From positions 1,952,001 through 2,016,000 of the forward strand of contig CBDFGR010000002.1 of assembly GCA_965247115.1 (NCBI GenBank): 64,000 bases of DNA, in the 5' to 3' direction. A model generated the notes under the pieces. That model was not told where the DNA came from. It saw nothing but the letters and a program-made list of their open reading frames with translations, and did not search any database. Positions 1-64,000 of the stretch are shown here, one piece after another (position 1 is the stretch's first letter; each line of letters opens with the position of its first letter). A program made the position numbers and the translations under genes. This stretch comes from Myxococcota bacterium. GTDB taxonomy: Bacteria; Myxococcota_A; UBA9160; SZUA-336.

Positions 1-487
1 GATCCACGTCCGTGTCGATCGCCCACTGCGGCAGCCCGAAGCCGTCCCCTACGTCGATGAAGACGACCCGGACACGGGTCCCGATTCCCACCGAGCGGAC
101 GACGTCCGGAGGGGCGAGCTCGCCCTCCGGAGTGACCAGGTTTCCGGTGAAACGCAGTGCCTCGTGCTCGCTCGGCTGGCCGCGCTGCTCGTCGAGCTCG
201 ACGAGCAGGGTCGAGTACGGCAGGTGCGAGCGGTACGCCGGATGGATCGCATGGTGAACCTCGCAGTAGGAGACCACACTTCCGCGACCCGATACGGGCG
301 CCCAGTCGTAGTCGGGAGTTCCGTCCCACGGGTTGGCAGTACCGGGCGGGTACGAGAGCAGCCCGTTGCTCTGCCAGCGCTGCAGGTGCAGCTCGTGCTT
401 GCCGCACCACTCGAAGAATGTCCGGCTCTCGGGATCCGTATCCCCTACAGCCAGCTTCATGCCGAGGTATTTGCCCTCGAGTGCCAT
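1..487 (-). CDS. DUF35/ChsH2-like OB-fold protein, partner of the adjacent thiolase-like protein (3' end runs off window)
   Basis: Not in the ORF track. Manual translation from ATG 487 (GGAGG upstream): MALEGKYLGM...FFEWCGKHELHLQRW...WAPVSGRGSVVSY...PYSTLLVELDE...IGTRVRVVF, a DUF35 pattern; lies directly downstream of the thiolase-like gene. Confidence 0.8.
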   Translation of the reverse strand, partial: MALEGKYLGMKLAVGDTDPESRTFFEWCGKHELHLQRWQSNGLLSYPPGTANPWDGTPDYDWAPVSGRGSVVSYCEVHHAIHPAYRSHLPYSTLLVELDEQRGQPSEHEALRFTGNLVTPEGELAPPDVVRSVGIGTRVRVVFIDVGDGFGLPQWAIDTDVD

Positions 488-496
488 TGTTTCCTC

Positions 497-1740
497 CTAG
501 CCTCGCCGCATGACGAGTGCGGAGCCGGTGTTGGGGGTTGCCCAGCCGAGGTTCGCGGTGAGCTCGGGATCGCGGACCTGGCGGCAGCGGCCCTCGCTGT
601 AGTCGTAGCTGTGCTGTCGCTTCCCGTCCGGGCCCTCGGGGCAGTAGTCGTCCACGTCGTGGCGCAGCTGCCGGACGTTCTCGATCACCATGTTCATTCC
701 GTGCGTGTAGCCCTCGCACAGGTGACCGCCGTTCGTATTGTTGGGCCGACGGCCGCCCAGGCCGATCGTCCCGTCACTCACGTAGTCTCCACCCTCGCCC
801 TTCTCGCAGAAGCCGTAGTCCTCTAGCTGGAGCAGCGTGGTGAAGGTGAAGGCATCGTACGAGCCTGTGACGTCGATGTCCTCCGGCCCGACGCCTGCAT
901 GTGACCAGAGCCGGTCTCTTGCGTAGTAGCCTGCGACCCGTGTGAGGGGTCCGCACTGGTAGTGCATGTCCATGCGCGGTTTGCTGCAGCGTCCCACTAC
1001 CGAGAGGATGCGTGCAGGCACATGTCGGTAGTCGTAGGCTCGTTCCGCGGACGTCACGATCACACACGTGGCGTTGTCCGTCTCGACGCAGCAGTCGAGC
1101 AGGTGCAGCGGGTAGCAGATCACGCGGCTGCTCACGACGTCATCCACGCTGACCCGGTTCGTGTAGTAGGCCTTGGGGTTGTTCGACGCTCCCCACGAGT
1201 GGAACTTCTTGACGTGCGCGACCTGCTCCGGGGTCGTGTCGAACTCGTAGAGATGGCGCATGAAGCAGTGCGCGAACATCTCCGCCGGACTGAGCTGGCC
1301 GTAGATCGCGCCGAACATGCCCCGGGTATTGTACGTGCCACCCCTGCCGCTGCCGCCCATGCGCGCGCCGGTGGCGCCGTTCATCGACCGAAAGACGGCC
1401 ACCGTCTCGCACATGCCCGCTTCTATCGCCCCGATGCGAGCCCGATCAGCGCTTCTGTGGAGGACCCCCCACCCCAGACGTCCATGTAGAAGTTCAGGCG
1501 GATCCCGAGATCGGCCGCGATCATCGGCGACATCGTCGAGTCGCTCACCTGGTACGACATCATCCCGTCGACGTCACCGGGCGAGATGCCACAATCGGAC
1601 ATGGCGTTGCGCACCGCATCGACTCCCATGTGCCGGGTGGTTCGGCCCGAGTTCCGCGTGTACGGCGTTTCGCCCACCCCGATGATTGCGTACTTGTCGC
1701 GCAGATGTTTGTCGCTGCTCGCGTCCTGCCCGCTTGCCAT
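497..1740 (-). pseudogene. SCP-x/Ltp2-like thiolase-family protein, split by a 1-bp frameshift near 1436 (pseudogene or sequencing error)
   Basis: ORF 1423-1740 (YAIIGVGET) and ORF 497-1414 (LLDCCVETD, YDAFT, NTNGGHLCEGY) join as ...LIGLAIGAIEAGMCETV... if one base is added at about 1436. Confidence 0.8.
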
Positions 1741-1860
1741 GCGTCCTCCTCCTGCTACTCAGCGCTAAGGTATTTCCCGCCCTCCGTTCGCTGAATCCAA
1801 GCTCTCGATGATAGACGAGACCGCGTCTCAAGTGGTGGCGGCGGAGACGGGCTATCCTCC

Positions 1861-2688
1861 GTGGTCGTGGAGCTCAAGGTCACGCGTTACGAGATCGAGG
1901 ACAGGATTGCCACGCTGACCCTCGACCGGCCGAAGCGGCTCAACTCGTGGACCGGCCGGATGCACACGGAATACCGCTGGATCCTCGAACAGGCGGAGCG
2001 CGATCCCGACGTGCGCGTGATCGTGGTGACGGGAGCGGGGCGGGGCTTCTGTGCGGGTGCGGATACGGCGGCCCTGGAGAGCCACGTGGAGCGCGGCGGC
2101 TACGACCCCGGCACGCCCGCGGAGCTCGCGCGCCCGGGCTACGGTGTGCGGCCGGAGTTCGATGCGAACTTCGCCTTCCACTTCGGACTCACCAAGCCTG
2201 TGATCGCAGCGGTGAACGGCCCCGCCGCCGGCGTTGGGTTGGTGATCGCGTGCTACGCCGACCTGCGCTTCGCGGTCAAGGGAGCCAAGCTCACGACAGC
2301 CCACGGCAAGCTCAACCTGCCGGCTGAGTACGGCCTGTCGTGGCTGCTGCCGCGTCTCATCGGACTCACGCGCGCCAACGACCTCTTGCTCTCGAGCCGC
2401 GTCTTCCTGACCGACGAGGCCTACGAGCTCGGCCTGCTCAACGCGCTCCTCGAGCCCGCCGAGCTCTTGCCCCACACGTACGCGTACGCGCGCGAGCTGG
2501 TCGATGCCGTCTCTCCCGCATCGCTGCGCGAGACCAAGCGACAGATCTACACCGATCTGCACCGCGACGTCGGTGCCTCTGTCCGCGAGGCCGACGCGTT
2601 GCTGGAACGCATGACCATGGAGGACGACTACCGCGAGGCGGTCGCCGCGTTCCTGGAGCGGCGGCCCCCGCGCTGGTCCGGAAGCTAG
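1861..2688 (+). CDS. Enoyl-CoA hydratase/isomerase (crotonase) family protein
   Basis: TLDRPKRLNS, GRGFCAGAD, KPVIAAVNGPAAGVG motifs. Confidence 0.9.
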   Translation: MVVELKVTRYEIEDRIATLTLDRPKRLNSWTGRMHTEYRWILEQAERDPDVRVIVVTGAGRGFCAGADTAALESHVERGGYDPGTPAELARPGYGVRPEFDANFAFHFGLTKPVIAAVNGPAAGVGLVIACYADLRFAVKGAKLTTAHGKLNLPAEYGLSWLLPRLIGLTRANDLLLSSRVFLTDEAYELGLLNALLEPAELLPHTYAYARELVDAVSPASLRETKRQIYTDLHRDVGASVREADALLERMTMEDDYREAVAAFLERRPPRWSGS

Positions 2689-2694
2689 CCTGGT

Positions 2695-3687
2695 TCAGAG
2701 CCCGTTGACCTGAGCGAGGTCTCCACTGTCTTCGTCGGCGGCTCCCGCCTGGGCACGCGAGGCTGCGCGCTTCAGGATCCGCCAGTAGCCGCGCTCCTGG
2801 CAGGCTCGCTCCAGCACCCCGCGCTCCTCCAGCAGCCTGTGCATCCTTGGCAGGCTGTAATGAGGCACGGTCATCAGCAGATGGTGCTCCAGGTGGTAGT
2901 TCACCCGGTTCGGAGCGATGAGCAGCCGCTCCCACCAGCGCGCGAGCGTGGTGCGGGTATTGCCCAGTGCGTCGTCGGGGTCGGGTGTCAGTGCGTGCTC
3001 GGCAATCGACCGGATCCGTGTCACCAGCGTGTGTGTTGTGAGCCAGGCCACGACCCAGAGCAAGTAGAGCTCGGGCTGCCCGAACAGCGCGAGGATGCCG
3101 AGCAGCACGACGTTGGTGATCACGACGCCACGCGCGGCACGCCGCGCGACGGGGTCGTGGCGATAGCTCCCGAATGTCCGATTCCAGGCTCCCCGTGCGA
3201 ACTTGCGACCGGTCTGGCCCGAGAGATCACGCCAGGCTTTGCGTCGCAGACTCGCCCATGTGATCGGGAAGGGTCTGACCAGCGCGATGTCCGGATCCTC
3301 GTCGCTGCCGGTCCTGGCGTGGTGCTTCAGGTGGTAGGGCCGGTACGGACCCAGGTCGCTCCAGATCGGATAGGCGCACAGCCAGTTTCCGACCCAGTCG
3401 TTCGTGGTGCGGCTTCGTAGCAGCGTGCGGTGCGACGCCTCGTGCATCAGCACGGCGAAGCCGAGCTGCCGGGCTCCGATCAGAAACAGGGCGGCCAGGA
3501 TCGTGAGGGGGTTCGGCCAGACCCCGACGAGCGCAAATGCCGAGAAGACCAGCGCCCAGTCGAGCCCGATCGAGAGCCACGAATGCAGGTCGTGCAGCTC
3601 GAGCAGGCTCTTCACCTCTTCGCGCGTGAGTGCGGCCCTCCAGCCGGCGTCCAGGCTCTCGTTCGCTGTCGTGGCACTCTCCGTCAT
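2695..3687 (-). CDS. Membrane fatty acid desaturase family protein
   Basis: Three histidine boxes HEASH, HLKHH and YHLEHH plus hydrophobic segments. Confidence 0.88.
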   Translation of the reverse strand: MTESATTANESLDAGWRAALTREEVKSLLELHDLHSWLSIGLDWALVFSAFALVGVWPNPLTILAALFLIGARQLGFAVLMHEASHRTLLRSRTTNDWVGNWLCAYPIWSDLGPYRPYHLKHHARTGSDEDPDIALVRPFPITWASLRRKAWRDLSGQTGRKFARGAWNRTFGSYRHDPVARRAARGVVITNVVLLGILALFGQPELYLLWVVAWLTTHTLVTRIRSIAEHALTPDPDDALGNTRTTLARWWERLLIAPNRVNYHLEHHLLMTVPHYSLPRMHRLLEERGVLERACQERGYWRILKRAASRAQAGAADEDSGDLAQVNGL

Positions 3688-4568
3688 CTCTCTTCTCCTG
3701 CGGTCTGGGGCCTAGCGTGCAAGGCGATCGGCCCCTGTGCGCCCATGCGGGTGTCGGCGGGCGCGCTTCGGTGGGGGACGTCGAAGCGTGCCAGGAAGTC
3801 GGCCCACGCGTTGCGACCGAGGCGGTCGTAGCGCCGCATCGACTCGAGCAGCTCCCGTCGCTCCGTCCCCGAGACGATTGCGTCGGGTAGAAGCGGGTCG
3901 AGCACGAGCTGCTGGATCACCCGGCCGCCGAGCAGAAAAGACTCGACCATGGCGCGCTCGACGGGCATTCCCGCGAGCCGGGCCGCGCTCTTCTCGAGCT
4001 TGGCCCGCAGCTTGCGGTGTGCGTCTCGGAGCGACTCGGCCGACCACAGCCCCCGAGCTCGGCCCTCGGTCACGCTGTCGAGGGCGCGCAGCTCGAAGAC
4101 CAGATCTCCCGCGGGAAGGCCAAGATCCGCGAGCTCGGCCTGTAGTGCGCGGCAACCACCGCGCAGGTTGTCCGGGCGCACGCTGAGAGACGCCTTCAGC
4201 GCCCGGAACCCCAGAAAGCGCAGCGCCTGCGAGCGCCGACGGAGCTCCGCCCGTGTGCCCCCGGATGGCCGCGTTCCCACGAGAACGCCCACCCAGCCAG
4301 CGTCCCAGCGTCGCAGCCGCCGCCCGACCTCTCGCCAGGACGTGACCCTGCTCCCTACGGGACGGGCCCCTTCCCCGAGCCGATAGCGGCCCCTGGCATC
4401 ACGCTCGACCTGGTTGGCCGACCGCAGTCGGGTGAGGGCGACGCGGACACTGTTCTCCGCGATGTCAAAGAGCTCTCCCGCCTCCACCAACGCGCTCACC
4501 GGCATGCTGCCCCGGCGCAGCGTGGACAGCAGGTCGAGGACGAAGCTCTTTGCCGTGGGAGAGGTCAC
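3684..4568 (-). CDS. PaaX-family transcriptional regulator
   Basis: N-terminal wHTH (IAENSVRVALTRL), LRFLGF and DPLLP motifs; 4-bp overlap with the desaturase start; GTG 4568 preferred over the track start at 4595. Confidence 0.8.
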   Translation of the reverse strand: MTSPTAKSFVLDLLSTLRRGSMPVSALVEAGELFDIAENSVRVALTRLRSANQVERDARGRYRLGEGARPVGSRVTSWREVGRRLRRWDAGWVGVLVGTRPSGGTRAELRRRSQALRFLGFRALKASLSVRPDNLRGGCRALQAELADLGLPAGDLVFELRALDSVTEGRARGLWSAESLRDAHRKLRAKLEKSAARLAGMPVERAMVESFLLGGRVIQQLVLDPLLPDAIVSGTERRELLESMRRYDRLGRNAWADFLARFDVPHRSAPADTRMGAQGPIALHARPQTAGEER

Positions 4569-4577
4569 GTTCAAGAC

Positions 4578-4614
4578 ATTACAAGATTCGGTCAAGTCTG
4601 TCTAAATCTGTAAT
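4578..4614. promoter_or_regulatory. Candidate operator in the divergent promoter region
   Basis: AT-rich patch with inverted repeat ATTACA-N25-TGTAAT (inner AGATT/AATCT) between the PaaX-like gene and the dehydrogenase gene. Confidence 0.4.
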
Positions 4615-4667
4615 ATTTCGAACGGCTCGGCTTGTGCCGAACGCCGCTGCCCCCGTAGGCTCTAACA

Positions 4668-5657
4668 GTGGCAGTAATCGAGACGGCCGTTGCGCGCGTG
4701 TTCGTGACGCGGCGCATTCCCGCGGCTGGGCTGGATCGGATCGTCGCTCTGTGTGCCGCGGACGTCTGGGACGAGCCGCTCCCGCCACCGCGTCACGTCT
4801 TGCTGGAACGCGTCCGTGGCTGCGCCGGACTGGTCACGTTGCTCACCGAGACGGTGGATGTGGAGCTGATGGATGCCGCTGGAGTTGGGCTTCGCGTGAT
4901 CAGCAACTTTGCCGTCGGCTTCAACAACGTCGACGTCGAAGAGGCCACGCGGCGAGGCATCCGCGTCGGAAACACCCCTGACGTGCTCACGGATGCCACC
5001 GCCGATCTCGCCTTTGCCCTGTTGATCTCGGCGGCGCGTCGCATCGTATCCGGCCAGGACTACATTCGAGCGGGCAAGTGGAAGACATGGGAGCCGCTGG
5101 GCCACATTGGACGCGACCTGTCCGGCGCAACACTCGGCATTGTGGGGATGGGCCGGATCGGCAGCGCGCTGGCGCGCCGCTGCCGTGGCGGCTGGGGCAT
5201 GCGGGTCCTCTACCACGATCGTGTTGCGAACGAGGTGGCGGACAAGGAGCTCGGCGCAAAGCGGGTTGACTTCGACACATTGCTCGTCGAGTCCGACTTC
5301 GTGTCGGTGCACGTCGATCTGAACGACTCCACCCAGGGCATGTTCGACGCCGCCGCGTTTCGCAAGATGAAAAGCACCGCCGTCTTCGTGAACAGCGCGC
5401 GCGGCCCGATCCACGTCCAGGCGGACCTGTGCCAGGCGCTCCAGTCGGGCGAGATCTTCGCTGCCGGGCTCGACGTGACGGACCCGGAGCCCGTTTCCCC
5501 CGACGATCCGTTACTCACGCTGCCCAACTGCGTGATCGCCCCGCACATCGCGAGCGCGACGGTGTCCAGCCGAAACGGCATGGCCGAGATCGCCGCCGAC
5601 AACCTGCTCGCCGGATTGCGAGACGAGCCGCTGCGCTGCTGTGTGAATCCCGAGTAG
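4668..5657 (+). CDS. D-isomer-specific 2-hydroxyacid dehydrogenase (glyoxylate reductase/D-glycerate dehydrogenase-like)
   Basis: NTPDVLTDATAD, GIVGMGRIG, VNSARG, GLDVTDPEP and PHIAS motifs. Confidence 0.92.
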   Translation: MAVIETAVARVFVTRRIPAAGLDRIVALCAADVWDEPLPPPRHVLLERVRGCAGLVTLLTETVDVELMDAAGVGLRVISNFAVGFNNVDVEEATRRGIRVGNTPDVLTDATADLAFALLISAARRIVSGQDYIRAGKWKTWEPLGHIGRDLSGATLGIVGMGRIGSALARRCRGGWGMRVLYHDRVANEVADKELGAKRVDFDTLLVESDFVSVHVDLNDSTQGMFDAAAFRKMKSTAVFVNSARGPIHVQADLCQALQSGEIFAAGLDVTDPEPVSPDDPLLTLPNCVIAPHIASATVSSRNGMAEIAADNLLAGLRDEPLRCCVNPE

Positions 5658-5690
5658 AATTCGCCTCACGCACCACGGGGGAGCAGAACT

Positions 5691-6575
5691 ATGCGTGAGT
5701 TCGGCGGCAAGACCGCGGTTGTCACCGGAGCGGCAAGCGGGATCGGCCTGGGCCTGGCGGGACGCTTCGCGAGCGCAGGCATGCAGGTCGTGCTGGCCGA
5801 CATCGAGGAGGAGCCGCTCAAGCGGGCGGTCCGTGAGCTCGAGCAGAGCGGTCATCGTGTGCTCGGCGTTGCAACGGATACGATGCGACGCGAGTCCCTA
5901 GAGGCGCTGGCGGAGCGCGCGATCGACGAGTTCGGCAAGGTCCACGTGCTCTGTAACAACGCGGGCGTGGCGAGCCGCGGAGACGCAGGTCGCGGTACGG
6001 CAGTCTGGGAGGTCCCGAACCCCGACTGGCAGTGGGTGCTCGGCGTAAACTTCTGGGGCGTTCTGTACGGTCTTCAGGTCTTCGTCCCGCGTATGCTGGA
6101 ACATGGGGAAGAGGGTCACATCGTGAACACGTCTTCCCTCGCCGGCCTGATGCCTGGCTGGGGTGCATACGGCGTCAGCAAGCACGGTGTGCTGGTGCTG
6201 AGCGAAGGGCTGTACAGGAACCTGAAGGACCGCGGCGCGAATATCAGCGCGTCGGTCCTGTGCCCGGGCTTCGTGAACACGCGGATCTTTGACGCGGAGC
6301 GCAACCGTCCAAAGGAGCTCGGCTCCGAGCTATCCCAGCCGGATGAGGGCTCGCTCGCCGCAGCCACGGCGATGCTCGCGCGGGGGAAGCAGCCGGCCGA
6401 GGTCGCGGACGTCGTCTTCGAGTCGATCCGGGAGGACCGCTTCTACATTCTTCCGCATCCGGCCTGGGATGACGCCGTGCGTGGCCGCGTCGAGCACGTC
6501 CTCGCTCGAGCGGCGCCCCTCACGCTGGACTTCGAGCAGCTGATGCGCCGCCGTGACGAGGGCGAAGACTTATGA
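5691..6575 (+). CDS. Short-chain dehydrogenase/reductase
   Basis: TGAASGIG, NNAG and YGVSK motifs. Confidence 0.92.
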   Translation: MREFGGKTAVVTGAASGIGLGLAGRFASAGMQVVLADIEEEPLKRAVRELEQSGHRVLGVATDTMRRESLEALAERAIDEFGKVHVLCNNAGVASRGDAGRGTAVWEVPNPDWQWVLGVNFWGVLYGLQVFVPRMLEHGEEGHIVNTSSLAGLMPGWGAYGVSKHGVLVLSEGLYRNLKDRGANISASVLCPGFVNTRIFDAERNRPKELGSELSQPDEGSLAAATAMLARGKQPAEVADVVFESIREDRFYILPHPAWDDAVRGRVEHVLARAAPLTLDFEQLMRRRDEGEDL

Positions 6576-6582
6576 CCTGTCA

Positions 6583-7754
6583 TTAGATCAGGCCCTCGGC
6601 TTCCATTCCTAGCATCAGTCGGCCGAGGATCTCGCCGCTCGTGTCCGGGTCGAAGATGGTGTTGGAGGCGAGCGTGTGGACGTCGCGGTGGATGCGCTCC
6701 AGTGCGCTCGGCTGGCGGTGTGCGGCTGCTCCGCTCGCTGCCGCGATGTCTCGCACGACGTCGCGGCAGGTGCGCACCATGTGCCCGGCCTGCATCCGGA
6801 GGCGTGCGCGGACCTCGGGGGGGCAGATCTCCTCGCGTTCGCCCCAGGGGGCGAGCTCGGCGGCGACAGCGCGCGCCATCTGCTCGGCGCCACGAACGGT
6901 CACGTCAGCGTGAGCCAGACGAATCTGCGCGGCAGGCTGCTCTGCCTGGTGGCTCGTCGTCCCGTAGAGAACGCGCTTCCCGAGCCGCTCCCGAAAGACC
7001 TGGACGGCCTGCTTCGCCGCTCCGATGGCCGGGCTGCCCGCGGCCAGACCGAGCAGCGGGACCATCGGGATCCGGAACAGGGCGCTCTCGTGCCAGAGCG
7101 CGCCGGGTCCGCGTCCCTCAGTGATCGGGGCGACGGCCTGAGCGTGGTGTTCGGGAACGAATACCTGCTCGGCCACAATGTCGTTGCTTCCGGTCCCGAT
7201 CATTCCGTCGACGTACCAGGTGTCGATCACCTCGACTCGGTCGATGGGTACGATCAACACACGCACGTCTGGCGGACCGTCGCCGGGAACACTGGCGGTC
7301 ACGAGGACCCAGTCGGCGTGCATGACGCCGGTCCCCCACTGCCAGCGCCCCGTCAGCTCGAACCCGCCGTTGACCGGCTCGGCCACCCCGCCCGCCGAGA
7401 TGGAGCCGGGCGCCATGATGTACGGCTGGCTGCCGAAGATCTCCTCCTGCGCCTTTGGCGCGAACTGCGCCAGCATCCAGTTGGTCACCATGCAGAAGGT
7501 GGTGACCCATGCGGTGGACGTGCAGCCCTCTCCGAGCGCGATCCCGATGCTCACGTACGTGTCCAGGTCGAGCTCCAGCCCCCCGAAACGACGCGGCACG
7601 AAGAAGCGGAAGACCCCCGTGTCCTCGAGCGCCTTCATCACCTCATCTACCGGCTTGGAATCCGCTCCGCCTCGGGAGCGCTGTCCGACAGCAGGGGGGT
7701 CAGCGCTTGGATGCGGGAGAGGAGTTCGGGACCTGCGAGGACTGAGCTCGACAT
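6583..7754 (-). pseudogene. HsaA-like flavin-dependent monooxygenase (acyl-CoA dehydrogenase fold) with a 1-bp frameshift near 7657
   Basis: ORF 6583-7641 has VPRRFGG, GRWQWGTG, GMIGTGS and LERIHRD. Upstream ATG 7754 gives MSSSVLAGPELLSRIQALTPLLSDSAPEAERI, which continues as (R)KPVDEVMKAL if one base is added. Confidence 0.8.
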
Positions 7755-7849
7755 GACTACAGGGTACCCGAAGGTGGCCAGATCAGCTGGACGAGCCCAC
7801 AACTGCGGCGGCCTCCTCTGTGAGATGATGAGGGAAAAGGGAGGACTCG

Positions 7850-8845
7850 ATGGCAGACCTGTTTCGCATCTACGGTGCCGAGCTCTCGCCTTACTCGGTC
7901 AAGGTTCGCTCGTACTTCCGCTACAAGGGCATCCCGCACGCGTGGATCCGCCGCACCGCGGAGACTCAGGGGGACTACCAGAGGCACGCGAAGCTCCCGC
8001 TCATCCCGCTGGTCGTGACACCCGACGACGAGGGCATTCAGGATTCCACGCCGATCGTCGAGAAGCTGGAGGTCCGCTTCCCGGAGCCATCTATCCAGCC
8101 GACGGACCCGACCGCGGCTTTCGTGTCCGCGCTCGTCGAGGAGTTCGGCGATGAGTGGGGCAACAAGTGGATGTTCCACTACCGCTGGGCCCGCGACGTA
8201 GATCAGCTCTGCGCCGCGGGACGCATCGCGCGTGGCGCGCTGCCGACAGCAAGCGAGGAGCAGCTTGCTGGCATGGTGGACCAAGTGAGGGAGAGGATGG
8301 TGAACCGCGTCTGGTTCGTGGGCTCGAGCGAGAAAACGGCGCCGCAGATCGAGGACTCCTTTGTCGAGGCTCTGGATCTGCTGAACGTCCACCTGGCCGA
8401 GCGCCCCTACCTGTTCGGATCGAGACCCGCCTTCGGCGACTTCGGGCTCTGGGGGCAGATTTACAACGCCTGGACCGATCCCACGCCGTGCGCGATCGTC
8501 GAGGGGCGTGCCCCCGAGGTACTGGCCTGGGTACAGCGAATGCTCTGGCCTCGACAGGAGGGCGAGTTCGAGGCGTGGTCGAGTCTCGAGCCGACTCTCA
8601 TGCCGTTCCTCCAGCAGATCGGTCGCCTCTTCGTGCCCTGGACCCTTGCAAACGCCGCGGCCATCGCCTCCGGCCAGGAGGAGTTCAGCGTCGAGCTGGA
8701 CGGGCAGACGTGGACGCAGAAGCCGCAGAAGTATCACGCCAAGTCTCTTGGCGTGTTGCGCGAGAAGTACGCCGCGGTGGCCGACAAGAACGCGCTGAAT
8801 CCCGTCCTCGAACGCGCTGGCTGTCTCGCCGGGCTCGAGGGCTGA
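7850..8845 (+). CDS. Glutathione S-transferase family protein
   Basis: SPYSVKVRSYFRYKGI, IP...QDSTPI and YLFGSRPAFGDF motifs; GGAGG RBS. Confidence 0.87.
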   Translation: MADLFRIYGAELSPYSVKVRSYFRYKGIPHAWIRRTAETQGDYQRHAKLPLIPLVVTPDDEGIQDSTPIVEKLEVRFPEPSIQPTDPTAAFVSALVEEFGDEWGNKWMFHYRWARDVDQLCAAGRIARGALPTASEEQLAGMVDQVRERMVNRVWFVGSSEKTAPQIEDSFVEALDLLNVHLAERPYLFGSRPAFGDFGLWGQIYNAWTDPTPCAIVEGRAPEVLAWVQRMLWPRQEGEFEAWSSLEPTLMPFLQQIGRLFVPWTLANAAAIASGQEEFSVELDGQTWTQKPQKYHAKSLGVLREKYAAVADKNALNPVLERAGCLAGLEG

Positions 8846-8873
8846 TCCTCCAAACCTCTGATCGGGAGCAGCC

Positions 8874-9557
8874 ATGATCGACCTCTACACAGCCTCGACA
8901 CCGAACGGCTGGAAGGCCTCCGTCACGCTGGAGGAGCTCGAGCTCTCCTACGAGACACACCCTGTCAACCTCAGCGAGGGCGAGCAGAGGCAGGACTGGT
9001 TCCTCAAGCTCAACCCGAACGGCCGCATTCCCGTGATCGTCGATCGCGACGAGGGCAACTTCCCTGTCTTCGAGACGGGCGCGATCATGATCTACCTGGC
9101 CGAGAAGACCGGGCGCCTGCTGCCCAGCGATGCAAAGGGCCGCTCGCGCGTGATCCAGTGGCTCATGTTCCAGATGGGCGGGATCGGCCCGATGATGGGT
9201 CAGGCAAACGTGTTCTTCCGGTACTTCCCCGAGAAGCTCCAGCCGGCGATTGACCGTTACCAGAACGAGACGCGGCGGCTCCTCGAGGTCCTCGAGCGCA
9301 GGCTCGGCGAGTCCGAGTGGCTGGCCGATGAGTACTCGATTGCGGACATCGCGAACTGGTGCTGGGTGCGCACCTACAAGTGGTCCGGCGTCTCGGCCGA
9401 CGGCCTTCCGAACCTGAAACGCTGGCGGGACGCGCTGCGGGAACGGCCAGCCTGTCAGCGCGGCATCGAGGTTCCCGCCGCTCTTGCCAACATGGAGAAC
9501 GACGGAGAGGCTCAGAAGAGTTTCTCCGAGAACGCGCGCAAGATCGTCCAGATGTAG
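8874..9557 (+). CDS. Nu-class (YfcG/YghU-like) glutathione S-transferase
   Basis: [33 protein letters not shown] and YSIADIA motifs. Confidence 0.9.
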
Positions 9558-9575
9558 CAGGACGAGGAGAAGAAC

Positions 9576-10337
9576 ATGGCCTACGTCAACTACGACAAGC
9601 AGGATCACATCGCGATCATCACGCTGAACCGGCCCGATCGCCTCAACGCCTTTAGTCGCGAGCTCGTGGAGCACCTCCTGGAGGCGGAGACGAGCTTCGC
9701 CGAAGACGACGACGCGTGGGTGGTCATCTACACGGGAGCCGGCGACCGCGCGTTCAGCGCCGGCCGGGACCTGAAGGAGGCCGCCACGAGTACGGAGCAG
9801 CCGGCGAGGAGCACCACCTCTCGGCGCAGGGGCTTCACGGATCACGTGAAACCGACGATCGCCGCGGTGAACGGCTTTGCTTACGGGGGCGGAACCGAGC
9901 TCGCCCTCAGTCGCGACATCCGGATCTGCTCGGAGAACGCAGTCTTCGCGCTCTCGGAGGTCAAGGTGGGCCTGTGTCCTCCGAGCGGATCGCTCACCCT
10001 CCCGCGCCTGGTCGGTCTCTCGAACGCGATGTGGCTGCTGCTGAGCGGCGAACCCATCGACGCGCAGGAGGCACTCCGGATCGGTCTGGTTACCCGAGTC
10101 GTGCCACAGAGCGAGCTCCTGCCGACGGCGACCAAGATGGCGGAGATCATCTGCCAGAACGCGCCGCTCGCGGTGCGGGCCACCAAGCAGCTGGCCAAGC
10201 TCGGCATGGAGGTCCCGCTCGAGTACGCGCAGAGTCTTGGCGCCGGTACGGTCAGCTCGGTGTGGGGCTCGGAGGACGCTGTGGAGGGAGCGAAGGCGTT
10301 TGCCGAGAAGCGGCCTCCCGTATGGAGCAACCGCTAA
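9576..10337 (+). CDS. Enoyl-CoA hydratase/isomerase family protein
   Basis: LNRPDRLNA, AFSAGRD, KPTIAAVNGFAYGGGTE and EVKVG motifs. Confidence 0.92.
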   Translation: MAYVNYDKQDHIAIITLNRPDRLNAFSRELVEHLLEAETSFAEDDDAWVVIYTGAGDRAFSAGRDLKEAATSTEQPARSTTSRRRGFTDHVKPTIAAVNGFAYGGGTELALSRDIRICSENAVFALSEVKVGLCPPSGSLTLPRLVGLSNAMWLLLSGEPIDAQEALRIGLVTRVVPQSELLPTATKMAEIICQNAPLAVRATKQLAKLGMEVPLEYAQSLGAGTVSSVWGSEDAVEGAKAFAEKRPPVWSNR

Positions 10338-10356
10338 ACACGTCGCCTGAGCCCAT

Positions 10357-11928
10357 CTACTCGGGAAGCACTTCGTGCGCGACCACTGGCTCGCTCTTTC
10401 CTGCCAGCGAAAGCTCGAGCCTTCTCCCGAAGCTGCAGTCGAGTTCTGCCAGGTTGCCCCGCACCTCGTCGGTCACGAGCAGGCTCGCATCGTGAACCTT
10501 GGTCTGCCCCTCGAGGCGGGCTGCCACGTTCACGACGTCTCCGATCGCCGTGAACTGCCTCTTGAGTCGGAAGCCCACCTGACCGGCGACGACGGGACCG
10601 AAGCTCACGCCGATGCCCATTTGGAACTCGCGCCCCACGTGGGCGAGGAGGTAGCGGTTCACGTCCGACATGCGCCGGAGCATCCCCAGTGCGGCGCGAA
10701 CCGCATCCACGCACGGGGAGACGGCGCGGTTGGTCTGCAGGCCGAAGAGCGCCATGATCCCGTCGCCAAGGTAGTCCTTGATGTACCCGCGATGCTCCTC
10801 GATGGGCTCGCACACCGCTCCCAGGTACCGGTTCAGGGCATGGACCACATCGTAGGGGAGGTGCTCCTCGGAGAACGAAGTGAAACCTCGCAGGTCCGAG
10901 AAGAGCACGGCGAGCTTCATCTCTCGCCCGGCGGAAGTCTCGTCGCCGGTCATCGCGTCGACCGCATCGTCCGCGTCGACTACCAGGCGGCGGGCGCGGA
11001 CGGGACCGGTGACTCGGGTCTGGCAGGCAAGGCGAATGTCGGGTGGGAGTCCCTTGATGCGGGCGAGCCGCGCCTCGATCTGGTTGCGAGGCAGACAGTT
11101 CTCCTGGCCGTCGAGGATCAGCACCCGACAGGTCGAGCACCTGGCGCGGCCCCCGCACTCGGACATGTGGGGGATCCCGTTCTGCTGTGAGATCTGGAGC
11201 AGCGTCTGGAGGGCGGTGCCTGCGGCCTTCTCTCCTCCTTCGTACTCGACGACCACGCGCCGCGGCAGATCGTGCAGCTGCGGCTCCTGCGCAGCGATGG
11301 CGGGAGCCTCGGGAGCCGGAGAGAGAAACCTGGCGAGGTAGCTGTCCGCTTGGTGTGACCGAGGCTCGCGCGCAGATCGGTCCGTCATCTGCTCGGCGAC
11401 GCTCTTTGCCCCTCGGATCATGCCGTCCGCGATCAGCTTCAAGGCATCGAGCCAGGCAGCCTCCACTTCGTCGTTGAAGCGCTCGCCGAGCACGTCGCGA
11501 AGTGCCTCACAGAACGCACGCGCTGCCTCGGCGTAGAGGTCGGCCTCTGCTCCGTAGCGGAGGTGGCGATACCCGAGACCCTCGAGTACGGGCGCGAGCT
11601 CATCCAGCCGATCGGTCCCGCTGATCACCAGTCCGACGGCCTGGAGCACCATCTGCCCCTGCTGCGTCATGTCGACGCCGTCGAAGAGCTCCCTGCTCTC
11701 AGGTGCTGCTGTGAAGAAGTGCTGGTAGAAGCGCGACGCTAGACCGGGCTCCCGCACGGCCTCACGAAAGCTCGAGCTCAGCAGCTCCGCCGTTTCGGAG
11801 TTCACGGTGGGAGAGGTACCATACTGATCGGGCGCTTGCCGATCGGGCGCTTTGCCGATCTGATCGGGCGCTTTGCCGATCTGATCGGGCGCTTGCCGAC
11901 CTGGTCGGACGCGTGCCGACCGCTTCAC
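10357..11928 (-). CDS. Globin + [2Fe-2S] ferredoxin + class III adenylate/guanylate cyclase fusion (start 11928 or 11805)
   Basis: Globin (RFYQHFF..APESRELF, LGYRHLRYG, EAAW); Fer2 (CGGRARCSTC...RLACQ); cyclase (LFSDLRGFT, YLGDGIMALFG, TAIGDVVNVAARLE). Confidence 0.88.
   Translation of the reverse strand: MKRSARVRPGRQAPDQIGKAPDQIGKAPDRQAPDQYGTSPTVNSETAELLSSSFREAVREPGLASRFYQHFFTAAPESRELFDGVDMTQQGQMVLQAVGLVISGTDRLDELAPVLEGLGYRHLRYGAEADLYAEAARAFCEALRDVLGERFNDEVEAAWLDALKLIADGMIRGAKSVAEQMTDRSAREPRSHQADSYLARFLSPAPEAPAIAAQEPQLHDLPRRVVVEYEGGEKAAGTALQTLLQISQQNGIPHMSECGGRARCSTCRVLILDGQENCLPRNQIEARLARIKGLPPDIRLACQTRVTGPVRARRLVVDADDAVDAMTGDETSAGREMKLAVLFSDLRGFTSFSEEHLPYDVVHALNRYLGAVCEPIEEHRGYIKDYLGDGIMALFGLQTNRAVSPCVDAVRAALGMLRRMSDVNRYLLAHVGREFQMGIGVSFGPVVAGQVGFRLKRQFTAIGDVVNVAARLEGQTKVHDASLLVTDEVRGNLAELDCSFGRRLELSLAGKSEPVVAHEVLPE
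11824..11920. repeat. Imperfect tandem repeat, about 5 units of 15-21 bp (core GATCGGGCGC(T)TTGCC)
   Basis: Directly visible; on the minus strand it encodes APDQIGK-APDQIGK-APDRQ-APDQ. Confidence 0.85.
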
Positions 11929-13202
11929 CCCCGCGAGGGATGGGATACGCGAACGGGCATCTCGGTGACGGCAACATGCTCTTGCAACGCCTGTTGCTGC
12001 TGCCGATAACCTTCGATGTGGCGGCCGTAGCTACGGGCTGCGGGCGCTGCGCTCGCACCGTGCAACAACACGCTCGCGAGGACTGTGAGGGTCACGGCTG
12101 CGAAGATCTCTTCGCGGTGCGGAATGCCGGAGGACTCCACGATCAGCAGCCCGAACAGGATGGAGGCGAGACCCCGGGGTCCGAACCAGCCCAGGAACAC
12201 GACCGAGACGGGTCTCAGGCGTGCCCCCAGGAGCCCGAGGGAGACAGGCAGCATGCGGACGAGGGTCAGGCTCAGGAGCGCGTATACGGCGATCTCCACG
12301 CTCCAGTGCTCGATCGAGGGACCCACCAGCAGTGCGCCGAACAGCGAGAAAGTGACGAGGACCAGCAGCTGGCCCTCCACCTCCGTGAACTCGTAGAGAC
12401 AGCTGCACACGGAGCGAGCGCTGTTCCCGATTGTGAGTCCGGCGACGAAGGTCGCGATGAATCCGTTCCCGCCGACTGCGTCCGCGCCGGCATAGGCGAG
12501 CAGCGCGAGGGCGAGACCCGAGAGCTGCTGGAAGCTGTGGTTCATCCAGCCCGCTTCCGAGGTGCGCTGCACGATCTTGCCGCCGAGGTACCCGACCGCG
12601 ATACCCACGAGTGGCCCCAGCAGGAGCTGCTTCGCCGTGTATACCACCCACGGTGTCACCTCCTGCTGGCTCCCCGCTTCGGCCAGCGCTGCAAGCAGGA
12701 GGACCGCGGGTAGGGCGAGTCCGTCGTTGAGGCCGCTCTCGACGTTCAGGCTCTGGCGCAGTCGCACCGGTACGACCGGGTCGCTCACCACGGCTTGCCC
12801 GAGTGCCGCGTCGGTGGGAGTGAGGATCGCCGCCAGGAGCGCAGCCTCGAAGATCGAGAAGTCAGGGAACAGGCCCAGCGCGACGAGGGTGCCGAGCCCG
12901 AGCGTCAGGGGCATGCTGACGACGAGCAGCCGCAGGGGCAGGTGGTACTCGCGTCGTAGGGTGCGGAGGTTGATACGCGCGGCGTCCAGGAAAAGTACCA
13001 GGGCCAGTGTGATCTCCGCGAAGGCGTGCACCCAGGTGGCCCCACCATCGACGGACACCAGGTGCAACCCGTACGGGCCGATTGCCAGGCCGAAGGCCAC
13101 GAACACCATGGGTGGTGTCACGATGCTCATCTGGACGCGCATCGAGATCAGGCCGAAGCCAAGGATCAGGAGTCCCAGAGCGAGAAGAGAGTGGGCGTCC
13201 AT
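11925..13202 (-). CDS. CPA1/NhaP-type cation:proton antiporter
   Basis: LTPTDAALG, ESGLNDG and WFGPRGLAS motifs, many TM helices; start ATG 13202 with GGAGG. Confidence 0.92.
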   Translation of the reverse strand: MDAHSLLALGLLILGFGLISMRVQMSIVTPPMVFVAFGLAIGPYGLHLVSVDGGATWVHAFAEITLALVLFLDAARINLRTLRREYHLPLRLLVVSMPLTLGLGTLVALGLFPDFSIFEAALLAAILTPTDAALGQAVVSDPVVPVRLRQSLNVESGLNDGLALPAVLLLAALAEAGSQQEVTPWVVYTAKQLLLGPLVGIAVGYLGGKIVQRTSEAGWMNHSFQQLSGLALALLAYAGADAVGGNGFIATFVAGLTIGNSARSVCSCLYEFTEVEGQLLVLVTFSLFGALLVGPSIEHWSVEIAVYALLSLTLVRMLPVSLGLLGARLRPVSVVFLGWFGPRGLASILFGLLIVESSGIPHREEIFAAVTLTVLASVLLHGASAAPAARSYGRHIEGYRQQQQALQEHVAVTEMPVRVSHPSRG

Positions 13203-13297
13203 CGTGCCTCCGGTGCCGTATTCTAGAACGGCCGAGCCTGCGCCGTCCGTCTTGTCATTCTCGTCGTCGAGAGATAGAAGAGTGTCGAGGCTAGCCA

Positions 13298-14734
13298 GTG
13301 GACTACTTTCCCTTACTCGTGCCAGGCGGGAAGGCGGGCTCGCGCCCCGCCAGCGTCGACGCACCATTCGACGGGTCGGTCATTGCGGAGATCGAGACGG
13401 CGGGTGAGGACGTGGCCGAGCTGGCGCTCGGTACTGCGTACGCGCTCTATCGCGATCGCGATGCCTGGCTCCCTCTGCCGCGAAGAATCGAGATCCTCGG
13501 ACGCGCCGCGGAGCTCATGCAGGGCCGTCGTGACGAGCTTGCTCATGAGGCGGCTCGCGAGGGCGGAAAGCCTCTCATCGACTCGCAGGTCGAGGTCGAC
13601 CGGGCCATCGATGGCGTGCGCGAGTGTGTAGAGCTGCTGCGCACGCGTGCGGGTCGCAGGATCCCCATGAACATCAACCCGGCCTCCAGTGGCCGGCTGG
13701 CGTTCACGCATCACGAGCCCATCGGCGTGGTGCTGGCGTTCAGCGCCTTCAACCACCCTGTGAACCTGATCGTGCATCAGGTCTGCCCCGCCGTAGCTGC
13801 CGGGTGCCCCTTCATCGTGAAGCCCGCGGAAGCCACGCCGCTCTCGTGCATGCGCGTGGTGTCGATCCTCAGGGAGGCGGGACTTCCCGAGGAGTGGGGA
13901 CAGGCGCTCCTGGCGAGCGACAGGGGCGTTGCGAGCAAGCTCGTCAGCGATCCGCGCGTCGCGTTCTTCAGCTTCATCGGCAGCGGCCGCGTCGGCTGGA
14001 TGCTGCGCTCCATGCTCGCGCCGGGCGCTCGCTGTGCGCTGGAACACGGGGGTGCCGCCCCGGTCATCGTGTCGAAGGATGCGGACCTCGACGAGGCTGT
14101 GCCGCTGCTCTCAAAGGGGGGGTTCTATCACGCCGGTCAGGTGTGCGTGTCGGTTCAGCGCGTGTTCGCAGAGCGCAGCATCGCGCGGGAGCTCGCGTCG
14201 CGACTCGCCACGGCCGCCAACGCCCTCAGGGTGGGCGACCCGACGCTGCCGGACACGGAGGTGGGGCCGCTGATTCGTCCCGGCGAGGTCGAACGGATCG
14301 ACGAGTGGGTCCGCGAAGCGCGAGATCGCTCCGGTGAGATCCTGTCCGGGGGGACGGCGCTCTCCGAGCGAACATTCGCGCCGACCGTGGTTCTCGACGC
14401 GCCGAACGACGTGCGCGTCAGCACGCTCGAGATCTTCGGCCCGGTCGTGTGCGTGTACTCCTACGACGACATCGATCAGGCCATCGCGCGCGCGAACGCG
14501 CTCCCGTATTCGTTCCAGGCGGCCGTGTTCACGAGCAACCTCGACACCGCGCTGCGGGTCACGCAGCGAATCGACGCCGCAGCCGTCATGGTGAACGACC
14601 ACTCCGCGTTCCGTGTCGACTGGATGCCGTTCGCGGGTCTGCGCGAATCCGGCTTTGGAGTCGGTGGCATCCCGTACACGCTCGAGGACATGCAGGTCGA
14701 GAAGATGACCGTAATCCGCTCCAAGGAGCTCTGA
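13298..14734 (+). CDS. Aldehyde dehydrogenase family protein
   Basis: AFNHP, KPAEATP, FIGS, LEHGG, GQVCVS, EIFGPV and PFAG motifs. Confidence 0.93.
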   Translation: MDYFPLLVPGGKAGSRPASVDAPFDGSVIAEIETAGEDVAELALGTAYALYRDRDAWLPLPRRIEILGRAAELMQGRRDELAHEAAREGGKPLIDSQVEVDRAIDGVRECVELLRTRAGRRIPMNINPASSGRLAFTHHEPIGVVLAFSAFNHPVNLIVHQVCPAVAAGCPFIVKPAEATPLSCMRVVSILREAGLPEEWGQALLASDRGVASKLVSDPRVAFFSFIGSGRVGWMLRSMLAPGARCALEHGGAAPVIVSKDADLDEAVPLLSKGGFYHAGQVCVSVQRVFAERSIARELASRLATAANALRVGDPTLPDTEVGPLIRPGEVERIDEWVREARDRSGEILSGGTALSERTFAPTVVLDAPNDVRVSTLEIFGPVVCVYSYDDIDQAIARANALPYSFQAAVFTSNLDTALRVTQRIDAAAVMVNDHSAFRVDWMPFAGLRESGFGVGGIPYTLEDMQVEKMTVIRSKEL

Positions 14735-14791
14735 GCGGATCGCGTGATGTAGGATCCCTGGTCTAGGGCTCGAATCTGGCTGGAGGAGAAC

Positions 14792-15622
14792 ATGGAATAT
14801 CAGGCCATTCTGTATGAGAAGAAAGAGGCCATCGCCTATATCACCTTGAACCGCCCCGAGAAGCTCAACGCGCTCAGCCAGGAGATGATGGCGGAGCTAC
14901 GGCACGTGCTGAACGACATCGACGGAGACGATGCCGTGCGCGTCGTCATCCTCACGGGCGCCGGGCGAGCGTTCTCGGCTGGCTTCGACATAAGCGGTGA
15001 GAGCGTGGACGGCGATGGGCGGGAGATCTACGAACGCCAGCCCGACGAGTGGCGCCAGTCGCTCAAGGAGAACATCGACACCTTCTTGCTGATCTGGAAC
15101 CTGAGCAAGCCGGTGATCGCCGCGATCAACGGCTATGCACTCGCGGGTGCGTGCGAGCTGGCGCAGCTCTGCGACATCAAGATCGCTTCCAGCGAGGCCG
15201 TACTGGGCGAGCCTGAGATCCGCTTCGGGACGGGCCCTCCTCTCCTGATCACTCCGTTCAGTGTCGGTCTCGCGAAGGCGAAGGAGCTGCTCTTGACCGG
15301 CGATATGATCGATGCGCACGAGGCCGAGCGCCTGGGGATGATCAACCGCGTGGTGCCACCTGATCGCCTGATGGAGGAGTGCGAGCGTACCGCTCGCAAG
15401 CTCACGAAGATCGCTCAGGTGGGCCTGAAGCTGAACAAAATCGCCGTCAACCGGGCGTTGGAAGGTATGGGGTTCTTGAGCGCGATTCAGCACAACCTCG
15501 AGCTCGTAGTCCAGTTCGACATTTCCCGCACGCCGGAGCAAGAGCAGTTCAATTCGATCCGGGCCGAACGCGGCTTGCGTGCTGCACTGGATTGGCGCGA
15601 CGAGCGCTTCGCGGAGGACTGA
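14792..15622 (+). CDS. Enoyl-CoA hydratase/isomerase family protein
   Basis: LNRPEKLNA, AFSAGFD, KPVIAAINGYALAGACE and EPEIRFG motifs. Confidence 0.92.
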   Translation: MEYQAILYEKKEAIAYITLNRPEKLNALSQEMMAELRHVLNDIDGDDAVRVVILTGAGRAFSAGFDISGESVDGDGREIYERQPDEWRQSLKENIDTFLLIWNLSKPVIAAINGYALAGACELAQLCDIKIASSEAVLGEPEIRFGTGPPLLITPFSVGLAKAKELLLTGDMIDAHEAERLGMINRVVPPDRLMEECERTARKLTKIAQVGLKLNKIAVNRALEGMGFLSAIQHNLELVVQFDISRTPEQEQFNSIRAERGLRAALDWRDERFAED

Positions 15623-15712
15623 GGCCACGTCCTCGCCCCCCGGGTGTTGCCTCTCCGGCGAACGACCCCGAGTTGCCGTCGACGTTCCCCGACCCGTAGC
15701 ATGCCTGCCTAG

Positions 15713-16609
15713 ATGCCGTCCGCCCCGACTACTGGAGAACGAGAGAGGCCCGGCCCGACCGCCGCGGACTTCGAAGGTTCGGCAACGGACCACCGCCTGC
15801 TCACCGCGCCCTGGTATCTCCCGGTCGCCGATGAGGTGGAGGTCTTCCTCGCCGCCTACCAGGCGCGGCTGCCGGTCCTGCTCAAGGGTCCGACGGGCTG
15901 CGGCAAGACCCGCTTCGTGGAGCACGTCACGTGGCGCCTGTACAGGGGTACCGAGGCGCAGCGCAGCCGGCTCGAGGAGCCCTTGGTCACGGTCGCATGC
16001 CACGAGGACCTGACGGGAACCGATCTCGTCGGTCGCTACCTGCTGGAGGGGGACGAGACCGTCTGGATGGACGGTCCGCTCACGCGCGCCGTTCGCGAGG
16101 GCGCAATCTGCTACCTGGACGAGATCGTCGAGGCCCGCAAGGACACGACCGTACTCATCCACTCCCTGACGGATCACCGGCGCATGCTGCCGATCGAGAA
16201 GCGCGGCGAGACGCTCGATGCGCATCCGGACTTCCTGCTCGTCATCTCTTACAACCCGGGCTACCAGAGCGTGCTCAAGGACCTCAAGCCGAGCACGCGC
16301 CAGCGCTTTGTGAGTCTCGAGTTCGACTATCCGGACGTGGAGCTCGAGGCGAGCATCATTGTCCACGAGAGCGGAGTCGACGAGCGCGCCGCCGAGCGTC
16401 TCGCGACGATCGGCGAGCGGGTGCGCAATCTGCGCGAGCACGGCTTCGAGGAGGGTGTCAGCACGCGGCTCCTGATCTACGCCGGAAAGCTCATGACCCA
16501 GAAGATCGAGCCGCGCCGCGCTTGCGACGTTGCCGTCGCTCGCGCAGTGAGCGACGATCCCGACGTGCAGCAGGCGATCAACGAGATCATCGACGTCCTG
16601 CTGCCCTGA
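15713..16609 (+). CDS. CbbQ/NirQ/NorQ-type AAA+ ATPase
   Basis: GPTGCGKT Walker [44 protein letters not shown] and STRLLIYA motifs. Confidence 0.93.
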
Positions 16610-16613
16610 GCTC

Positions 16614-18776
16614 GTGCCCTCCCCCTCACAAGCGGTGCACCTGGTCGACGCGCAGCGCCTGCTGTCGCTCTTCAGTCAGGGCATATCGGGTCGGATCTTC
16701 CGTCTCGAGCCACTGGAGGCTCTGCCCGAGAGCTTCCGGCCGGCGGCACTCCCGCTTGCGATGAGCGACGGGCTGTTCGTCTACCTGCCGGAGCAGATTG
16801 GTGAATTCGAGGAGTCGCGCGCCAACCTCGGGCTCTACAGGGTCGCGCTCATGCACCAGCTCGGCTACTTCGAGTTCGGGACCTACGAGTTCGAGCTGGA
16901 GCTCGCGCGCTCGCGCATCCCGGAGCTCCGGTTGCGCGAGGCGAAGAGCACCCTGGTCCGGCCCGGCGAGCTCCAGAAGCTCTTCGACTGCTTCGACGAA
17001 GCTCGCCTCCTGCGCGTGCTCTTCTGTGTCTTCGAGGACTATCGCGTCGACCGTTGTCTCTTCCGCGCGTACCCCGGCCTGCGCGGGGATCTGAATCGCG
17101 CGATGACCCTCGCGCTCGGCCTCCGCGGAGCGCACCCCGTGATCGATGGGGCAGCGTCGCTCCTGGAGGCGCTGGTCCGCTACACGCTCGAGGCACCCGT
17201 GGCTGCCCTGCTGGGGTCGGACCGGACCGGTCTCCTGACGCCCATGCTGGGCGAGCTGGCGCGAGTCCGGGACCCCGGGGCTGACGTCTACGAGAGTGCC
17301 GCTGGGGCGATCGAGTGTCTCGAGCTGCTCCGCGACGCGTTCCAAGAGACGGGCGCGGGACCCTCCCGGTCCGCGCCAGAGGAGACGAGCCTTTCGAGCG
17401 CTCAGCCCGGCGAGTCGGAGTCGGCGCCGTCGCTCGAGGGCATCGAGGCTGACCTGGCGCCGGTCGAGTTCCGCGGCCGGCCAGAGTTCGAGCTGGCCCA
17501 GCTGCGGCTCCGGATCGAGAGCGCCGAGCAGCTGCTCGACACTCTGGCCGAGGCCGGGTCCGCAATCCCGCTGGAGATTCTCCTGCGGCTTGCAGAGGAG
17601 GTAGGCCTCCGACTCGAGGTTGGTGGGCAAGAGAGCCCGGGCGGCCAGGGCCTGCCAGCGGACGAGCTGGCGGGGCCCGCCGCGGACAAGGCAATGCGAA
17701 GCGCGGTGGACGAGCTCGACCTCCGCACGCAGATGGACCGCGCAGCACTGGGGCGCACGTTCGGGCAGGTGAGCCGCGGCGAGCGGAGCTTCCTCATCGA
17801 CGAATGGGATTGCGGCCGGCGCATCTACCTCCGCGGCTGGTGTCGACTGCTCGAAGAGCGGCTCACCGGATCGAACGGTCGCGGGTTCCTCGACGGCGTG
17901 CGGCACCGGCATCGTATTCTGTTCAGTCGCGTGCGCCGCCAGTTCCAGTATGCGAGGCCCGAAGCTTATCAACGCGTCCGCAGGGTGGACGAGGGAGAGG
18001 AGATCGACCTGGACGGCGCGCTCGAGGCACACATCGACCGACGCGCGGGTCTCGCACCGAGCGATCGAGTGTACCTGCGACGGGACAGGGCCCGCCGAGA
18101 GGTCGCCGCCGCCTTCCTCGTGGATCTCTCCGCCTCGACGAGCGAGGCGGTTCTCGACCCGGCTGCCGGGCCGCCGGAGGAGCCATCCGACGACTACCTC
18201 TGGGGCATCCACGATCCGCCAGAGCAGGAGCGAGAGCCGCCCCGGTGCGTACTCGACATCGAGAAGGAGGCGCTTGCGTTGATGGTGCAAGCGCTCGAGA
18301 CCCTTGGAGATGCGTACGGCATCTTCGGCTTCTCGGGCCACGGCCGCCGCAACGTCGAGTACCACGTTGCCAAGGAGTTCGGAGACCCCCTCAGCCTCTC
18401 GGTCTGGAACGCGATCGCCGCGATGCGCCCGCGGGGCTACACCCGGATGGGACCGGCGATCCGCCACACCATCCAGAAGCTCAGTCGGCAGGACGAGACC
18501 CGCAAGGTACTCCTGTTGCTGAGCGACGGCTTTCCACAGGACACGGACTACGGCCCCGACCGAAACGATCTCGAGTACGGCATCCAGGACACGGCGCAGG
18601 CGCTGGCAGAAGCCGAGCAGGCCGGCATCCAGACCTTCTGCGTCACGGTCGACCGCGCCGGCCACGACTACCTGAGAAGAATGTGTCCGGACCAGCAGTA
18701 CCTCATCATCGACGAAGTCGAATCACTCCCCGCCGAGCTAGGCAAGATCTACCGCACTCTCACTCGGATGTCCTAG
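16614..18776 (+). CDS. CbbO/NorD-type VWA domain activation protein
   Basis: C-terminal VWA with DLSAST, YTRMGPAIRH and LLLSDGFPQD; DEWD motif; follows the AAA+ gene after 4 bp. Confidence 0.9.
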   Translation: MPSPSQAVHLVDAQRLLSLFSQGISGRIFRLEPLEALPESFRPAALPLAMSDGLFVYLPEQIGEFEESRANLGLYRVALMHQLGYFEFGTYEFELELARSRIPELRLREAKSTLVRPGELQKLFDCFDEARLLRVLFCVFEDYRVDRCLFRAYPGLRGDLNRAMTLALGLRGAHPVIDGAASLLEALVRYTLEAPVAALLGSDRTGLLTPMLGELARVRDPGADVYESAAGAIECLELLRDAFQETGAGPSRSAPEETSLSSAQPGESESAPSLEGIEADLAPVEFRGRPEFELAQLRLRIESAEQLLDTLAEAGSAIPLEILLRLAEEVGLRLEVGGQESPGGQGLPADELAGPAADKAMRSAVDELDLRTQMDRAALGRTFGQVSRGERSFLIDEWDCGRRIYLRGWCRLLEERLTGSNGRGFLDGVRHRHRILFSRVRRQFQYARPEAYQRVRRVDEGEEIDLDGALEAHIDRRAGLAPSDRVYLRRDRARREVAAAFLVDLSASTSEAVLDPAAGPPEEPSDDYLWGIHDPPEQEREPPRCVLDIEKEALALMVQALETLGDAYGIFGFSGHGRRNVEYHVAKEFGDPLSLSVWNAIAAMRPRGYTRMGPAIRHTIQKLSRQDETRKVLLLLSDGFPQDTDYGPDRNDLEYGIQDTAQALAEAEQAGIQTFCVTVDRAGHDYLRRMCPDQQYLIIDEVESLPAELGKIYRTLTRMS

Positions 18777-18856
18777 TGCTTCCCCACGCTCGAGCAACCG
18801 CGCCTCTCTGTGACGCCGGGTCAACCCGAGTGGCACCGTCACGGGGCGCCTGCGAG

Positions 18857-19673
18857 TCATACGCTCCGCTTTGAGTTCCACTCTCCCCGGGGAGAGTGGT
18901 CTTGCCGTGCGAATCGCGCCATGTACTCAGCCCCATAGTCCTGCACCGCCGCGTAGTGGTTGTGCCCCCGACAGCGCAGCTCGATACGGTCGATCGAGTG
19001 CCGCTTCGCCCTGGCCCACGGGTCCCGATGATGGAACTCGAGAAAGTCGCGTGAGCTGCAGCGGCGGCCGTTCGCCCCGACGAATGCACAGCGACCGTCG
19101 TCCCGCGCAACGACTGCCCGCTTGATCTCCGCCGGTATGTGGAACCGGAGTCGAGACGGCCGATTCGCGACTCGACCTCTCGCATGGCGGACCACCGGTC
19201 TCAGGGGGTGTCAGGATCGTAACTGCCGGCCTGGACTCTCGGAGCTTTCTCACCCGCGCCGGCACGTCAGGTTTCGGTGCGCGATCGGCGAGGATCACTT
19301 CGATCGCACGCCTGCTCTTGTGGCGTGCTAGGTCGAGCAACTCCACGTGGTTCTCCGGATTGAGCGCAGGCGCGAGCAGGTTCGCTCCTGACAGGTGAAT
19401 CGCGCCCTCACAAATCCGCTCGAGCAGAAGAGGGTATGCACGCGCAGCCCGCGCGACGCGAATCCGGCGAAAGGCTGTTGCTTCCGAGAAGTGGAGAACT
19501 TCGGTGCAGTAGCGAAACATGCAGGAGCAGCCCTGTTCGAGATAGAGCTCGCGCCGATCGACCTCCGCAAGATACGCGATCAGATCCGCCTCGTTCTGGC
19601 GGCTCGTTGCCACGAGCTCGTCGAGTCCTCGCAGCAGCTTGTGATTTGAAACGGTCTTCAGAGAGATATTCAT
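18857..19673 (-). pseudogene. DUF222-like/HNH endonuclease gene, frameshifted near 19200 and probably internally deleted
   Basis: N-part (LAEVDRRELY..GCSCMFRYC..LHFSE..AFRRIRVAR) and C-part (HIPAEIKRAVVARDDGRC...LEFHH..PWA...IELRCRGHN) lie in different frames. Confidence 0.78.
18878..18899. repeat. Perfect 22-bp palindrome CCACTCTCCCCGGGGAGAGTGG at the 3' end of the HNH gene
   Basis: Directly visible; self-reverse-complementary. Confidence 0.9.
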
Positions 19674-19903
19674 CGTGTGGTTCGTTCGGGACCGAGAAGA
19701 AGTGAGGTCCCAACTATAGCGCGACGTATTTCAGTGTCAGAGGATGCGCTGTGCGGACTGATCGAGCGCAACAGAGACTTCGAGAATCGAATTCGCACGA
19801 ACGAGTAGCAGAGAGGCGTGACTGTCTCGAGCGGCAGAGTTACGGCACAGAACTCGGTTCGACTCGTTCGAGTTCTCAAGACCTGTCAAGAGCTGTTGTG
19901 TTT

Positions 19904-19925
19904 TTTCTTGAGACTTCTCAAGAAA
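19904..19925. promoter_or_regulatory. Perfect 10-bp inverted repeat TTTCTTGAGA-CT-TCTCAAGAAA (binding site or hairpin)
   Basis: Directly visible, AT-rich, between the DUF427 stop and the HNH gene start; function unknown. Confidence 0.45.
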
Positions 19926-19930
19926 CCTGC

Positions 19931-20485
19931 TCACCAGTCCTCCGAGCCGGGGCTGCCTTTGAAGGGGCCGACCAGCTCGGGTGTCAGCCAGCCGCCGTAG
20001 AAGCGGCCGGGTTGGGGGTCGACATGCGTGTTGTCGACGAAGCACGCGACGCGGGCTGGGTAGAAGCAGAGGTGGTCGTGGAGGGCTGCGTACTCGGGAA
20101 AGGGATCGGGGTAGTCCCACGCAACGTTCTCGAGGAACCGATCGCGCAGGCGAACCGACCAGTAGCGCGCCAGGCCCTTCCACTCGCAGGCGGAGCTCTC
20201 TGTACTGGCTTCGAACCGCTCGAAGCGCACATCTGCGGCGGGAACGTAGAAGGCTGGGGGGCTCGCGGTCTCGAGCACGCGGAGGGCGCGCTTGGTCTCC
20301 GCCAGCAGCACGTTGTCTGCGCGCACGACGATCCGGCGCTCGTCCGGCCGGATCTCCGGCGGGCGAGGGTAGTCCCAGACGGATTCCTGACCGGGTCCGG
20401 GAGCCTGCGCGAACGGCGGACGCTCTTGCCCGCGGTGGTGCCACACCGTGCGTCGCTCCGCTGCCCAGCGAGGGAGATCGGTCAA
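19931..20485 (-). CDS. DUF427 domain protein
   Basis: QESVWDYPRPP, LETASPP, CEWKG and FYGGW motifs. Confidence 0.87.
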   Translation of the reverse strand: MTDLPRWAAERRTVWHHRGQERPPFAQAPGPGQESVWDYPRPPEIRPDERRIVVRADNVLLAETKRALRVLETASPPAFYVPAADVRFERFEASTESSACEWKGLARYWSVRLRDRFLENVAWDYPDPFPEYAALHDHLCFYPARVACFVDNTHVDPQPGRFYGGWLTPELVGPFKGSPGSEDW

Positions 20486-20555
20486 CGGACCCCCTTTTCA
20501 GACCCAACCGAATACTACGCTGCTTGGGGTATGCCTACGTGGACCGGCGCGAGCT

Positions 20556-21329
20556 CTAGCCTCGTGAGTCGAGGTATGCGTCTATCAGCTCGATCAGGCG
20601 CTCTCGCCCGAAGCTCGTGTCGTGACCGGCGTGCACTACGGACACGGGCAACTCCCGCAGTCGCTTCATGGTCCGGATGTAGTCCGCGATGTCGCTGTCT
20701 GGCAGGTTGTCGAGCAGTGGTCCGTCGTAGACGGCGTCTCCAGAGAAGAGGATCCCGCTCGCTGCCTCCCAGAGCCCGAGACTTCCCGGGGAGTGGCCGG
20801 GTAGGTGCAGCACCTCGAAGCTCCGGTCGCCGAGGTCGACAACGTCCCCCTCGTCGAGGGAGCGCGTCGGCGTCGCAGGGATCGTCTCGAAGTCGGCGGG
20901 GTCGTACCCCGCGTGCGGCAGCGCGTCGATCAACATGTCCTGCTCGATCGGATAGCCGGCGTCTGCGAGCTGCTCGAGGATGAAGTCCGGAAATAGCGAG
21001 GTCACGAGCGGGTTGAACTCGTCGTACGGGTTCATGCGAGGCGCCTCTATGCGGTGCATCCAGCGCTCCTCGAACTCGTGCAGACCGCCGACGTGGTCGT
21101 AGTGGATGTGTGTCGCGACGGCGGCGAGCGGCTTCTCGATCAGGTCCGCGATCTCGCTTCGCAGGGGGGCGACCCCGAGCCCGGTATCGACCAGGAGGTC
21201 CCGGTCGCGACCGCGCAGGTGCCAGATGTTGCAGCGGAGCAGCGGATGCACGTGCGGCTCCCAGAGTAGCGTGAGTCCGTCATCCATCGTCTTCCGCTCA
21301 AACCAGCGGCTCGCCACACGCAGCATCAT
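20556..21329 (-). CDS. MBL-fold metallo-hydrolase
   Basis: THIHYDHVGG, PGHSPGS, FSGDAVYD and HAGH motifs. Confidence 0.9.
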   Translation of the reverse strand: MMLRVASRWFERKTMDDGLTLLWEPHVHPLLRCNIWHLRGRDRDLLVDTGLGVAPLRSEIADLIEKPLAAVATHIHYDHVGGLHEFEERWMHRIEAPRMNPYDEFNPLVTSLFPDFILEQLADAGYPIEQDMLIDALPHAGYDPADFETIPATPTRSLDEGDVVDLGDRSFEVLHLPGHSPGSLGLWEAASGILFSGDAVYDGPLLDNLPDSDIADYIRTMKRLRELPVSVVHAGHDTSFGRERLIELIDAYLDSRG

Positions 21330-21611
21330 CTACTCGACGACCACGCCCCTCCAGAAGGCGACGTGATCCTTGATCTGTGCGGCCGCGTCCTTCGGATCGG
21401 GATAGAACCAGGCCGCGTCCTCGTTGCGCTCGTCGCCCCGTTCGAGCGAATAGTAGCTCGCGGTCCCTTTCCACGGACAGACGCTTGTCGTCTCGCTCGG
21501 CACCAGGAACTGCTTCTTCACTGCCTCCGGCGGGAAGTAGTGGTTCCCTTCGACTACCACGGTCCGATCGCTCTCGGCGACGACGACGTCGTTCCAGATG
21601 GCTCTCGACAT
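21330..21611 (-). CDS. DUF427 domain protein (short form)
   Basis: VEGNHYFP, CPWKGTASYY and AAWFYPDP motifs. Confidence 0.9.
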   Translation of the reverse strand: MSRAIWNDVVVAESDRTVVVEGNHYFPPEAVKKQFLVPSETTSVCPWKGTASYYSLERGDERNEDAAWFYPDPKDAAAQIKDHVAFWRGVVVE

Positions 21612-21739
21612 TGTGCTCCTCCGCAGACGGTTCTATCGCACGCAGGAATGGAGTACAACGCTCCTTCGAGCGGACCTAGGCTCGGCCGAGCTGGTACGAT
21701 CTTCGCGCGATCGGACGCTCGACGCTGAAGAGGCACGCC

Positions 21740-24277
21740 GTGCAGGCCCTGGATGACGTAGTTGTATTGGATCTGACGCAGCACATCGCAGGGCCTTACG
21801 CCACCAGGCTGCTCGCGGACCTGGGGGCCGACGTGATCAAGGTCGAGCCGTCCCGGGGGGACCTGTCCCGGCAGCTCGGTCCGTTCGCAAAGGACGAGCC
21901 GCACCCGGAGAAGAGCGGGCTCTTCTTCTATCTGAACTGCAACAAACGCTCGGTCGCGCTGGATCTGAAGACCGAGGCAGGACGCCGCGATCTGCTGGCG
22001 CTGGCCGCGCGCGCCGACCTGGTCGTGGAGAGCTTTGCACCCGGCACACTCGACGGGCTCGGATTGGGCTGGGAAGAGCTGCGGCGCCTCCGCTCGGATC
22101 TGTCGCTGGTGTCGATCTCGAACTTCGGACAGGACGGCCCGTACCGCGACTACAAGCTGACGGACCTCGTGCTATACGGTTTTGCGGGGGAGATGTACTC
22201 GATGGGGCTCGGAGACCGCGAGCCCGTGAAGATGGCGGGCACGGCGGCTCTCATCGAGTCCGGCTCGGCGTCCGCCACCGCCGCCCTCGGTGCTCTGTTC
22301 TCTTCGCGGCGCCACGGAGTCGGGCAACACGTGGACGTCTCCCTGGCCGAGACCCACCTTGGCGGCTGCGATCGTCGCCACGCGACCACGACCGCCTACC
22401 AGTTCAGCGGTCGGCGCACACAGCGCACGGCAGACAGCGCGATCGGGCTGCCTGGAGGGATCTACGCCTGCGCGGACGGCTACGTGGACTTCACCGCTGC
22501 GGGGTTTCGCCCGGACCGGGTGGTTGATCTGTTGCAGGGTGCCGACTGGCTCGCGGATCCACGCTTCGGCGATCCGGAGGAGCTCATCAAGCCCGAGGTG
22601 AAGGCAGACTGGAACTCGCACTTCAACGAGTGGTGCATGGCGCGCGCGAAGCGCGAGATCTGGGCAGAGGCGCGCCGGGCAAGGGTCCTGTGCGGGCCGC
22701 TCTTTACCATGCAGGACCTGTTCGAAGACGAGCACTTCCTCGGGCGCGGCTACTGGGCGAGCATCGAGCACCCCGAGCTCGGGCGCGTAACGCTGCCGGG
22801 CAGGCCGTTTCGGCTGGCGAGCGGAGGCTGGGAGCTGCGGCGCCCGGCTCCCCTGCTGGGCCAGCACACGGAGGAGGTGCTGGACGAGCTCGCTCGCAGT
22901 CCGGCTCCGAGAGCTCCGGCACCTCGACCCGCAGTCCGTCGAGCGAGCGGCGAAGCGCCGCGTCCGCTCGAGGGTATACGCGTGCTCGACTTCTGCGTTG
23001 CCTGGGCGGGGCCGTTCGCGACCATGCTGCTGGCCGACTTGGGAGCAGAAGTGATCAAGCCCGAGAACCAGTTCGTGTGGCAGCCGATGACGCGCGGCGG
23101 CTCGGCTCGTCCCGCAAAGCAGATGCTGCGCCACGCGAACGCCTGGGGAGGCGGCTATCCGAACAACGAGCCAGGTGAGCGGCCCTGGAACTACAGTCCC
23201 ACGTTCGTCTCGATCTTTCGCAACAAGAAGAGCTTCACCGTCGACCTGCGGCGTCCAGAGGGCCTCGACGTGCTGGCACAGCTGGTCGCTAAGTCCGACG
23301 TGGTGTACGAGAACAATGCCACGGGCACGTTAGACAAGCTCGGCATCAGCTACGACTGGCTGCGCGCGGCCAACCCGTCCATCATCTTCGCGCAGGTCCC
23401 AGGCTACGGGAGCACGGGCGCGTACGCCGAGGCGCGCGCTCTTGGCGTCCACCTGGAAGGCGTCATGGGCCACACTATGCTGCGTGGCTACGAGGACGCC
23501 GATCCGTCGACCACCAGCACGATCTTCTCGGGCGACTACTTTGCGGGCACGCAGGGGGCGCTTGCCGTCATGGCGGCGCTTCGTCACCGGGAGCGTACGG
23601 GCGAGGGTCAGCGGATCGAGATGGCCCAGGCCGAGAATGCCGCTGCGATGTTCACCCAGGCGATCATGGATTACAGCTTGAATGGGCGCGTGCAGCGCAC
23701 AATCGGCAATCGCGATGTCCACGGTCGGTACCCGTGTGGTGTGTATCCTGCGCGCTCCGCAGGAACGTCCGAGACCATGGACGACCACTGGATCACATTA
23801 CACGTCGAGAATGACGAGCAATGGCGCGCTTTCGGAGTCGCGATCGGCAACCCGAAATGGGCCAGGGACCCGCGCTTTGCGAGCAACGAGGGCAGGGCGG
23901 AGCATGCCGCTGAACTCGATGCGGAGCTCGCCGCCTACACTTCTCTGCACGCCGACTACGAGCTGATGACGCGCCTGCAGAGCGCGGGCGTGCCTGCAGC
24001 CCCGGTGCTCGAGGCATCACGCATCTTCGACGATCCGCACCTGCGCGCCCGCGGCTTCTTTCACAAGCAGACCGTCGCGGGCGCCGGCACGCACGACTAC
24101 CCCGGCCCGCTCTGGAAGTTCGGCGCTACACCGGTCGAGTTCCGCCAGCCGCCGGTATGCTTCGGCGAGCACAACGACTACGTGTACCGCGAGCTGCTGG
24201 GCCTGAGTGAGCAGGAGATCGGCAAGCTCACGGCCGCCGGCCACATCGCAGACGAGTACGACGAGAGCGTCCCCTAG
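21740..24277 (+). CDS. Family III (CaiB/BaiF) CoA-transferase with two fused domains
   Basis: Two copies of the signature: AGPYATRLLADLGADVIKVE...NKRS and AGPFATMLLADLGAEVIK...NKKS; ends PLLGQHT and PVCFGEHN. Confidence 0.92.
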   Translation: MQALDDVVVLDLTQHIAGPYATRLLADLGADVIKVEPSRGDLSRQLGPFAKDEPHPEKSGLFFYLNCNKRSVALDLKTEAGRRDLLALAARADLVVESFAPGTLDGLGLGWEELRRLRSDLSLVSISNFGQDGPYRDYKLTDLVLYGFAGEMYSMGLGDREPVKMAGTAALIESGSASATAALGALFSSRRHGVGQHVDVSLAETHLGGCDRRHATTTAYQFSGRRTQRTADSAIGLPGGIYACADGYVDFTAAGFRPDRVVDLLQGADWLADPRFGDPEELIKPEVKADWNSHFNEWCMARAKREIWAEARRARVLCGPLFTMQDLFEDEHFLGRGYWASIEHPELGRVTLPGRPFRLASGGWELRRPAPLLGQHTEEVLDELARSPAPRAPAPRPAVRRASGEAPRPLEGIRVLDFCVAWAGPFATMLLADLGAEVIKPENQFVWQPMTRGGSARPAKQMLRHANAWGGGYPNNEPGERPWNYSPTFVSIFRNKKSFTVDLRRPEGLDVLAQLVAKSDVVYENNATGTLDKLGISYDWLRAANPSIIFAQVPGYGSTGAYAEARALGVHLEGVMGHTMLRGYEDADPSTTSTIFSGDYFAGTQGALAVMAALRHRERTGEGQRIEMAQAENAAAMFTQAIMDYSLNGRVQRTIGNRDVHGRYPCGVYPARSAGTSETMDDHWITLHVENDEQWRAFGVAIGNPKWARDPRFASNEGRAEHAAELDAELAAYTSLHADYELMTRLQSAGVPAAPVLEASRIFDDPHLRARGFFHKQTVAGAGTHDYPGPLWKFGATPVEFRQPPVCFGEHNDYVYRELLGLSEQEIGKLTAAGHIADEYDESVP

Positions 24278-24406
24278 CGAGCTCTGGTCAAGCGACGGCG
24301 CCTCGATCCCGAAGGTGACAAGAGGCGAGGGGTGCGCCGCCACGAACTCTCGCCTCCACAGGCGGCCAAGTACGCAGGCGGCGGCTAGCTCGGTGGGAGG
24401 ACGCAG

Positions 24407-25006
24407 ATGCTGAGACGACCCTGGCGACTGGTTCATCCGTTCCAGCGCAGATACGCAGCCTGGATCGGGGCGATCCTCTTTTCCTACTCGATCGTGGTCT
24501 TTGGCCTGGCCCTCATGGCGCCCTACATCGTCCCTGCGTTCAAGCTGTCCTCGTCGCTACCTCTGGAGGCGCGTCTGCATGCTGCCGACCAGTTCCTGTT
24601 CCTGGCCGAGACCCTGTGGCCGGCGCTGCTGGGCCTGATCCTGGGCTCGGTCGTTTTCGCGGTATTCGTCACCAATCGCCTCGCAGGACCCCTGTACCGA
24701 CTCCATCAGTTCGTTCAGCAAGTCGAGGCTGGAGATCTCTCCCAGCGGGTGTCGCTGCGCAAGGGCGACGAGCTGCTCGATCTGGCGCAGCACATAAACG
24801 CATGCGTGAATCGTTTCGACACGACCTTGCTGGAGATTCGAACGCGCGCGGGGCAGATCCAGGAGGGCCTGCAACAGGCTGTCTCGGCCCTGCAGGCGCA
24901 AGACGGATCGCCACCCGCCTGGCTCCCGTCCCTCGAGGCCGCGCAGAAGGACGCGAGCAGCGTGGAGGAACTTCTCTCCGTCGTCCAGCTCTCGGAATCC
25001 CGCTAG
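24407..25006 (+). CDS. Two-TM HAMP domain membrane protein
   Basis: Two hydrophobic helices, then NRLAGPLYRL...GDLSQRVSLRKGDEL and a coiled-coil tail. Confidence 0.75.
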   Translation: MLRRPWRLVHPFQRRYAAWIGAILFSYSIVVFGLALMAPYIVPAFKLSSSLPLEARLHAADQFLFLAETLWPALLGLILGSVVFAVFVTNRLAGPLYRLHQFVQQVEAGDLSQRVSLRKGDELLDLAQHINACVNRFDTTLLEIRTRAGQIQEGLQQAVSALQAQDGSPPAWLPSLEAAQKDASSVEELLSVVQLSESR

Positions 25007-25015
25007 GCGAACACC

Positions 25016-25486
25016 GTGGTGCCGGAGTGCACGAAGGCTCGCCTGCGGAGCGAACGCGGTGTCACCCTCGTAGAGCTCGTCATCGCCGTGGCCGTCATCG
25101 GTGTGCTCGCCACGATGGCGATCGGCGGCTTCGGACGCTTCGTCCGCCAGGCCCGGGGCGTAGAGGGAGAGGCAGCCATGATGGAGGTCTGGAAGCTTCA
25201 GAACGGCTTTCAGCGCGAGCTCGGTCAGTACGCGCCAAACTTCACGTCAATCGGGTATGCCAGGGTCGACCAGCTGAGCTTCTACACGGTTTCCATGGCT
25301 CCGGGAGCACCTGGCTCCGGAGTGGCCTACGACGCGACCGCCGCTCCCATGCCTGGCTGGGACCTCCGCACCTGGAATCTCACGCAGTACCAGGATGGCG
25401 ACTGGATGCTGACACACTCCGGCGACCCAGGCACTGCGGTCGCCGGCAACAGAGGTAGGGGTAGCGGAAGGGGTAACAGAAGGTAG
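25016..25486 (+). CDS. Type IV pilin/pseudopilin (PilE-like)
   Basis: Prepilin motif ERG|VTLVELVIAVAVIGVLA with Glu5. Confidence 0.85.
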   Translation: MVPECTKARLRSERGVTLVELVIAVAVIGVLATMAIGGFGRFVRQARGVEGEAAMMEVWKLQNGFQRELGQYAPNFTSIGYARVDQLSFYTVSMAPGAPGSGVAYDATAAPMPGWDLRTWNLTQYQDGDWMLTHSGDPGTAVAGNRGRGSGRGNRR

Positions 25487-25597
25487 CTGCGGCGATCTCC
25501 TCGGCCTCCGACTGGACTTCGGCTCTCGCCTGGGCGTCTAATGGCAGCCTGAGGGGAAGAGGAACCCGAGTCCGCAACGCCCGAAGGAGGATCGCTG

Positions 25598-26668
25598 ATG
25601 CACATCGGGATGGCTTCGATCTGCCAGAACCCTGAGAACTCGCGCCCGGACGGCGAGGTGTACCGAAACGAGCTCGCGCTGGCGGATCTTGCCGAGCCGC
25701 TCGGCTTCGAATCCCTGTGGAGCGTCGAGCACCACTTCACGGACTACACGATGGTGCCGGACGTGCTGCAATTCCTGACGTACATGGCCGGCCGCACGAG
25801 CACGATCAAGCTCGGCTCGATGGTCGTCGTGCTGCCCTGGCACGACCCGGTGCGCGTCGCCGAGCAGGTCTCGATGCTGGACCATGTCTCCGGTGGTCGC
25901 CTCATCCTGGGTCTGGGTCGCGGGGCGGGCCGGACCGAGTTCGAGGGTTTTCGGATTCCGATGAGCGAGTCGCGGGAGCGCTTCATCGAAGCAGCCCAGC
26001 TCGTGCTGAATGGCCTGGAAGAGGGCTACGTCGAGTTTGATGGTCAGCACTACCAGCAGCCGCGCAAGGACGTCCGTCCCAAGCCCGAGCGAACCTTCCG
26101 CGGTCGCACTTACGCTGCGGCGGTCTCCCCGGAGTCCGTAGAGATCATGGCAAAGCTCGGCCTCGGGATCCTGGTCATCCCCCAGAAGCCCTGGGACGTC
26201 ATCGACCAGGAGCTCACCAGCTACCGCAGCGTCTACCAGGACGTGAACGGCGTGCCTGCCCCGGCGCCGATCATTGCGGGCTGGGTCTGTTGCGATGAGG
26301 ACGAGGCGACGGCACGTGAGAGGGCCGTGCGCTGGATCGGTCGCTACTGGCAAACTGCCGTCAAGCACTATGAGATCGGAGGAGACCACTTCGCGAAGGA
26401 GAAGGGCTACGAGTTCTACGCGCAGATGTCCCAGGCCACTCAGGCTGCAGCCGGTGGTCCCGACCAGATGTTGGAGATGTACCTCGACCTGCAGGTCTGG
26501 GGCACGCCCAAGATGTGCGTCGAGCGCATTCGTCGCACGTGTGAGCGCATGCGGGCCGAGACGTTCACTGGCGTGTTCAGCTACGCCGGCATGCCGTACG
26601 CCGAAGCGGAGAAGAATCTGCGGCTGTTCGCCAGCCAGTGCCTGCCCGAGCTCAATAGCGACAGCTGA
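25598..26668 (+). CDS. LLM-class (luciferase-like) flavin-dependent oxidoreductase
   Basis: AEPLGFESLWSVEHHF, PVRVAEQ..LDHVSGGR.LGLGRG and WGTP motifs. Confidence 0.92.
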   Translation: MHIGMASICQNPENSRPDGEVYRNELALADLAEPLGFESLWSVEHHFTDYTMVPDVLQFLTYMAGRTSTIKLGSMVVVLPWHDPVRVAEQVSMLDHVSGGRLILGLGRGAGRTEFEGFRIPMSESRERFIEAAQLVLNGLEEGYVEFDGQHYQQPRKDVRPKPERTFRGRTYAAAVSPESVEIMAKLGLGILVIPQKPWDVIDQELTSYRSVYQDVNGVPAPAPIIAGWVCCDEDEATARERAVRWIGRYWQTAVKHYEIGGDHFAKEKGYEFYAQMSQATQAAAGGPDQMLEMYLDLQVWGTPKMCVERIRRTCERMRAETFTGVFSYAGMPYAEAEKNLRLFASQCLPELNSDS

Positions 26669-26763
26669 GCAGTGTCCAGCGCGGCGGAAGGGTCAGCCCC
26701 CAGCTCTGCGTGATGCCGCAGCCTGACGAAGACTGACCCCCGCGGGTCCGGCGCGCTGGACTC

Positions 26764-27543
26764 TCAGTCGAGAACGCCCTGGTTCATCTCCCCGCCGTCG
26801 AAGACGATGGTGGTGGCGGTGCAGAAGCGCCCCGCCTCGCCCGACAGCAGCACGGCCAGGCCGGCGATGTCCTCGGGCTCGCCGATGCGAGCGATCGGAT
26901 TGTACTTCGCCAGCGTCTCGGGATTCTTGTCGAATATCTCGACGAGGCCGGCCGCCATCTCGGTGCGCACGAGCCCTGGCGCGATGCACACGACGCGGAT
27001 CCCCTCCTTGCCCCACTCCTTGGCCAGCACGATCGTGAGGTTGCTGAGTGCCGCCTTGGATGGGGGGTAGACGCCCATGCCTATGGAGCCGATCGCGAAC
27101 TCGTTCGACGCGATGTTGAGGATCACGCCGCTTCCGCGCTTCTTCATCGCGGGGTGGCAGAGCTGCGCGAGACGCAGCGGCCCCCACACGTTTGTCCTCA
27201 TGGTCCTGTCGAACTGTTCCTCGTCGAGATCGGGTGCCCTCTCCAAGCCGCCGAAGGCGGCATTGTTGACGAGAATGTCCACGTCCCCGAGCTGTGCGAC
27301 GGTCTCTCCGTGCAGACGCTCGAGGTCCGCGGTCACACTCACGTCGGTGGGAAGGGCGAGCACGCGACGGCCACGCGCTTCGATCTCCTTCGCGGTCTGT
27401 TCCAGCGCTTCCTTTCCGCGCGCGGCGATGGCGACGTCCGCGCCCTTCTCCGCGTAGGCGATCGCGATCGCGCGGCCGATCCCTTTCGAGCCGCCGGTCA
27501 CGATGGCCACCTTGCCCTCCAGCGAGAGGTCGAGCATGGTCAT
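26764..27543 (-). CDS. Short-chain dehydrogenase/reductase
   Basis: TGGSKGIG, NNAA, YPPSK and FDGG motifs. Confidence 0.92.
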   Translation of the reverse strand: MTMLDLSLEGKVAIVTGGSKGIGRAIAIAYAEKGADVAIAARGKEALEQTAKEIEARGRRVLALPTDVSVTADLERLHGETVAQLGDVDILVNNAAFGGLERAPDLDEEQFDRTMRTNVWGPLRLAQLCHPAMKKRGSGVILNIASNEFAIGSIGMGVYPPSKAALSNLTIVLAKEWGKEGIRVVCIAPGLVRTEMAAGLVEIFDKNPETLAKYNPIARIGEPEDIAGLAVLLSGEAGRFCTATTIVFDGGEMNQGVLD

Positions 27544-27552
27544 GTCATTCTC

Positions 27553-28959
27553 CTAGTTTGGTGCGCTCTCCGCCTTTGATTCGAGCTCGTCGAGCTGCTT
27601 GTAGGTCGCGTCGAGTGCTTCCGTCAGGATCCCGATGATCTCGTCGAGCTGGGCGACGGTCGTCACCAGCGGCGGCACCACCTCGATGCAGGACCCGCCG
27701 CCGCGCGTGTAGAGCCCCCGGCTGACGCAGTTCTCGCCCGCCGCGGTGATGACGGGGCTGCCGGTCGGGAAGGGCTCGCGTCGCGCCTTGTCTCGAACGA
27801 GCTCCACGGCGCCGATCATCCCGACGGATCGGCCCTCCCCCACCAGGGGATGGCTCTCGAGCTCCTTGAGTCTGGCGTTCAGATGTGGCCCGGTCTCGGT
27901 GCCCACCTGCTCGACGATGCCCTCGCTCTCGAGGATCTCGATGTTCTTCAGCGCGGCGTTGCAGCCGGCGGGATGGCCGCACTGCGTGAAGCCGTGCATG
28001 AAGAAGTCGCCTTCCTGGAACGCCTCGTCCACCCGCCCGCTGATCGCCGTCGCGCCAAGGGGCATGTAAGCCGAGGTGATGCCCTTGGCCATGGACATGA
28101 TGTCCGCGGTGAAGTCGAAGGTCTGCTGAGCGAACCAGCTACCGGTTCTGCCAAAGCCACAGACCACCTCGTCGGCGATCAGCAGCACGTCGTGCTCGTT
28201 GCAGATCCTGCGGATCTCCTGCCAGTAGCCCGGAGGCGGTGCGACGCAGCCCCCACCGAAGAGCAAGGGCTCGCCGATGAATGCGGCAATGTTGTCGGCG
28301 CCGACTTCCTTGATCTTGGCCTCGAGCTCCCCCGCGATCCGCACGCCGTAGGCCTCTGGCGACTCGCCCTCGTCTCGGTAGTAGGGGAAGGGCGCCGAGA
28401 TGCGCTCCACATCGTTATCGAGAGGCAGGCCGAAGGCCTCGTGCATCCCAGGGAGATCCGAGAGGGCGGCGGTGAAGAGGGTCCCGCCGTGATAGGCGCG
28501 AGTGCGGCTCACGATCTTCTTCTTCTTCGGCTTGTCCTGAACGTGCCAGAAGTAGCGGGCGAGCTTGACGGCGCTCTCTACCGCTTCGGAGCCGGAGGAG
28601 GCGAAGAAGACGCGGCTGTAGGCGCTCGGCAGCTTCTCGACGACCTTCTCCGCCAGCCGAGCTGCGTAGGGGTGGGTGACGCGGCCGATCGTCAACCCGT
28701 AGGGCAGCGCGACCAGGGCTTCGTGGGCGGCGTCGGCGATCTCGCGACGCCCGTAGCCGATGTTCACACAGCCCAGACCCGACAGGCCGTCGATCACCCG
28801 TGTGCCGTCGGCGTAGTAGAGGTAGATGTTGTCGGCGGAGACGAAGGTGTCCTTCGGTCCGAGGTGCAGATCCTTTGGCACGCTGAAGCTGTGCAGGTGG
28901 AACTTGCGATCGGCCTCGACGACGCTCTTGGCTTCGCTCTCGCTCAATGCCGTTGCCAT
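27553..28959 (-). CDS. Class III (omega-amine-type) aminotransferase
   Basis: SGSEAVE, YHG, ADEVVCGFGRTG, MAKGITS and HGFT motifs. Confidence 0.92.
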   Translation of the reverse strand: MATALSESEAKSVVEADRKFHLHSFSVPKDLHLGPKDTFVSADNIYLYYADGTRVIDGLSGLGCVNIGYGRREIADAAHEALVALPYGLTIGRVTHPYAARLAEKVVEKLPSAYSRVFFASSGSEAVESAVKLARYFWHVQDKPKKKKIVSRTRAYHGGTLFTAALSDLPGMHEAFGLPLDNDVERISAPFPYYRDEGESPEAYGVRIAGELEAKIKEVGADNIAAFIGEPLLFGGGCVAPPPGYWQEIRRICNEHDVLLIADEVVCGFGRTGSWFAQQTFDFTADIMSMAKGITSAYMPLGATAISGRVDEAFQEGDFFMHGFTQCGHPAGCNAALKNIEILESEGIVEQVGTETGPHLNARLKELESHPLVGEGRSVGMIGAVELVRDKARREPFPTGSPVITAAGENCVSRGLYTRGGGSCIEVVPPLVTTVAQLDEIIGILTEALDATYKQLDELESKAESAPN

Positions 28960-29034
28960 GCTGGCTCTCCTTTGCAGAACCGCGGATGGCTGATCCGGGT
29001 CCCGGGAATGTGACCTAGTATAGACTCCCCTGGG

Positions 29035-29481
29035 TTATTCGGGGACAGCGTAGAAGAACAGGAACGGGTCGTCGCTCAGCGCCTCGAACCCGATGCGGGT
29101 CGAGGGCGCGATGAAGAAGAAGTCGCCGGCGCTCACGTCGTAGTTTTGGGGCGAGGTGAACGGTGGGGCGGCGGCCGAGACCCTTCCCCTGCCACTGATG
29201 ACGTACACGACCTCGGGGTACCAGTACGTCCAGTTGGCGAGCTTGGTCTTGCCCTTTTCGAAGCGAGCGATTCCTCCCCCCATACCGGGGACAGCCATGA
29301 TCCCTGCGACGTTGGCATTGCCGTCGGGGGTCTCGAGGGTTGTAAAATCCTTCTCCATCGCGGAGAAGATCTTCAAGGGGCCCTCGTGGGAGTCGGCCCG
29401 TGCCGTGTCTCCCAGGGACAGCGCGCAGGCGATTGCCAGCGCTCCCACTAGCAGGCGGTGCATCTGAGTTGCTCTCATCAC
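29035..29481 (-). CDS. Exported cupin-domain protein (EutQ-like)
   Basis: Signal peptide ending TARA; WTYWYPEVVYVISG and AGDFFFI cupin motifs. Confidence 0.7.
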   Translation of the reverse strand: MMRATQMHRLLVGALAIACALSLGDTARADSHEGPLKIFSAMEKDFTTLETPDGNANVAGIMAVPGMGGGIARFEKGKTKLANWTYWYPEVVYVISGRGRVSAAAPPFTSPQNYDVSAGDFFFIAPSTRIGFEALSDDPFLFFYAVPE

Positions 29482-29658
29482 GTCGCTTCCTCCTTGTTCC
29501 CGCGCTTCAGCCCAGGCGAGACTTATATCCGTAGACGCAGCCTATATACGATCCGTCCTGACCCATACAAGCGGCGGGTGGGCGTTAATCGGAGATGCGC
29601 AGGATGGCGCAAAGGGCCTTGTATCCGCGCAGTTTACCACTGTATGATCGGGAGCGAT

Positions 29659-30903
29659 ATGAATCGAAACTTGACCATCCTTGGAACGATCCTGACCTTG
29701 GCGCTTCTCCCTTTGGGGCACGCCGGAGCCCAGCAGGCGGCTTCGGGTGAGATGACGAGTTCCATAGGGGCCGCGGGGCCGCATCGGGTGTGGCTCACCG
29801 ACGCCTTCCTTTGGACCCGCTCCGCTCTCATGGACGGCGACACCGGGGACCAGTTTGGCGTGCTCAGCGGGGGTGCCAAGTTCGGCCACATCGTGCCTGT
29901 CTTCTCGCATGACGGCGACGAGATCTACCTGCCGCAGACGCACTTCTCGCGCACCTGGCGGGGTGAGCGCACCGACTTCGTGGCGGTCTACGACGGGCGC
30001 ACGTTCGGAGACCGGGCCGAGATCGTAGTTCCAACAAAGATCGCGCACTATCCTCCCCATGGGGCGGGGAGCGTCGCGCTCTCGGATGAGGGGCGCTTCC
30101 TCGCTGTCTTCAACCTGACACCGGCGACCTCCCTGAGTATCGTGGATGTCCGCGCGCGTAGCTTCGTGCGCGAGATCGACACACCGGGCTGCAGCCTGGT
30201 CTATCCTGCTGGCGAGCGGCGCTTCGCGATGGTCTGCGGCGATGGTTCGGTGCTGGTCGTGGCGTTGAGTGAGGACGGCTCGGAAGAGACGTTCCTGCGC
30301 ACTGCGCCGTTCTTCGATCCCGAGGCCGATCCGATCACCGAGAAGGCTGCTCTCTTCCGGGATAGCGTGGTGTTCGTCTCCTACGAGGGGTTCGTGCACC
30401 AGGTGCACGTCGAAGGGGCTCAGCCGGCGGCCGATGAGCCGTGGTCGCTGGTCACCGACGACGAGCGCGAGGATGGCTGGCGCGTTGGCGGGGTCCGGCA
30501 CCTGGCGGTCCACGAGTCGTCGGGCTCGCTCTACGCGCTGATGCACCAGGGCGAGGCTGATTCTCACAAGGACGACGGCACAGAGGTATGGGTCTACGAC
30601 CTGGAGTCCAAGGAGCGGGTGCGGCGAATCGAGGTGAGGAACGCGAATCTGAACAACCTGCGCCAGAGCCTGCAGGTCGAGAGCGGCGGCTTCTACAGGA
30701 ACGCACTGGACTTTCTTCTGACGCGGCTCGCTCCGAACTACGGAGCCAGCATGATCGGCGTCAGCCAGGACGCGGAGCCCGTACTCTTCGTCGTTGGCGT
30801 CGCCTTGCCGCCAGTGATTTCGGTACATGATGCCCTCACTGGCGAGCACCTGCGGGATCTGTCAGAGGCCGGCTTGATCGTGTCATGGCTCGAGGTCCCC
30901 TGA
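29659..30903 (+). CDS. mauB: TTQ amine dehydrogenase large (beta-propeller) subunit
   Basis: Signal peptide; RGERTD, FNLTPATS.SIVD, IDTPGC, LYALMH..HKD.GTEVWV motifs; first gene of mauB-E-D-A; ATG 29659 with GGAG. Confidence 0.9.
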   Translation: MNRNLTILGTILTLALLPLGHAGAQQAASGEMTSSIGAAGPHRVWLTDAFLWTRSALMDGDTGDQFGVLSGGAKFGHIVPVFSHDGDEIYLPQTHFSRTWRGERTDFVAVYDGRTFGDRAEIVVPTKIAHYPPHGAGSVALSDEGRFLAVFNLTPATSLSIVDVRARSFVREIDTPGCSLVYPAGERRFAMVCGDGSVLVVALSEDGSEETFLRTAPFFDPEADPITEKAALFRDSVVFVSYEGFVHQVHVEGAQPAADEPWSLVTDDEREDGWRVGGVRHLAVHESSGSLYALMHQGEADSHKDDGTEVWVYDLESKERVRRIEVRNANLNNLRQSLQVESGGFYRNALDFLLTRLAPNYGASMIGVSQDAEPVLFVVGVALPPVISVHDALTGEHLRDLSEAGLIVSWLEVP

Positions 30904-30918
30904 GGCGCGAGGAAGGCC

Positions 30919-31455
30919 GTGGATCCCGTACTCGCGCTCATGCTCCGACTGAGCCTGGCCTGGCTGCTTGGCTGGGCTGCGCTGCACAAGCTGCGCGATT
31001 TCTCAGGTTTCCGTGTCGTCCTCAGCGAGTATCGCCTGGTTCCCGAGTTTGCGATGGGGCTCTTGGCAGCGTTTGCCATCAGTGCTGAGGTTCTGATCGC
31101 CGTCGGGTACCTCGTCCCGGCCTGGAGCCCGGCCGCGGGAGTTGCAGGAGCTTGCCTGTTTGGGCTCTACGCGGCCGCGATCGGCGTCAATCTGGCGCGC
31201 GGCCGCAGCCACATCGACTGCGGGTGCTTCGGACCGGCCCGGCATGAGCCGATCTCACGCGCGCTCGTCGCGCGCAACCTGGTGTTGGCTGCTGCTTCGG
31301 CCGCGTGCCTGTTGCCGCAGGCGGCCCGCTCGTTGGTCTGGCTCGACGCGATCACGATCGCGGGGGGCGTACTGTTCCTCGCGGCGAGCTATGCAGCCGC
31401 CACCCGCCTGATCACTCCAGCCCACGAGCTGGCGCGTTTGCGCGCGGGGGAGTGA
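30919..31455 (+). CDS. mauE: Methylamine utilisation protein MauE
   Basis: HKLRD, NLARGRSHIDCGCFG and ARNL motifs; TM helices. Confidence 0.92.
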   Translation: MDPVLALMLRLSLAWLLGWAALHKLRDFSGFRVVLSEYRLVPEFAMGLLAAFAISAEVLIAVGYLVPAWSPAAGVAGACLFGLYAAAIGVNLARGRSHIDCGCFGPARHEPISRALVARNLVLAAASAACLLPQAARSLVWLDAITIAGGVLFLAASYAAATRLITPAHELARLRAGE

Positions 31456-32072
31456 CGGTGGAGCAGGCGCTAGGAATCTCCAACGTGCTGCTTTGGATCT
31501 CCGTGGTGATCATGGGGGGCGTGATCCTGGCGCTGGTGCGACAGGTCGGCGTGCTCCACGAGCGGATCGCCCCCGTCGGGGCGCTCGTGACCGGCTCCGG
31601 TCCCCGTGTGGGTGAGACCGCTCCCCCCTTCGAGCTCGCCGACCTTCGTGGCGAGCCCGCCAGCGTCGGCGGAGAGCGAGCGGACGGCCTGCACACGCTG
31701 CTGTTCTTCCTCTCTCCGACCTGTCCGGTCTGCAAGACCTTGCTGCCGGTACTCGACTCCATCGTGCGCCGCGAGCGCCGCTGGCTCCGTGTGCTGCTGG
31801 CCAGCGACGGCCCGCGTGCGGAACACGAGGCGTTCGTGGCTGATCGGGGCCTGGAGAGCTTCCCTTATCTGCTCTCGACAGAGCTCGGAGTAACCTACAG
31901 GGTGAGCCGCCTGCCGTTCGCAGTGCTGATCGATTCCGTGGGCGTGATTCGTGCCCAAGGGCTCGTGAACTCTCGCGAGCACGTCGAGAGCCTGTTCGAG
32001 GCGAACGAGCTCGGCGTGGGGTCTCTCCAGGACTACTTCGCCGACGAACGCAAGCAAAAAGGAGCCGCGTAA
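31452..32072 (+). CDS. mauD: Methylamine dehydrogenase accessory protein MauD
   Basis: LVRQVGVLHERIAPVGAL, SPTCPVCK and GLVNSREHVESL motifs; GTGA overlap with mauE. Confidence 0.93.
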   Translation: MTVEQALGISNVLLWISVVIMGGVILALVRQVGVLHERIAPVGALVTGSGPRVGETAPPFELADLRGEPASVGGERADGLHTLLFFLSPTCPVCKTLLPVLDSIVRRERRWLRVLLASDGPRAEHEAFVADRGLESFPYLLSTELGVTYRVSRLPFAVLIDSVGVIRAQGLVNSREHVESLFEANELGVGSLQDYFADERKQKGAA

Positions 32073-32076
32073 TCCC

Positions 32077-32622
32077 ATGACAGCGAGACGGACATCGATC
32101 GACGAGTGGATGGAGGTGCTGGCACGGTCGCTGGCGCGGGGCACGTCACGCCGCAGCTTCCTCACGCGCGGCGGGGCCTTTCTTGTCGGAGCGGCGGGTC
32201 TCCCCCTCCTCCCGATCAACCGGGCATACGGCCAGGCGGCGCCCGACGAGTCGGGGCTGGAGGGAGACGCTGGCGATCCGTCGAGTTGCAATTACTGGCG
32301 TCACTGCGCGATGGACGGCTTCCTGTGCTCCTGCTGTGGCGGCAGCCAGGACACCTGCTCGCCCGGGACGGAGATGTCGGCCGTTACTTGGATCGGCACC
32401 TGCCACAATCCCGTCGAGGACAAGGACTACGTGATCTCCTACAACGATTGCTGCGGACACGGCCCCTGTGCGCGTTGCTCGTGCAATCGCAACGAAGGAG
32501 AGAAGCCGATCTACGTGGCGCCAAAGAACAACGACATCCTGTGGTGCTTTGGCGCTCAGAGCCAGAACTACAGCTGCACCGTGGCCAGGGTGCTGGGCGT
32601 AGCTGAAGAACTGAATTCGTGA
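32077..32622 (+). CDS. mauA: TTQ amine dehydrogenase small subunit
   Basis: Tat signal SRRSFL; Cys-rich; the two TTQ tryptophans in VTWIGTC and NDILWC; YNDCCG. Confidence 0.95.
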   Translation: MTARRTSIDEWMEVLARSLARGTSRRSFLTRGGAFLVGAAGLPLLPINRAYGQAAPDESGLEGDAGDPSSCNYWRHCAMDGFLCSCCGGSQDTCSPGTEMSAVTWIGTCHNPVEDKDYVISYNDCCGHGPCARCSCNRNEGEKPIYVAPKNNDILWCFGAQSQNYSCTVARVLGVAEELNS

Positions 32623-33071
32623 AGCGGCTGGGGTGCATCGCGCCCCTCGCCTTGACGGCGATCGCCGTCTTCACGGCTGGTGCACAGGTTTCGCTCTCGG
32701 GTCCGCGGCTGCACTACGTCCTGCACTGCCAGGGTTGTCATCTGGAGGACGGCCGCGAGACGCCTGACAGCGTCCCGGGACTGGGCAGCGTGGGGCTCTT
32801 TCTGCAGGTGCCCGGAGGCAGGGAGTTCCTGATTCGCGTGCCGGGCGTGGCGAACGCGCCGCTCGACGACGCCGAGGTCGCAGCCCTGCTCAACTGGATG
32901 GTCGAGGCGTTTGGCGGCGAGCAGACCCCCCCGAGTTGGGTCCGCTATACGGCGAAGGAGGTGGCCAGCCAGCGACCGCTTCCGCTGATCAAAGTCGAGA
33001 AGACTCGGGCCGCGCTCCTGCGTGCGGCAGGGCTCGCGCCCGACTCCCATGCGACGGGAGTCGGTCCCTGA
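32619..33071 (+). CDS. Periplasmic monoheme cytochrome c, probable electron acceptor of the amine dehydrogenase
   Basis: Signal peptide, CQGCH, GREFLIRVPGV; 4-bp overlap with mauA. Confidence 0.85.
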   Translation: MKRLGCIAPLALTAIAVFTAGAQVSLSGPRLHYVLHCQGCHLEDGRETPDSVPGLGSVGLFLQVPGGREFLIRVPGVANAPLDDAEVAALLNWMVEAFGGEQTPPSWVRYTAKEVASQRPLPLIKVEKTRAALLRAAGLAPDSHATGVGP

Positions 33072-33080
33072 GAAACGCAA

Positions 33081-33116
33081 TGGCCGGACGGGGCTCCGTT
33101 TCGCCCCGTCCGGCCA
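33081..33116. terminator. 14-bp stem hairpin after the mau operon
   Basis: TGGCCGGACGGGGC-8 nt-GCCCCGTCCGGCCA, about 10 nt after the stop; no clear U-tract. Confidence 0.6.
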
Positions 33117-33249
33117 CTAGCTCTCGGCCGTGTACGTCCGCTCTAGAAGGCTCGGTCTACGGGCGTGCGCCCGTCGGAGACCGCGACGACGTCGGTGCGC
33201 TCGCCACGCCAGGTGCGCGAGCTTTGATTCGCTCTTTCGTCGCGGGCGA

Positions 33250-33280
33250 AGGCTCCCGCGCACACGGTGCGCGGGAGCCT
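33250..33280 (-). terminator. 14-bp stem hairpin after the truncated TonB receptor copy
   Basis: AGGCTCCCGCGCAC-ACG-GTGCGCGGGAGCCT. Confidence 0.55.
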
Positions 33281-33314
33281 AGCGTCGCTTGCTATCGGGC
33301 GCGCAGGTTCGTTT

Positions 33315-34694
33315 TCAGAAGTCGTATCTTACGGTGACTCCATACATGCGTGGCCTCGAGGACCCGAGCTGATCCAGACCGAACCCGGCGATGTCGAAGA
33401 TGTTCGTGACGTAAACCTTGTCGTTCCAGTTCCTGATCCAGAGGCTGATCTCCGTTCGATCATCGGGAAGTCGATAGGAGAAGTTGCCGTTCAGGAGCCA
33501 GACCGAGCCCTGCGCGTGCCGGGCGAGGTTGTCGGCGTAGAAGTGAACCTTGTCGGAGAAGCTCGTAGAGACCTGCGCTCGCGCTACGCCGTCCCCCACA
33601 TTGATCTCGTAGGCAATGGACCCACTTCCCGAGTAGTTGGGGGCGGGAAAAGTCGCCTCCGGGTTGAAGGCGTCGGAGCAATCATTCGTTTCGGTGGGCA
33701 TGCAGAGCTTATCGGCCCTTTCCTGAGTGCCCAACGAAGCGCTGAATCCGCCACTCTTGAAGCCCCGCTTGTAGCTCGCGTACACCATGATGTCATCGGT
33801 GAGCTGGTAGTCGAGCACGGCCTTTCCGCTGATGGCCTGCCAGCTATCGCTTTCATCCCTTCCCTGTCCGCAGTTCGCCGGGTCATAGTGGATGTCTATG
33901 TTGGAGCCGCAAGGGGTTCCCTGGGCGGTACCCCCCTCTGGGTCGTCGGGGTCGTATTCCAGGAAATTAGACGCGTCTTGCCTGCTCTGCTTCCTCTCCC
34001 AGCTGTAGCGAAGCCCACCGGTGAAAGTGAGGCGCTCGGTCAGCTCGTAGCTCGCCTCGCCGAAGAATGCGTAGTTCTCTGTGAAGAACTTGTCGCCACC
34101 AATCGACTTCGTCCAAAACCCGAAGTCGCGACCGATCGTACCGTCCGGCGGGAGGTACGCGTCGGCGCGGGTTCTGATATTCGACTGGAAGTACCACGCT
34201 CCAGTCAGCCACTGCAGACGACTGTCTCCGTCCGACGCCAGGCGTAGCTCCTGGGAGAACTGGTGGCTACGGTCGTCGGCCCTGTAGTGGTAGAGCCAAA
34301 GGGGGCCGGAGTCGAGGTCCTCCCACTCGGTCGAATCGACGCGCTCGATCGCCGTGATGGAGGTCAGGGTGACGGGGCCCAGACGGGTGTCCATGTCGTA
34401 GTTGGTCGTTAGCGCGGCGCCCCAGAGGTTGATCTCTTCATCGACGGGCTCGGGCGTCGAGGCGTCGTGCAGGCGATCCTTACCGCCGTACACATGCCCG
34501 CCAAGGCTCGCACAGCCCCCGTCAGGACGGCGGTCCTGGGGTCGCGACGGGCAGTTGAACGGATCCCTGAAGTCGCCTGTGGAACGGTCGATGAAGTTGA
34601 AGCTCGGGCCATCGACATCGTCGGGATCGAAGAGCCCTCGTTGAGCATAGGTCCAAGGGCCCTTGATCCGCCCCCCATGCAGGTTGAAGTTCAT
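33315..34694 (-). pseudogene. Truncated, internally deleted paralog of the adjacent TonB-dependent receptor
   Basis: Aligns to the full gene only from FN.H.GRIKGPW onward; lacks signal peptide, plug and about 110 internal residues; near-identical C-terminus ending RYDF; frame is open. Confidence 0.8.
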
Positions 34695-34782
34695 ATGGGC
34701 CTCTGAGCGGCCCCCCGGTGTCGGGTCTCTCCACGATCCTCCCCGAGTCAGGAGCTCATCCAGCGTAGTGTACCGCGATTGC

Positions 34783-34819
34783 AAACGTGCCAGGCGGCCA
34801 AGGGCCGCCTGGCACGTTT
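34783..34819 (-). terminator. Perfect 17-bp stem hairpin downstream of the intact TonB receptor
   Basis: AAACGTGCCAGGCGGCC-AAG-GGCCGCCTGGCACGTTT. Confidence 0.7.
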
Positions 34820-34862
34820 CAGGGCGGATTGTTTGTCTCTTGCTATCGGCCGGCGCGTCCGT

Positions 34863-37415
34863 TTAGAAGTCGTACCTCACGGTGACTCCATACATGCGTG
34901 GCCTCGAGGAGCCCAGCTGATCCAGACCGAAGTCGAAGATGTCGAAGACGTTTGTGACGTAGACCTTGTCGTTCCAGTTCCTGATCCAGAGGCTGATCTC
35001 CGTTCGATCATCGGGAAGCCGATAGGAGAAGTTGCCGTTCACCAGCCAGACAGAGCCCTGCCTGGCCCGGTCGATGTTGTCGGCTTTGTAGTGGACCTCG
35101 TCGGAGTAGCTCGTAGAAACCGCCGCTCGCAGTACGCCGTCCATGAGAGGAAGCTCGTAGGCAAGTGTCGCGCTTCCCGAGTAATTGGGGGCAGCGATCA
35201 TCTCGTTGCCCGAGAAGTCCGAACCACCCTGACTGACAGCTACCGCCGTTTCGTAGTCCTTGTACTCGGTGCTCAGCCACGCTGCCGCCACCCGGAGCTC
35301 CAAACCTGGAAGGGGGCGGGCAAACATGTCGATCTCGCCGCCCCAGATCGTGGCATCCGCTGCGTTTTCCAGGATTGCCACGACCTGCCCTCCTACCGAC
35401 GTGAGCGCGAACACCTGCAGGTCATCGTAGTCGTAGAAGAAGGTGCTGAAGTTGAAGCGAAGGCGCCGGTCGAACCACATCGACTTGAAGCCCGCCTCAT
35501 AGGCTAGCAGGATCTCCTCGTCGACCGTGGTGTTCAGCACGTGGGCGCCGTGCGTTGCCGGGTCCCTTGCGAGCCTATCCCCGGTGGTCAACGAACTGCT
35601 GAATCCGCCACTCTTGAAACCCCGCTTGAAGCTCGCGTACAACATGACGTCGTCGGTGAGCTGGTAGTCGAGCACGGCCTTTCCGCTGATGGCCGCCCAG
35701 CTATCGGACTCATCCCTGCCAGATCCGCAGTTTTCGGGGAGTTGGGCTTCTGGAGAGGAGCCGCAGGGTGTCCCCTGAGGGTTAGCCACGTCTGGCGCGG
35801 GTATGTCTCCCGAAAACGCCGAGCACTTCAATGTCACGTCGATCCGGAGACCATCAGCGTCATAGGGGCCGGTGCAGGGGCCGTAGCCAAAGTATACATT
35901 TCTAGATTGCCTGCTCGTCTTCCTCTCCCAGCTGTAGCGAAGCCCACCGGTGAAGCCGAGCCGCTCTGTCAGCTCGTAACTCGCCTCTCCGAAGAAGGCG
36001 TAGTTCTCTGTGAAGAACTTGTCGCCGTTTGAGCTCTGCGTCCAAAACCCGAAGTCGCCCCCGATAGAACCGTCCGGGGGCAAGTACGCGTCGTTCCGGC
36101 TTTGTATGCTCGACTGGAAGTACCACGCCCCAGCGAGCCACTGCAGCGGACCGTCTCCGGCCGACGTCGCGCGTAGCTCCTGTGTGAACTGGTGACTACG
36201 GTCGTCATCTCTGTAGTGGTAGAGCCAAGGGGTTGCGGCGTCGAGGTCCTCCCACTCGGTCGTATCGACGCGCTCGATCCCCGTGATCGAGGTCAGGGTA
36301 ACGGGGCCAAAGCGCGTGTCCATGTCGTAGTTGGCCGTCACCGAGGCGCCCCATAGATTGATCTCTTCATCGACGGGCTCGGGCGTCGTGGCGTCGTAGA
36401 GGCGATCGTCACCGCCGAACACAGCCCCTTCAAGGCTCGCACATTGGTTGTCAAAGATGTCCGTCGGGCAGGCAAAATTGCCCTCATCCTTGAACTCCCC
36501 GCCGGGGTTTGCCGGGGTCCGCGTGGCAGGGTCGATGAAGTTGAAACTCCTGCCATCGATAGTGTCGGGATCGAAGAGCCCTCTTTGCGCATAGACCCAA
36601 GGGCCCTTAATCCGGCCCGCGTGGAAGTTGAACAGCAGATCAAGATCCTCGGTTGCCTGGTAGCTGAGAAGGGAACGAAACCCCCAGTTGTCTTCTACAA
36701 AGAACTTATCGTGGCCTGGTCCATGGTTATCCATCCAGCCGTCCGTGTCCCTCCGCGCACCGGACAGGCGTAAAGCCATTCTCTCGTTGATCGGGATGTT
36801 GACGGCGCCCTCGAAGTTGAAGGTCTTATAGTTCCCGTAAGTGACCTGGCCGTACGCTTCGAACTCGTCGGTAGGCAGGTTCGAGTGCAAGTTCACCGCA
36901 CCGCCCGTCGTATTCTTGCCGTACAGCGTCCCCTGCGGTCCGCGAAGGACTTCCGTCCGGTCCATATCGAACGTCTGGAACATCATGCCCGGCTGCAACG
37001 CCATGTATATGCCGTCTTTGTAGACGCCCACGGAGCTCGCGACTTCCGCGCCGAAGTCACTGGTGCCGACACCACGGATGTAGATGGCCGGTCTCGCTTG
37101 GACGTAGACCTTGCGGATCTCAAGGTTCGGCGTCAGCTCCGCTACGGTGTACAGGTTGCGCATCTGGGCTGCATCGAGCTCGGCGCCCGTGAACGCGCTG
37201 ATCGAGATGGGGACGCTCTGACCGCCCTCCTCCCGCTTCCGCGCGGTGATCATGATCTCTTCGATCGCCCCTGGCGCGCTCCGCGCCTCCGCCTCCTGCT
37301 CCGTGCTCAGCTTCGCCCCTGGGCCCCCGGCTCCCATTTCGCCCGGCTCGTCCGCCAGGGCGCCTCCCGTGAAGAGGAGCACGAACGCTACGCTTAGTGC
37401 GGTGATAGTACGCAT
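34863..37415 (-). CDS. TonB-dependent outer membrane receptor
   Basis: Signal peptide, IEEIMITARKREE, IYIRGVG, EVLRGPQGTLYGKNTTGGA, GFKSGG and C-terminal Phe. Confidence 0.95.
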   Translation of the reverse strand: MRTITALSVAFVLLFTGGALADEPGEMGAGGPGAKLSTEQEAEARSAPGAIEEIMITARKREEGGQSVPISISAFTGAELDAAQMRNLYTVAELTPNLEIRKVYVQARPAIYIRGVGTSDFGAEVASSVGVYKDGIYMALQPGMMFQTFDMDRTEVLRGPQGTLYGKNTTGGAVNLHSNLPTDEFEAYGQVTYGNYKTFNFEGAVNIPINERMALRLSGARRDTDGWMDNHGPGHDKFFVEDNWGFRSLLSYQATEDLDLLFNFHAGRIKGPWVYAQRGLFDPDTIDGRSFNFIDPATRTPANPGGEFKDEGNFACPTDIFDNQCASLEGAVFGGDDRLYDATTPEPVDEEINLWGASVTANYDMDTRFGPVTLTSITGIERVDTTEWEDLDAATPWLYHYRDDDRSHQFTQELRATSAGDGPLQWLAGAWYFQSSIQSRNDAYLPPDGSIGGDFGFWTQSSNGDKFFTENYAFFGEASYELTERLGFTGGLRYSWERKTSRQSRNVYFGYGPCTGPYDADGLRIDVTLKCSAFSGDIPAPDVANPQGTPCGSSPEAQLPENCGSGRDESDSWAAISGKAVLDYQLTDDVMLYASFKRGFKSGGFSSSLTTGDRLARDPATHGAHVLNTTVDEEILLAYEAGFKSMWFDRRLRFNFSTFFYDYDDLQVFALTSVGGQVVAILENAADATIWGGEIDMFARPLPGLELRVAAAWLSTEYKDYETAVAVSQGGSDFSGNEMIAAPNYSGSATLAYELPLMDGVLRAAVSTSYSDEVHYKADNIDRARQGSVWLVNGNFSYRLPDDRTEISLWIRNWNDKVYVTNVFDIFDFGLDQLGSSRPRMYGVTVRYDF

Positions 37416-37421
37416 CCCGAA

Positions 37422-37465
37422 TCCCTCCTCGGATCGTCCGATTTCCCTCCTCGGATCGTCCGATT
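37422..37465. repeat. Perfect 22-bp tandem duplication covering the receptor RBS
   Basis: TCCCTCCTCGGATCGTCCGATT x2. Confidence 0.9.
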
Positions 37466-37615
37466 TTTAGCGATTTGCTCGACGATTGGGCCATGGTAGA
37501 ACCTGCATGTCAAGCACGAATCCGGCTCGCCTGCGGCTCCGGTGCAGCTGGGGATGCAAGAGCTGGCCGAGAGATCGGGTAGGCGCATGCGAACTACCGA
37601 GAAGGAGAGAGCTCG

Positions 37616-38982
37616 ATGACGGGTACCCGCGCGGACGTGTCCGGACCGATGAAGGCGATTCTGGAGGAGCTCCAAGCTCTGATGCCCGGATCCCAAAAGC
37701 TCGCGGAGAAGCATGGCCGCGTCCTGGCCCAGGAGGTCGTGGGCACGGTGAACATCCCGTATGCGTTCTACGTGCAGAGCGCCAAGGGGTCGCACGTGAC
37801 CGACGTGGACGGGCGGGAGTACATCGACCTCACCATGGGCTTCGGTCCGCTGTTGCTGGGCCACAACCCGGACGTGGCCGTCGCGGCCGCACGGGAGACG
37901 GCGGAGGACGTGGCACTTCACCTGGGCCTACCGAACCCCTACCAGGGGGAGCTCGGGGAGCTGGTCGTCGAGGCGTCTCCGTGCGCAGACAAGGTCGCGT
38001 TCTACAACTCCGGGACCGAGGCGACGATGTACGCGATTCGCGCCGCCAGGGCTTACTCGGGGAAGACGAAGGTAGCGGTCTTCGTGGGCTCGTATCACGG
38101 GGCGCACGACTACGTGCTCGCGAGAGCCGAGCCGAGCGAGAGTCCCGACGGACTGGAGACCCTGCCGCTGGGACACGGGATTCCGCGCGAGACGCTGGAT
38201 CAGCTGCTCGTACTCCCGTACCGGAACTCCTTCGCGTTCGACCTGATCCGCAAGCACAAGGACGAGCTGGCCCTCGTGATGATCGAGCCGGTCCAGAGCT
38301 CGAATCCTCGCGTAGACGTGGGGCCGTTCCTGCAGGAGCTGCGCTCGGTCTGCAGCGAGTCGGGCGTGATGCTGCTCTTGGATGAGGTGATCACCGGCTT
38401 CCGCCTCGGCTACCGAGGGGCGCAGGACTTCTTCGGCGTGAAGGCGGATCTGGCGAGCTTTGGCAAGGTGCTGGGCGGCGGCATGCCGATCGGCGCGGTT
38501 GCAGGTCGGACGACGTGATGGGCTGCTTCAGTCAAACCCGCAAGGGGAGCGAGATCTTCAGCGGGGGGACCTTCTGCGGCAACCCGATGTCGATGCGCGT
38601 GGGCAGCGCGGTGCTGAGGACCCTGCGAGCGAAGCCCGAGATCTACTCGCGTCTCGCCAGCGAGTCCGAGCGCCTCGCAAGCGCGATCAACGGCTTCTGC
38701 GAGGCGGAAGGCATGCCCGCGCGGCTGATGAACGCACAGTCGCAGTTCAAGCTCGTGTTCACCGACCAGCCGGTCGGCAGCGCTTGGGACCTGCCCTCAC
38801 CCCAGAGTACCGAGGCGGAGCTCGAGAAGCTCTTCTACGCCCACCTGCACAGGAACGGCGTCGTCGTGCCCGGCGTCCACATCTTCTTCCTGTCCGCGGC
38901 GCATACGCCCGACGATGTCGACGCTGTGAGCGACGCGTTCCAGAAGTCGTTCCTCGAGCTGCGGGAGGCTGGAGTCCTCTAG
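37616..38982 (+). pseudogene. Class III aminotransferase (GSA-aminomutase-like) with a 1-bp frameshift near 38510
   Basis: NSGTEA, YHG, DEVITGFR and GKVLGGGMPIGA in ORF 37616-38518; GGTFCGNP in ORF 38515-38982; joined as GR(x)DVMG by adding one base. Confidence 0.82.
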
Positions 38983-39008
38983 CTACATATCCCAGCGCTG
39001 CTAGTACT

Positions 39009-40010
39009 ATGCGGAGGGTGAGGTATCTGTGTGCGTTGCTGCTGGTTCCCTGGGCCTGGCTCGGGGGCTCGACCGCGGCCGCGGACGGTGCGGCGGCCCA
39101 GCTCACCGAGTGGCTCGTGCCCTGGGAGAAGACGCGGCCCAGGGACCCGTACGTGGAGAACGCCGAGCGCACCTGGTTCGTGGGCCAGCAGGGCGACTAC
39201 GTTGCGTACCTGATCCCCGCGTCTGGTGAGTTCCGGCGCTACGAGCTGGAACGGGGCGCAGGACCGCACAACCTGATCGTCGACGCGAACGGTCGCGTCT
39301 GGTACGCGGGCAACCGGGCCGCGCACATCGGCAAGCTCGATCCCGAGAGCGGCGAGATCACGAAGTACCCCATGCCGGAGCCCGAAGCCGGTGACCCCCA
39401 CACGCTCGTCTTCGACGGGGAGTTCGACATCTAGTTCAGCGTCCAGCGGGGAAACTTCGTCGGCAAGTTGACGGTCGCCACGGGCGAGGTGCAGCTCGTC
39501 CCTGTCCCAACGCCGCGCTCCCTGCCCTACGGCATCGTCGTCGACTCGCGGAACCGGCCCTGGTTCACGGAGTTCGGCACGAACAAGCTCGCGACCGTGG
39601 ATCCCGAGACCTTCGAGCTCCGCGAGATCACGCTGCCACGAAAGGGGGCCCGGCCGCGGCGACTCGTCGCGACCTCCGATGGCGGAATCTGGTATGTGGA
39701 CTACGCCGAAGGGTACCTCGGACGCTACGACCCCGAGCGCAGCGAGTTCCAGGAGTGGCCAGCCCCCGGAGGGAAGGACTCGCGCCCTTATGGAATGGCG
39801 GTCGACGACCAGGACCGCATCTGGTTCGCCGAGACCGGGGTCTACCCGAATCGCTTCGTTGGCTTCGACACGGAGAGCTCGAGGTTTCTCGGCATGAGCG
39901 AGATCGAGAGCGGAGGAGGCAGCGTCCGCCACATGGTCTTCCACGCGCCCAGCGGCGCCGTCTGGTTCGGAACGGACGCCAACACGATCGGCCGGGCGCT
40001 TCTGCCATAG
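39009..40010 (+). pseudogene. Exported Vgb (streptogramin lyase)-like beta-propeller with in-frame TAG at 39432-39434
   Basis: Repeated PH/PYG...WF/WY blades; both parts in the same frame; the TAG sits where Trp is expected (DI*FSVQ). Confidence 0.8.
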
Positions 40011-40043
40011 ACCCTTGTCGGTCGATCTAGATGATGAGGGGGG

Positions 40044-40814
40044 TCAGTCCGTGAGCTCGAACGAGACGGCCCCCACGCCGGCGATCTGCGCGGCGTACAC
40101 GCCCGTCCTCTCCGGGACGTGAGCGATCTGGGCGCCTGTGATCACGCCTTGACCCGCCTCGAGCCGCCGGCCGTGCCGCGCCAGATGGTTGGCGAGCCCG
40201 GCGACCACCTCGAAGTGAGAGCCCGCCTTGTGCGACCGCTCCATGATGCGCACGCCGTCGAGAGAGAGCTCCACGTCTAGCTCGCGGTCCGAGAAGTCCG
40301 GTGGAACCCCGAGCTCGGAACCGCTCACGACCGCGTAGTGCCCCATGCCGCTGGCGAGGAAGCCGCGGAATTTTTCGGGTTCGTTGGGGAGCGGTATCGC
40401 GCCCCCGACGATCTCGAAGCTCGGCCGCAGGCGCCCAACGGCCGCTCGCGCGTCGTCGGGGGTCGCGTCGGGCCCTTCGAGATCACGACCCATCACGACG
40501 CCGAGCTCCACCTCGAGCAGCAGATTCGGAATCCCCCGCGACAGCGCGCATCCCGACTCGAGGAACGCGTCGGCGAAGAGCGGAGCGGCGGGATTCCCTC
40601 CCAGCGACTCTCGGAGCGACGGCGGGGGGTTCCCCGACTTCCAGCCGCCGACTTCTCTTCCCGCGGCGAGGTGTCGCTGGAGCATGTCGAGCTGAAGGCG
40701 ATAGGCCGTCTCCACGCTGATTCCCATGAGCTCCTGCGGGAGGTCGCCCGTCTGAAGTCCTTTCCACAGGCCCTCGGCGAGGCTCTCTTCGGCGGCGTTA
40801 AGCTCGACCTCCAT
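40044..40814 (-). CDS. 2-keto-4-pentenoate hydratase-like (FAA hydrolase family) protein
   Basis: AYRLQ, GWKSG, EVELGVV, PSFEI and LEAGQGVITG motifs; divergent. Confidence 0.72.
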   Translation of the reverse strand: MEVELNAAEESLAEGLWKGLQTGDLPQELMGISVETAYRLQLDMLQRHLAAGREVGGWKSGNPPPSLRESLGGNPAAPLFADAFLESGCALSRGIPNLLLEVELGVVMGRDLEGPDATPDDARAAVGRLRPSFEIVGGAIPLPNEPEKFRGFLASGMGHYAVVSGSELGVPPDFSDRELDVELSLDGVRIMERSHKAGSHFEVVAGLANHLARHGRRLEAGQGVITGAQIAHVPERTGVYAAQIAGVGAVSFELTD

Positions 40815-40906
40815 CGTCCACTCCCTTTTCGCTACACCCTCGTCCTCTAGGAATCGTGCACGTCAGCCGTCAGTGTACCTCCGGCTGTTGTCGCTTCGTC
40901 CGGTCG

Positions 40907-41689
40907 CTATCCCATGGCGCCGCGGACCGTCTCGCCGCCGTCGACCACATAGGTCGTGGCGTTGCAGAAGCGCCCCGCGTCGCTCACGAGCAGAAGAGCG
41001 AGACCGGCGATGTCCTGGGGCTCGCCGACGATCCCGCCCAGTCCGGCCTGGATCTCGCCCTTCTCCACCATATCGACAAGCCCAGCGGCGAGATCCGTAC
41101 GGACGATGCCGGGAGCGATGCAGACGACCCGGATCTTATCCGGCGCCCACTCCTTCCCCAGCTGCTGGGTGAGATTGATGAGAGCTGCTTTCGACGACGG
41201 GTAGGCACCGAGACCCGGATCGCCGATGAGCCCCGAGTTAGACGAGATGTTGAGAACCACGCCGCCACCGCGCTTCGACATGGACGGGTGACAGAGCTGG
41301 GCCAGGTGAAGCGGAGCCCACACGTTTCCGCGCATCGTCTTCTCGAACGTGTCCTCGGAGATCGTCGTTGCCGCACGGAGCCCACCTTCCCCCCCGGAAT
41401 AGAGGGCGTTGTTGACGACAATGTCGACCTCTCCGAGCTGCGCGACCGTCTCTTGATGCAGGCGAACGAGATCAGCGGTGTTCAGCACGTCGATCTGGAC
41501 GGACAGCGCACGTCCACCGCTCTGTTCGATCTCCTTCGCCGTCTTCTCGAGGGCCTCCTTGCCGCGTGCTGCGATCGCGACCCTGGCGCCGTTCTCGGCC
41601 AGATTGAGAGCGATGGAACGACCGATTCCTTTGGAGCCGCCGGTTACGATGGCGACCTTTCCTTCGAGCGAGATGCCTGGCATCGACAC
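40907..41689 (-). CDS. Short-chain dehydrogenase/reductase (paralog of 26764-27543)
   Basis: TGGSKGIG, NNA, YPSSK and VDGG motifs; GTG 41689 with GGAGG. Confidence 0.9.
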   Translation of the reverse strand: MSMPGISLEGKVAIVTGGSKGIGRSIALNLAENGARVAIAARGKEALEKTAKEIEQSGGRALSVQIDVLNTADLVRLHQETVAQLGEVDIVVNNALYSGGEGGLRAATTISEDTFEKTMRGNVWAPLHLAQLCHPSMSKRGGGVVLNISSNSGLIGDPGLGAYPSSKAALINLTQQLGKEWAPDKIRVVCIAPGIVRTDLAAGLVDMVEKGEIQAGLGGIVGEPQDIAGLALLLVSDAGRFCNATTYVVDGGETVRGAMG

Positions 41690-41832
41690 GCTGTCTCCTC
41701 CTACCGCGACGTGGGACAACCAGGAGTGGCGTCGCAGGCCCGCGATCTCTTGCAGTGGCGGCTACCTGAACAGGATTCCGGCTGATCGTCAAGGGGAACG
41801 CAGGCCTGCGAGTCGTGCAGCTGGGCCGGCGC

Positions 41833-42282
41833 TCAGTCCCGTCGCGACAGGCGGTAGATCAGCTCGAAGTCCTTGACGGTGGGGGGTCGTCCGAAGATCG
41901 AACGGAGCTCTTCGCCGTACTTCGCATCGTAGGCCGCGACCACTCGTTCGCTCTCCGCCACGTCGGCCACCCGTTCGGCGCGCAGCGGGTAGGCGCGGTC
42001 GCCGATACGCACGCGTACGTCCGGGCGCTCCGCGACACGCTTCGCCCAGCCCGACGCGGGATCGCCCCATACATAGAGGGTGTCGCCTGAACCGACGCCC
42101 CAGAGGTTCACGACGCGTGGCAGAATCGCGCCCCGGGCCTCGAGCTGGATCACCTGGTGGTCCTCCAGGACCTCGAAGCTGGTTGGAACCTGCGCCTCGG
42201 TGCCGCCAAGCCTGAGGCCGGAATAGTCCCCCATCGGCCCACAGCCGAGGAGGACCGTGCAAAGAAGTGCCGCCAGTCGCAT
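41833..42282 (-). CDS. Putative lipoprotein, DUF2255/split-barrel-like
   Basis: 3' part of track ORF 41833-43317; MRLAALLCTVLLGC lipobox; W..V...LYV, PDVRVRI and YDAKY motifs. Confidence 0.6.
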   Translation of the reverse strand: MRLAALLCTVLLGCGPMGDYSGLRLGGTEAQVPTSFEVLEDHQVIQLEARGAILPRVVNLWGVGSGDTLYVWGDPASGWAKRVAERPDVRVRIGDRAYPLRAERVADVAESERVVAAYDAKYGEELRSIFGRPPTVKDFELIYRLSRRD

Positions 42283-42564
42283 GGACGCCGGGGCCGGCTG
42301 CAGTTCAAGTGTCATTACAGATCCCTCTACTTTAGGGCGGCAACCATGCCCACGCCCCGTAGAAAGATCAAGAGAGTGGAACGGAGCCAAATCGTCAGGA
42401 GCTCGTGGATGCGATGATCGACGCTGTACTGGAGGAGCACGACCGACGTCAAACAATCCCGGAATGGCATCGACTGCGCGCGACTTGTAGTATTCGCCTC
42501 CTAGACAGGGCTCCGGCCGGCCGTCGTGATGAACGTAGCCCTGCGAAACTGAGGGCAGAGCGAG

Positions 42565-43821
42565 ATGGGGGACTTCCCGTATGCGACGAGCTTCTGGGCC
42601 GACCCCGGGCCCGCAGAGCGGACCGAGCCGCTCCGCAGCGACGAGCGGGCCGATGTGGTCGTGGTGGGAGCGGGCTACGCGGGTCTTTCCGCGGCCTTCT
42701 ACCTGAAGCAGGAACGTCCCGACCTGGACGTGGTCGTGGTCGAGGCAGAGCACGCGGGGTTTGGAGCCAGCGGACGGAACTTTGGCTGCGTCGCCCCCGA
42801 CTTCCTCGCCGAGATCTCGCTTCCGCTTGAAGAGCTGCGAGCGGAGGGGCGTTTCCTGATCTCGGCGCGGGAAGAGCTCCGGAAGCGGATCAGCTCGGGC
42901 GGCTTCGACTGCGAGTATCGCCCCGAGCACACCCTCTACGCGGCGTGGGATGACGACGGGTGGTTGGCGCTCCAGCGCATGGGCCAGCAGTTCGAGGAGC
43001 AAGGCGTCCCGAATCACTTGCTGAGCGAGCAGGAGCTTGGCGCCGCCGGCGGCCCTGCGGCCCGCGGAGCACTGGTCCACACGGCGTGGCACATGGTGCA
43101 GCCCTACAAGCTCGTGCGGGGACTTCGCGCCTCGGTGTTGGGCAGTGGCGTGCGTCTCTACGAGGGCACCCCCGTGCGCGCTGTCGAGCCCGGCTCCCCC
43201 GTGGTGGTTCATACCGCCAGCGGCTCGGTGACCGCCGGGAAGGCGGTGATGGGAACGAACGCCTACAGCGAGCGCTTCCCGCTGCTGAAGGGCGTCGTCG
43301 TTCCCATCCACAACCACGTGATGGCCACGGAGCCGCTATCCGACGAGCAGCTCGAGCGCATCGGATTTGGCACGTGTCCCGTCGTGCTCGACGCCGGGAT
43401 CCAGTTCTACTACGCGCAGGTCTACGAGCGCCGCCTGCTCTTCGGTGGCGGCGGAGGCAACATCGACGAGGGCCCGCTGGCCCGCGTTTCCTCGCTCGAC
43501 CAGGCGGCGGACCGCGACGACGCCCAGTACGAGCGCATCCACGCCGAGCTGCTGCGGCGCTACCCGTTTCTCGAGGGCGAACGCATGGAGGCGGTCTGGG
43601 GCGGCCCGATAGCGGTCACGAACAGCACTCGGCCGGTCGTGCGGGAGCTGCCCGACGCGGAGAACGTGATCGTCAGCGTCGGCTTCAACGGCTCGGGCGT
43701 CGTCTCGGCCAACGCCTCGGGCAGGATGGTGAAGGGCCTCGTGCTCGGCGAGCGACACGTCGACGACGAGGCCGAGCGCGTGCGCAAAATCTGGGAGAGA
43801 GCGGCCGAGGAAGCTCTCTGA
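42565..43821 (+). CDS. FAD-dependent oxidoreductase, DAO/PuuB family
   Basis: VVGAGYAGL, GFGASGRNFG, WGG and GFNGSGV motifs. Confidence 0.9.
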   Translation: MGDFPYATSFWADPGPAERTEPLRSDERADVVVVGAGYAGLSAAFYLKQERPDLDVVVVEAEHAGFGASGRNFGCVAPDFLAEISLPLEELRAEGRFLISAREELRKRISSGGFDCEYRPEHTLYAAWDDDGWLALQRMGQQFEEQGVPNHLLSEQELGAAGGPAARGALVHTAWHMVQPYKLVRGLRASVLGSGVRLYEGTPVRAVEPGSPVVVHTASGSVTAGKAVMGTNAYSERFPLLKGVVVPIHNHVMATEPLSDEQLERIGFGTCPVVLDAGIQFYYAQVYERRLLFGGGGGNIDEGPLARVSSLDQAADRDDAQYERIHAELLRRYPFLEGERMEAVWGGPIAVTNSTRPVVRELPDAENVIVSVGFNGSGVVSANASGRMVKGLVLGERHVDDEAERVRKIWERAAEEAL

Positions 43822-44069
43822 TGCGGATCCGCGCGCCGAAGCTGAACACGGAGATGCAGATCGAGCGCGTGGAGGCGCGTGATGGGCGGGTCGTCATGCG
43901 GGGGCGCGTGGGGCCATTCGATGCGGCCGCCTCCTTTGCTCCGGGCGAGCTGCTGGGGCTCGGGCTCCGCTGCCTGCGCCCGAGTATCCTGGGGACCTGC
44001 CTGGGCTGGCTGCTGTTCGGCCGCAGGCGGGCCGGGCGACGGCGGCAGCAGCGTGCGGGAGCAGCTTGA
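43821..44069 (+). CDS. Small hypothetical protein
   Basis: TGATG coupling to the upstream gene; MRIRAPKLNTEMQIERVE... Confidence 0.55.
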   Translation: MRIRAPKLNTEMQIERVEARDGRVVMRGRVGPFDAAASFAPGELLGLGLRCLRPSILGTCLGWLLFGRRRAGRRRQQRAGAA

Positions 44070-44117
44070 TTCCAGCGGGTACTTGTGGGCAGCTTCACGA
44101 CTGCCGAGCGTGCGGGG

Positions 44118-45308
44118 TCAGTTCAGAAAAGTGATCGCCTCGTCGAGCAACGGAGCGTCGGCAGGTCGCGGTAACCAGTAGTCCGCGATCTGCCTCACAC
44201 AATTCGCTGGTTCAAAGGCCTGTTCGAGACCGAGCACGCCCTTGTCTTGAACCTCGCCACGCAGAATCCCGAGTGCTCCTACGGCGAGTGGGACCGTTGT
44301 TCCGTGGATCGACGACTCGTAGCACCCCCGGAAACCGACGTCGCAGCGGGCCGGCCTCCCATCCTTCCTGCCGACGGCTGTCGCGTAGGCACCCGTCTGA
44401 TCTTCCTCGCCGCTACGAGCGAGCAGCCGGTCAGAATCCGCCTCGAATTTCTCGCTACAGAGCTCTGCTGCTCGTCTGAGTGTCAGCGCTCCTCGAGTAA
44501 TGCTCGCGCTCAGATCCTCGAGGAGCTCGTTCAGGTGGGGCGGATAGAGACCGCCGAAGTCGCTCACCGCCTTCACTCCGGAGACACAGCGCGGCAGCGT
44601 GACGGCTTCGCCGGCACCGACGAGTGGCAGCGGCAGGGGCTCCCCGCGCTTCAGCGGGACCTCCGAGCTCACGGTGTGTGGGGGAACCGTGAGCCACTGC
44701 TTGTCGCGATAGAGACGGATCGGCTCCGAGATGGCCTTGAGACGCGCCTCGACGGAGGTCAAGGTGCGACGGCGGTCTCCGGCAGCTTGGCGCAGCTCCC
44801 GCTGCTGCTCGCTCGTCATGCGTGCATCGGCGACCCAGTAGGTGCGGATCGTGTCGACCTCATCGAGACGGAGTGCCGCGTATCGACCCAGCACGGCCGT
44901 GGAGCCCGGCGTGTGTCCCGCACCGACGATCGCGGTGATTCCGGCCTGCTGTGCAGCGTCATGCAACTCGAGCTGTTTGTCGATGATCGCTCCCACATCA
45001 CACAGATCACAGAAGTCACGCCGGGCCCTGATCGCCGCGCGCAGTGCCGGCATGCCGACGGCTTCGAACGGCCCGCCCGCATTCAATACAAGGTCCACAT
45101 CACGCAGATCCCTGACCAACCTCTCCTCGTCCAGGATGTCGGTCTGAAGAGCCCGCGCCTTCTCCCCCAGCAGCGCTGCCGTCGACCTCGCCAGATCTAC
45201 GTTGCGCCCAGCGATCACGAGCTCCGAGATCGCCTCACTCTTCACCAGTGTGTCGGCGAGCACGGCTCCGTAGGTACCCGAACCTCCCAAGACGCATACA
45301 CTGGCCAT
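44118..45308 (-). CDS. Saccharopine dehydrogenase family oxidoreductase
   Basis: VLGGSGTYG, IAGRN, NAGGPF, FCDLCD and GAGHTPG motifs. Confidence 0.85.
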   Translation of the reverse strand: MASVCVLGGSGTYGAVLADTLVKSEAISELVIAGRNVDLARSTAALLGEKARALQTDILDEERLVRDLRDVDLVLNAGGPFEAVGMPALRAAIRARRDFCDLCDVGAIIDKQLELHDAAQQAGITAIVGAGHTPGSTAVLGRYAALRLDEVDTIRTYWVADARMTSEQQRELRQAAGDRRRTLTSVEARLKAISEPIRLYRDKQWLTVPPHTVSSEVPLKRGEPLPLPLVGAGEAVTLPRCVSGVKAVSDFGGLYPPHLNELLEDLSASITRGALTLRRAAELCSEKFEADSDRLLARSGEEDQTGAYATAVGRKDGRPARCDVGFRGCYESSIHGTTVPLAVGALGILRGEVQDKGVLGLEQAFEPANCVRQIADYWLPRPADAPLLDEAITFLN

Positions 45309-45358
45309 GGCTTAGTGTACTGTAGAAGAAGATACGGCTCGCAAGGAGGAGGATTCGC

Positions 45359-45844
45359 ATGGCGACCACGACCCCGATCGACCCCGCGGCCCAGGAGTTC
45401 TTCGAGAGCCTGAGGAACCCGATGTCGCGCGAGAAGCGCGAGGCGTTTCTGGCCGAACCTCACATCACCGTGATGTCCATCGCCCGTGACGGGCGCGGCC
45501 CCCTGTCCGTACCCATGTGGTACGGCTACGAGCCGGGCGGCGACATCTCGATCATCACGGAGACGGACTCGTTGAAGGGCAGGGCGCTCCAGGAAGGGGT
45601 TTTCATCACCTTCTTGATGACGAGCGACTTTTCAACCTACGTCGTTGTCGAGGGCCCGGTGGCCTCCCTCCGCGAGCCGACGATGGCAGACCTGCTGCCC
45701 ATGAGTCACCGCTATCTTGGCGCGGAGGAGGGAGACCGGTACGCGAAGGTCATCGAGCCGACACTCCCCCACAGCGTGCTGATGACCGTGCGACCCCAGC
45801 GTTGGTCGTCGAACGCACTGAACGTGCCGGTCAACGAGGAGTAG
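45359..45844 (+). CDS. Pyridoxamine 5'-phosphate oxidase-like (PPOX/split-barrel) protein
   Basis: REAFLAEPH, GPLSVPMWYGY, YVVVEGPV and RYLG motifs. Confidence 0.8.
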   Translation: MATTTPIDPAAQEFFESLRNPMSREKREAFLAEPHITVMSIARDGRGPLSVPMWYGYEPGGDISIITETDSLKGRALQEGVFITFLMTSDFSTYVVVEGPVASLREPTMADLLPMSHRYLGAEEGDRYAKVIEPTLPHSVLMTVRPQRWSSNALNVPVNEE

Positions 45845-45862
45845 GCCGCTCTCGGGTCGTTG

Positions 45863-46948
45863 TCAGTACACGGCGACTGCGACCGCAAACATCAGGATCG
45901 CCAGGCCGAGGACGTAGCGCCAGATCTCCTGCTGGTCATCGTCCGCAACCAGCTCGAACGAGATGCTTCGGTGGGAGCTGACGACGTCGTTCAGAAAGCT
46001 GGTGGCGCTCAGCTCTGCGTTGTCGATGATGAAGGTTCGGCCGCCACTGCGCTCTCCGAGGAATTTCAAGGCGTCGGTATCGAGCCGGGTCCTGATCGTC
46101 TCGAGCTCCTCCTCGAGCGTGTCGTCGTAGTCGAGCCCCTTCTTGTAGTCCAGGAGAACGTCTGACAGGTGTACACCCGTTCGTGCGCCGATTCCGATTG
46201 GATAGACCTTCAAGCCTCTCCGTTGAAGCTCGGACAGCGCCTGATTCAGCCGCTGCGTCTGTTCCGCGTCCGCAGCATAATCCCCGTCTGAGAACAGAAG
46301 CACCAACCGGTCGGTCCGTCTCGTGGGCTTCCAGTCCCGGCTTCCGGCCACGAACCGGTCCTGACTGTCCAGGGACTGATAAACATGCTCGAAGACCGCC
46401 GCCACGTCGGTATCCCAGGGGAAAGCGTCGCCCGTGAGAGTGGTTGGGGGCCGGATCCTCCCGACCTCTCTGAGGAACCTCTCGCTGTTGGACGACAGGT
46501 GGACCTTTCTCAACGCGGTACCACCAAACACGAACAGCCCCACCCGATCACCTTCCCTGAGGATGTCTTCGGCGTACAGGTTGAGGATCTCCCGCACGGC
46601 CAGATCGAGGCGCGAAGGCTTGAGATCCTTGACCCACATGGAGGCCGAGATGTCCAACACCACGGGGACGTCGACGCTCCCCCGTTCAAAACTCGACGCC
46701 CCATAGCTGAAGTACGGCCTTGCAGCTGCGAGAATCGTCATGGTCAGCACTACCAGTGCGAAGAGCCACAGCTTGATTCTGCCGATCAGTGGGTAGGAGG
46801 ACCCGTAGGTCTTCGCGGGCCTCGCGCGCCGCTTGATGGAGTACGCCAGCACGGTGAGAACCAGACCGACCCCGGCTATGGGGAGGAGTGCCAGGTACTC
46901 CGGATTGGCGAAGGTGATGTTGAGCACCGCGGCCCATAGGTCAGACAC
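45863..46948 (-). CDS. Membrane-anchored VWA protein (MxaL/BatB-like)
   Basis: N-terminal double TM (FANPEYL), MIDAS DISASM, PSRLDLA, LFSDGD and C-terminal TM. Confidence 0.82.
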   Translation of the reverse strand: MSDLWAAVLNITFANPEYLALLPIAGVGLVLTVLAYSIKRRARPAKTYGSSYPLIGRIKLWLFALVVLTMTILAAARPYFSYGASSFERGSVDVPVVLDISASMWVKDLKPSRLDLAVREILNLYAEDILREGDRVGLFVFGGTALRKVHLSSNSERFLREVGRIRPPTTLTGDAFPWDTDVAAVFEHVYQSLDSQDRFVAGSRDWKPTRRTDRLVLLFSDGDYAADAEQTQRLNQALSELQRRGLKVYPIGIGARTGVHLSDVLLDYKKGLDYDDTLEEELETIRTRLDTDALKFLGERSGGRTFIIDNAELSATSFLNDVVSSHRSISFELVADDDQQEIWRYVLGLAILMFAVAVAVY

Positions 46949-46951
46949 GGT

Positions 46952-47629
46952 CTACCCTCTTCGCCGCCTGACTGGCACACCCTCGCGCTGCATTTCTTGC
47001 AGCTCGGGGGGCTCGATTTCCACGTAGGTTTCCAGGGCTCGTTTAATGGCCGCCGGATCACTTGTCAGGTCGTAGTTCCACGTGTAGTCGAACCGTTCGC
47101 CGGGATCACTTCTGAGTGCGCGCTCGAAGTCCGGATTCACCTTCTCCAGGACCTCGTTGATGATGTCTGCTCTGGCCCGGATCGCCGCCGCGCTGTCGCC
47201 CTCGATCGCTCGGTAGCGGAGCTGGGCGAGCCTGAACTTCGCGACGCCGAGGAGATACGACGCGCGATGGTCATCGACCTTGTCCTGAAGATCAGACACG
47301 ATCGTCTCGTAGTCGCCCGTGAAGTAGGAGAAGGCCGCCTGGTGGAGAAACGAGTCGCTGAACAGGTACGAATCCGCAAGCTCTTGCAGGCCCAGCCTGC
47401 GACTGCGCTGATAGAACGCCGTGATCTCGTCCAGCTCGGCTTGCGCGGCACTCTGGTCGCGATTCCTGACGTGGTAGCTCAACCCCTCTAGATGGGCATA
47501 GAAGTTGCCGAGGCTCGACGCTGGCACAGCAACAACGATCAGGAACCCGATCGCCAACACCAGGCCCACAGCCCAGCGAACGGGGCTCTGTTGCCTGAGG
47601 AAGTTATCGCGAGACGGGGTATTCATCAT
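46952..47629 (-). CDS. Membrane-anchored helical/TPR-like protein (MxaK/BatC-like)
   Basis: One N-terminal TM; FERALRSDP...YTWNYDL resembles the MxaK/BatC TPR end; lies between two VWA genes. Confidence 0.6.
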   Translation of the reverse strand: MMNTPSRDNFLRQQSPVRWAVGLVLAIGFLIVVAVPASSLGNFYAHLEGLSYHVRNRDQSAAQAELDEITAFYQRSRRLGLQELADSYLFSDSFLHQAAFSYFTGDYETIVSDLQDKVDDHRASYLLGVAKFRLAQLRYRAIEGDSAAAIRARADIINEVLEKVNPDFERALRSDPGERFDYTWNYDLTSDPAAIKRALETYVEIEPPELQEMQREGVPVRRRRG

Positions 47630-47643
47630 GTCGAGTCCTCGGA

Positions 47644-48774
47644 TTAGGGATCGGTTCCCCAGAACAGCTCGCTGGTCAAGCCGAGCGGGATCACGATCAG
47701 CAGGATCATGCTGCCGACCAGCAGAAACCGCATGAAGATGGGCACCTTCAGCGCGCGATACTTGACCTCGACTCGAACCGCCTCGCGCTCGTCGATAGCC
47801 CGGTAGGCGCTCGCCAGGCTGTGCGGATCGTTGACGTCGAAGTAGTCGCCCCCGTGCTCCCGGACTCGCTCAACCAGCCTTGGTGTATGGCTGTTCGTGG
47901 CGCCGGCAATGCGGAGATTGCTCGTGTTGATGAAGATGATGTAGGGCACGATGTTCCGCTTCTTGAGCTCCTGGAACTGCGCCTCTGGATACCGATCGAT
48001 AGCGGCATCGGTGATGATCAGCACGGCCCGGTTCTGGTTCTCACCGTCCGTTAGCTCTGTCGCATCGTTGTCGAAGTGCCTGAGGATGGCCTCGAGCGGC
48101 CGTATGATATTGGTGTCGCCTTCGGCCGCGATGATCTTGACCTTTTCACGCGGCACCATCATGGCTTTGTCTATGCGCTGGGTCGTGACATACGGTGCGT
48201 CGTACACCTGAAAGTAGTAGAGCTCATCGTCTATCACGAAGTCGTCGACCATGTACGGGTAGTTCGAGAAGAGCCACAGAGACACCCGGTCGTTCTTCCC
48301 CGCCCGCATCTCGAGGAATTCGAGATGCGCGTTCCTGGCAACTTCCGCCTTGGACTTGCCGGTGCCAGGAAACTCCCAGGACATCGAGCCAGACGTGTCG
48401 ACGAGATCGACTCTGATTCTCGACTCGACGTATCCAGACACCTCCTCCGTACTGGTCAAGAAGGGATCCGCGATCGCCACCAGTAGACAGACCAACACCA
48501 CTGCCAGACCCAGCTTCGGTATGGTATTGAGCGCTTTTACCCCTAGTCCGCGCCGGTGCTCGTACGAAACGAAGTGACCGGAGTGGTGGCGGGAGTGCTT
48601 TCGCCGGCGGAGCGCCGTCCAGGCGATCTTGAACAGAAGCAGGCCGACGATCGCTCCGCCGAGCCAGATGGCGAACGCCTCGTCGGCGTACCGCACTTGA
48701 CCGAATTCCGTGTCCAGGAATTCCACCAGTCCCGTCTCGACGAAACGAACAAGCTCTTGCCACGCTACGCTCAT
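47644..48774 (-). CDS. Membrane-anchored VWA protein (MxaC/BatA-like)
   Basis: MIDAS DTSGSM, DRVSLWLF, GDTNI, IITD, AIDERE; N- and C-terminal TMs. Confidence 0.82.
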   Translation of the reverse strand: MSVAWQELVRFVETGLVEFLDTEFGQVRYADEAFAIWLGGAIVGLLLFKIAWTALRRRKHSRHHSGHFVSYEHRRGLGVKALNTIPKLGLAVVLVCLLVAIADPFLTSTEEVSGYVESRIRVDLVDTSGSMSWEFPGTGKSKAEVARNAHLEFLEMRAGKNDRVSLWLFSNYPYMVDDFVIDDELYYFQVYDAPYVTTQRIDKAMMVPREKVKIIAAEGDTNIIRPLEAILRHFDNDATELTDGENQNRAVLIITDAAIDRYPEAQFQELKKRNIVPYIIFINTSNLRIAGATNSHTPRLVERVREHGGDYFDVNDPHSLASAYRAIDEREAVRVEVKYRALKVPIFMRFLLVGSMILLIVIPLGLTSELFWGTDP

Positions 48775-48787
48775 ACGTGATGGCGCT

Positions 48788-49903
48788 CTAGCCGTCGCCC
48801 CCTAGCTGAGCCCCCCTCCGGCGATCAACCCAATCGGCGAGGCTCGTCGACACACGCACAAGTGGGCGAAGCTGCCTGAGCGACCGCTGGAGCCGCCTGG
48901 CCTCCATTTCCGCATCCTCAACCGGAGCCGGCTTCCCTTGCTCCAACCCGCCCTGATACACGACCATCTTCGAGGCCAGCGTCATCAGGGCGTCCTTTCG
49001 CGTTCCGCTCTTGACGCTGCGTTCGATGTGCGCCTTGATGTCCTTGGGAGTATCTCCAGGATTCAGCTCTGGAAGCTCGGCCCGCAGCAGGTCCTTCAAC
49101 GAAATGACCAGACTGCGCTCCAGCGCGAGCCATGCCTGTCCATTCCCTGGCGAAGACTGGTGGTCCATGGCACCGAGTACCTTCAGCTGCCGGGCGAGCT
49201 GCCGCCTCGTCTGGCCGGCCGCGGGCTCCAGATACACCTCGAGCGCCTCGAGGTCATCCTCCCCCTTGAGTGGATCCTGACGGGCTAGCCGGGGCCTCCT
49301 CATCAGTCTGACGAACAGGACGAGCCACACGACCAGCGGCAGCGGTGCGATCGTCCACGCGATCGCTTTCATGATCGTCGCTCTTGTCCTGAAGCTGCCG
49401 AGCTCGACGGTATCTCGAACATCGATCACCGGATCTTCGGTCACAGTAGTCACATAGCTGACATACAGCTCATCGCTGTCGATCAGTTGCGCGTCAGCGT
49501 CCTCAATGGTCTCGCCGAGATCCCGGACCAACCAGAAGAAGCGCACCCTCGGCAGCACGTATGTTCGCTTGGTGGGATTCAGCATTCGAAAGGTGTAGGC
49601 GAAATCCCAGATGTGCTCGTCACCAACCCTTCGCTTCACGACCGCCACGGAGCTGGCATCGAAGGGGTCGACGGAGAGATTCTCCGGCACCATTCGATCC
49701 TCGAGAACGACCAGCTCACGACCCTCGCCAATCAGGTCGGGAAACTTCACCCGGTACACAACGACGAACGGCTCGCTCGACTTCACGACCGTGGGAACCG
49801 GCTTCAAGGTCTCCACCGTCAAGGGCGCTGGTTCCTGGCCGAGAACGTTTCGGGCGAGAAGCAGGAGGATGGCTGCGCCGATTGCGTTGCGCTTCATGGT
49901 CAA
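48788..49903 (-). CDS. Signal peptide + beta-rich domain + TM + helical tail protein (MxaA-like by position and topology)
   Basis: Topology from the translation; lies between the DUF58 and VWA genes. Confidence 0.55.
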   Translation of the reverse strand: MTMKRNAIGAAILLLLARNVLGQEPAPLTVETLKPVPTVVKSSEPFVVVYRVKFPDLIGEGRELVVLEDRMVPENLSVDPFDASSVAVVKRRVGDEHIWDFAYTFRMLNPTKRTYVLPRVRFFWLVRDLGETIEDADAQLIDSDELYVSYVTTVTEDPVIDVRDTVELGSFRTRATIMKAIAWTIAPLPLVVWLVLFVRLMRRPRLARQDPLKGEDDLEALEVYLEPAAGQTRRQLARQLKVLGAMDHQSSPGNGQAWLALERSLVISLKDLLRAELPELNPGDTPKDIKAHIERSVKSGTRKDALMTLASKMVVYQGGLEQGKPAPVEDAEMEARRLQRSLRQLRPLVRVSTSLADWVDRRRGAQLGGDG

Positions 49904-49943
49904 TGTTCCCGGTCTCTGCGGGCGACCTCGGCCGTGCCCGGGC

Positions 49944-50861
49944 TCAGCGACCGGATCTCGCCATCAAGAAGGTGGAGAGCTCCTCGAACCAGTTCGTGGG
50001 CGTCAGCACAACCGAATCGATCCCCGCTCGCCGCTTCAGGGTCGCCATCAGCGCTTCCCGGGACTCCTCGATCTGTCGGCGCACGGCCCCCGCGCGGCGT
50101 GCCGACATCACGACCTCCTCCCCTGTCTCCATGTTGGTGGCCCTCACGTAGCCCAGCTTGCTCCGCACGACATGTTCCTCGGGGTCGTCCAGGATCAGCA
50201 CGATCATATCGTGCTTCGACCCCAGACTGCCAAGCAGGCCGGAGTCGAAGGCGTCTGGCTCGTTCAGGAGATCCACCACATCGGAAATGAACACTATTGA
50301 GTGTCTCATTTTCAGGCGACTGGCCAGAAAGTTCAAAGCCACGGAGAGGTCGGTTGTCCGCTTCGTCGGATACTCTCTCTCGAACTGCACTTTCTCGAAG
50401 ATCCGCTTTGCCATGAAAAAAATGTGCGAGCTGCCCAGCTTGGGCTTCAGGTACAGCTCAACTCGGTCTGAAAACCCGAGCAGTCCGACCGGGTCTTGCA
50501 CGTGTGCCCGCGTCAAGCCGATGGCGCCGATCAGATCGAGCAGCAACAGGGCCTTGTTGGCGTCCTGGAGAATTCTGAACAACGTCGAAGAGGAGAGGTC
50601 GGCGACCAGAATGGTCCGCATCTCCTTCGGTTCCATCCTCTCGATCTTGTAGATCTTGTCCGGGTACGTGCGAAGACTCAGGCTCCAGGAGATGTCCTTG
50701 AGCGGTTGCCCGTCTCTCCACTGATCGACCCCGACAATGTCGTAGCCAGAACCCTTGAAGGCGCTTCGATGCTCACCGAAGGAAAAGCTAGTGGACTTCT
50801 TCTTGGCTTTGGCACCCCGATTGAGCTCGCGGAATCTGGAAAAGACCTCCTCTACTTCCAC
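49944..50861 (-). CDS. DUF58 family protein (MxaS-like)
   Basis: GEHRSAFKGSG, DISW, VADLSSS, DPVGL, VFISD and KHD motifs. Confidence 0.87.
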   Translation of the reverse strand: MEVEEVFSRFRELNRGAKAKKKSTSFSFGEHRSAFKGSGYDIVGVDQWRDGQPLKDISWSLSLRTYPDKIYKIERMEPKEMRTILVADLSSSTLFRILQDANKALLLLDLIGAIGLTRAHVQDPVGLLGFSDRVELYLKPKLGSSHIFFMAKRIFEKVQFEREYPTKRTTDLSVALNFLASRLKMRHSIVFISDVVDLLNEPDAFDSGLLGSLGSKHDMIVLILDDPEEHVVRSKLGYVRATNMETGEEVVMSARRAGAVRRQIEESREALMATLKRRAGIDSVVLTPTNWFEELSTFLMARSGR

Positions 50862-51949
50862 GGAGGGATCTCCATGTCCTTGATGATCTGAGCGAGCACC
50901 TCCTCGCGAGTGACAGAGAACTCCATCCCCTCCTTGAGCACCAGTCGATGCGCCAGCACGTATGGTGCGACGGCCTTGATGTGGTCGGGCGTGACGAGCA
51001 AGTCGCCGTTGAAGAACGCGAAGGTTCGAGCGACCGCTTCAAGATGAAAGTGGACGCGCGGCGAGATGCCGACCCGGATGTACTCCTTGACCGTCCGCGC
51101 CGCTCGACCCTGAGTTCTGTGGGGTCTGGTACTTCGGATCAACCTCACTCTGTACTGATCGGCGTACTCGGATGTGGGGACGTTGTCGAAGATGAACTGC
51201 GCGATGTCCAGCACCTCGTGCAGGTTGGTCAGCTTCTCCACCTTCTTGCCCACGACATTGCGAGCCACGATCTTCGCTTCGTCCGCTTCGTCTTCCGGAT
51301 CGCCCATGTAGATGGCGAGGGTCGTTCGATCCAGCTGCGCCACGGGATTCGGGAATGTTCCCTCCTCCTCGCCGAAGATGTTCTCGGTGCAGATGACCAT
51401 GAAGAAGCGTGGACCCTCGATATCGGCGAAGTCCCCGGACAGGGGGAAGAGCGGAACCATCTTCGTTTCGCCGACACCCAGGTTCCCGTAGTCCGAAGTG
51501 AGCGAGGCAGAGCTCTCCTCCATGCCTTCGAGCACCGCCGCTTTGGTCTTGCCCGTCAACCGATTGTCCTCGTCGATCAGGACGATGTGCGCCATGAGCT
51601 TGCCCGGCTTGAAGTGGATCTGGCGGCTGCCATCCAGCTCCTCGACGATCGTCTCGTAGCCGAGAATGTCCTCGGGCATGTACGTCGGGAGCCCCTGGAT
51701 CCGCTCGAACTTGGCATCGATCGCCATCGCACAGGCCGTTACCAGATCGGTCTTTCCGGTTCCGGTGGGACCCTTGAACAACACGTGGGGTTGGCGCAGC
51801 GCCTTGGTCTGCCGGAGCTTGTCGGTGTAGGGGAGCAGCGTGAAGAACGCCCACGAGAGAGTTCTCGCCGCCTCATCCAGACCGAAGAGCCACTTGGTGG
51901 ACTCGTTCTGGAACTTCTGAACGACCTCAAAGGCCCGGTCGCGATCCAT
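50852..51949 (-). CDS. moxR: MoxR-family AAA+ ATPase (MxaR-like, divergent)
   Basis: HVLFKGPTGTGKT, RIQ..P..MPEDILG, LIDEDNR, EGTFP.P.AQLDR, GISPR and VLAHRL motifs; start 51949 (AAGGA) or 51973. Confidence 0.9.
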   Translation of the reverse strand: MDRDRAFEVVQKFQNESTKWLFGLDEAARTLSWAFFTLLPYTDKLRQTKALRQPHVLFKGPTGTGKTDLVTACAMAIDAKFERIQGLPTYMPEDILGYETIVEELDGSRQIHFKPGKLMAHIVLIDEDNRLTGKTKAAVLEGMEESSASLTSDYGNLGVGETKMVPLFPLSGDFADIEGPRFFMVICTENIFGEEEGTFPNPVAQLDRTTLAIYMGDPEDEADEAKIVARNVVGKKVEKLTNLHEVLDIAQFIFDNVPTSEYADQYRVRLIRSTRPHRTQGRAARTVKEYIRVGISPRVHFHLEAVARTFAFFNGDLLVTPDHIKAVAPYVLAHRLVLKEGMEFSVTREEVLAQIIKDMEIPPWK

Positions 51950-52160
51950 GGCGTCCTTATTTTTCCCCGGCATCAGACAGTCCGTCCAGCTGTAGCGGTT
52001 ACACCGGACTACCGCCAACTCGCGGTAACTTGACCCTCAGGCGGTCTTGCTGCCATTCTCGGGGCGAAAAGCGGAGCAAATGCTCCAGAGGCGTGCCCCT
52101 TCGAGCACGGATCTGATTCTCCCCGGACCGGGCGGGCTTGGACCGGGAGGAGGCGCGACG

Positions 52161-54041
52161 ATGAGGTGGTTTGTAGCAGCATCTGTTGCCTTCACGACGT
52201 TGCTGCCGATGGCGACCTGGGCCCAGGTGACGGATTCCGCATACGGCGTCATGTTCGAGGCGCAGTGCGGGGTCTGTCATGGAACGACCAGTGACGTGCC
52301 CAACGCGGTCAGTCGCGAGGCCCTCCGGGCCTTCTCCCCGGAGCGGGTGTTCAAGGCGCTGACGACCGGTGCGATGGTGGTCAATGCGAGCGGGCTCTCG
52401 GAGCGGGAGAAGCGCGGTCTGTCCGAGTACCTGACCGGTCGCCCGTTCGGAAACGCGGCGGACCGCCTGGCTGCGGCGATGCCGAACCGCTGCGCCAGTG
52501 GCATGCCGCTGCGGGATCCGTCCGCCGGGCCGCACTGGAACGGCATGAGCCCGGATCCCACGACGAGCGCGCGCTTTCAGCCCACCGCTGCGGCGGGGCT
52601 GACGGTCGAGCAGCTGCCGCGACTGCGGCGGAAGTGGGCGTTCGGCTTTCCGGACGGCGGCGCGGTCCGGGCCCAGCCGACGGTGGCCGGGGGTCGGGTA
52701 TTCGTGGGTAGCGACAACGGCGTGGTGTACGCGCTCGACGCACAGACCGGCTGTGTGCACTGGTCCTTCGACGCCGGGGAGGCCGTGGTGGCGGCCGTCA
52801 GCGTTGGAGCGCTGACCGGTTCGCAAGACCGCTATGTCGCGTACTTCGGGGATTTCCGGGCGAACGTCTACGCCGTGGACGCCGAAACGGGCGAGCAGCT
52901 GTGGACGGTGTCTGTGGACGACCATGAGATGACGAAGATCACGGGCTCGCCGGTGCTCGATCCCCAGGGGGGACGCCTGTACGTGTCGGTAGCCTCCTGG
53001 GAGGAGCTCCAGGGCATGGCCAACATGTCGTACGAGTGCTGCACGTCCCAAGGGAGCGTGGTGGCGCTGGACGCCGGGACCGGTCGGCAGATCTGGAAGA
53101 CCTACACGATCCCCGAGCGTCCCAGACCGATCAGGAAGAACTCCGCCGGCACACAGCTGTACGGCCCGGCGGGTGCCTCGATCTGGGTGGCACCCACGCT
53201 CGACTACAGGCGCCGGGTCCTCTACGTCGGTACGAGCAATGGCTATATCAACGTGCCGGACGCGGGATCCAGTGACGCCGTCATTGCCTTCGACCTCGAC
53301 ACCGGCAAGAGACGCTGGTCGACTCAGCTCCTGGCCAACGATCTGAACTGCGGGGGAGGTGGAGCGACCGCTGCCGAGCTCAGGATCAACTGCCCCGGGT
53401 ACATCAGTTCCTCGTTTCCAGGCTCAGGTGCCAACGACGACGTGTCCGGATCGCCTGTCTTGTACACACTCCCGAACGGGCGCCAGATTCTGATTGCGGG
53501 GCAGGAGAGCGGAAGGACCACGGCGCTCGATCCCGACAACAACGGCGCCGTGCTCTGGGTCGCACAGGCGGGGGACACGATCGGCCCAAACCAGGGCGGA
53601 GGTCTCGGTGCTGCCGCGGATGGGGAGCTCTACTACAGGGCCGTCGGGTTCCCCGATAAGACCGGTGCGATGGCCGCGCTCCGGCCCGCGACGGGCGAAA
53701 GGGTCTGGTACACCCCGCACGCGAAGCCGACGAGTTGCTCCGACCCGGAGGCGGGCTGGTGCAGCTCGGCACTGCTCGGGGCGGTGACGGTCATCCCCGG
53801 CGCCGTGTTCACGGGGGGGAGAGACGGCATCCTGCGCGCGTACTCGACGGGGGACGGCGAGATCCTTTGGGAATACAACACGATGCAGGAGTACGAGACG
53901 GTGAACGGCGTCCGCGCGAAGGGCGGCTCGATCGGTGGCCACGGGCCCGCGATCGTCGGGGGCATGCTGTTCATGGGCTCCGGCTACAGCATCGTCACGA
54001 GCGTTCCGGGCAACGTGCTGCTCGCGTTTGGCGTCGAGTAG
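52161..54041 (+). CDS. PVA-dehydrogenase-type quinohemoprotein (cytochrome c + PQQ beta-propeller), copy 1
   Basis: Signal peptide, CGVCH, KWAFGFP, repeated ALDAxTG..W blades, YECC and GNVLLAF; ATG 52161 with GGAGG. Confidence 0.9.
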   Translation: MRWFVAASVAFTTLLPMATWAQVTDSAYGVMFEAQCGVCHGTTSDVPNAVSREALRAFSPERVFKALTTGAMVVNASGLSEREKRGLSEYLTGRPFGNAADRLAAAMPNRCASGMPLRDPSAGPHWNGMSPDPTTSARFQPTAAAGLTVEQLPRLRRKWAFGFPDGGAVRAQPTVAGGRVFVGSDNGVVYALDAQTGCVHWSFDAGEAVVAAVSVGALTGSQDRYVAYFGDFRANVYAVDAETGEQLWTVSVDDHEMTKITGSPVLDPQGGRLYVSVASWEELQGMANMSYECCTSQGSVVALDAGTGRQIWKTYTIPERPRPIRKNSAGTQLYGPAGASIWVAPTLDYRRRVLYVGTSNGYINVPDAGSSDAVIAFDLDTGKRRWSTQLLANDLNCGGGGATAAELRINCPGYISSSFPGSGANDDVSGSPVLYTLPNGRQILIAGQESGRTTALDPDNNGAVLWVAQAGDTIGPNQGGGLGAAADGELYYRAVGFPDKTGAMAALRPATGERVWYTPHAKPTSCSDPEAGWCSSALLGAVTVIPGAVFTGGRDGILRAYSTGDGEILWEYNTMQEYETVNGVRAKGGSIGGHGPAIVGGMLFMGSGYSIVTSVPGNVLLAFGVE

Positions 54042-54056
54042 CGAGGAGGCACGCTG

Positions 54057-55949
54057 ATGAGATGGTTTTGGGTGGCGTCTGTCGCCGCTGCGGTGTTCCT
54101 ACCGATGACGACCTCGGCGGGGGGCGGGGGTCTGGGCGCCGGGGCACCCCAAGGGGTGACGGACGCACGAGGCTACGTGATGTTCGAGGAGCGGTGCGCG
54201 GTCTGCCATGGAACGACCAGTCTCGTCCCCAACGCGGTCAGTCGCGAGGCCCTCCGGGCGTTCTCCCCTGAGCGAGTGTTCGAGGCGCTGACGACCGGCA
54301 CGATGGCGGCCAATGCGAGCGCCCTCTCGGAGCAGGACAAGCGTGGGCTTGCCGAGTACCTGACCGGTAGGCCCTTCGGAAACGTGGCAGACCGCTCCGC
54401 TGCGGCGATGCCGAACCGGTGCGGGAGTGGCATGCCGATGGGCGATCCGTCGGTCGGGCCACAGTGGAACGGCATGAGCCCCGATCCCACCACGAGCGCT
54501 CGCTTTCAGCCGGCCGCTGCCGCGGGGCTGACGGTCGAGCAGGTGCCGCGGTTGCGGCGAAAGTGGGCGTTCGGCTTTCCAGACGGCAGCTCGATCCGGG
54601 GCCAGCCCACGGTGGCCGGTGGTCGGGTGTTCTTGGGCAGCGACAACGGGATGGTGTACGCGCTCGACGCGCGGACCGGCTGCGTGCACTGGTCCTCCGA
54701 GGCAGGGGAAGCAGTCGTGACTGCCGTCAGCGTGGGAACGGTGCCCGGGTCGCAGGGCCGCTACGCGGCGTACTTTGGAGACTTCCGGGCGAACGTGCAC
54801 GCCGTGGACGCCGAGACGGGCGAGCCGCTCTGGACCGTGCGCGTGGACGACCATGAGATGGCGAAGATCACGGGTTCGCCCGTGCTCGATACGCAGGGCG
54901 GACGCTTGTATGTGCCGGTAGGCTCGTGGGAGGAGGTCTCCGGTCTCTTCAACCTCTCCTACGAGTGCTGCACGTCCCAGGGCAGCGTGGTGGCCCTGGA
55001 TGCCGCGACCGGCCAGCAGATCTGGAAGACCTACACGATTCCCGAACGTCCCCAACCGGTCAGGAAGAACTCTGCCGGCACGCAGCTGTACGGTCCATCG
55101 GGTGCCGGGGTTTGGGCGGCGCCGACGCTCGACTACCGGCGCCGGGTCATCTACGTCGGCACGGCCAATGGCTATGTCGATGTGCCGGACTCGGGGTCCA
55201 GTGACGCTGTCATCGCCTTCGACCTCGACACCGGCAAGAGGCGCTGGTCTACCCAGCTCTTGGCCGGCGATATGAACTGTGGGGGAGGCGGACCGACGGA
55301 TGCCGACAAGAGGATCAACTGCCCCGGCTTCATACCGAACCAGAACGATGATGTGTCCGGGTCTCCCGTCCTCCACACGCTGCCGAACGGGCGGCAGATT
55401 CTGATCGCGGGGCAGGAGAGCGGCAGGATCACGGCGCTCGATCCCGACAGCAACGGCGCTGTGCTGTGGGTCGCACAGGCCGGTGACGTGCTGTGGCCAA
55501 GAGGCTCTGGCCTGGGCGCCGCCACAGATGGAGAGCTCTACTACAGGCCCCTCGGGTTGCCCGACCAGACGGGTGCGATGGCTGCGCTCCGGCCCGCGAC
55601 GGGCGAGCGCGTCTGGTACACCCCGCACGCGAAGCCGACGAGCTGCTCCGATCCCGAGGCGGACTGGTGCAGCTCGGGACTGTTCGGGGCGGCGACGGTC
55701 ATCCCAGGCGTCGTGTTCGCGGGGGCGAGGGATGGCACCCTGCGCGCGTACTCGACGGGAGACGGCGAGATCCTATGGGAATACGGCACGATGCAGGAGT
55801 ACGAGACGGTGAACGGCGTGCGAGCCAAGGGGGGTTCGATCGGTGGCCATGGCCCGGCGATCGTCGGAGGCATGCTGTTCCTGGGCTCCGGGTACAACAT
55901 CATCAGGAGCGCTCCGGGCAACGTGCTGCTCGCGTTTGGCGTGGAATAG
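54057..55949 (+). CDS. PVA-dehydrogenase-type quinohemoprotein, copy 2
   Basis: CAVCH, same architecture; Gly-rich insertion after the signal peptide. Confidence 0.9.
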   Translation: MRWFWVASVAAAVFLPMTTSAGGGGLGAGAPQGVTDARGYVMFEERCAVCHGTTSLVPNAVSREALRAFSPERVFEALTTGTMAANASALSEQDKRGLAEYLTGRPFGNVADRSAAAMPNRCGSGMPMGDPSVGPQWNGMSPDPTTSARFQPAAAAGLTVEQVPRLRRKWAFGFPDGSSIRGQPTVAGGRVFLGSDNGMVYALDARTGCVHWSSEAGEAVVTAVSVGTVPGSQGRYAAYFGDFRANVHAVDAETGEPLWTVRVDDHEMAKITGSPVLDTQGGRLYVPVGSWEEVSGLFNLSYECCTSQGSVVALDAATGQQIWKTYTIPERPQPVRKNSAGTQLYGPSGAGVWAAPTLDYRRRVIYVGTANGYVDVPDSGSSDAVIAFDLDTGKRRWSTQLLAGDMNCGGGGPTDADKRINCPGFIPNQNDDVSGSPVLHTLPNGRQILIAGQESGRITALDPDSNGAVLWVAQAGDVLWPRGSGLGAATDGELYYRPLGLPDQTGAMAALRPATGERVWYTPHAKPTSCSDPEADWCSSGLFGAATVIPGVVFAGARDGTLRAYSTGDGEILWEYGTMQEYETVNGVRAKGGSIGGHGPAIVGGMLFLGSGYNIIRSAPGNVLLAFGVE

Positions 55950-55961
55950 CGAGGAGGCGCG

Positions 55962-57827
55962 ATGATGATGAGGTGGCTTGGTGTGATGTCCGTCGCCGTC
56001 ACGGTGTTGCTACCGACGGCGGCCTCGGCGCAGGCGACGGATGCTCGGTGGCTCTTCCTGTTCGAGGAACAATGCGCCACCTGCCATGGAACGACCAGTA
56101 TCGTTCCCAACGCGGTCAGTCGCGAGGCGATTCGCTCGTTCTCCCCGGAGCGGGTGCTCGAGGCGCTGACGACCGGTGCGATGGTGCCCAACGCGAGCGG
56201 GCTCTCGGAGGAGGAGAAGCGCGGCTTGGCCGAGTACCTGACGGGTCGCCCGTTCGGAAACGCGGCGGACCGCTCGGCCGAGGCGATGCCGAACCGTTGC
56301 GCCGACGATATGCCGATGGGCGATCCGTCGGTCGGCCCGCAGTGGAACGGCATGAGCCCCGATCCCACGACGAGCGCCCGCTTTCAGCCGGCCGCTGCGG
56401 CAGGGCTGACGGCCGAGCAGCTGCCGCGGCTGCGGCGCAAGTGGGCGTTCGGCTTTCCGGACGGCAGCTCGCTCCGGGGCCAGCCCACGGTCGCCGGGGG
56501 TCGCGTGTTCGTGGGCAGCGACAACGGGATGGTGTACGCGCTCGACGCGAAGAGCGGCTGCGTGCACTGGTCCTTCGAGGTCGGCGAAGCTGTGATTACG
56601 GGGATCAGCGTGGGGACCGTGCCCGGGTCCGGAGACCGCTACGCCGCGTACTTCGGGGATTTCCGGGCGAACGTCCACGCGGTGGACGCCGAGACGGGCG
56701 AAGGGCTCTGGACGGTGTCTGTGGACGAGCACGAGTTTGCGAAGGTCAGCGGCTCGCTGGTGCTCGATCCCCAGGGGGGACGCCTGTACGTGCCGGTAGG
56801 CTCGTGGGAGGAAGTCTCGGGCATCGTCAACCTCCTGTACGAGTGCTGCACTTCCCAGGGCAGCGTGGTGGCCCTGGAGGCCGCAACCGGGCGGCAAATC
56901 TGGAAGAGCTACACGATTCCCGAACGTCCCCGGCCGGTCAGGAAGAACTCCGCCGGCACGCAGCTGTTCGGCCCATCGGGGGCCGGGGTCTGGGCGGCGC
57001 CCACGCTCGACTACCGGCGCCGGGTCCTCTACGTCGGCACGGCGAACGGCTACATCAATGTGCCGGACTCGGGGTCCAGTGACGCCGTCATCGCCTTCGA
57101 CCTCGATACGGGCAAGCGACGCTGGTCGACCCAGCTCTTGGCCGGCGATCTGAACTGCGGGGGCGGTGGATCGACCGACGCCGACAAGAGGATCAACTGC
57201 CCCGGCTTCATCCCGACCACGAACGACGATGTGTCCGGGTCGCCCGTCCTGCACACGCTGCCGGATGGGCGCCAGATTCTGATCGCGGGGCAGGAGAGCG
57301 GCAGGATCACAGCGTTGGATCCGGACGACAACGGCGCCGTGCTGTGGGTCGCGCAAGCAGGGGACGTGCTGAGCCCAGGAGGCGGCGGCATGGGCGCCGC
57401 CGCGGATGGAGAGCTCTACTACAGGGCCCTCGTGCTCCCCGACAGGACCGGTGGGATGGCCGCGCTCCGATCCGCGACGGGCGAGCGGGTCTGGTACGCC
57501 ACCCACCCGAAGCCCACGAGCTGCTCCGACCCGGAGGCGGACTGGTGCAGCTCGGGACAGTATGGAGCGGCGACGGTGATCCCCGGCGCCGTCTTCGCAG
57601 GGGCCCGGGACGGCACCCTGCGCGCGTACTCGACGGGGAACGGCGAGGTCCTGTGGGAGTACGACACGATGCAGGAGTACGAGACGGTGAACGGCGTGCG
57701 TGCGAAGGGGGGCTCGATCGGTGGCCACGGGCCGGCGATCGTCGGCGGCATGCTGTTCATGGGCTCCGGGTACAACATCATCACGAGCACCCCGGGCAAC
57801 GTGCTGCTCGCGTTTGGCGTGGAATAG
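55962..57827 (+). CDS. PVA-dehydrogenase-type quinohemoprotein, copy 3
   Basis: CATCH, same architecture. Confidence 0.9.
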   Translation: MMMRWLGVMSVAVTVLLPTAASAQATDARWLFLFEEQCATCHGTTSIVPNAVSREAIRSFSPERVLEALTTGAMVPNASGLSEEEKRGLAEYLTGRPFGNAADRSAEAMPNRCADDMPMGDPSVGPQWNGMSPDPTTSARFQPAAAAGLTAEQLPRLRRKWAFGFPDGSSLRGQPTVAGGRVFVGSDNGMVYALDAKSGCVHWSFEVGEAVITGISVGTVPGSGDRYAAYFGDFRANVHAVDAETGEGLWTVSVDEHEFAKVSGSLVLDPQGGRLYVPVGSWEEVSGIVNLLYECCTSQGSVVALEAATGRQIWKSYTIPERPRPVRKNSAGTQLFGPSGAGVWAAPTLDYRRRVLYVGTANGYINVPDSGSSDAVIAFDLDTGKRRWSTQLLAGDLNCGGGGSTDADKRINCPGFIPTTNDDVSGSPVLHTLPDGRQILIAGQESGRITALDPDDNGAVLWVAQAGDVLSPGGGGMGAAADGELYYRALVLPDRTGGMAALRSATGERVWYATHPKPTSCSDPEADWCSSGQYGAATVIPGAVFAGARDGTLRAYSTGNGEVLWEYDTMQEYETVNGVRAKGGSIGGHGPAIVGGMLFMGSGYNIITSTPGNVLLAFGVE

Positions 57828-57839
57828 CGAGGAGGCAAG

Positions 57840-59735
57840 ATGATGCGATGGTTCCTGCTGGCGTTTGTCGCCGTCACAATGACTCTGCCGCTGGCGGCCC
57901 GGGGGCAGGTGACATCGGGTGAGTATCTCTTCCTGTACGAGTCCCAGTGCGCGGTCTGTCATGGAACTGACAGTGGCGTCCCCAACGCGGTCAGTCGCGA
58001 AGCCCTCCGCGCGCTCTCCCCGGAGCGGGTACTCGAGGCGCTGACGAATGGCCCGATGGTGGCCAATGCGAGCGGGCTATCGGACGTGCAGAAGCGCGGG
58101 CTGGCCCAGTTCCTGACCGGCCGCCCGTTCGGAAGCGCGGCGGACCGCTCGGCAGAGGCAATGCCGAATCGCTGCGCCAGTGGCATGCCCATGCGAGATC
58201 CGTCAGCGGGTCCGGGGTGGAACGGCATGAGCCCGGATCCGACGACAAGCGCTCGTTTTCAGCCGACCGCCGCGGCGGGGCTGACGGTCGAGCAGCTGCC
58301 GCAGCTGCAGCGGAAGTGGGTGTTCGGCTTTCCGGATGGCAGCGGGGTCCGGGGTCAGCCGACGGTAGCTGGGGGTCGGGTGTTCGTGGGTAGCGACAAC
58401 GGGATGGTGTACGCGCTCGACGCACAGACCGGCTGTGTGCACTGGTCCTTTGAGGCCGCGACGGCCGTTGTGACGTCCATCAGCGTCGGGACCGTGCCCG
58501 GGTCGCAAGACCGTTTTGCCGCGTACTTCGGGGATTTCCGGGCGAATGTCTACGCCGTCGATGCCGAAACGGGCGAGCAGCTGTGGACGCTGTCCGTCGA
58601 CGACCATGAGATGGCGAAGATCACGGGCTCGCCCGCGCTCGATCCCCAGGGGGGACGCCTGTATGTGTCGGTGGGCTCATGGGAGGAGGGCGCTGGCCAG
58701 AACCTCTCGTACGAGTGCTGCACGTCCCAGGGCAGCGTGGTGGCCCTGGAGGCCGGGACAGGGCGGCAGATCTGGAAGACCTACACGATTCCCGAACGTC
58801 CCAGGCCGATCAGGAAAAACTCCGCCGGCACGCAGCTGTACGGACCAGCGGGCGCCGGGGTCTGGGTGGCGCCCACGCTCGACCTCGAGCGGGGCGCCGT
58901 CTACGTCGGTACGAGCAATGGCTACATCAACGTACCGGACTCGGGGTCCAGTGACGCCATCATTGCCTTCGACCTCGACACCGGCGAGAGGCGCTGGTCG
59001 ACTCAGCTGCTGGCCAATGATCAGAACTGCGGGGGAGGTGGCCTCACCGATGCCGACCACAGGATCAACTGCCCCGGCTTCGTGGGGGTTCTGGAGGCAA
59101 CGCGTGCACTCGGTGGAAATCCCAACGACGACGTCTCCGGCTCGCCAGTCCTGCACACGCTGCCGGATGGTCGCCAGATTCTGATCGCGGGGCAGGAGAG
59201 CGGCAGGATCACGGCACTCGATCCCGACAAGAGCGGCGCCGTGCTGTGGGTCGCGCAGGCCGGGGATGTCTTGGTCTTGGGCCCACAGGGCGGCGGCATG
59301 GGCGCCGGCGCGGATGGAGAGCTCTACTACAGGGCCGTCGGGTTCGCCGATCAGACCGGTGCGATGACCGCGCTCCGGCCCGCGACGGGCGAGCGGGTCT
59401 GGTACACCCCGCACGCGAAGCCGACGAGCTGCTCCGACCCGGAGGCGGACTGGTGCAGCTCGGGACTGTTCGGGGCGGCGACGGTCATCCCCGGCGCCGT
59501 GTTCGCGGGGGCCAGGGACGGCACGCTGCGCGCGTACTCGACGGGGGACGGCGAGGTCCTGTGGGAATACAGCACGATGCAGGAGTACGAGACGGTGAAC
59601 GGCGTGCGGGCCAAGGGCGGCTCGATCGGCGGCCATGGGCCGGCGATCGTCGGGGGCATGCTGTTCATGGGCTCCGGATACAGCGTGACCGGGGGCGTTC
59701 CGGGCAACGTGCTGATCGCGTTCGGCGTCGAGTAG
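57840..59735 (+). CDS. PVA-dehydrogenase-type quinohemoprotein, copy 4
   Basis: CAVCH, same architecture. Confidence 0.9.
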   Translation: MMRWFLLAFVAVTMTLPLAARGQVTSGEYLFLYESQCAVCHGTDSGVPNAVSREALRALSPERVLEALTNGPMVANASGLSDVQKRGLAQFLTGRPFGSAADRSAEAMPNRCASGMPMRDPSAGPGWNGMSPDPTTSARFQPTAAAGLTVEQLPQLQRKWVFGFPDGSGVRGQPTVAGGRVFVGSDNGMVYALDAQTGCVHWSFEAATAVVTSISVGTVPGSQDRFAAYFGDFRANVYAVDAETGEQLWTLSVDDHEMAKITGSPALDPQGGRLYVSVGSWEEGAGQNLSYECCTSQGSVVALEAGTGRQIWKTYTIPERPRPIRKNSAGTQLYGPAGAGVWVAPTLDLERGAVYVGTSNGYINVPDSGSSDAIIAFDLDTGERRWSTQLLANDQNCGGGGLTDADHRINCPGFVGVLEATRALGGNPNDDVSGSPVLHTLPDGRQILIAGQESGRITALDPDKSGAVLWVAQAGDVLVLGPQGGGMGAGADGELYYRAVGFADQTGAMTALRPATGERVWYTPHAKPTSCSDPEADWCSSGLFGAATVIPGAVFAGARDGTLRAYSTGDGEVLWEYSTMQEYETVNGVRAKGGSIGGHGPAIVGGMLFMGSGYSVTGGVPGNVLIAFGVE

Positions 59736-59750
59736 CGAGGAGATACGCTG

Positions 59751-61613
59751 ATGAGGTGGCTCCTAGTGGTGTCTGTCGCCGTAACGGTGTGGCTGCCGAC
59801 GGCGGCCTCGGCGCAGGTGACGGCTGCACAGGGCTACGTGACTTATGAGGACCGGTGCGCGATGTGCCACGGAACGAAGAGTCTCGTTCCCAACGCGGTC
59901 AGTCGCGAAGCCCTCCGTTCGTTTCCCCCGGAACGGGTGCTCAAGGCTCTGACGACTGGCACGATGGCGGCCAATGCGAGCGGGCTTTCGGAGCAGGAGA
60001 AGCGCGGGCTGGCCGAGTACCTGACCGGTCGCCCGTTCGGAAACGCGGCGGACCGCTCGGCCAAGGCGATGCCGAACCGCTGCGCCGATGACATGCCGAT
60101 GCGAGATCCGTCGTCCGGCCCGCACTGGAACGGCATGAGCCCCGATCCCACTACGAGCGCTCGCTTTCAGCCGGCGGCCGCCGCCGGGCTGACGGCCGAG
60201 CAGCTGCCACGGCTGCGGCGGAAGTGGGCGTTCGGCTTTCCGGACGGCAGCTCGGTCCGGGGCCAGCCGACGGTGGCTGGAGGACGAGTGTTTGTGGGCA
60301 GCGACAACGGGATGGTGTACGCGCTCGACGCGAAGACCGGCTGTGTGCACTGGTCCTTCGAGTCCGGGGAAGCAGTGGTAACGGCCATCAGCGTTGGAGC
60401 GCTGCCCGGGTCGCAGGACCGCTACGCGGCGTACTTTGGAGACTTCCGCGCGAATGTGCACGCCGTGGACGCCGAGACGGGAGAGCCCCTGTGGACGGTG
60501 CGCGCGGACGACCATGAGATGGCGAAGATCACGGGTTCGCCCGTGCTCGACACGCAGGGGGGACGCCTGTTTGTGCCGGTAGGCTCGTGGGAGGAGGTCT
60601 CTGGGATCTTCACCCTCTCGTACGAATGCTGCACGTCCCAGGGCAGCGTGGTGGCCCTGGATGCCTTGACCGGGCGGCAGATCTGGAAGACCTACACGAT
60701 CCCCGAGCGTCCCAGGCCGGTCGGGAAGAACTCCGCAGGCACGCAGCTGTACGGTCCCTCGGGTGCCGGAATCTGGGCGGCACCGACGCTCGACCTCAGG
60801 CGCAGGACCCTCTACGTCGGGACGAGCAACGGCTACATCGAGGTGCCCGACTCGGGGTCCAGTGACGCCGTCATCGCCTTCGACCTCGACACGGGCAAGA
60901 GGCGCTGGTCGACCCAGCTCTTGGCCGGCGATCAGAACTGCGGGGGAGGTGGAATTGCCGCTGCCGACACGAGGATCAACTGCCCCGGTAAGATCCAGAA
61001 TCAAAATGACGATGTGTCCGGGTCGCCCGTCCTGTACACGCTGCCGAACGGGCGTCAGATTCTGATCGCGGGGCAGGAGAGCGGCAGGATCACAGCACTG
61101 GATCCGGACGACAACGGCGCCGTGCTGTGGGTCGCGCAGGCAGGCGACGTGATTGGCCCGAACATGGCGGGCGGCCTTGGTGCTGCCGCGGATGGAGAGC
61201 TCTACTACAGGGCGCTCGGGTTCCCCGACAAGACCGGTGCGATGGCCGCGCTCCGACCCGCAACGGGCGAGCGGGTCTGGTACACCACCCACGCGAAGCC
61301 GACGAGCTGCTCCGACCCCGAGGCGGACTGGTGCACATCGGGCCAGTTCGGGGCAGTCACGGTGATCCCCGGCGCCGTGTTCGCGGGGGCGAGGGACGGC
61401 ACCCTGCGAGCGTACTCGACGGGGGACGGCGAGGTCCTCTGGGAGTACAGCACGATGCAGGAGTACGAGACGGTGAACGGCGTGCAGGCCAAGGGGGGCT
61501 CGATCGGTGGCCACGGGCCGGCGATCGTCGGCGGCATGCTGTTCATCGGCTCGGGTTACAACATCATCACGAGCACCCCGGGCAACGTGCTGCTCGCGTT
61601 CGGGGTCGAGTAA
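59751..61613 (+). CDS. PVA-dehydrogenase-type quinohemoprotein, copy 5
   Basis: CAMCH, same architecture. Confidence 0.9.
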   Translation: MRWLLVVSVAVTVWLPTAASAQVTAAQGYVTYEDRCAMCHGTKSLVPNAVSREALRSFPPERVLKALTTGTMAANASGLSEQEKRGLAEYLTGRPFGNAADRSAKAMPNRCADDMPMRDPSSGPHWNGMSPDPTTSARFQPAAAAGLTAEQLPRLRRKWAFGFPDGSSVRGQPTVAGGRVFVGSDNGMVYALDAKTGCVHWSFESGEAVVTAISVGALPGSQDRYAAYFGDFRANVHAVDAETGEPLWTVRADDHEMAKITGSPVLDTQGGRLFVPVGSWEEVSGIFTLSYECCTSQGSVVALDALTGRQIWKTYTIPERPRPVGKNSAGTQLYGPSGAGIWAAPTLDLRRRTLYVGTSNGYIEVPDSGSSDAVIAFDLDTGKRRWSTQLLAGDQNCGGGGIAAADTRINCPGKIQNQNDDVSGSPVLYTLPNGRQILIAGQESGRITALDPDDNGAVLWVAQAGDVIGPNMAGGLGAAADGELYYRALGFPDKTGAMAALRPATGERVWYTTHAKPTSCSDPEADWCTSGQFGAVTVIPGAVFAGARDGTLRAYSTGDGEVLWEYSTMQEYETVNGVQAKGGSIGGHGPAIVGGMLFIGSGYNIITSTPGNVLLAFGVE

Positions 61614-61625
61614 CGAGGAGACACG

Positions 61626-63518
61626 ATGATGAGATGGTTCTTGGTGGCGTTCGTCGCCCTTACAGTGTGGCTGCCGAGGGCGACGTGGGCGCAGGTGACA
61701 GATTCTAGCTACGCCTTCATGTTCGAGGAGCAGTGCGCGCTCTGCCATGGAACGACGGCTACGATCCCCAACGCGGTCAGTCGCGAAGCCCTCGCAATCT
61801 TCACCCCGGAGCGGGTGCTCGAGGCGCTCACGACCGGTGCGATGGCGCCCAATGCGAGCGCGCTCTCGGACGAGGAGAAGCGCGGGCTTGCCTTGTACCT
61901 GAGCGGTCGCCCGTTCGGAAGCGCGGCGGACCGCTCGGCTGCAGGGATGCCCAACCGCTGCGCCAGCGGGATGGCGATGGGTGATCCCTCATCCGGCCCG
62001 CAGTGGAGCGGCATGAGCCCAGACCCCACCACCAGCGCTCGCTTTCAGCCGGCCGCTGCGGCGGGGCTGACGGTCGAGCAGCTGCCTCGGCTGCGTCGGA
62101 AGTGGGCGTTCGGCTTTCCGGATGGCAGCGCGGTCCGAGGCCAGCCGACCGTGGCTGGGGGTCGGGTGTTCGTGGGTAGCGACAACGGGATGGTGTACGC
62201 GCTCGACGCAGAGACGGGTTGTGTGCACTGGTCCTTTGAGGCCGGGAAGGCCGTGGTAACGGCCATCAGCGTGGGGACCGTGCCGGGGTCGGAGGACCGC
62301 TACGCGGCGTACTTCGGGGATTTCCGAACGAATGTCTACGCCGTGGACGCCGAGACGGGCGAGCAGTTGTGGACGGTGCGCGTCGACGACCATCAGTTCA
62401 CGAAGATCACGGGCTCGCCCGCGCTCGATACGCAGGGGGGACGCCTGCTCGTGTCGGTGGGCTCGTGGGAGGAGGTCGCTGGCCAGAACCTCACATACGA
62501 GTGCTGTACGTCCCAGGGCAGCGTGGTGGCCCTGGACGCAGCGACCGGGCAGCAGCTCTGGAAGACCTACACGATCCCCGAACGGCCCAGACCGATCAGG
62601 AAGAACTCCGCAGGCACGCAGCTATACGGCCCGTCGGGTGCCGGGGTCTGGGTGGCGCCCACGCTCGACCACAAGCGCGGGGCCGTCTACGTCGGCACGG
62701 CGAATGGCTATATCAATGTGCCGGACGCGGGGTCCAGTGACGCCGTCATCGCGTTCGACCTCGATACCGGCAAGCGGCTCTGGTCGACGCAGCTCTTGGC
62801 CAACGACTTGAACTGCGGGGGAGGTGGCACCACCGCTGCCGACCATAGGATCAACTGCCCCGGCTTCGTGGGGCCTTATGACGCGCTGCGCGCCCTAGGT
62901 GGGAATCCCAACGACGACGTGTCCGGGTCGCCGGTCCTGCACACGCTGCCGGATGGGCGTCAGATTCTGATCGCGGGGCAAGAGAGCGGCAGGATCACGG
63001 CACTGGATCCGGACGACAACGGCGCCGTGCTGTGGGTCGCTCAGGCCGGCGACGTGATGGGCCCAGGACGCGGTGGCGGCATGGGCGCCGCCGCGGATGG
63101 AGAGCTCTACTACAGACCCCTCGGGTTACCCGACCAGGGCGGAGGGATGGCCGCGCTCCGGCCCGAGACGGGCGAGCGGGTCTGGTACGCCACGCACCCG
63201 AAGCCGACGGGCTGCTCCGACCCCGAGGCGGAATGGTGCAGCTCGGAACAGCTCGGCGCGGCGACGGCCATCCCCGGCGCCGTATTCGCAGGGGCCCGGG
63301 ATGGCACCCTGCGGGCGTACTCGACGGGGGACGGCGAGGTCCTGTGGGAGTACAACACCATGCAGGAGTACGAGACGGTGAACGGCGTGCGAGCCAAGGG
63401 AGGCTCGATCGGTGGTCATGGGCCGGCGATCGTTGGGGGCATGCTGTTCATGGGCTCCGGCTACAATCTCGTCACGGCCGCCCCAGGGAACGTGCTGATC
63501 GCGTTTGGCGTCGAGTAA
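61626..63518 (+). CDS. PVA-dehydrogenase-type quinohemoprotein, copy 6
   Basis: CALCH, same architecture. Confidence 0.9.
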   Translation: MMRWFLVAFVALTVWLPRATWAQVTDSSYAFMFEEQCALCHGTTATIPNAVSREALAIFTPERVLEALTTGAMAPNASALSDEEKRGLALYLSGRPFGSAADRSAAGMPNRCASGMAMGDPSSGPQWSGMSPDPTTSARFQPAAAAGLTVEQLPRLRRKWAFGFPDGSAVRGQPTVAGGRVFVGSDNGMVYALDAETGCVHWSFEAGKAVVTAISVGTVPGSEDRYAAYFGDFRTNVYAVDAETGEQLWTVRVDDHQFTKITGSPALDTQGGRLLVSVGSWEEVAGQNLTYECCTSQGSVVALDAATGQQLWKTYTIPERPRPIRKNSAGTQLYGPSGAGVWVAPTLDHKRGAVYVGTANGYINVPDAGSSDAVIAFDLDTGKRLWSTQLLANDLNCGGGGTTAADHRINCPGFVGPYDALRALGGNPNDDVSGSPVLHTLPDGRQILIAGQESGRITALDPDDNGAVLWVAQAGDVMGPGRGGGMGAAADGELYYRPLGLPDQGGGMAALRPETGERVWYATHPKPTGCSDPEAEWCSSEQLGAATAIPGAVFAGARDGTLRAYSTGDGEVLWEYNTMQEYETVNGVRAKGGSIGGHGPAIVGGMLFMGSGYNLVTAAPGNVLIAFGVE

Positions 63519-63563
63519 AGGAGGCCACGAATGGGGAACAGAGTCCATCGAGGAGGCACGCTG

Positions 63564-64000
63564 ATGAAGTGGTTCGTCGTCGCGTTCGTTGCCGTCACGA
63601 TGTTGGTGCCGAGGGCCACGTGGGCGCAGGTGACAGATAGCTCGGCCGCCTTCCTGTTCGAGGAGCAGTGCGCGCTCTGTCATGGAACGACCAGCACCGT
63701 CCCCAACGCGGTCAGTCGCGAGGCCCTCCGAGCGTTCTCGCCGGAGCGGGTGCTCGAATCGCTCACGACCGGAGCGATGGCGCCCAATGCGAGCGCCCTC
63801 TCTGATCAGGAGAAGCGCGGGCTGGCCGAGTACCTGACCGGTCGCCCGTTCGGAAGCGCGGCGGACCGCTCGGCTGCGGCAATGCCGAACCGCTGCGCCA
63901 GCGGCATGCCGATGGGTGATCCGTCCGCCGGCCCGCAGTGGGGCGGCATGAGCCCCGATCCCACGACCAGCGCTCGCTTTCAGTCGGCCGCTGCGGCGGG
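63564..64000 (+). CDS. PVA-dehydrogenase-type quinohemoprotein, copy 7 (runs off window; alternative in-frame ATG at 63531)
   Basis: Not in the track. Manual translation: MKWFVVAFVAVTMLVPRATWAQVTDSSAAFLFEEQCALCHGTTSTVPNAVSREAL... Confidence 0.88.
   Translation, partial: MKWFVVAFVAVTMLVPRATWAQVTDSSAAFLFEEQCALCHGTTSTVPNAVSREALRAFSPERVLESLTTGAMAPNASALSDQEKRGLAEYLTGRPFGSAADRSAAAMPNRCASGMPMGDPSAGPQWGGMSPDPTTSARFQSAAAA

Follow-up and report, generated by a model that had tools for sequence, protein, structure and literature searches.

Why does an operon with the gene order of a methanol dehydrogenase maturation cluster stand back to back with an array of quinohemoprotein genes, and which enzymes would its products serve? 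The locus lies in a 64,000-nucleotide stretch of a Myxococcota bacterium genome (the window). The initial annotation had read six minus-strand genes as a cofactor- or metal-loading machine for the PVA-dehydrogenase-type enzymes encoded opposite. We analyzed the operon, its relatives and their genomic neighborhoods.

An intact six-gene operon faces a quinoprotein array

All six predicted open reading frames were present, spanning 45863-51973. The locus comprises the following features:

50852..51973, minus strand: MoxR-type AAA+ ATPase, 373 aa, predicted cytoplasmic (AAA_3, 88.5 bits; AAA_lid_2, 50.4 bits)
49944..50861, minus strand: DUF58 protein, 305 aa, predicted cytoplasmic VWA-like adaptor (PF01882, 82 bits)
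48788..49903, minus strand: third protein, bitopic membrane protein, 371 aa (signal peptide, TM helix, AlphaFold2 model)
47644..48774, minus strand: fourth protein, membrane VWA protein, 376 aa (VWA_2, 29 bits)
46952..47629, minus strand: gene 5, small membrane-anchored helical protein, 225 aa, weakly TPR-like (TM helix 20-38)
45863..46948, minus strand: sixth protein, second membrane VWA protein, 361 aa (VWA_2, 40.4 bits; VWA, 34 bits)
51974..52160, no strand: divergent intergenic region between operon and array, 187 nt
52161..64000, plus strand: tandem cytochrome c and PQQ-propeller genes (PVADH-like), six complete and one cut by the window end (CxxCH, Cytochrome_CBB3, PQQ/PQQ_2)

Intergenic gaps within the operon range from -10 to 40 nt, the DUF58 and MoxR genes overlapping by 10 nt. 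The six-gene order was conserved in 72 of 79 related loci, the remaining 7 ending at contig edges, and the arrangement is therefore not a product of chance. For MoxR, the best start is the ATG at 51973; the AAA_3 match covers only profile positions 1-95 of 131, and the Walker A (G-x-T-G-x-G-K-T) and Walker B (D-E) motifs were invariant across 21 sequences. No hydrophobic segment was found in either MoxR or the DUF58 protein. The third protein combines a signal peptide, an outside beta-sandwich (~29-169), a TM helix (172-201) and a cytoplasmic helical bundle (229-367) in an AlphaFold2 model with a mean pLDDT of 82.6. It had no Pfam or NCBIfam match and no convincing Foldseek match in the PDB (TM-scores ~0.16); its nearest named language-model clusters, BatD (11% of members) and DUF4381 (24%), serve as leads only.

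The fourth protein carries its VWA domain between an N-terminal TM pair (30-48 and 88-106, joined by a strongly basic loop) and a C-terminal TM segment (344-362), and the sixth protein shows the same layout (20-38, 58-76 and 342-360). Their MIDAS motifs, DTSGS and DISAS, follow a D-x-S-x-S pattern that was conserved in 71/71 and 70/70 family members, respectively. Judged by the positive-inside rule and nothing else, the MIDAS domains of both proteins are predicted to face outward, that of the fourth protein into the periplasm. The gene 5 protein, which had no Pfam match, was modeled as all helical (pLDDT 83.8); its likeness to TPR proteins, suggested by the initial annotation, is weak, with Foldseek matches only at E >= 0.4. 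Taken together, these features describe a MoxR AAA+/DUF58/VWA membrane operon whose six genes are intact, as are its ATPase and MIDAS motifs.

The divergent region, earlier put at about 200 bp, separates the operon from the first array gene (ATG 52161) by 187 nt. A consensus scan found no sigma-70-like site in it, and similarity to a genome of the same genus (G358) starts only 13 nt upstream of the first array gene. Where at least seven cytochrome c-PQQ genes had been claimed, the window contains six complete genes and a truncated seventh, and the full array nine. Each array protein has an N-terminal CxxCH motif and Cytochrome_CBB3 and PQQ/PQQ_2 matches. The array continues beyond the window, with eight successive copies followed by an aminotransferase, an MFS transporter, the ninth copy and four full-length PF01011 dehydrogenases, and ends at window-equivalent position 80647, giving 13 quinoprotein genes (9 cytochrome c-PQQ and 4 PQQ dehydrogenases). 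Identity among the paralogues is 80-88%, neighboring copies among the first seven are separated by 12-15 nt, and homologues at 50-70% identity bear the JGI name 'polyvinyl alcohol dehydrogenase (cytochrome)'. The source genome (G000) encodes 17 array paralogues, 8 of them elsewhere and unlinked to the operon. In four RNA libraries from a single study, short contigs with at least 97% similarity map to genes of both operon and array, a hint of their expression.

The operon shares its gene order with MxaRSACKL and its architecture with Bat-like operons

The proposed correspondence to the order mxaRSACKL was verified on the actual mxa cluster of Methylobacterium bullatum: both encode MoxR, DUF58, an unassigned membrane protein, VWA, a small unassigned protein and VWA at similar lengths, and a link to PQQ enzymes is common to the two. 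Ca2+ incorporation into MxaFI is described as requiring every one of MxaR, S, A, C, K and L (PMC12276312). In agreement with the initial annotation, mxaF, mxaI, mxaJ and mxaG were not found nearby, none of seven above-cut-off TIGR03075 matches lies within the window, and MxaI (PF02315) was not found in the source genome by a search that detects it in a Methylobacterium record.

The likeness did not extend to the sequences, as profile and sequence comparison placed the operon proteins no closer to Mxa than to ordinary MoxR/DUF58/VWA proteins. The operon MoxR shares 26.5% identity with MxaR (65 bits) and 32.5% with an ordinary MoxR (127 bits). In the MoxR tree, the operon-type clade was monophyletic (support 0.997) and lay nearer to ordinary MoxRs, with MxaR outside it. 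The subfamily profiles missed MxaS, MxaA, MxaK and MxaL; hhalign gave a probability of 0.4% for the third protein against MxaA and a weak match of gene 5 to MxaK (probability 27%, E 7e-4, 60 columns). We rejected the operon as an Mxa orthologue, its MoxR forming a separate clade and four of the five other proteins lacking a detectable match to their Mxa counterparts. It also differs from Mxa in its partners (a PQQ importer, pqqBCDE, and ADH-type and PVADH-like quinoproteins) and in its hosts, which are Acidobacteriota, candidate-phyla-radiation (CPR) bacteria and the phylum of the source genome.

With Bat-like operons (the Leptospira bat genes and Borrelia BB0170-BB0176), the operon has in common a MoxR, a DUF58 protein, membrane MIDAS VWA proteins and a member resembling TPR proteins. 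For BB0173, a periplasmic VWFA domain is described (PMC5700661), and a Leptospira mutant without any bat genes is reported to have no oxidative-stress phenotype (PMC3557215). In contrast to Bat-like operons, ours has a MoxR of a separate clade and six genes with no BatD- or BatE-sized members, and the sixth protein scored 31-32 bits against NCBIfam BatA/BatB models with cut-offs of 350-380. The source genome also has an ordinary Bat-like operon (C2:991,000-1,003,230), which the subfamily profiles scored above the Mxa proteins (MoxR 143 bits, DUF58 98, VWA 49). Such scores, together with the matching architecture and TM/MIDAS layout, speak for a rival reading, in which the operon would be a Bat-like envelope module of the generic kind, serving housekeeping or stress functions with no tie to PQQ. 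Its neighbors would then be explained by synteny inherited within one order and a few coincidences, and in the source genome by a chance insertion beside an expanding array.

Related operons adjoin genes for PQQ import, synthesis and use

A survey of homologous operons, which the initial annotation had proposed, revealed a recurrent PQQ linkage: at author-chosen score thresholds, 69 of 79 orthologous loci had a PQQ gene within 10 kb, whereas a PQQ importer, pqqBCDE or propeller was found at 0 of 44 ordinary-MoxR loci (356 kb of flank). A PqqU-like importer was present at 58 loci, pqqBCDE at 13 and a PQQ propeller at 5, these counts overlapping. By class, 53 loci had the PqqU-like receptor alone, 10 pqqBCDE alone and 1 a propeller alone, while 2 combined the receptor with a propeller, 2 had all three and 1 had the receptor with pqqBCDE. 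Only 3 (L045, L049, L059) of the 10 loci without any PQQ gene had a full 10-kb upstream flank. Propellers by themselves were not enriched (7/79 loci in 1,042 kb of flank); genome-wide PF01011 matches numbered 41 in G401 and 80 in G402. A scan restricted to propellers had pointed to no linkage, and widening it to importer, biosynthesis and propeller genes reversed that outcome.

At 56 of 58 loci the PqqU-like gene points in the same direction as the operon, and the median distance from its end to the MoxR gene downstream is 252 nt. All 58 belong to a single order (Vicinamibacterales and kin) and do not represent independent events. In a PDB sequence search, this receptor, a gene of other genomes that lies outside the window, matched solved PqqU/YncD over its full length (243 bits, E 4e-71; next-best receptor 55 bits). 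PqqU was also its best NCBIfam family, yet at 291-326 bits against an equivalog cut-off of 1200, and it differs from PqqU by an extra N-terminal CarboxypepD_reg domain. A control receptor located in the window was not PqqU-like. PqqU producers have been reported in the class Vicinamibacteria, and the PqqU-encoding Acidobacteria are described as lacking PQQ synthesis genes (PMC12124388, which does not mention MoxR). The importer was single-copy in its three owner genomes (G402, G000 and G358). In G402 it adjoins the operon and PqqC is absent, while in G401 pqqBCDE adjoins the operon and no PqqU-like gene is found; the four Pqq proteins at L002 (PqqB, PqqC, PqqD and PqqE) exceed their curated cut-offs.

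These neighborhoods bear directly on a Bat-like module. One clade supplies most PqqU adjacencies, as that reading would have it, but four kinds of PQQ gene (importer, biosynthesis, ADH-type enzymes and the PVADH-like array) adjoin the operon in varied arrangements and lineages, importer and pqqBCDE substitute for each other beside it, and even a single-copy importer adjoins it in G402. We therefore consider a role unconnected to PQQ unlikely, though still a serious contender.

The prominence of the importer raises a second alternative, in which the operon works on the supply side rather than in enzyme maturation. Together with PqqU or a PQQ exporter, it would capture, pass on or sense PQQ that enters or leaves the cell, or the metal (Ca/lanthanide), at the inner membrane. 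Consistent with this, L002 has a MATE transporter between pqqB and the operon, and operon-adjacent ADH-type proteins have an Asp aligned with the Ala of MxaF D-Y-A, a column that would correspond to the lanthanide residue; lanthanide enzymes are described as needing an extra Asp where Ca2+ enzymes carry Ala, Ser or Thr (10.1101/2020.02.25.964783). However, the flanks of CPR carriers show no outer-membrane receptor gene and the partner there is the enzyme itself, the single PqqU-like gene of the source genome lies ~168 kb from an operon whose neighbor is an enzyme array, and MoxR/VWA systems of known role, such as Mxa, act on enzymes. A supply-side role thus appears distinctly improbable.

The operon is shared with distant lineages and was probably acquired horizontally

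The MoxR of the source genome is 80-87% identical to Vicinamibacterales homologues, 45-55% to CPR homologues and ~33% to ordinary MoxRs. Because none of 400 sampled genomes from the same phylum was found to have the operon, and identity to Vicinamibacterales is 82-85% for MoxR but 56-61% for RpoB, horizontal transfer is the most likely origin of the operon in this genome. The congeneric genome G358, which is 95% complete, lacks the operon despite 10 PF01011 matches, PVADH-like genes (83-84% identity) and a PqqU-like gene; G051, G033 and G039, with 14, 4 and 4 PF01011 matches, lack it too. Thus, not all owners of quinoproteins need the operon, a point that also suits a Bat-like module.

In sampled CPR genomes, the operon and PF01011 matches (E <= 1e-20) were each found in 0 of 400. 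Three CPR genomes carry the operon: in G403, the sole PQQ-family gene is located ~1.4 kb upstream of it; in G411, a gene of this family is on a different contig; and G410 is without a PF01011 match genome-wide. On low-GC metagenome contigs, a PQQ-family gene lies directly downstream of the operon in L111 and L163 but not in L112. L079 also has no nearby propeller. Operons without PQQ propellers (G410, L079, L112) are as expected of a Bat-like module, while the co-occurrence of two features each absent from the sample argues against one. This shows that operon and PQQ-family propellers co-occur independently in CPR bacteria, mostly adjacent in the few carriers.

The recurrent partners point to quinoproteins in general

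Of the function first proposed, the PQQ link was borne out and the PVA-dehydrogenase-type client was not: the recurrent partners are the PqqU-like importer, pqqBCDE and ADH-type quinoproteins, and pairing with a PVADH array was seen only in the source genome, where the operon is apparently a horizontal acquisition. A chaperone dedicated to PVA-dehydrogenase-type quinohemoproteins would account for the divergent pair there, and a metagenome MoxR (98% identical) and a metagenome array homologue (80% identical) are on contigs of matching length, 85 kb, a hint that a nearly identical strain may have this pairing too. Yet a PVADH-like neighbor occurred at 0/79 genome loci and 0/36 operon-type metagenome loci, propellers adjoining related operons are ADH-type and 21-26% identical to the array protein, and close PVADH-like genes exist without the operon in G358, as do eight unlinked paralogues in the source genome itself. 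So narrow a specificity is very unlikely.

Because its relatives nearly always adjoin genes for PQQ import, synthesis or enzymes, the operon likely aids the receipt of cofactor by PQQ enzymes. By analogy with MxaRSACKL and methanol dehydrogenase, we give roughly even chances to a function in supplying exported PQQ-dependent dehydrogenases, among them those of the adjacent array, with their cofactor by loading metal and/or PQQ. In such a loading machine, a cytoplasmic MoxR hexamer and the DUF58 protein would work via the helical domain on the cytoplasmic side of the bitopic third protein, and their action would cross the membrane to the two anchored VWA proteins, with their predicted periplasmic MIDAS sites, and the TPR-like scaffold. 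This outer part may keep apo-quinoproteins open for insertion of Ca2+ or lanthanide, and/or PQQ. The nearest candidate clients in the source genome would be the 13 adjoining quinoprotein genes, and for the family as a whole the clients are probably quinoproteins in general.

A MoxR/VWA operon divergent from a quinohemoprotein array

Six tightly spaced minus-strand genes in the order MoxR, DUF58, gene 3, VWA, gene 5, VWA, divergent across a gap of about 200 bp from at least seven cytochrome c-PQQ genes, had been described in the initial annotation. The gene order was confirmed, with 187 nt between the MoxR start codon (ATG 51973) and that of the first array gene (ATG 52161), and the array proved larger than claimed.

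45863-51973, minus strand: six-gene operon (ORFs; intergenic gaps -10 to 40 nt)
50852-51973, minus strand: MoxR, best start ATG 51973 (Pfam AAA_3 88.5 bits, AAA_lid_2 50.4 bits)
second gene, minus strand: DUF58 protein (Pfam 82 bits)
fourth gene, minus strand: first VWA protein (VWA_2 29 bits)
sixth gene, minus strand: second VWA protein (VWA_2 40.4 bits)
52161-64000, plus strand: six complete and one truncated (window end) cytochrome c/PQQ-propeller genes (N-terminal CxxCH and PQQ-type propeller)
L001:1-8084, following the window end: continuation of the array

Both AAA_3 and AAA_lid_2 scored above cut-off in the window MoxR, which places it among the MoxR AAA+ ATPases (PF07726), with the AAA_3 match spanning only profile positions 1-95 of 131. 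The Walker A and Walker B motifs are kept, and G71, K74, T75, D134, and E135 are invariant in the alignment. An insertion follows AAA_3 profile position 95, and identity of the protein within an order is unusually high, at 80-87%. No hydrophobic segments were found in MoxR or the DUF58 protein. Two TM helices with a strongly basic connecting loop stand at the N terminus of each VWA protein, followed by a VWA domain and a C-terminal TM helix, and the MIDAS motif D-x-S-x-S is retained in 71/71 and 70/70 members of the two families. Genes 3 and 5 had no Pfam match. In the model of the gene 3 product (mean pLDDT 82.6), a signal peptide precedes a beta-sandwich (about residues 29-169), after which come a single TM helix and a C-terminal bundle of helices; Foldseek against the PDB returned nothing useful for this protein (TM-scores about 0.16). 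The gene 5 product is modeled (pLDDT 83.8) as a fully helical domain with a single TM helix, for which the same comparison gave only weak TPR matches. The positive-inside rule predicts a cytoplasmic location for the gene 3 helical bundle and a periplasmic one for the gene 3 beta-sandwich, the gene 5 domain, and both VWA domains. The predicted VWA orientation agrees with that reported for BB0173, a Bat-like VWA protein with a periplasmic VWFA domain (PMC5700661).

Scanning 45300-52400 for promoters and terminators was uninformative, with no promoter-like site and one terminator-like site versus 4.4 expected in shuffles. Four RNA libraries of a single study yielded short contigs (at least 97% alike) that fall on both operon and array genes; these contigs leave 44000-47004 uncovered, a gap from which we draw no inference. 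As RNA libraries may contain DNA, these contigs are only a hint that operon and array are expressed.

The operon is distinct from both Mxa and ordinary Bat operons

The operon shares its architecture with two known systems. Its gene order (MoxR, DUF58, MxaA-like, VWA, MxaK-like, VWA) is identical to that of MxaRSACKL, as the initial annotation had stated, and matches the mxa cluster L087 of Methylobacterium bullatum (mxaF, mxaI, MoxR, DUF58, unassigned gene, VWA, unassigned gene, VWA, MxaD). This cluster, located through MxaI (151 bits), was the single Mxa set used for comparison; the Methylosinus plasmid pMSC49c was rejected as a source because it yielded a lone dehydrogenase only. In contrast to MxaRSACKL, the window operon is not clustered with mxaF, mxaJ, mxaG, or mxaI. 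Their absence, also noted initially, held up: MxaI (PF02315) was not found in the Myxococcota source genome, G000, by a search that did find it in the Methylobacterium record W01, and no TIGR03075 match above cut-off lies within the window. Like Bat operons, the window operon combines MoxR, DUF58, and membrane VWA proteins with MIDAS motifs, and G000, in which the window spans C2:1952001-2016000, also carries an ordinary operon of this type.

G000:C2:991000-1003230: ordinary Bat-like operon (MoxR 338 aa, DUF58 317 aa, 334-aa protein, VWA 340 aa, 1110-aa VWA-containing protein, 600-aa protein)

We built subfamily HMMs from 43-71 orthologues per window protein. Against the ordinary operon of G000 at C2:995,903-1,003,230 they scored 143 bits for MoxR, 98 for DUF58, and 49 for VWA, and 137 bits for a second ordinary MoxR; against the Mxa set they gave 83.5 bits for MxaR and 22.5 for MxaC, with no match at E <= 1e-3 to MxaS, MxaA, MxaK, or MxaL. 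In BLASTP the window MoxR matched ordinary MoxR at 32.5% identity (127 bits) and MxaR at 26.5% (65 bits), and MxaR matched ordinary MoxR at 30.5% (138 bits). Profile alignment with hhalign gave a probability of 0.4% for gene 3 versus MxaA and of 27% (E 7e-4, 60 columns) for gene 5 versus MxaK. Furthermore, in a tree of 68 MoxR sequences the 21 operon-type proteins form one clade (support 0.997), with 46 ordinary MoxRs and MxaR outside it. Orthology to Mxa was thus rejected by HMM, BLASTP, hhalign, and tree, with one Mxa set compared. The second VWA protein scored 32.1 bits with NF047508 (cut-off 380) and 30.9 with NF047506 (cut-off 350), BatA/BatB models that are both Leptospira-specific. Of the named language-model clusters nearest to gene 3, one carries BatD in 11% of its members and another DUF4381 in 24%; for either assignment Pfam gave no supporting match (E <= 10). 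Taken together, these sequence comparisons, made with one Mxa set, indicate that the operon is a third lineage of the shared architecture, separate from Mxa orthologues and from ordinary Bat operons.

Operon loci are linked to PQQ import, synthesis, and enzyme genes

Relatives of the operon MoxR were collected from at least 509 stretches (one genome per species), and the best 79 loci were taken. The six genes stand in order at 72/79, and the remaining 7 run off contigs. Flank scans for propellers only (4/79 loci, then 7/79 in 1,042 kb) initially suggested no linkage to PQQ: 7/79 is not above the genome-wide density, since the carriers G401 and G402 have 41 and 80 PF01011 matches. This reading was later dropped because the upstream receptor proved PqqU-like and pqqBCDE adjoined the operon. 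The receptor, a co-directional TonB-dependent protein, is the commonest operon neighbor in relatives. It matched the solved PqqU/YncD structure over its full length with 243 bits (next receptor 55 bits), and its best NCBIfam family is PqqU (NF041535), at 291-326 bits under a cut-off of 1200. PqqU is a TonB-dependent PQQ importer reported in class Vicinamibacteria, and PqqU-encoding Acidobacteria are reported to lack PQQ synthesis genes (PMC12124388). In G401, pqqBCDE lies about 2-5 kb upstream of the operon, and all four proteins scored above curated cut-offs. We then scanned the flanks of the 79 loci for all three kinds of gene, with score thresholds of our own choosing.

PQQ-related genes in the flanks of 79 orthologous operon loci
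PqqU-like only: 53/79
PqqU-like and propeller: 2/79
PqqU-like, pqqBCDE, and propeller: 2/79
PqqU-like and pqqBCDE: 1/79
pqqBCDE only: 10/79
propeller only: 1/79
no PQQ gene: 10/79 (full upstream flank in 3 of them only)

Recurrent linkage of homologous operons to PQQ genes was thus borne out at 69/79 loci, versus 0/44 metagenome loci of ordinary MoxR (356 kb of flank) with a PqqU-like, pqqBCDE, or propeller gene, a control that is imperfect because it mixes many taxa. The PqqU-like gene is co-directional at 56/58 loci, where it ends a median of 252 nt upstream of MoxR. One copy each is present in G402, G000, and the same-genus genome G358, and none in G401, a PQQ maker. One locus (L067:1899-17931) forms a 'PQQ island' in which pqqBCDE, the PqqU-like receptor, the six-gene operon, and an alcohol-dehydrogenase-type PQQ dehydrogenase share one strand. 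These associations, mostly from one order, support a link between the operon clade and genes for PQQ supply and PQQ enzymes.

Two further transport loci were observed. In PQQ-producing G401, pqqB and the MoxR operon are separated by a MATE-family transporter gene (L002:8320-9675), whose product might, as a guess, be a PQQ exporter. The window itself holds two neighboring TonB-dependent receptor ORFs (33315-37415; 489 and 850 aa), the larger of which is not PqqU-like, its best PDB match being the pesticin receptor (49 bits).

The array belongs to an expanded paralogue family in a likely PQQ scavenger

Followed across the window end, the array has eight copies in a row, then genes for an aminotransferase and an MFS transporter, the ninth copy, and four full-length PF01011 dehydrogenases (588-605 bits). 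Identity among the nine copies is 80-88%, with 12-15 nt between neighbors in the first seven. Each protein carries CxxCH at residues 35-73 followed by PQQ/PQQ_2 domains, as expected of a haem c and propeller enzyme. We describe them as predicted polyvinyl alcohol dehydrogenase (PVADH)-type quinohemoproteins with predicted PQQ binding and activity, where the PVADH label comes solely from the JGI name 'polyvinyl alcohol dehydrogenase (cytochrome)' of homologues at 50-70% identity. G000 encodes 17 PVADH-like paralogues at 80-88% identity, 9 in the array and 8 elsewhere, and its close relative G358 has two or three; the set is a recent lineage-specific expansion. Four of the 17 form a second cluster at G000:C3:1196260-1212140.

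PVADH-type enzymes had been proposed as the specific clients of the operon. This was not supported: in no relative's locus examined does the operon adjoin a PVADH-like gene, and G358 carries PVADH-like genes and a PqqU-like gene without the operon. PF01011 matches likewise occur without the operon in G358 (10), G051 (14), G033 (4), and G039 (4), which speaks against a necessary or dedicated role.

With 66 TIGR03075 matches, G000 has PQQ-propeller genes by the dozen. PqqC above cut-off was not found in this genome (34.6 bits versus 240), and its sole PqqU-like gene, about 168 kb from the operon, directly follows a full-length PQQ dehydrogenase (C2:2169394-2174217). On gene content, G000 looks like a PQQ scavenger. 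At 29458-33071 the window also contains a methylamine dehydrogenase (TTQ) cluster, in which a thioredoxin-like protein separates the heavy chain (PF06433, 141 bits) from the light chain (PF02975, 156 bits) and a small ORF without assignment comes last.

The operon was most likely acquired horizontally

MoxR homologues at 75-98% identity are abundant in metagenomes; the next step is 45-55% (named Yanofskybacteria), followed by 36% or less. Three of the best 79 loci come from CPR bacteria (Yanofskybacteria, Saccharibacteria), and the labels of the other 76 are Vicinamibacter-type, Acidobacteria, or uncultured. The operon MoxR was found in 0/400 other sampled genomes of the phylum of G000 (E <= 1e-60), gene 3 in 0/20 relatives, and G358 had no DNA match to the operon. 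RpoB of G000 is 95% identical to that of G358, 79% to that of one genome of the family, 75% to that of one genome of the class, and 56-61% to those of two Vicinamibacterales genomes, whereas its operon MoxR is 82-85% identical to those of the same two genomes. The closest locus, L002 of G401 (57-84% identity over six proteins), is sister to G000 in a concatenated tree of 48 taxa (support 0.997). The absence from the sampled genomes of the phylum, the contrast between MoxR and RpoB, and the tree together make it most likely that the operon reached the G000 lineage by horizontal transfer, in a direction suggested by its distribution. The GC content of the operon (60.5% versus 66.8% in the flanks) adds weak support, because Vicinamibacterales operons also sit below their flanks (median -2.7 points, extreme -5.3).

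CPR-like operons and putative lanthanide-type PQQ propellers

In 400 sampled CPR genomes we found neither the operon (0/400) nor PF01011 at E <= 1e-20 (0/400). Among the three CPR carriers, G403 has a single PQQ-family gene, which lies upstream of the operon at a distance of about 1.4 kb; in G411 such a gene sits on a separate contig, and G410 has none. Further CPR-like operon loci came from the metagenome scan only. On low-GC metagenome contigs with enough flank, a PQQ-family gene lies directly downstream of the operon in L111 and L163; L112 lacks it, though it keeps the remaining synteny of UvrC, trypsin-like protease, operon, and S41 protease. The CPR-like proteins are methanol/ethanol-family PQQ propellers (PF01011).

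L077:6912-8543, L111:8896-10377, and L163:16771-18297: CPR-like methanol/ethanol-family PQQ propellers (PF01011 141-225 bits), on contigs where the operon is bordered by a trypsin-like and an S41 protease

They share 40% identity with the post-operon dehydrogenase of locus L004 and 21-23% with the array protein of G000. D-x-D occupies the metal-ligand position, the vicinal Cys-Cys is absent, and an Asp aligns with the Ala of MxaF D-Y-A. At a site occupied by Ala, Ser, or Thr in Ca2+ enzymes, lanthanide enzymes need an additional Asp (10.1101/2020.02.25.964783), and the aligned column would correspond to this residue.

Discussion

MxaRSACKL, which is of equal architecture, is reported to be required for Ca2+ incorporation into MxaFI (PMC12276312), and for this reason we infer that the operon may be a quinoprotein cofactor-loading machine for metal and/or PQQ. 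Clients and mechanism are both projected from this likeness; in G000 the neighboring array would probably be among the clients. A broader proposal is that the operon clade encodes a general ATP-driven trans-membrane machine for holo-quinoprotein assembly, which would equip exported PQQ dehydrogenases with lanthanide or calcium and perhaps also with scavenged PQQ, would have spread horizontally with PQQ supply genes, and would be present even in CPR bacteria, which in that case would run PQQ/lanthanide alcohol dehydrogenases on scavenged cofactor; we consider this full picture conceivable but rather doubtful. Our literature searches found no paper joining 'PqqU' with 'MoxR', nor one joining 'polyvinyl alcohol dehydrogenase' with 'MoxR'.

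These data touch on two questions: how metal and PQQ are delivered to periplasmic PQQ dehydrogenases besides MxaFI, and what the widespread Bat-like MoxR/DUF58/VWA operons do. They point to unexpected PQQ-family enzymes in CPR bacteria and suggest that assembly help of the Mxa type extends beyond methylotrophs, and the operon may be useful for producing active recombinant quinoproteins. A distinct MoxR/VWA clade beside PQQ importer, synthesis, or enzyme genes in three phyla provides a genetically testable handle on both questions.
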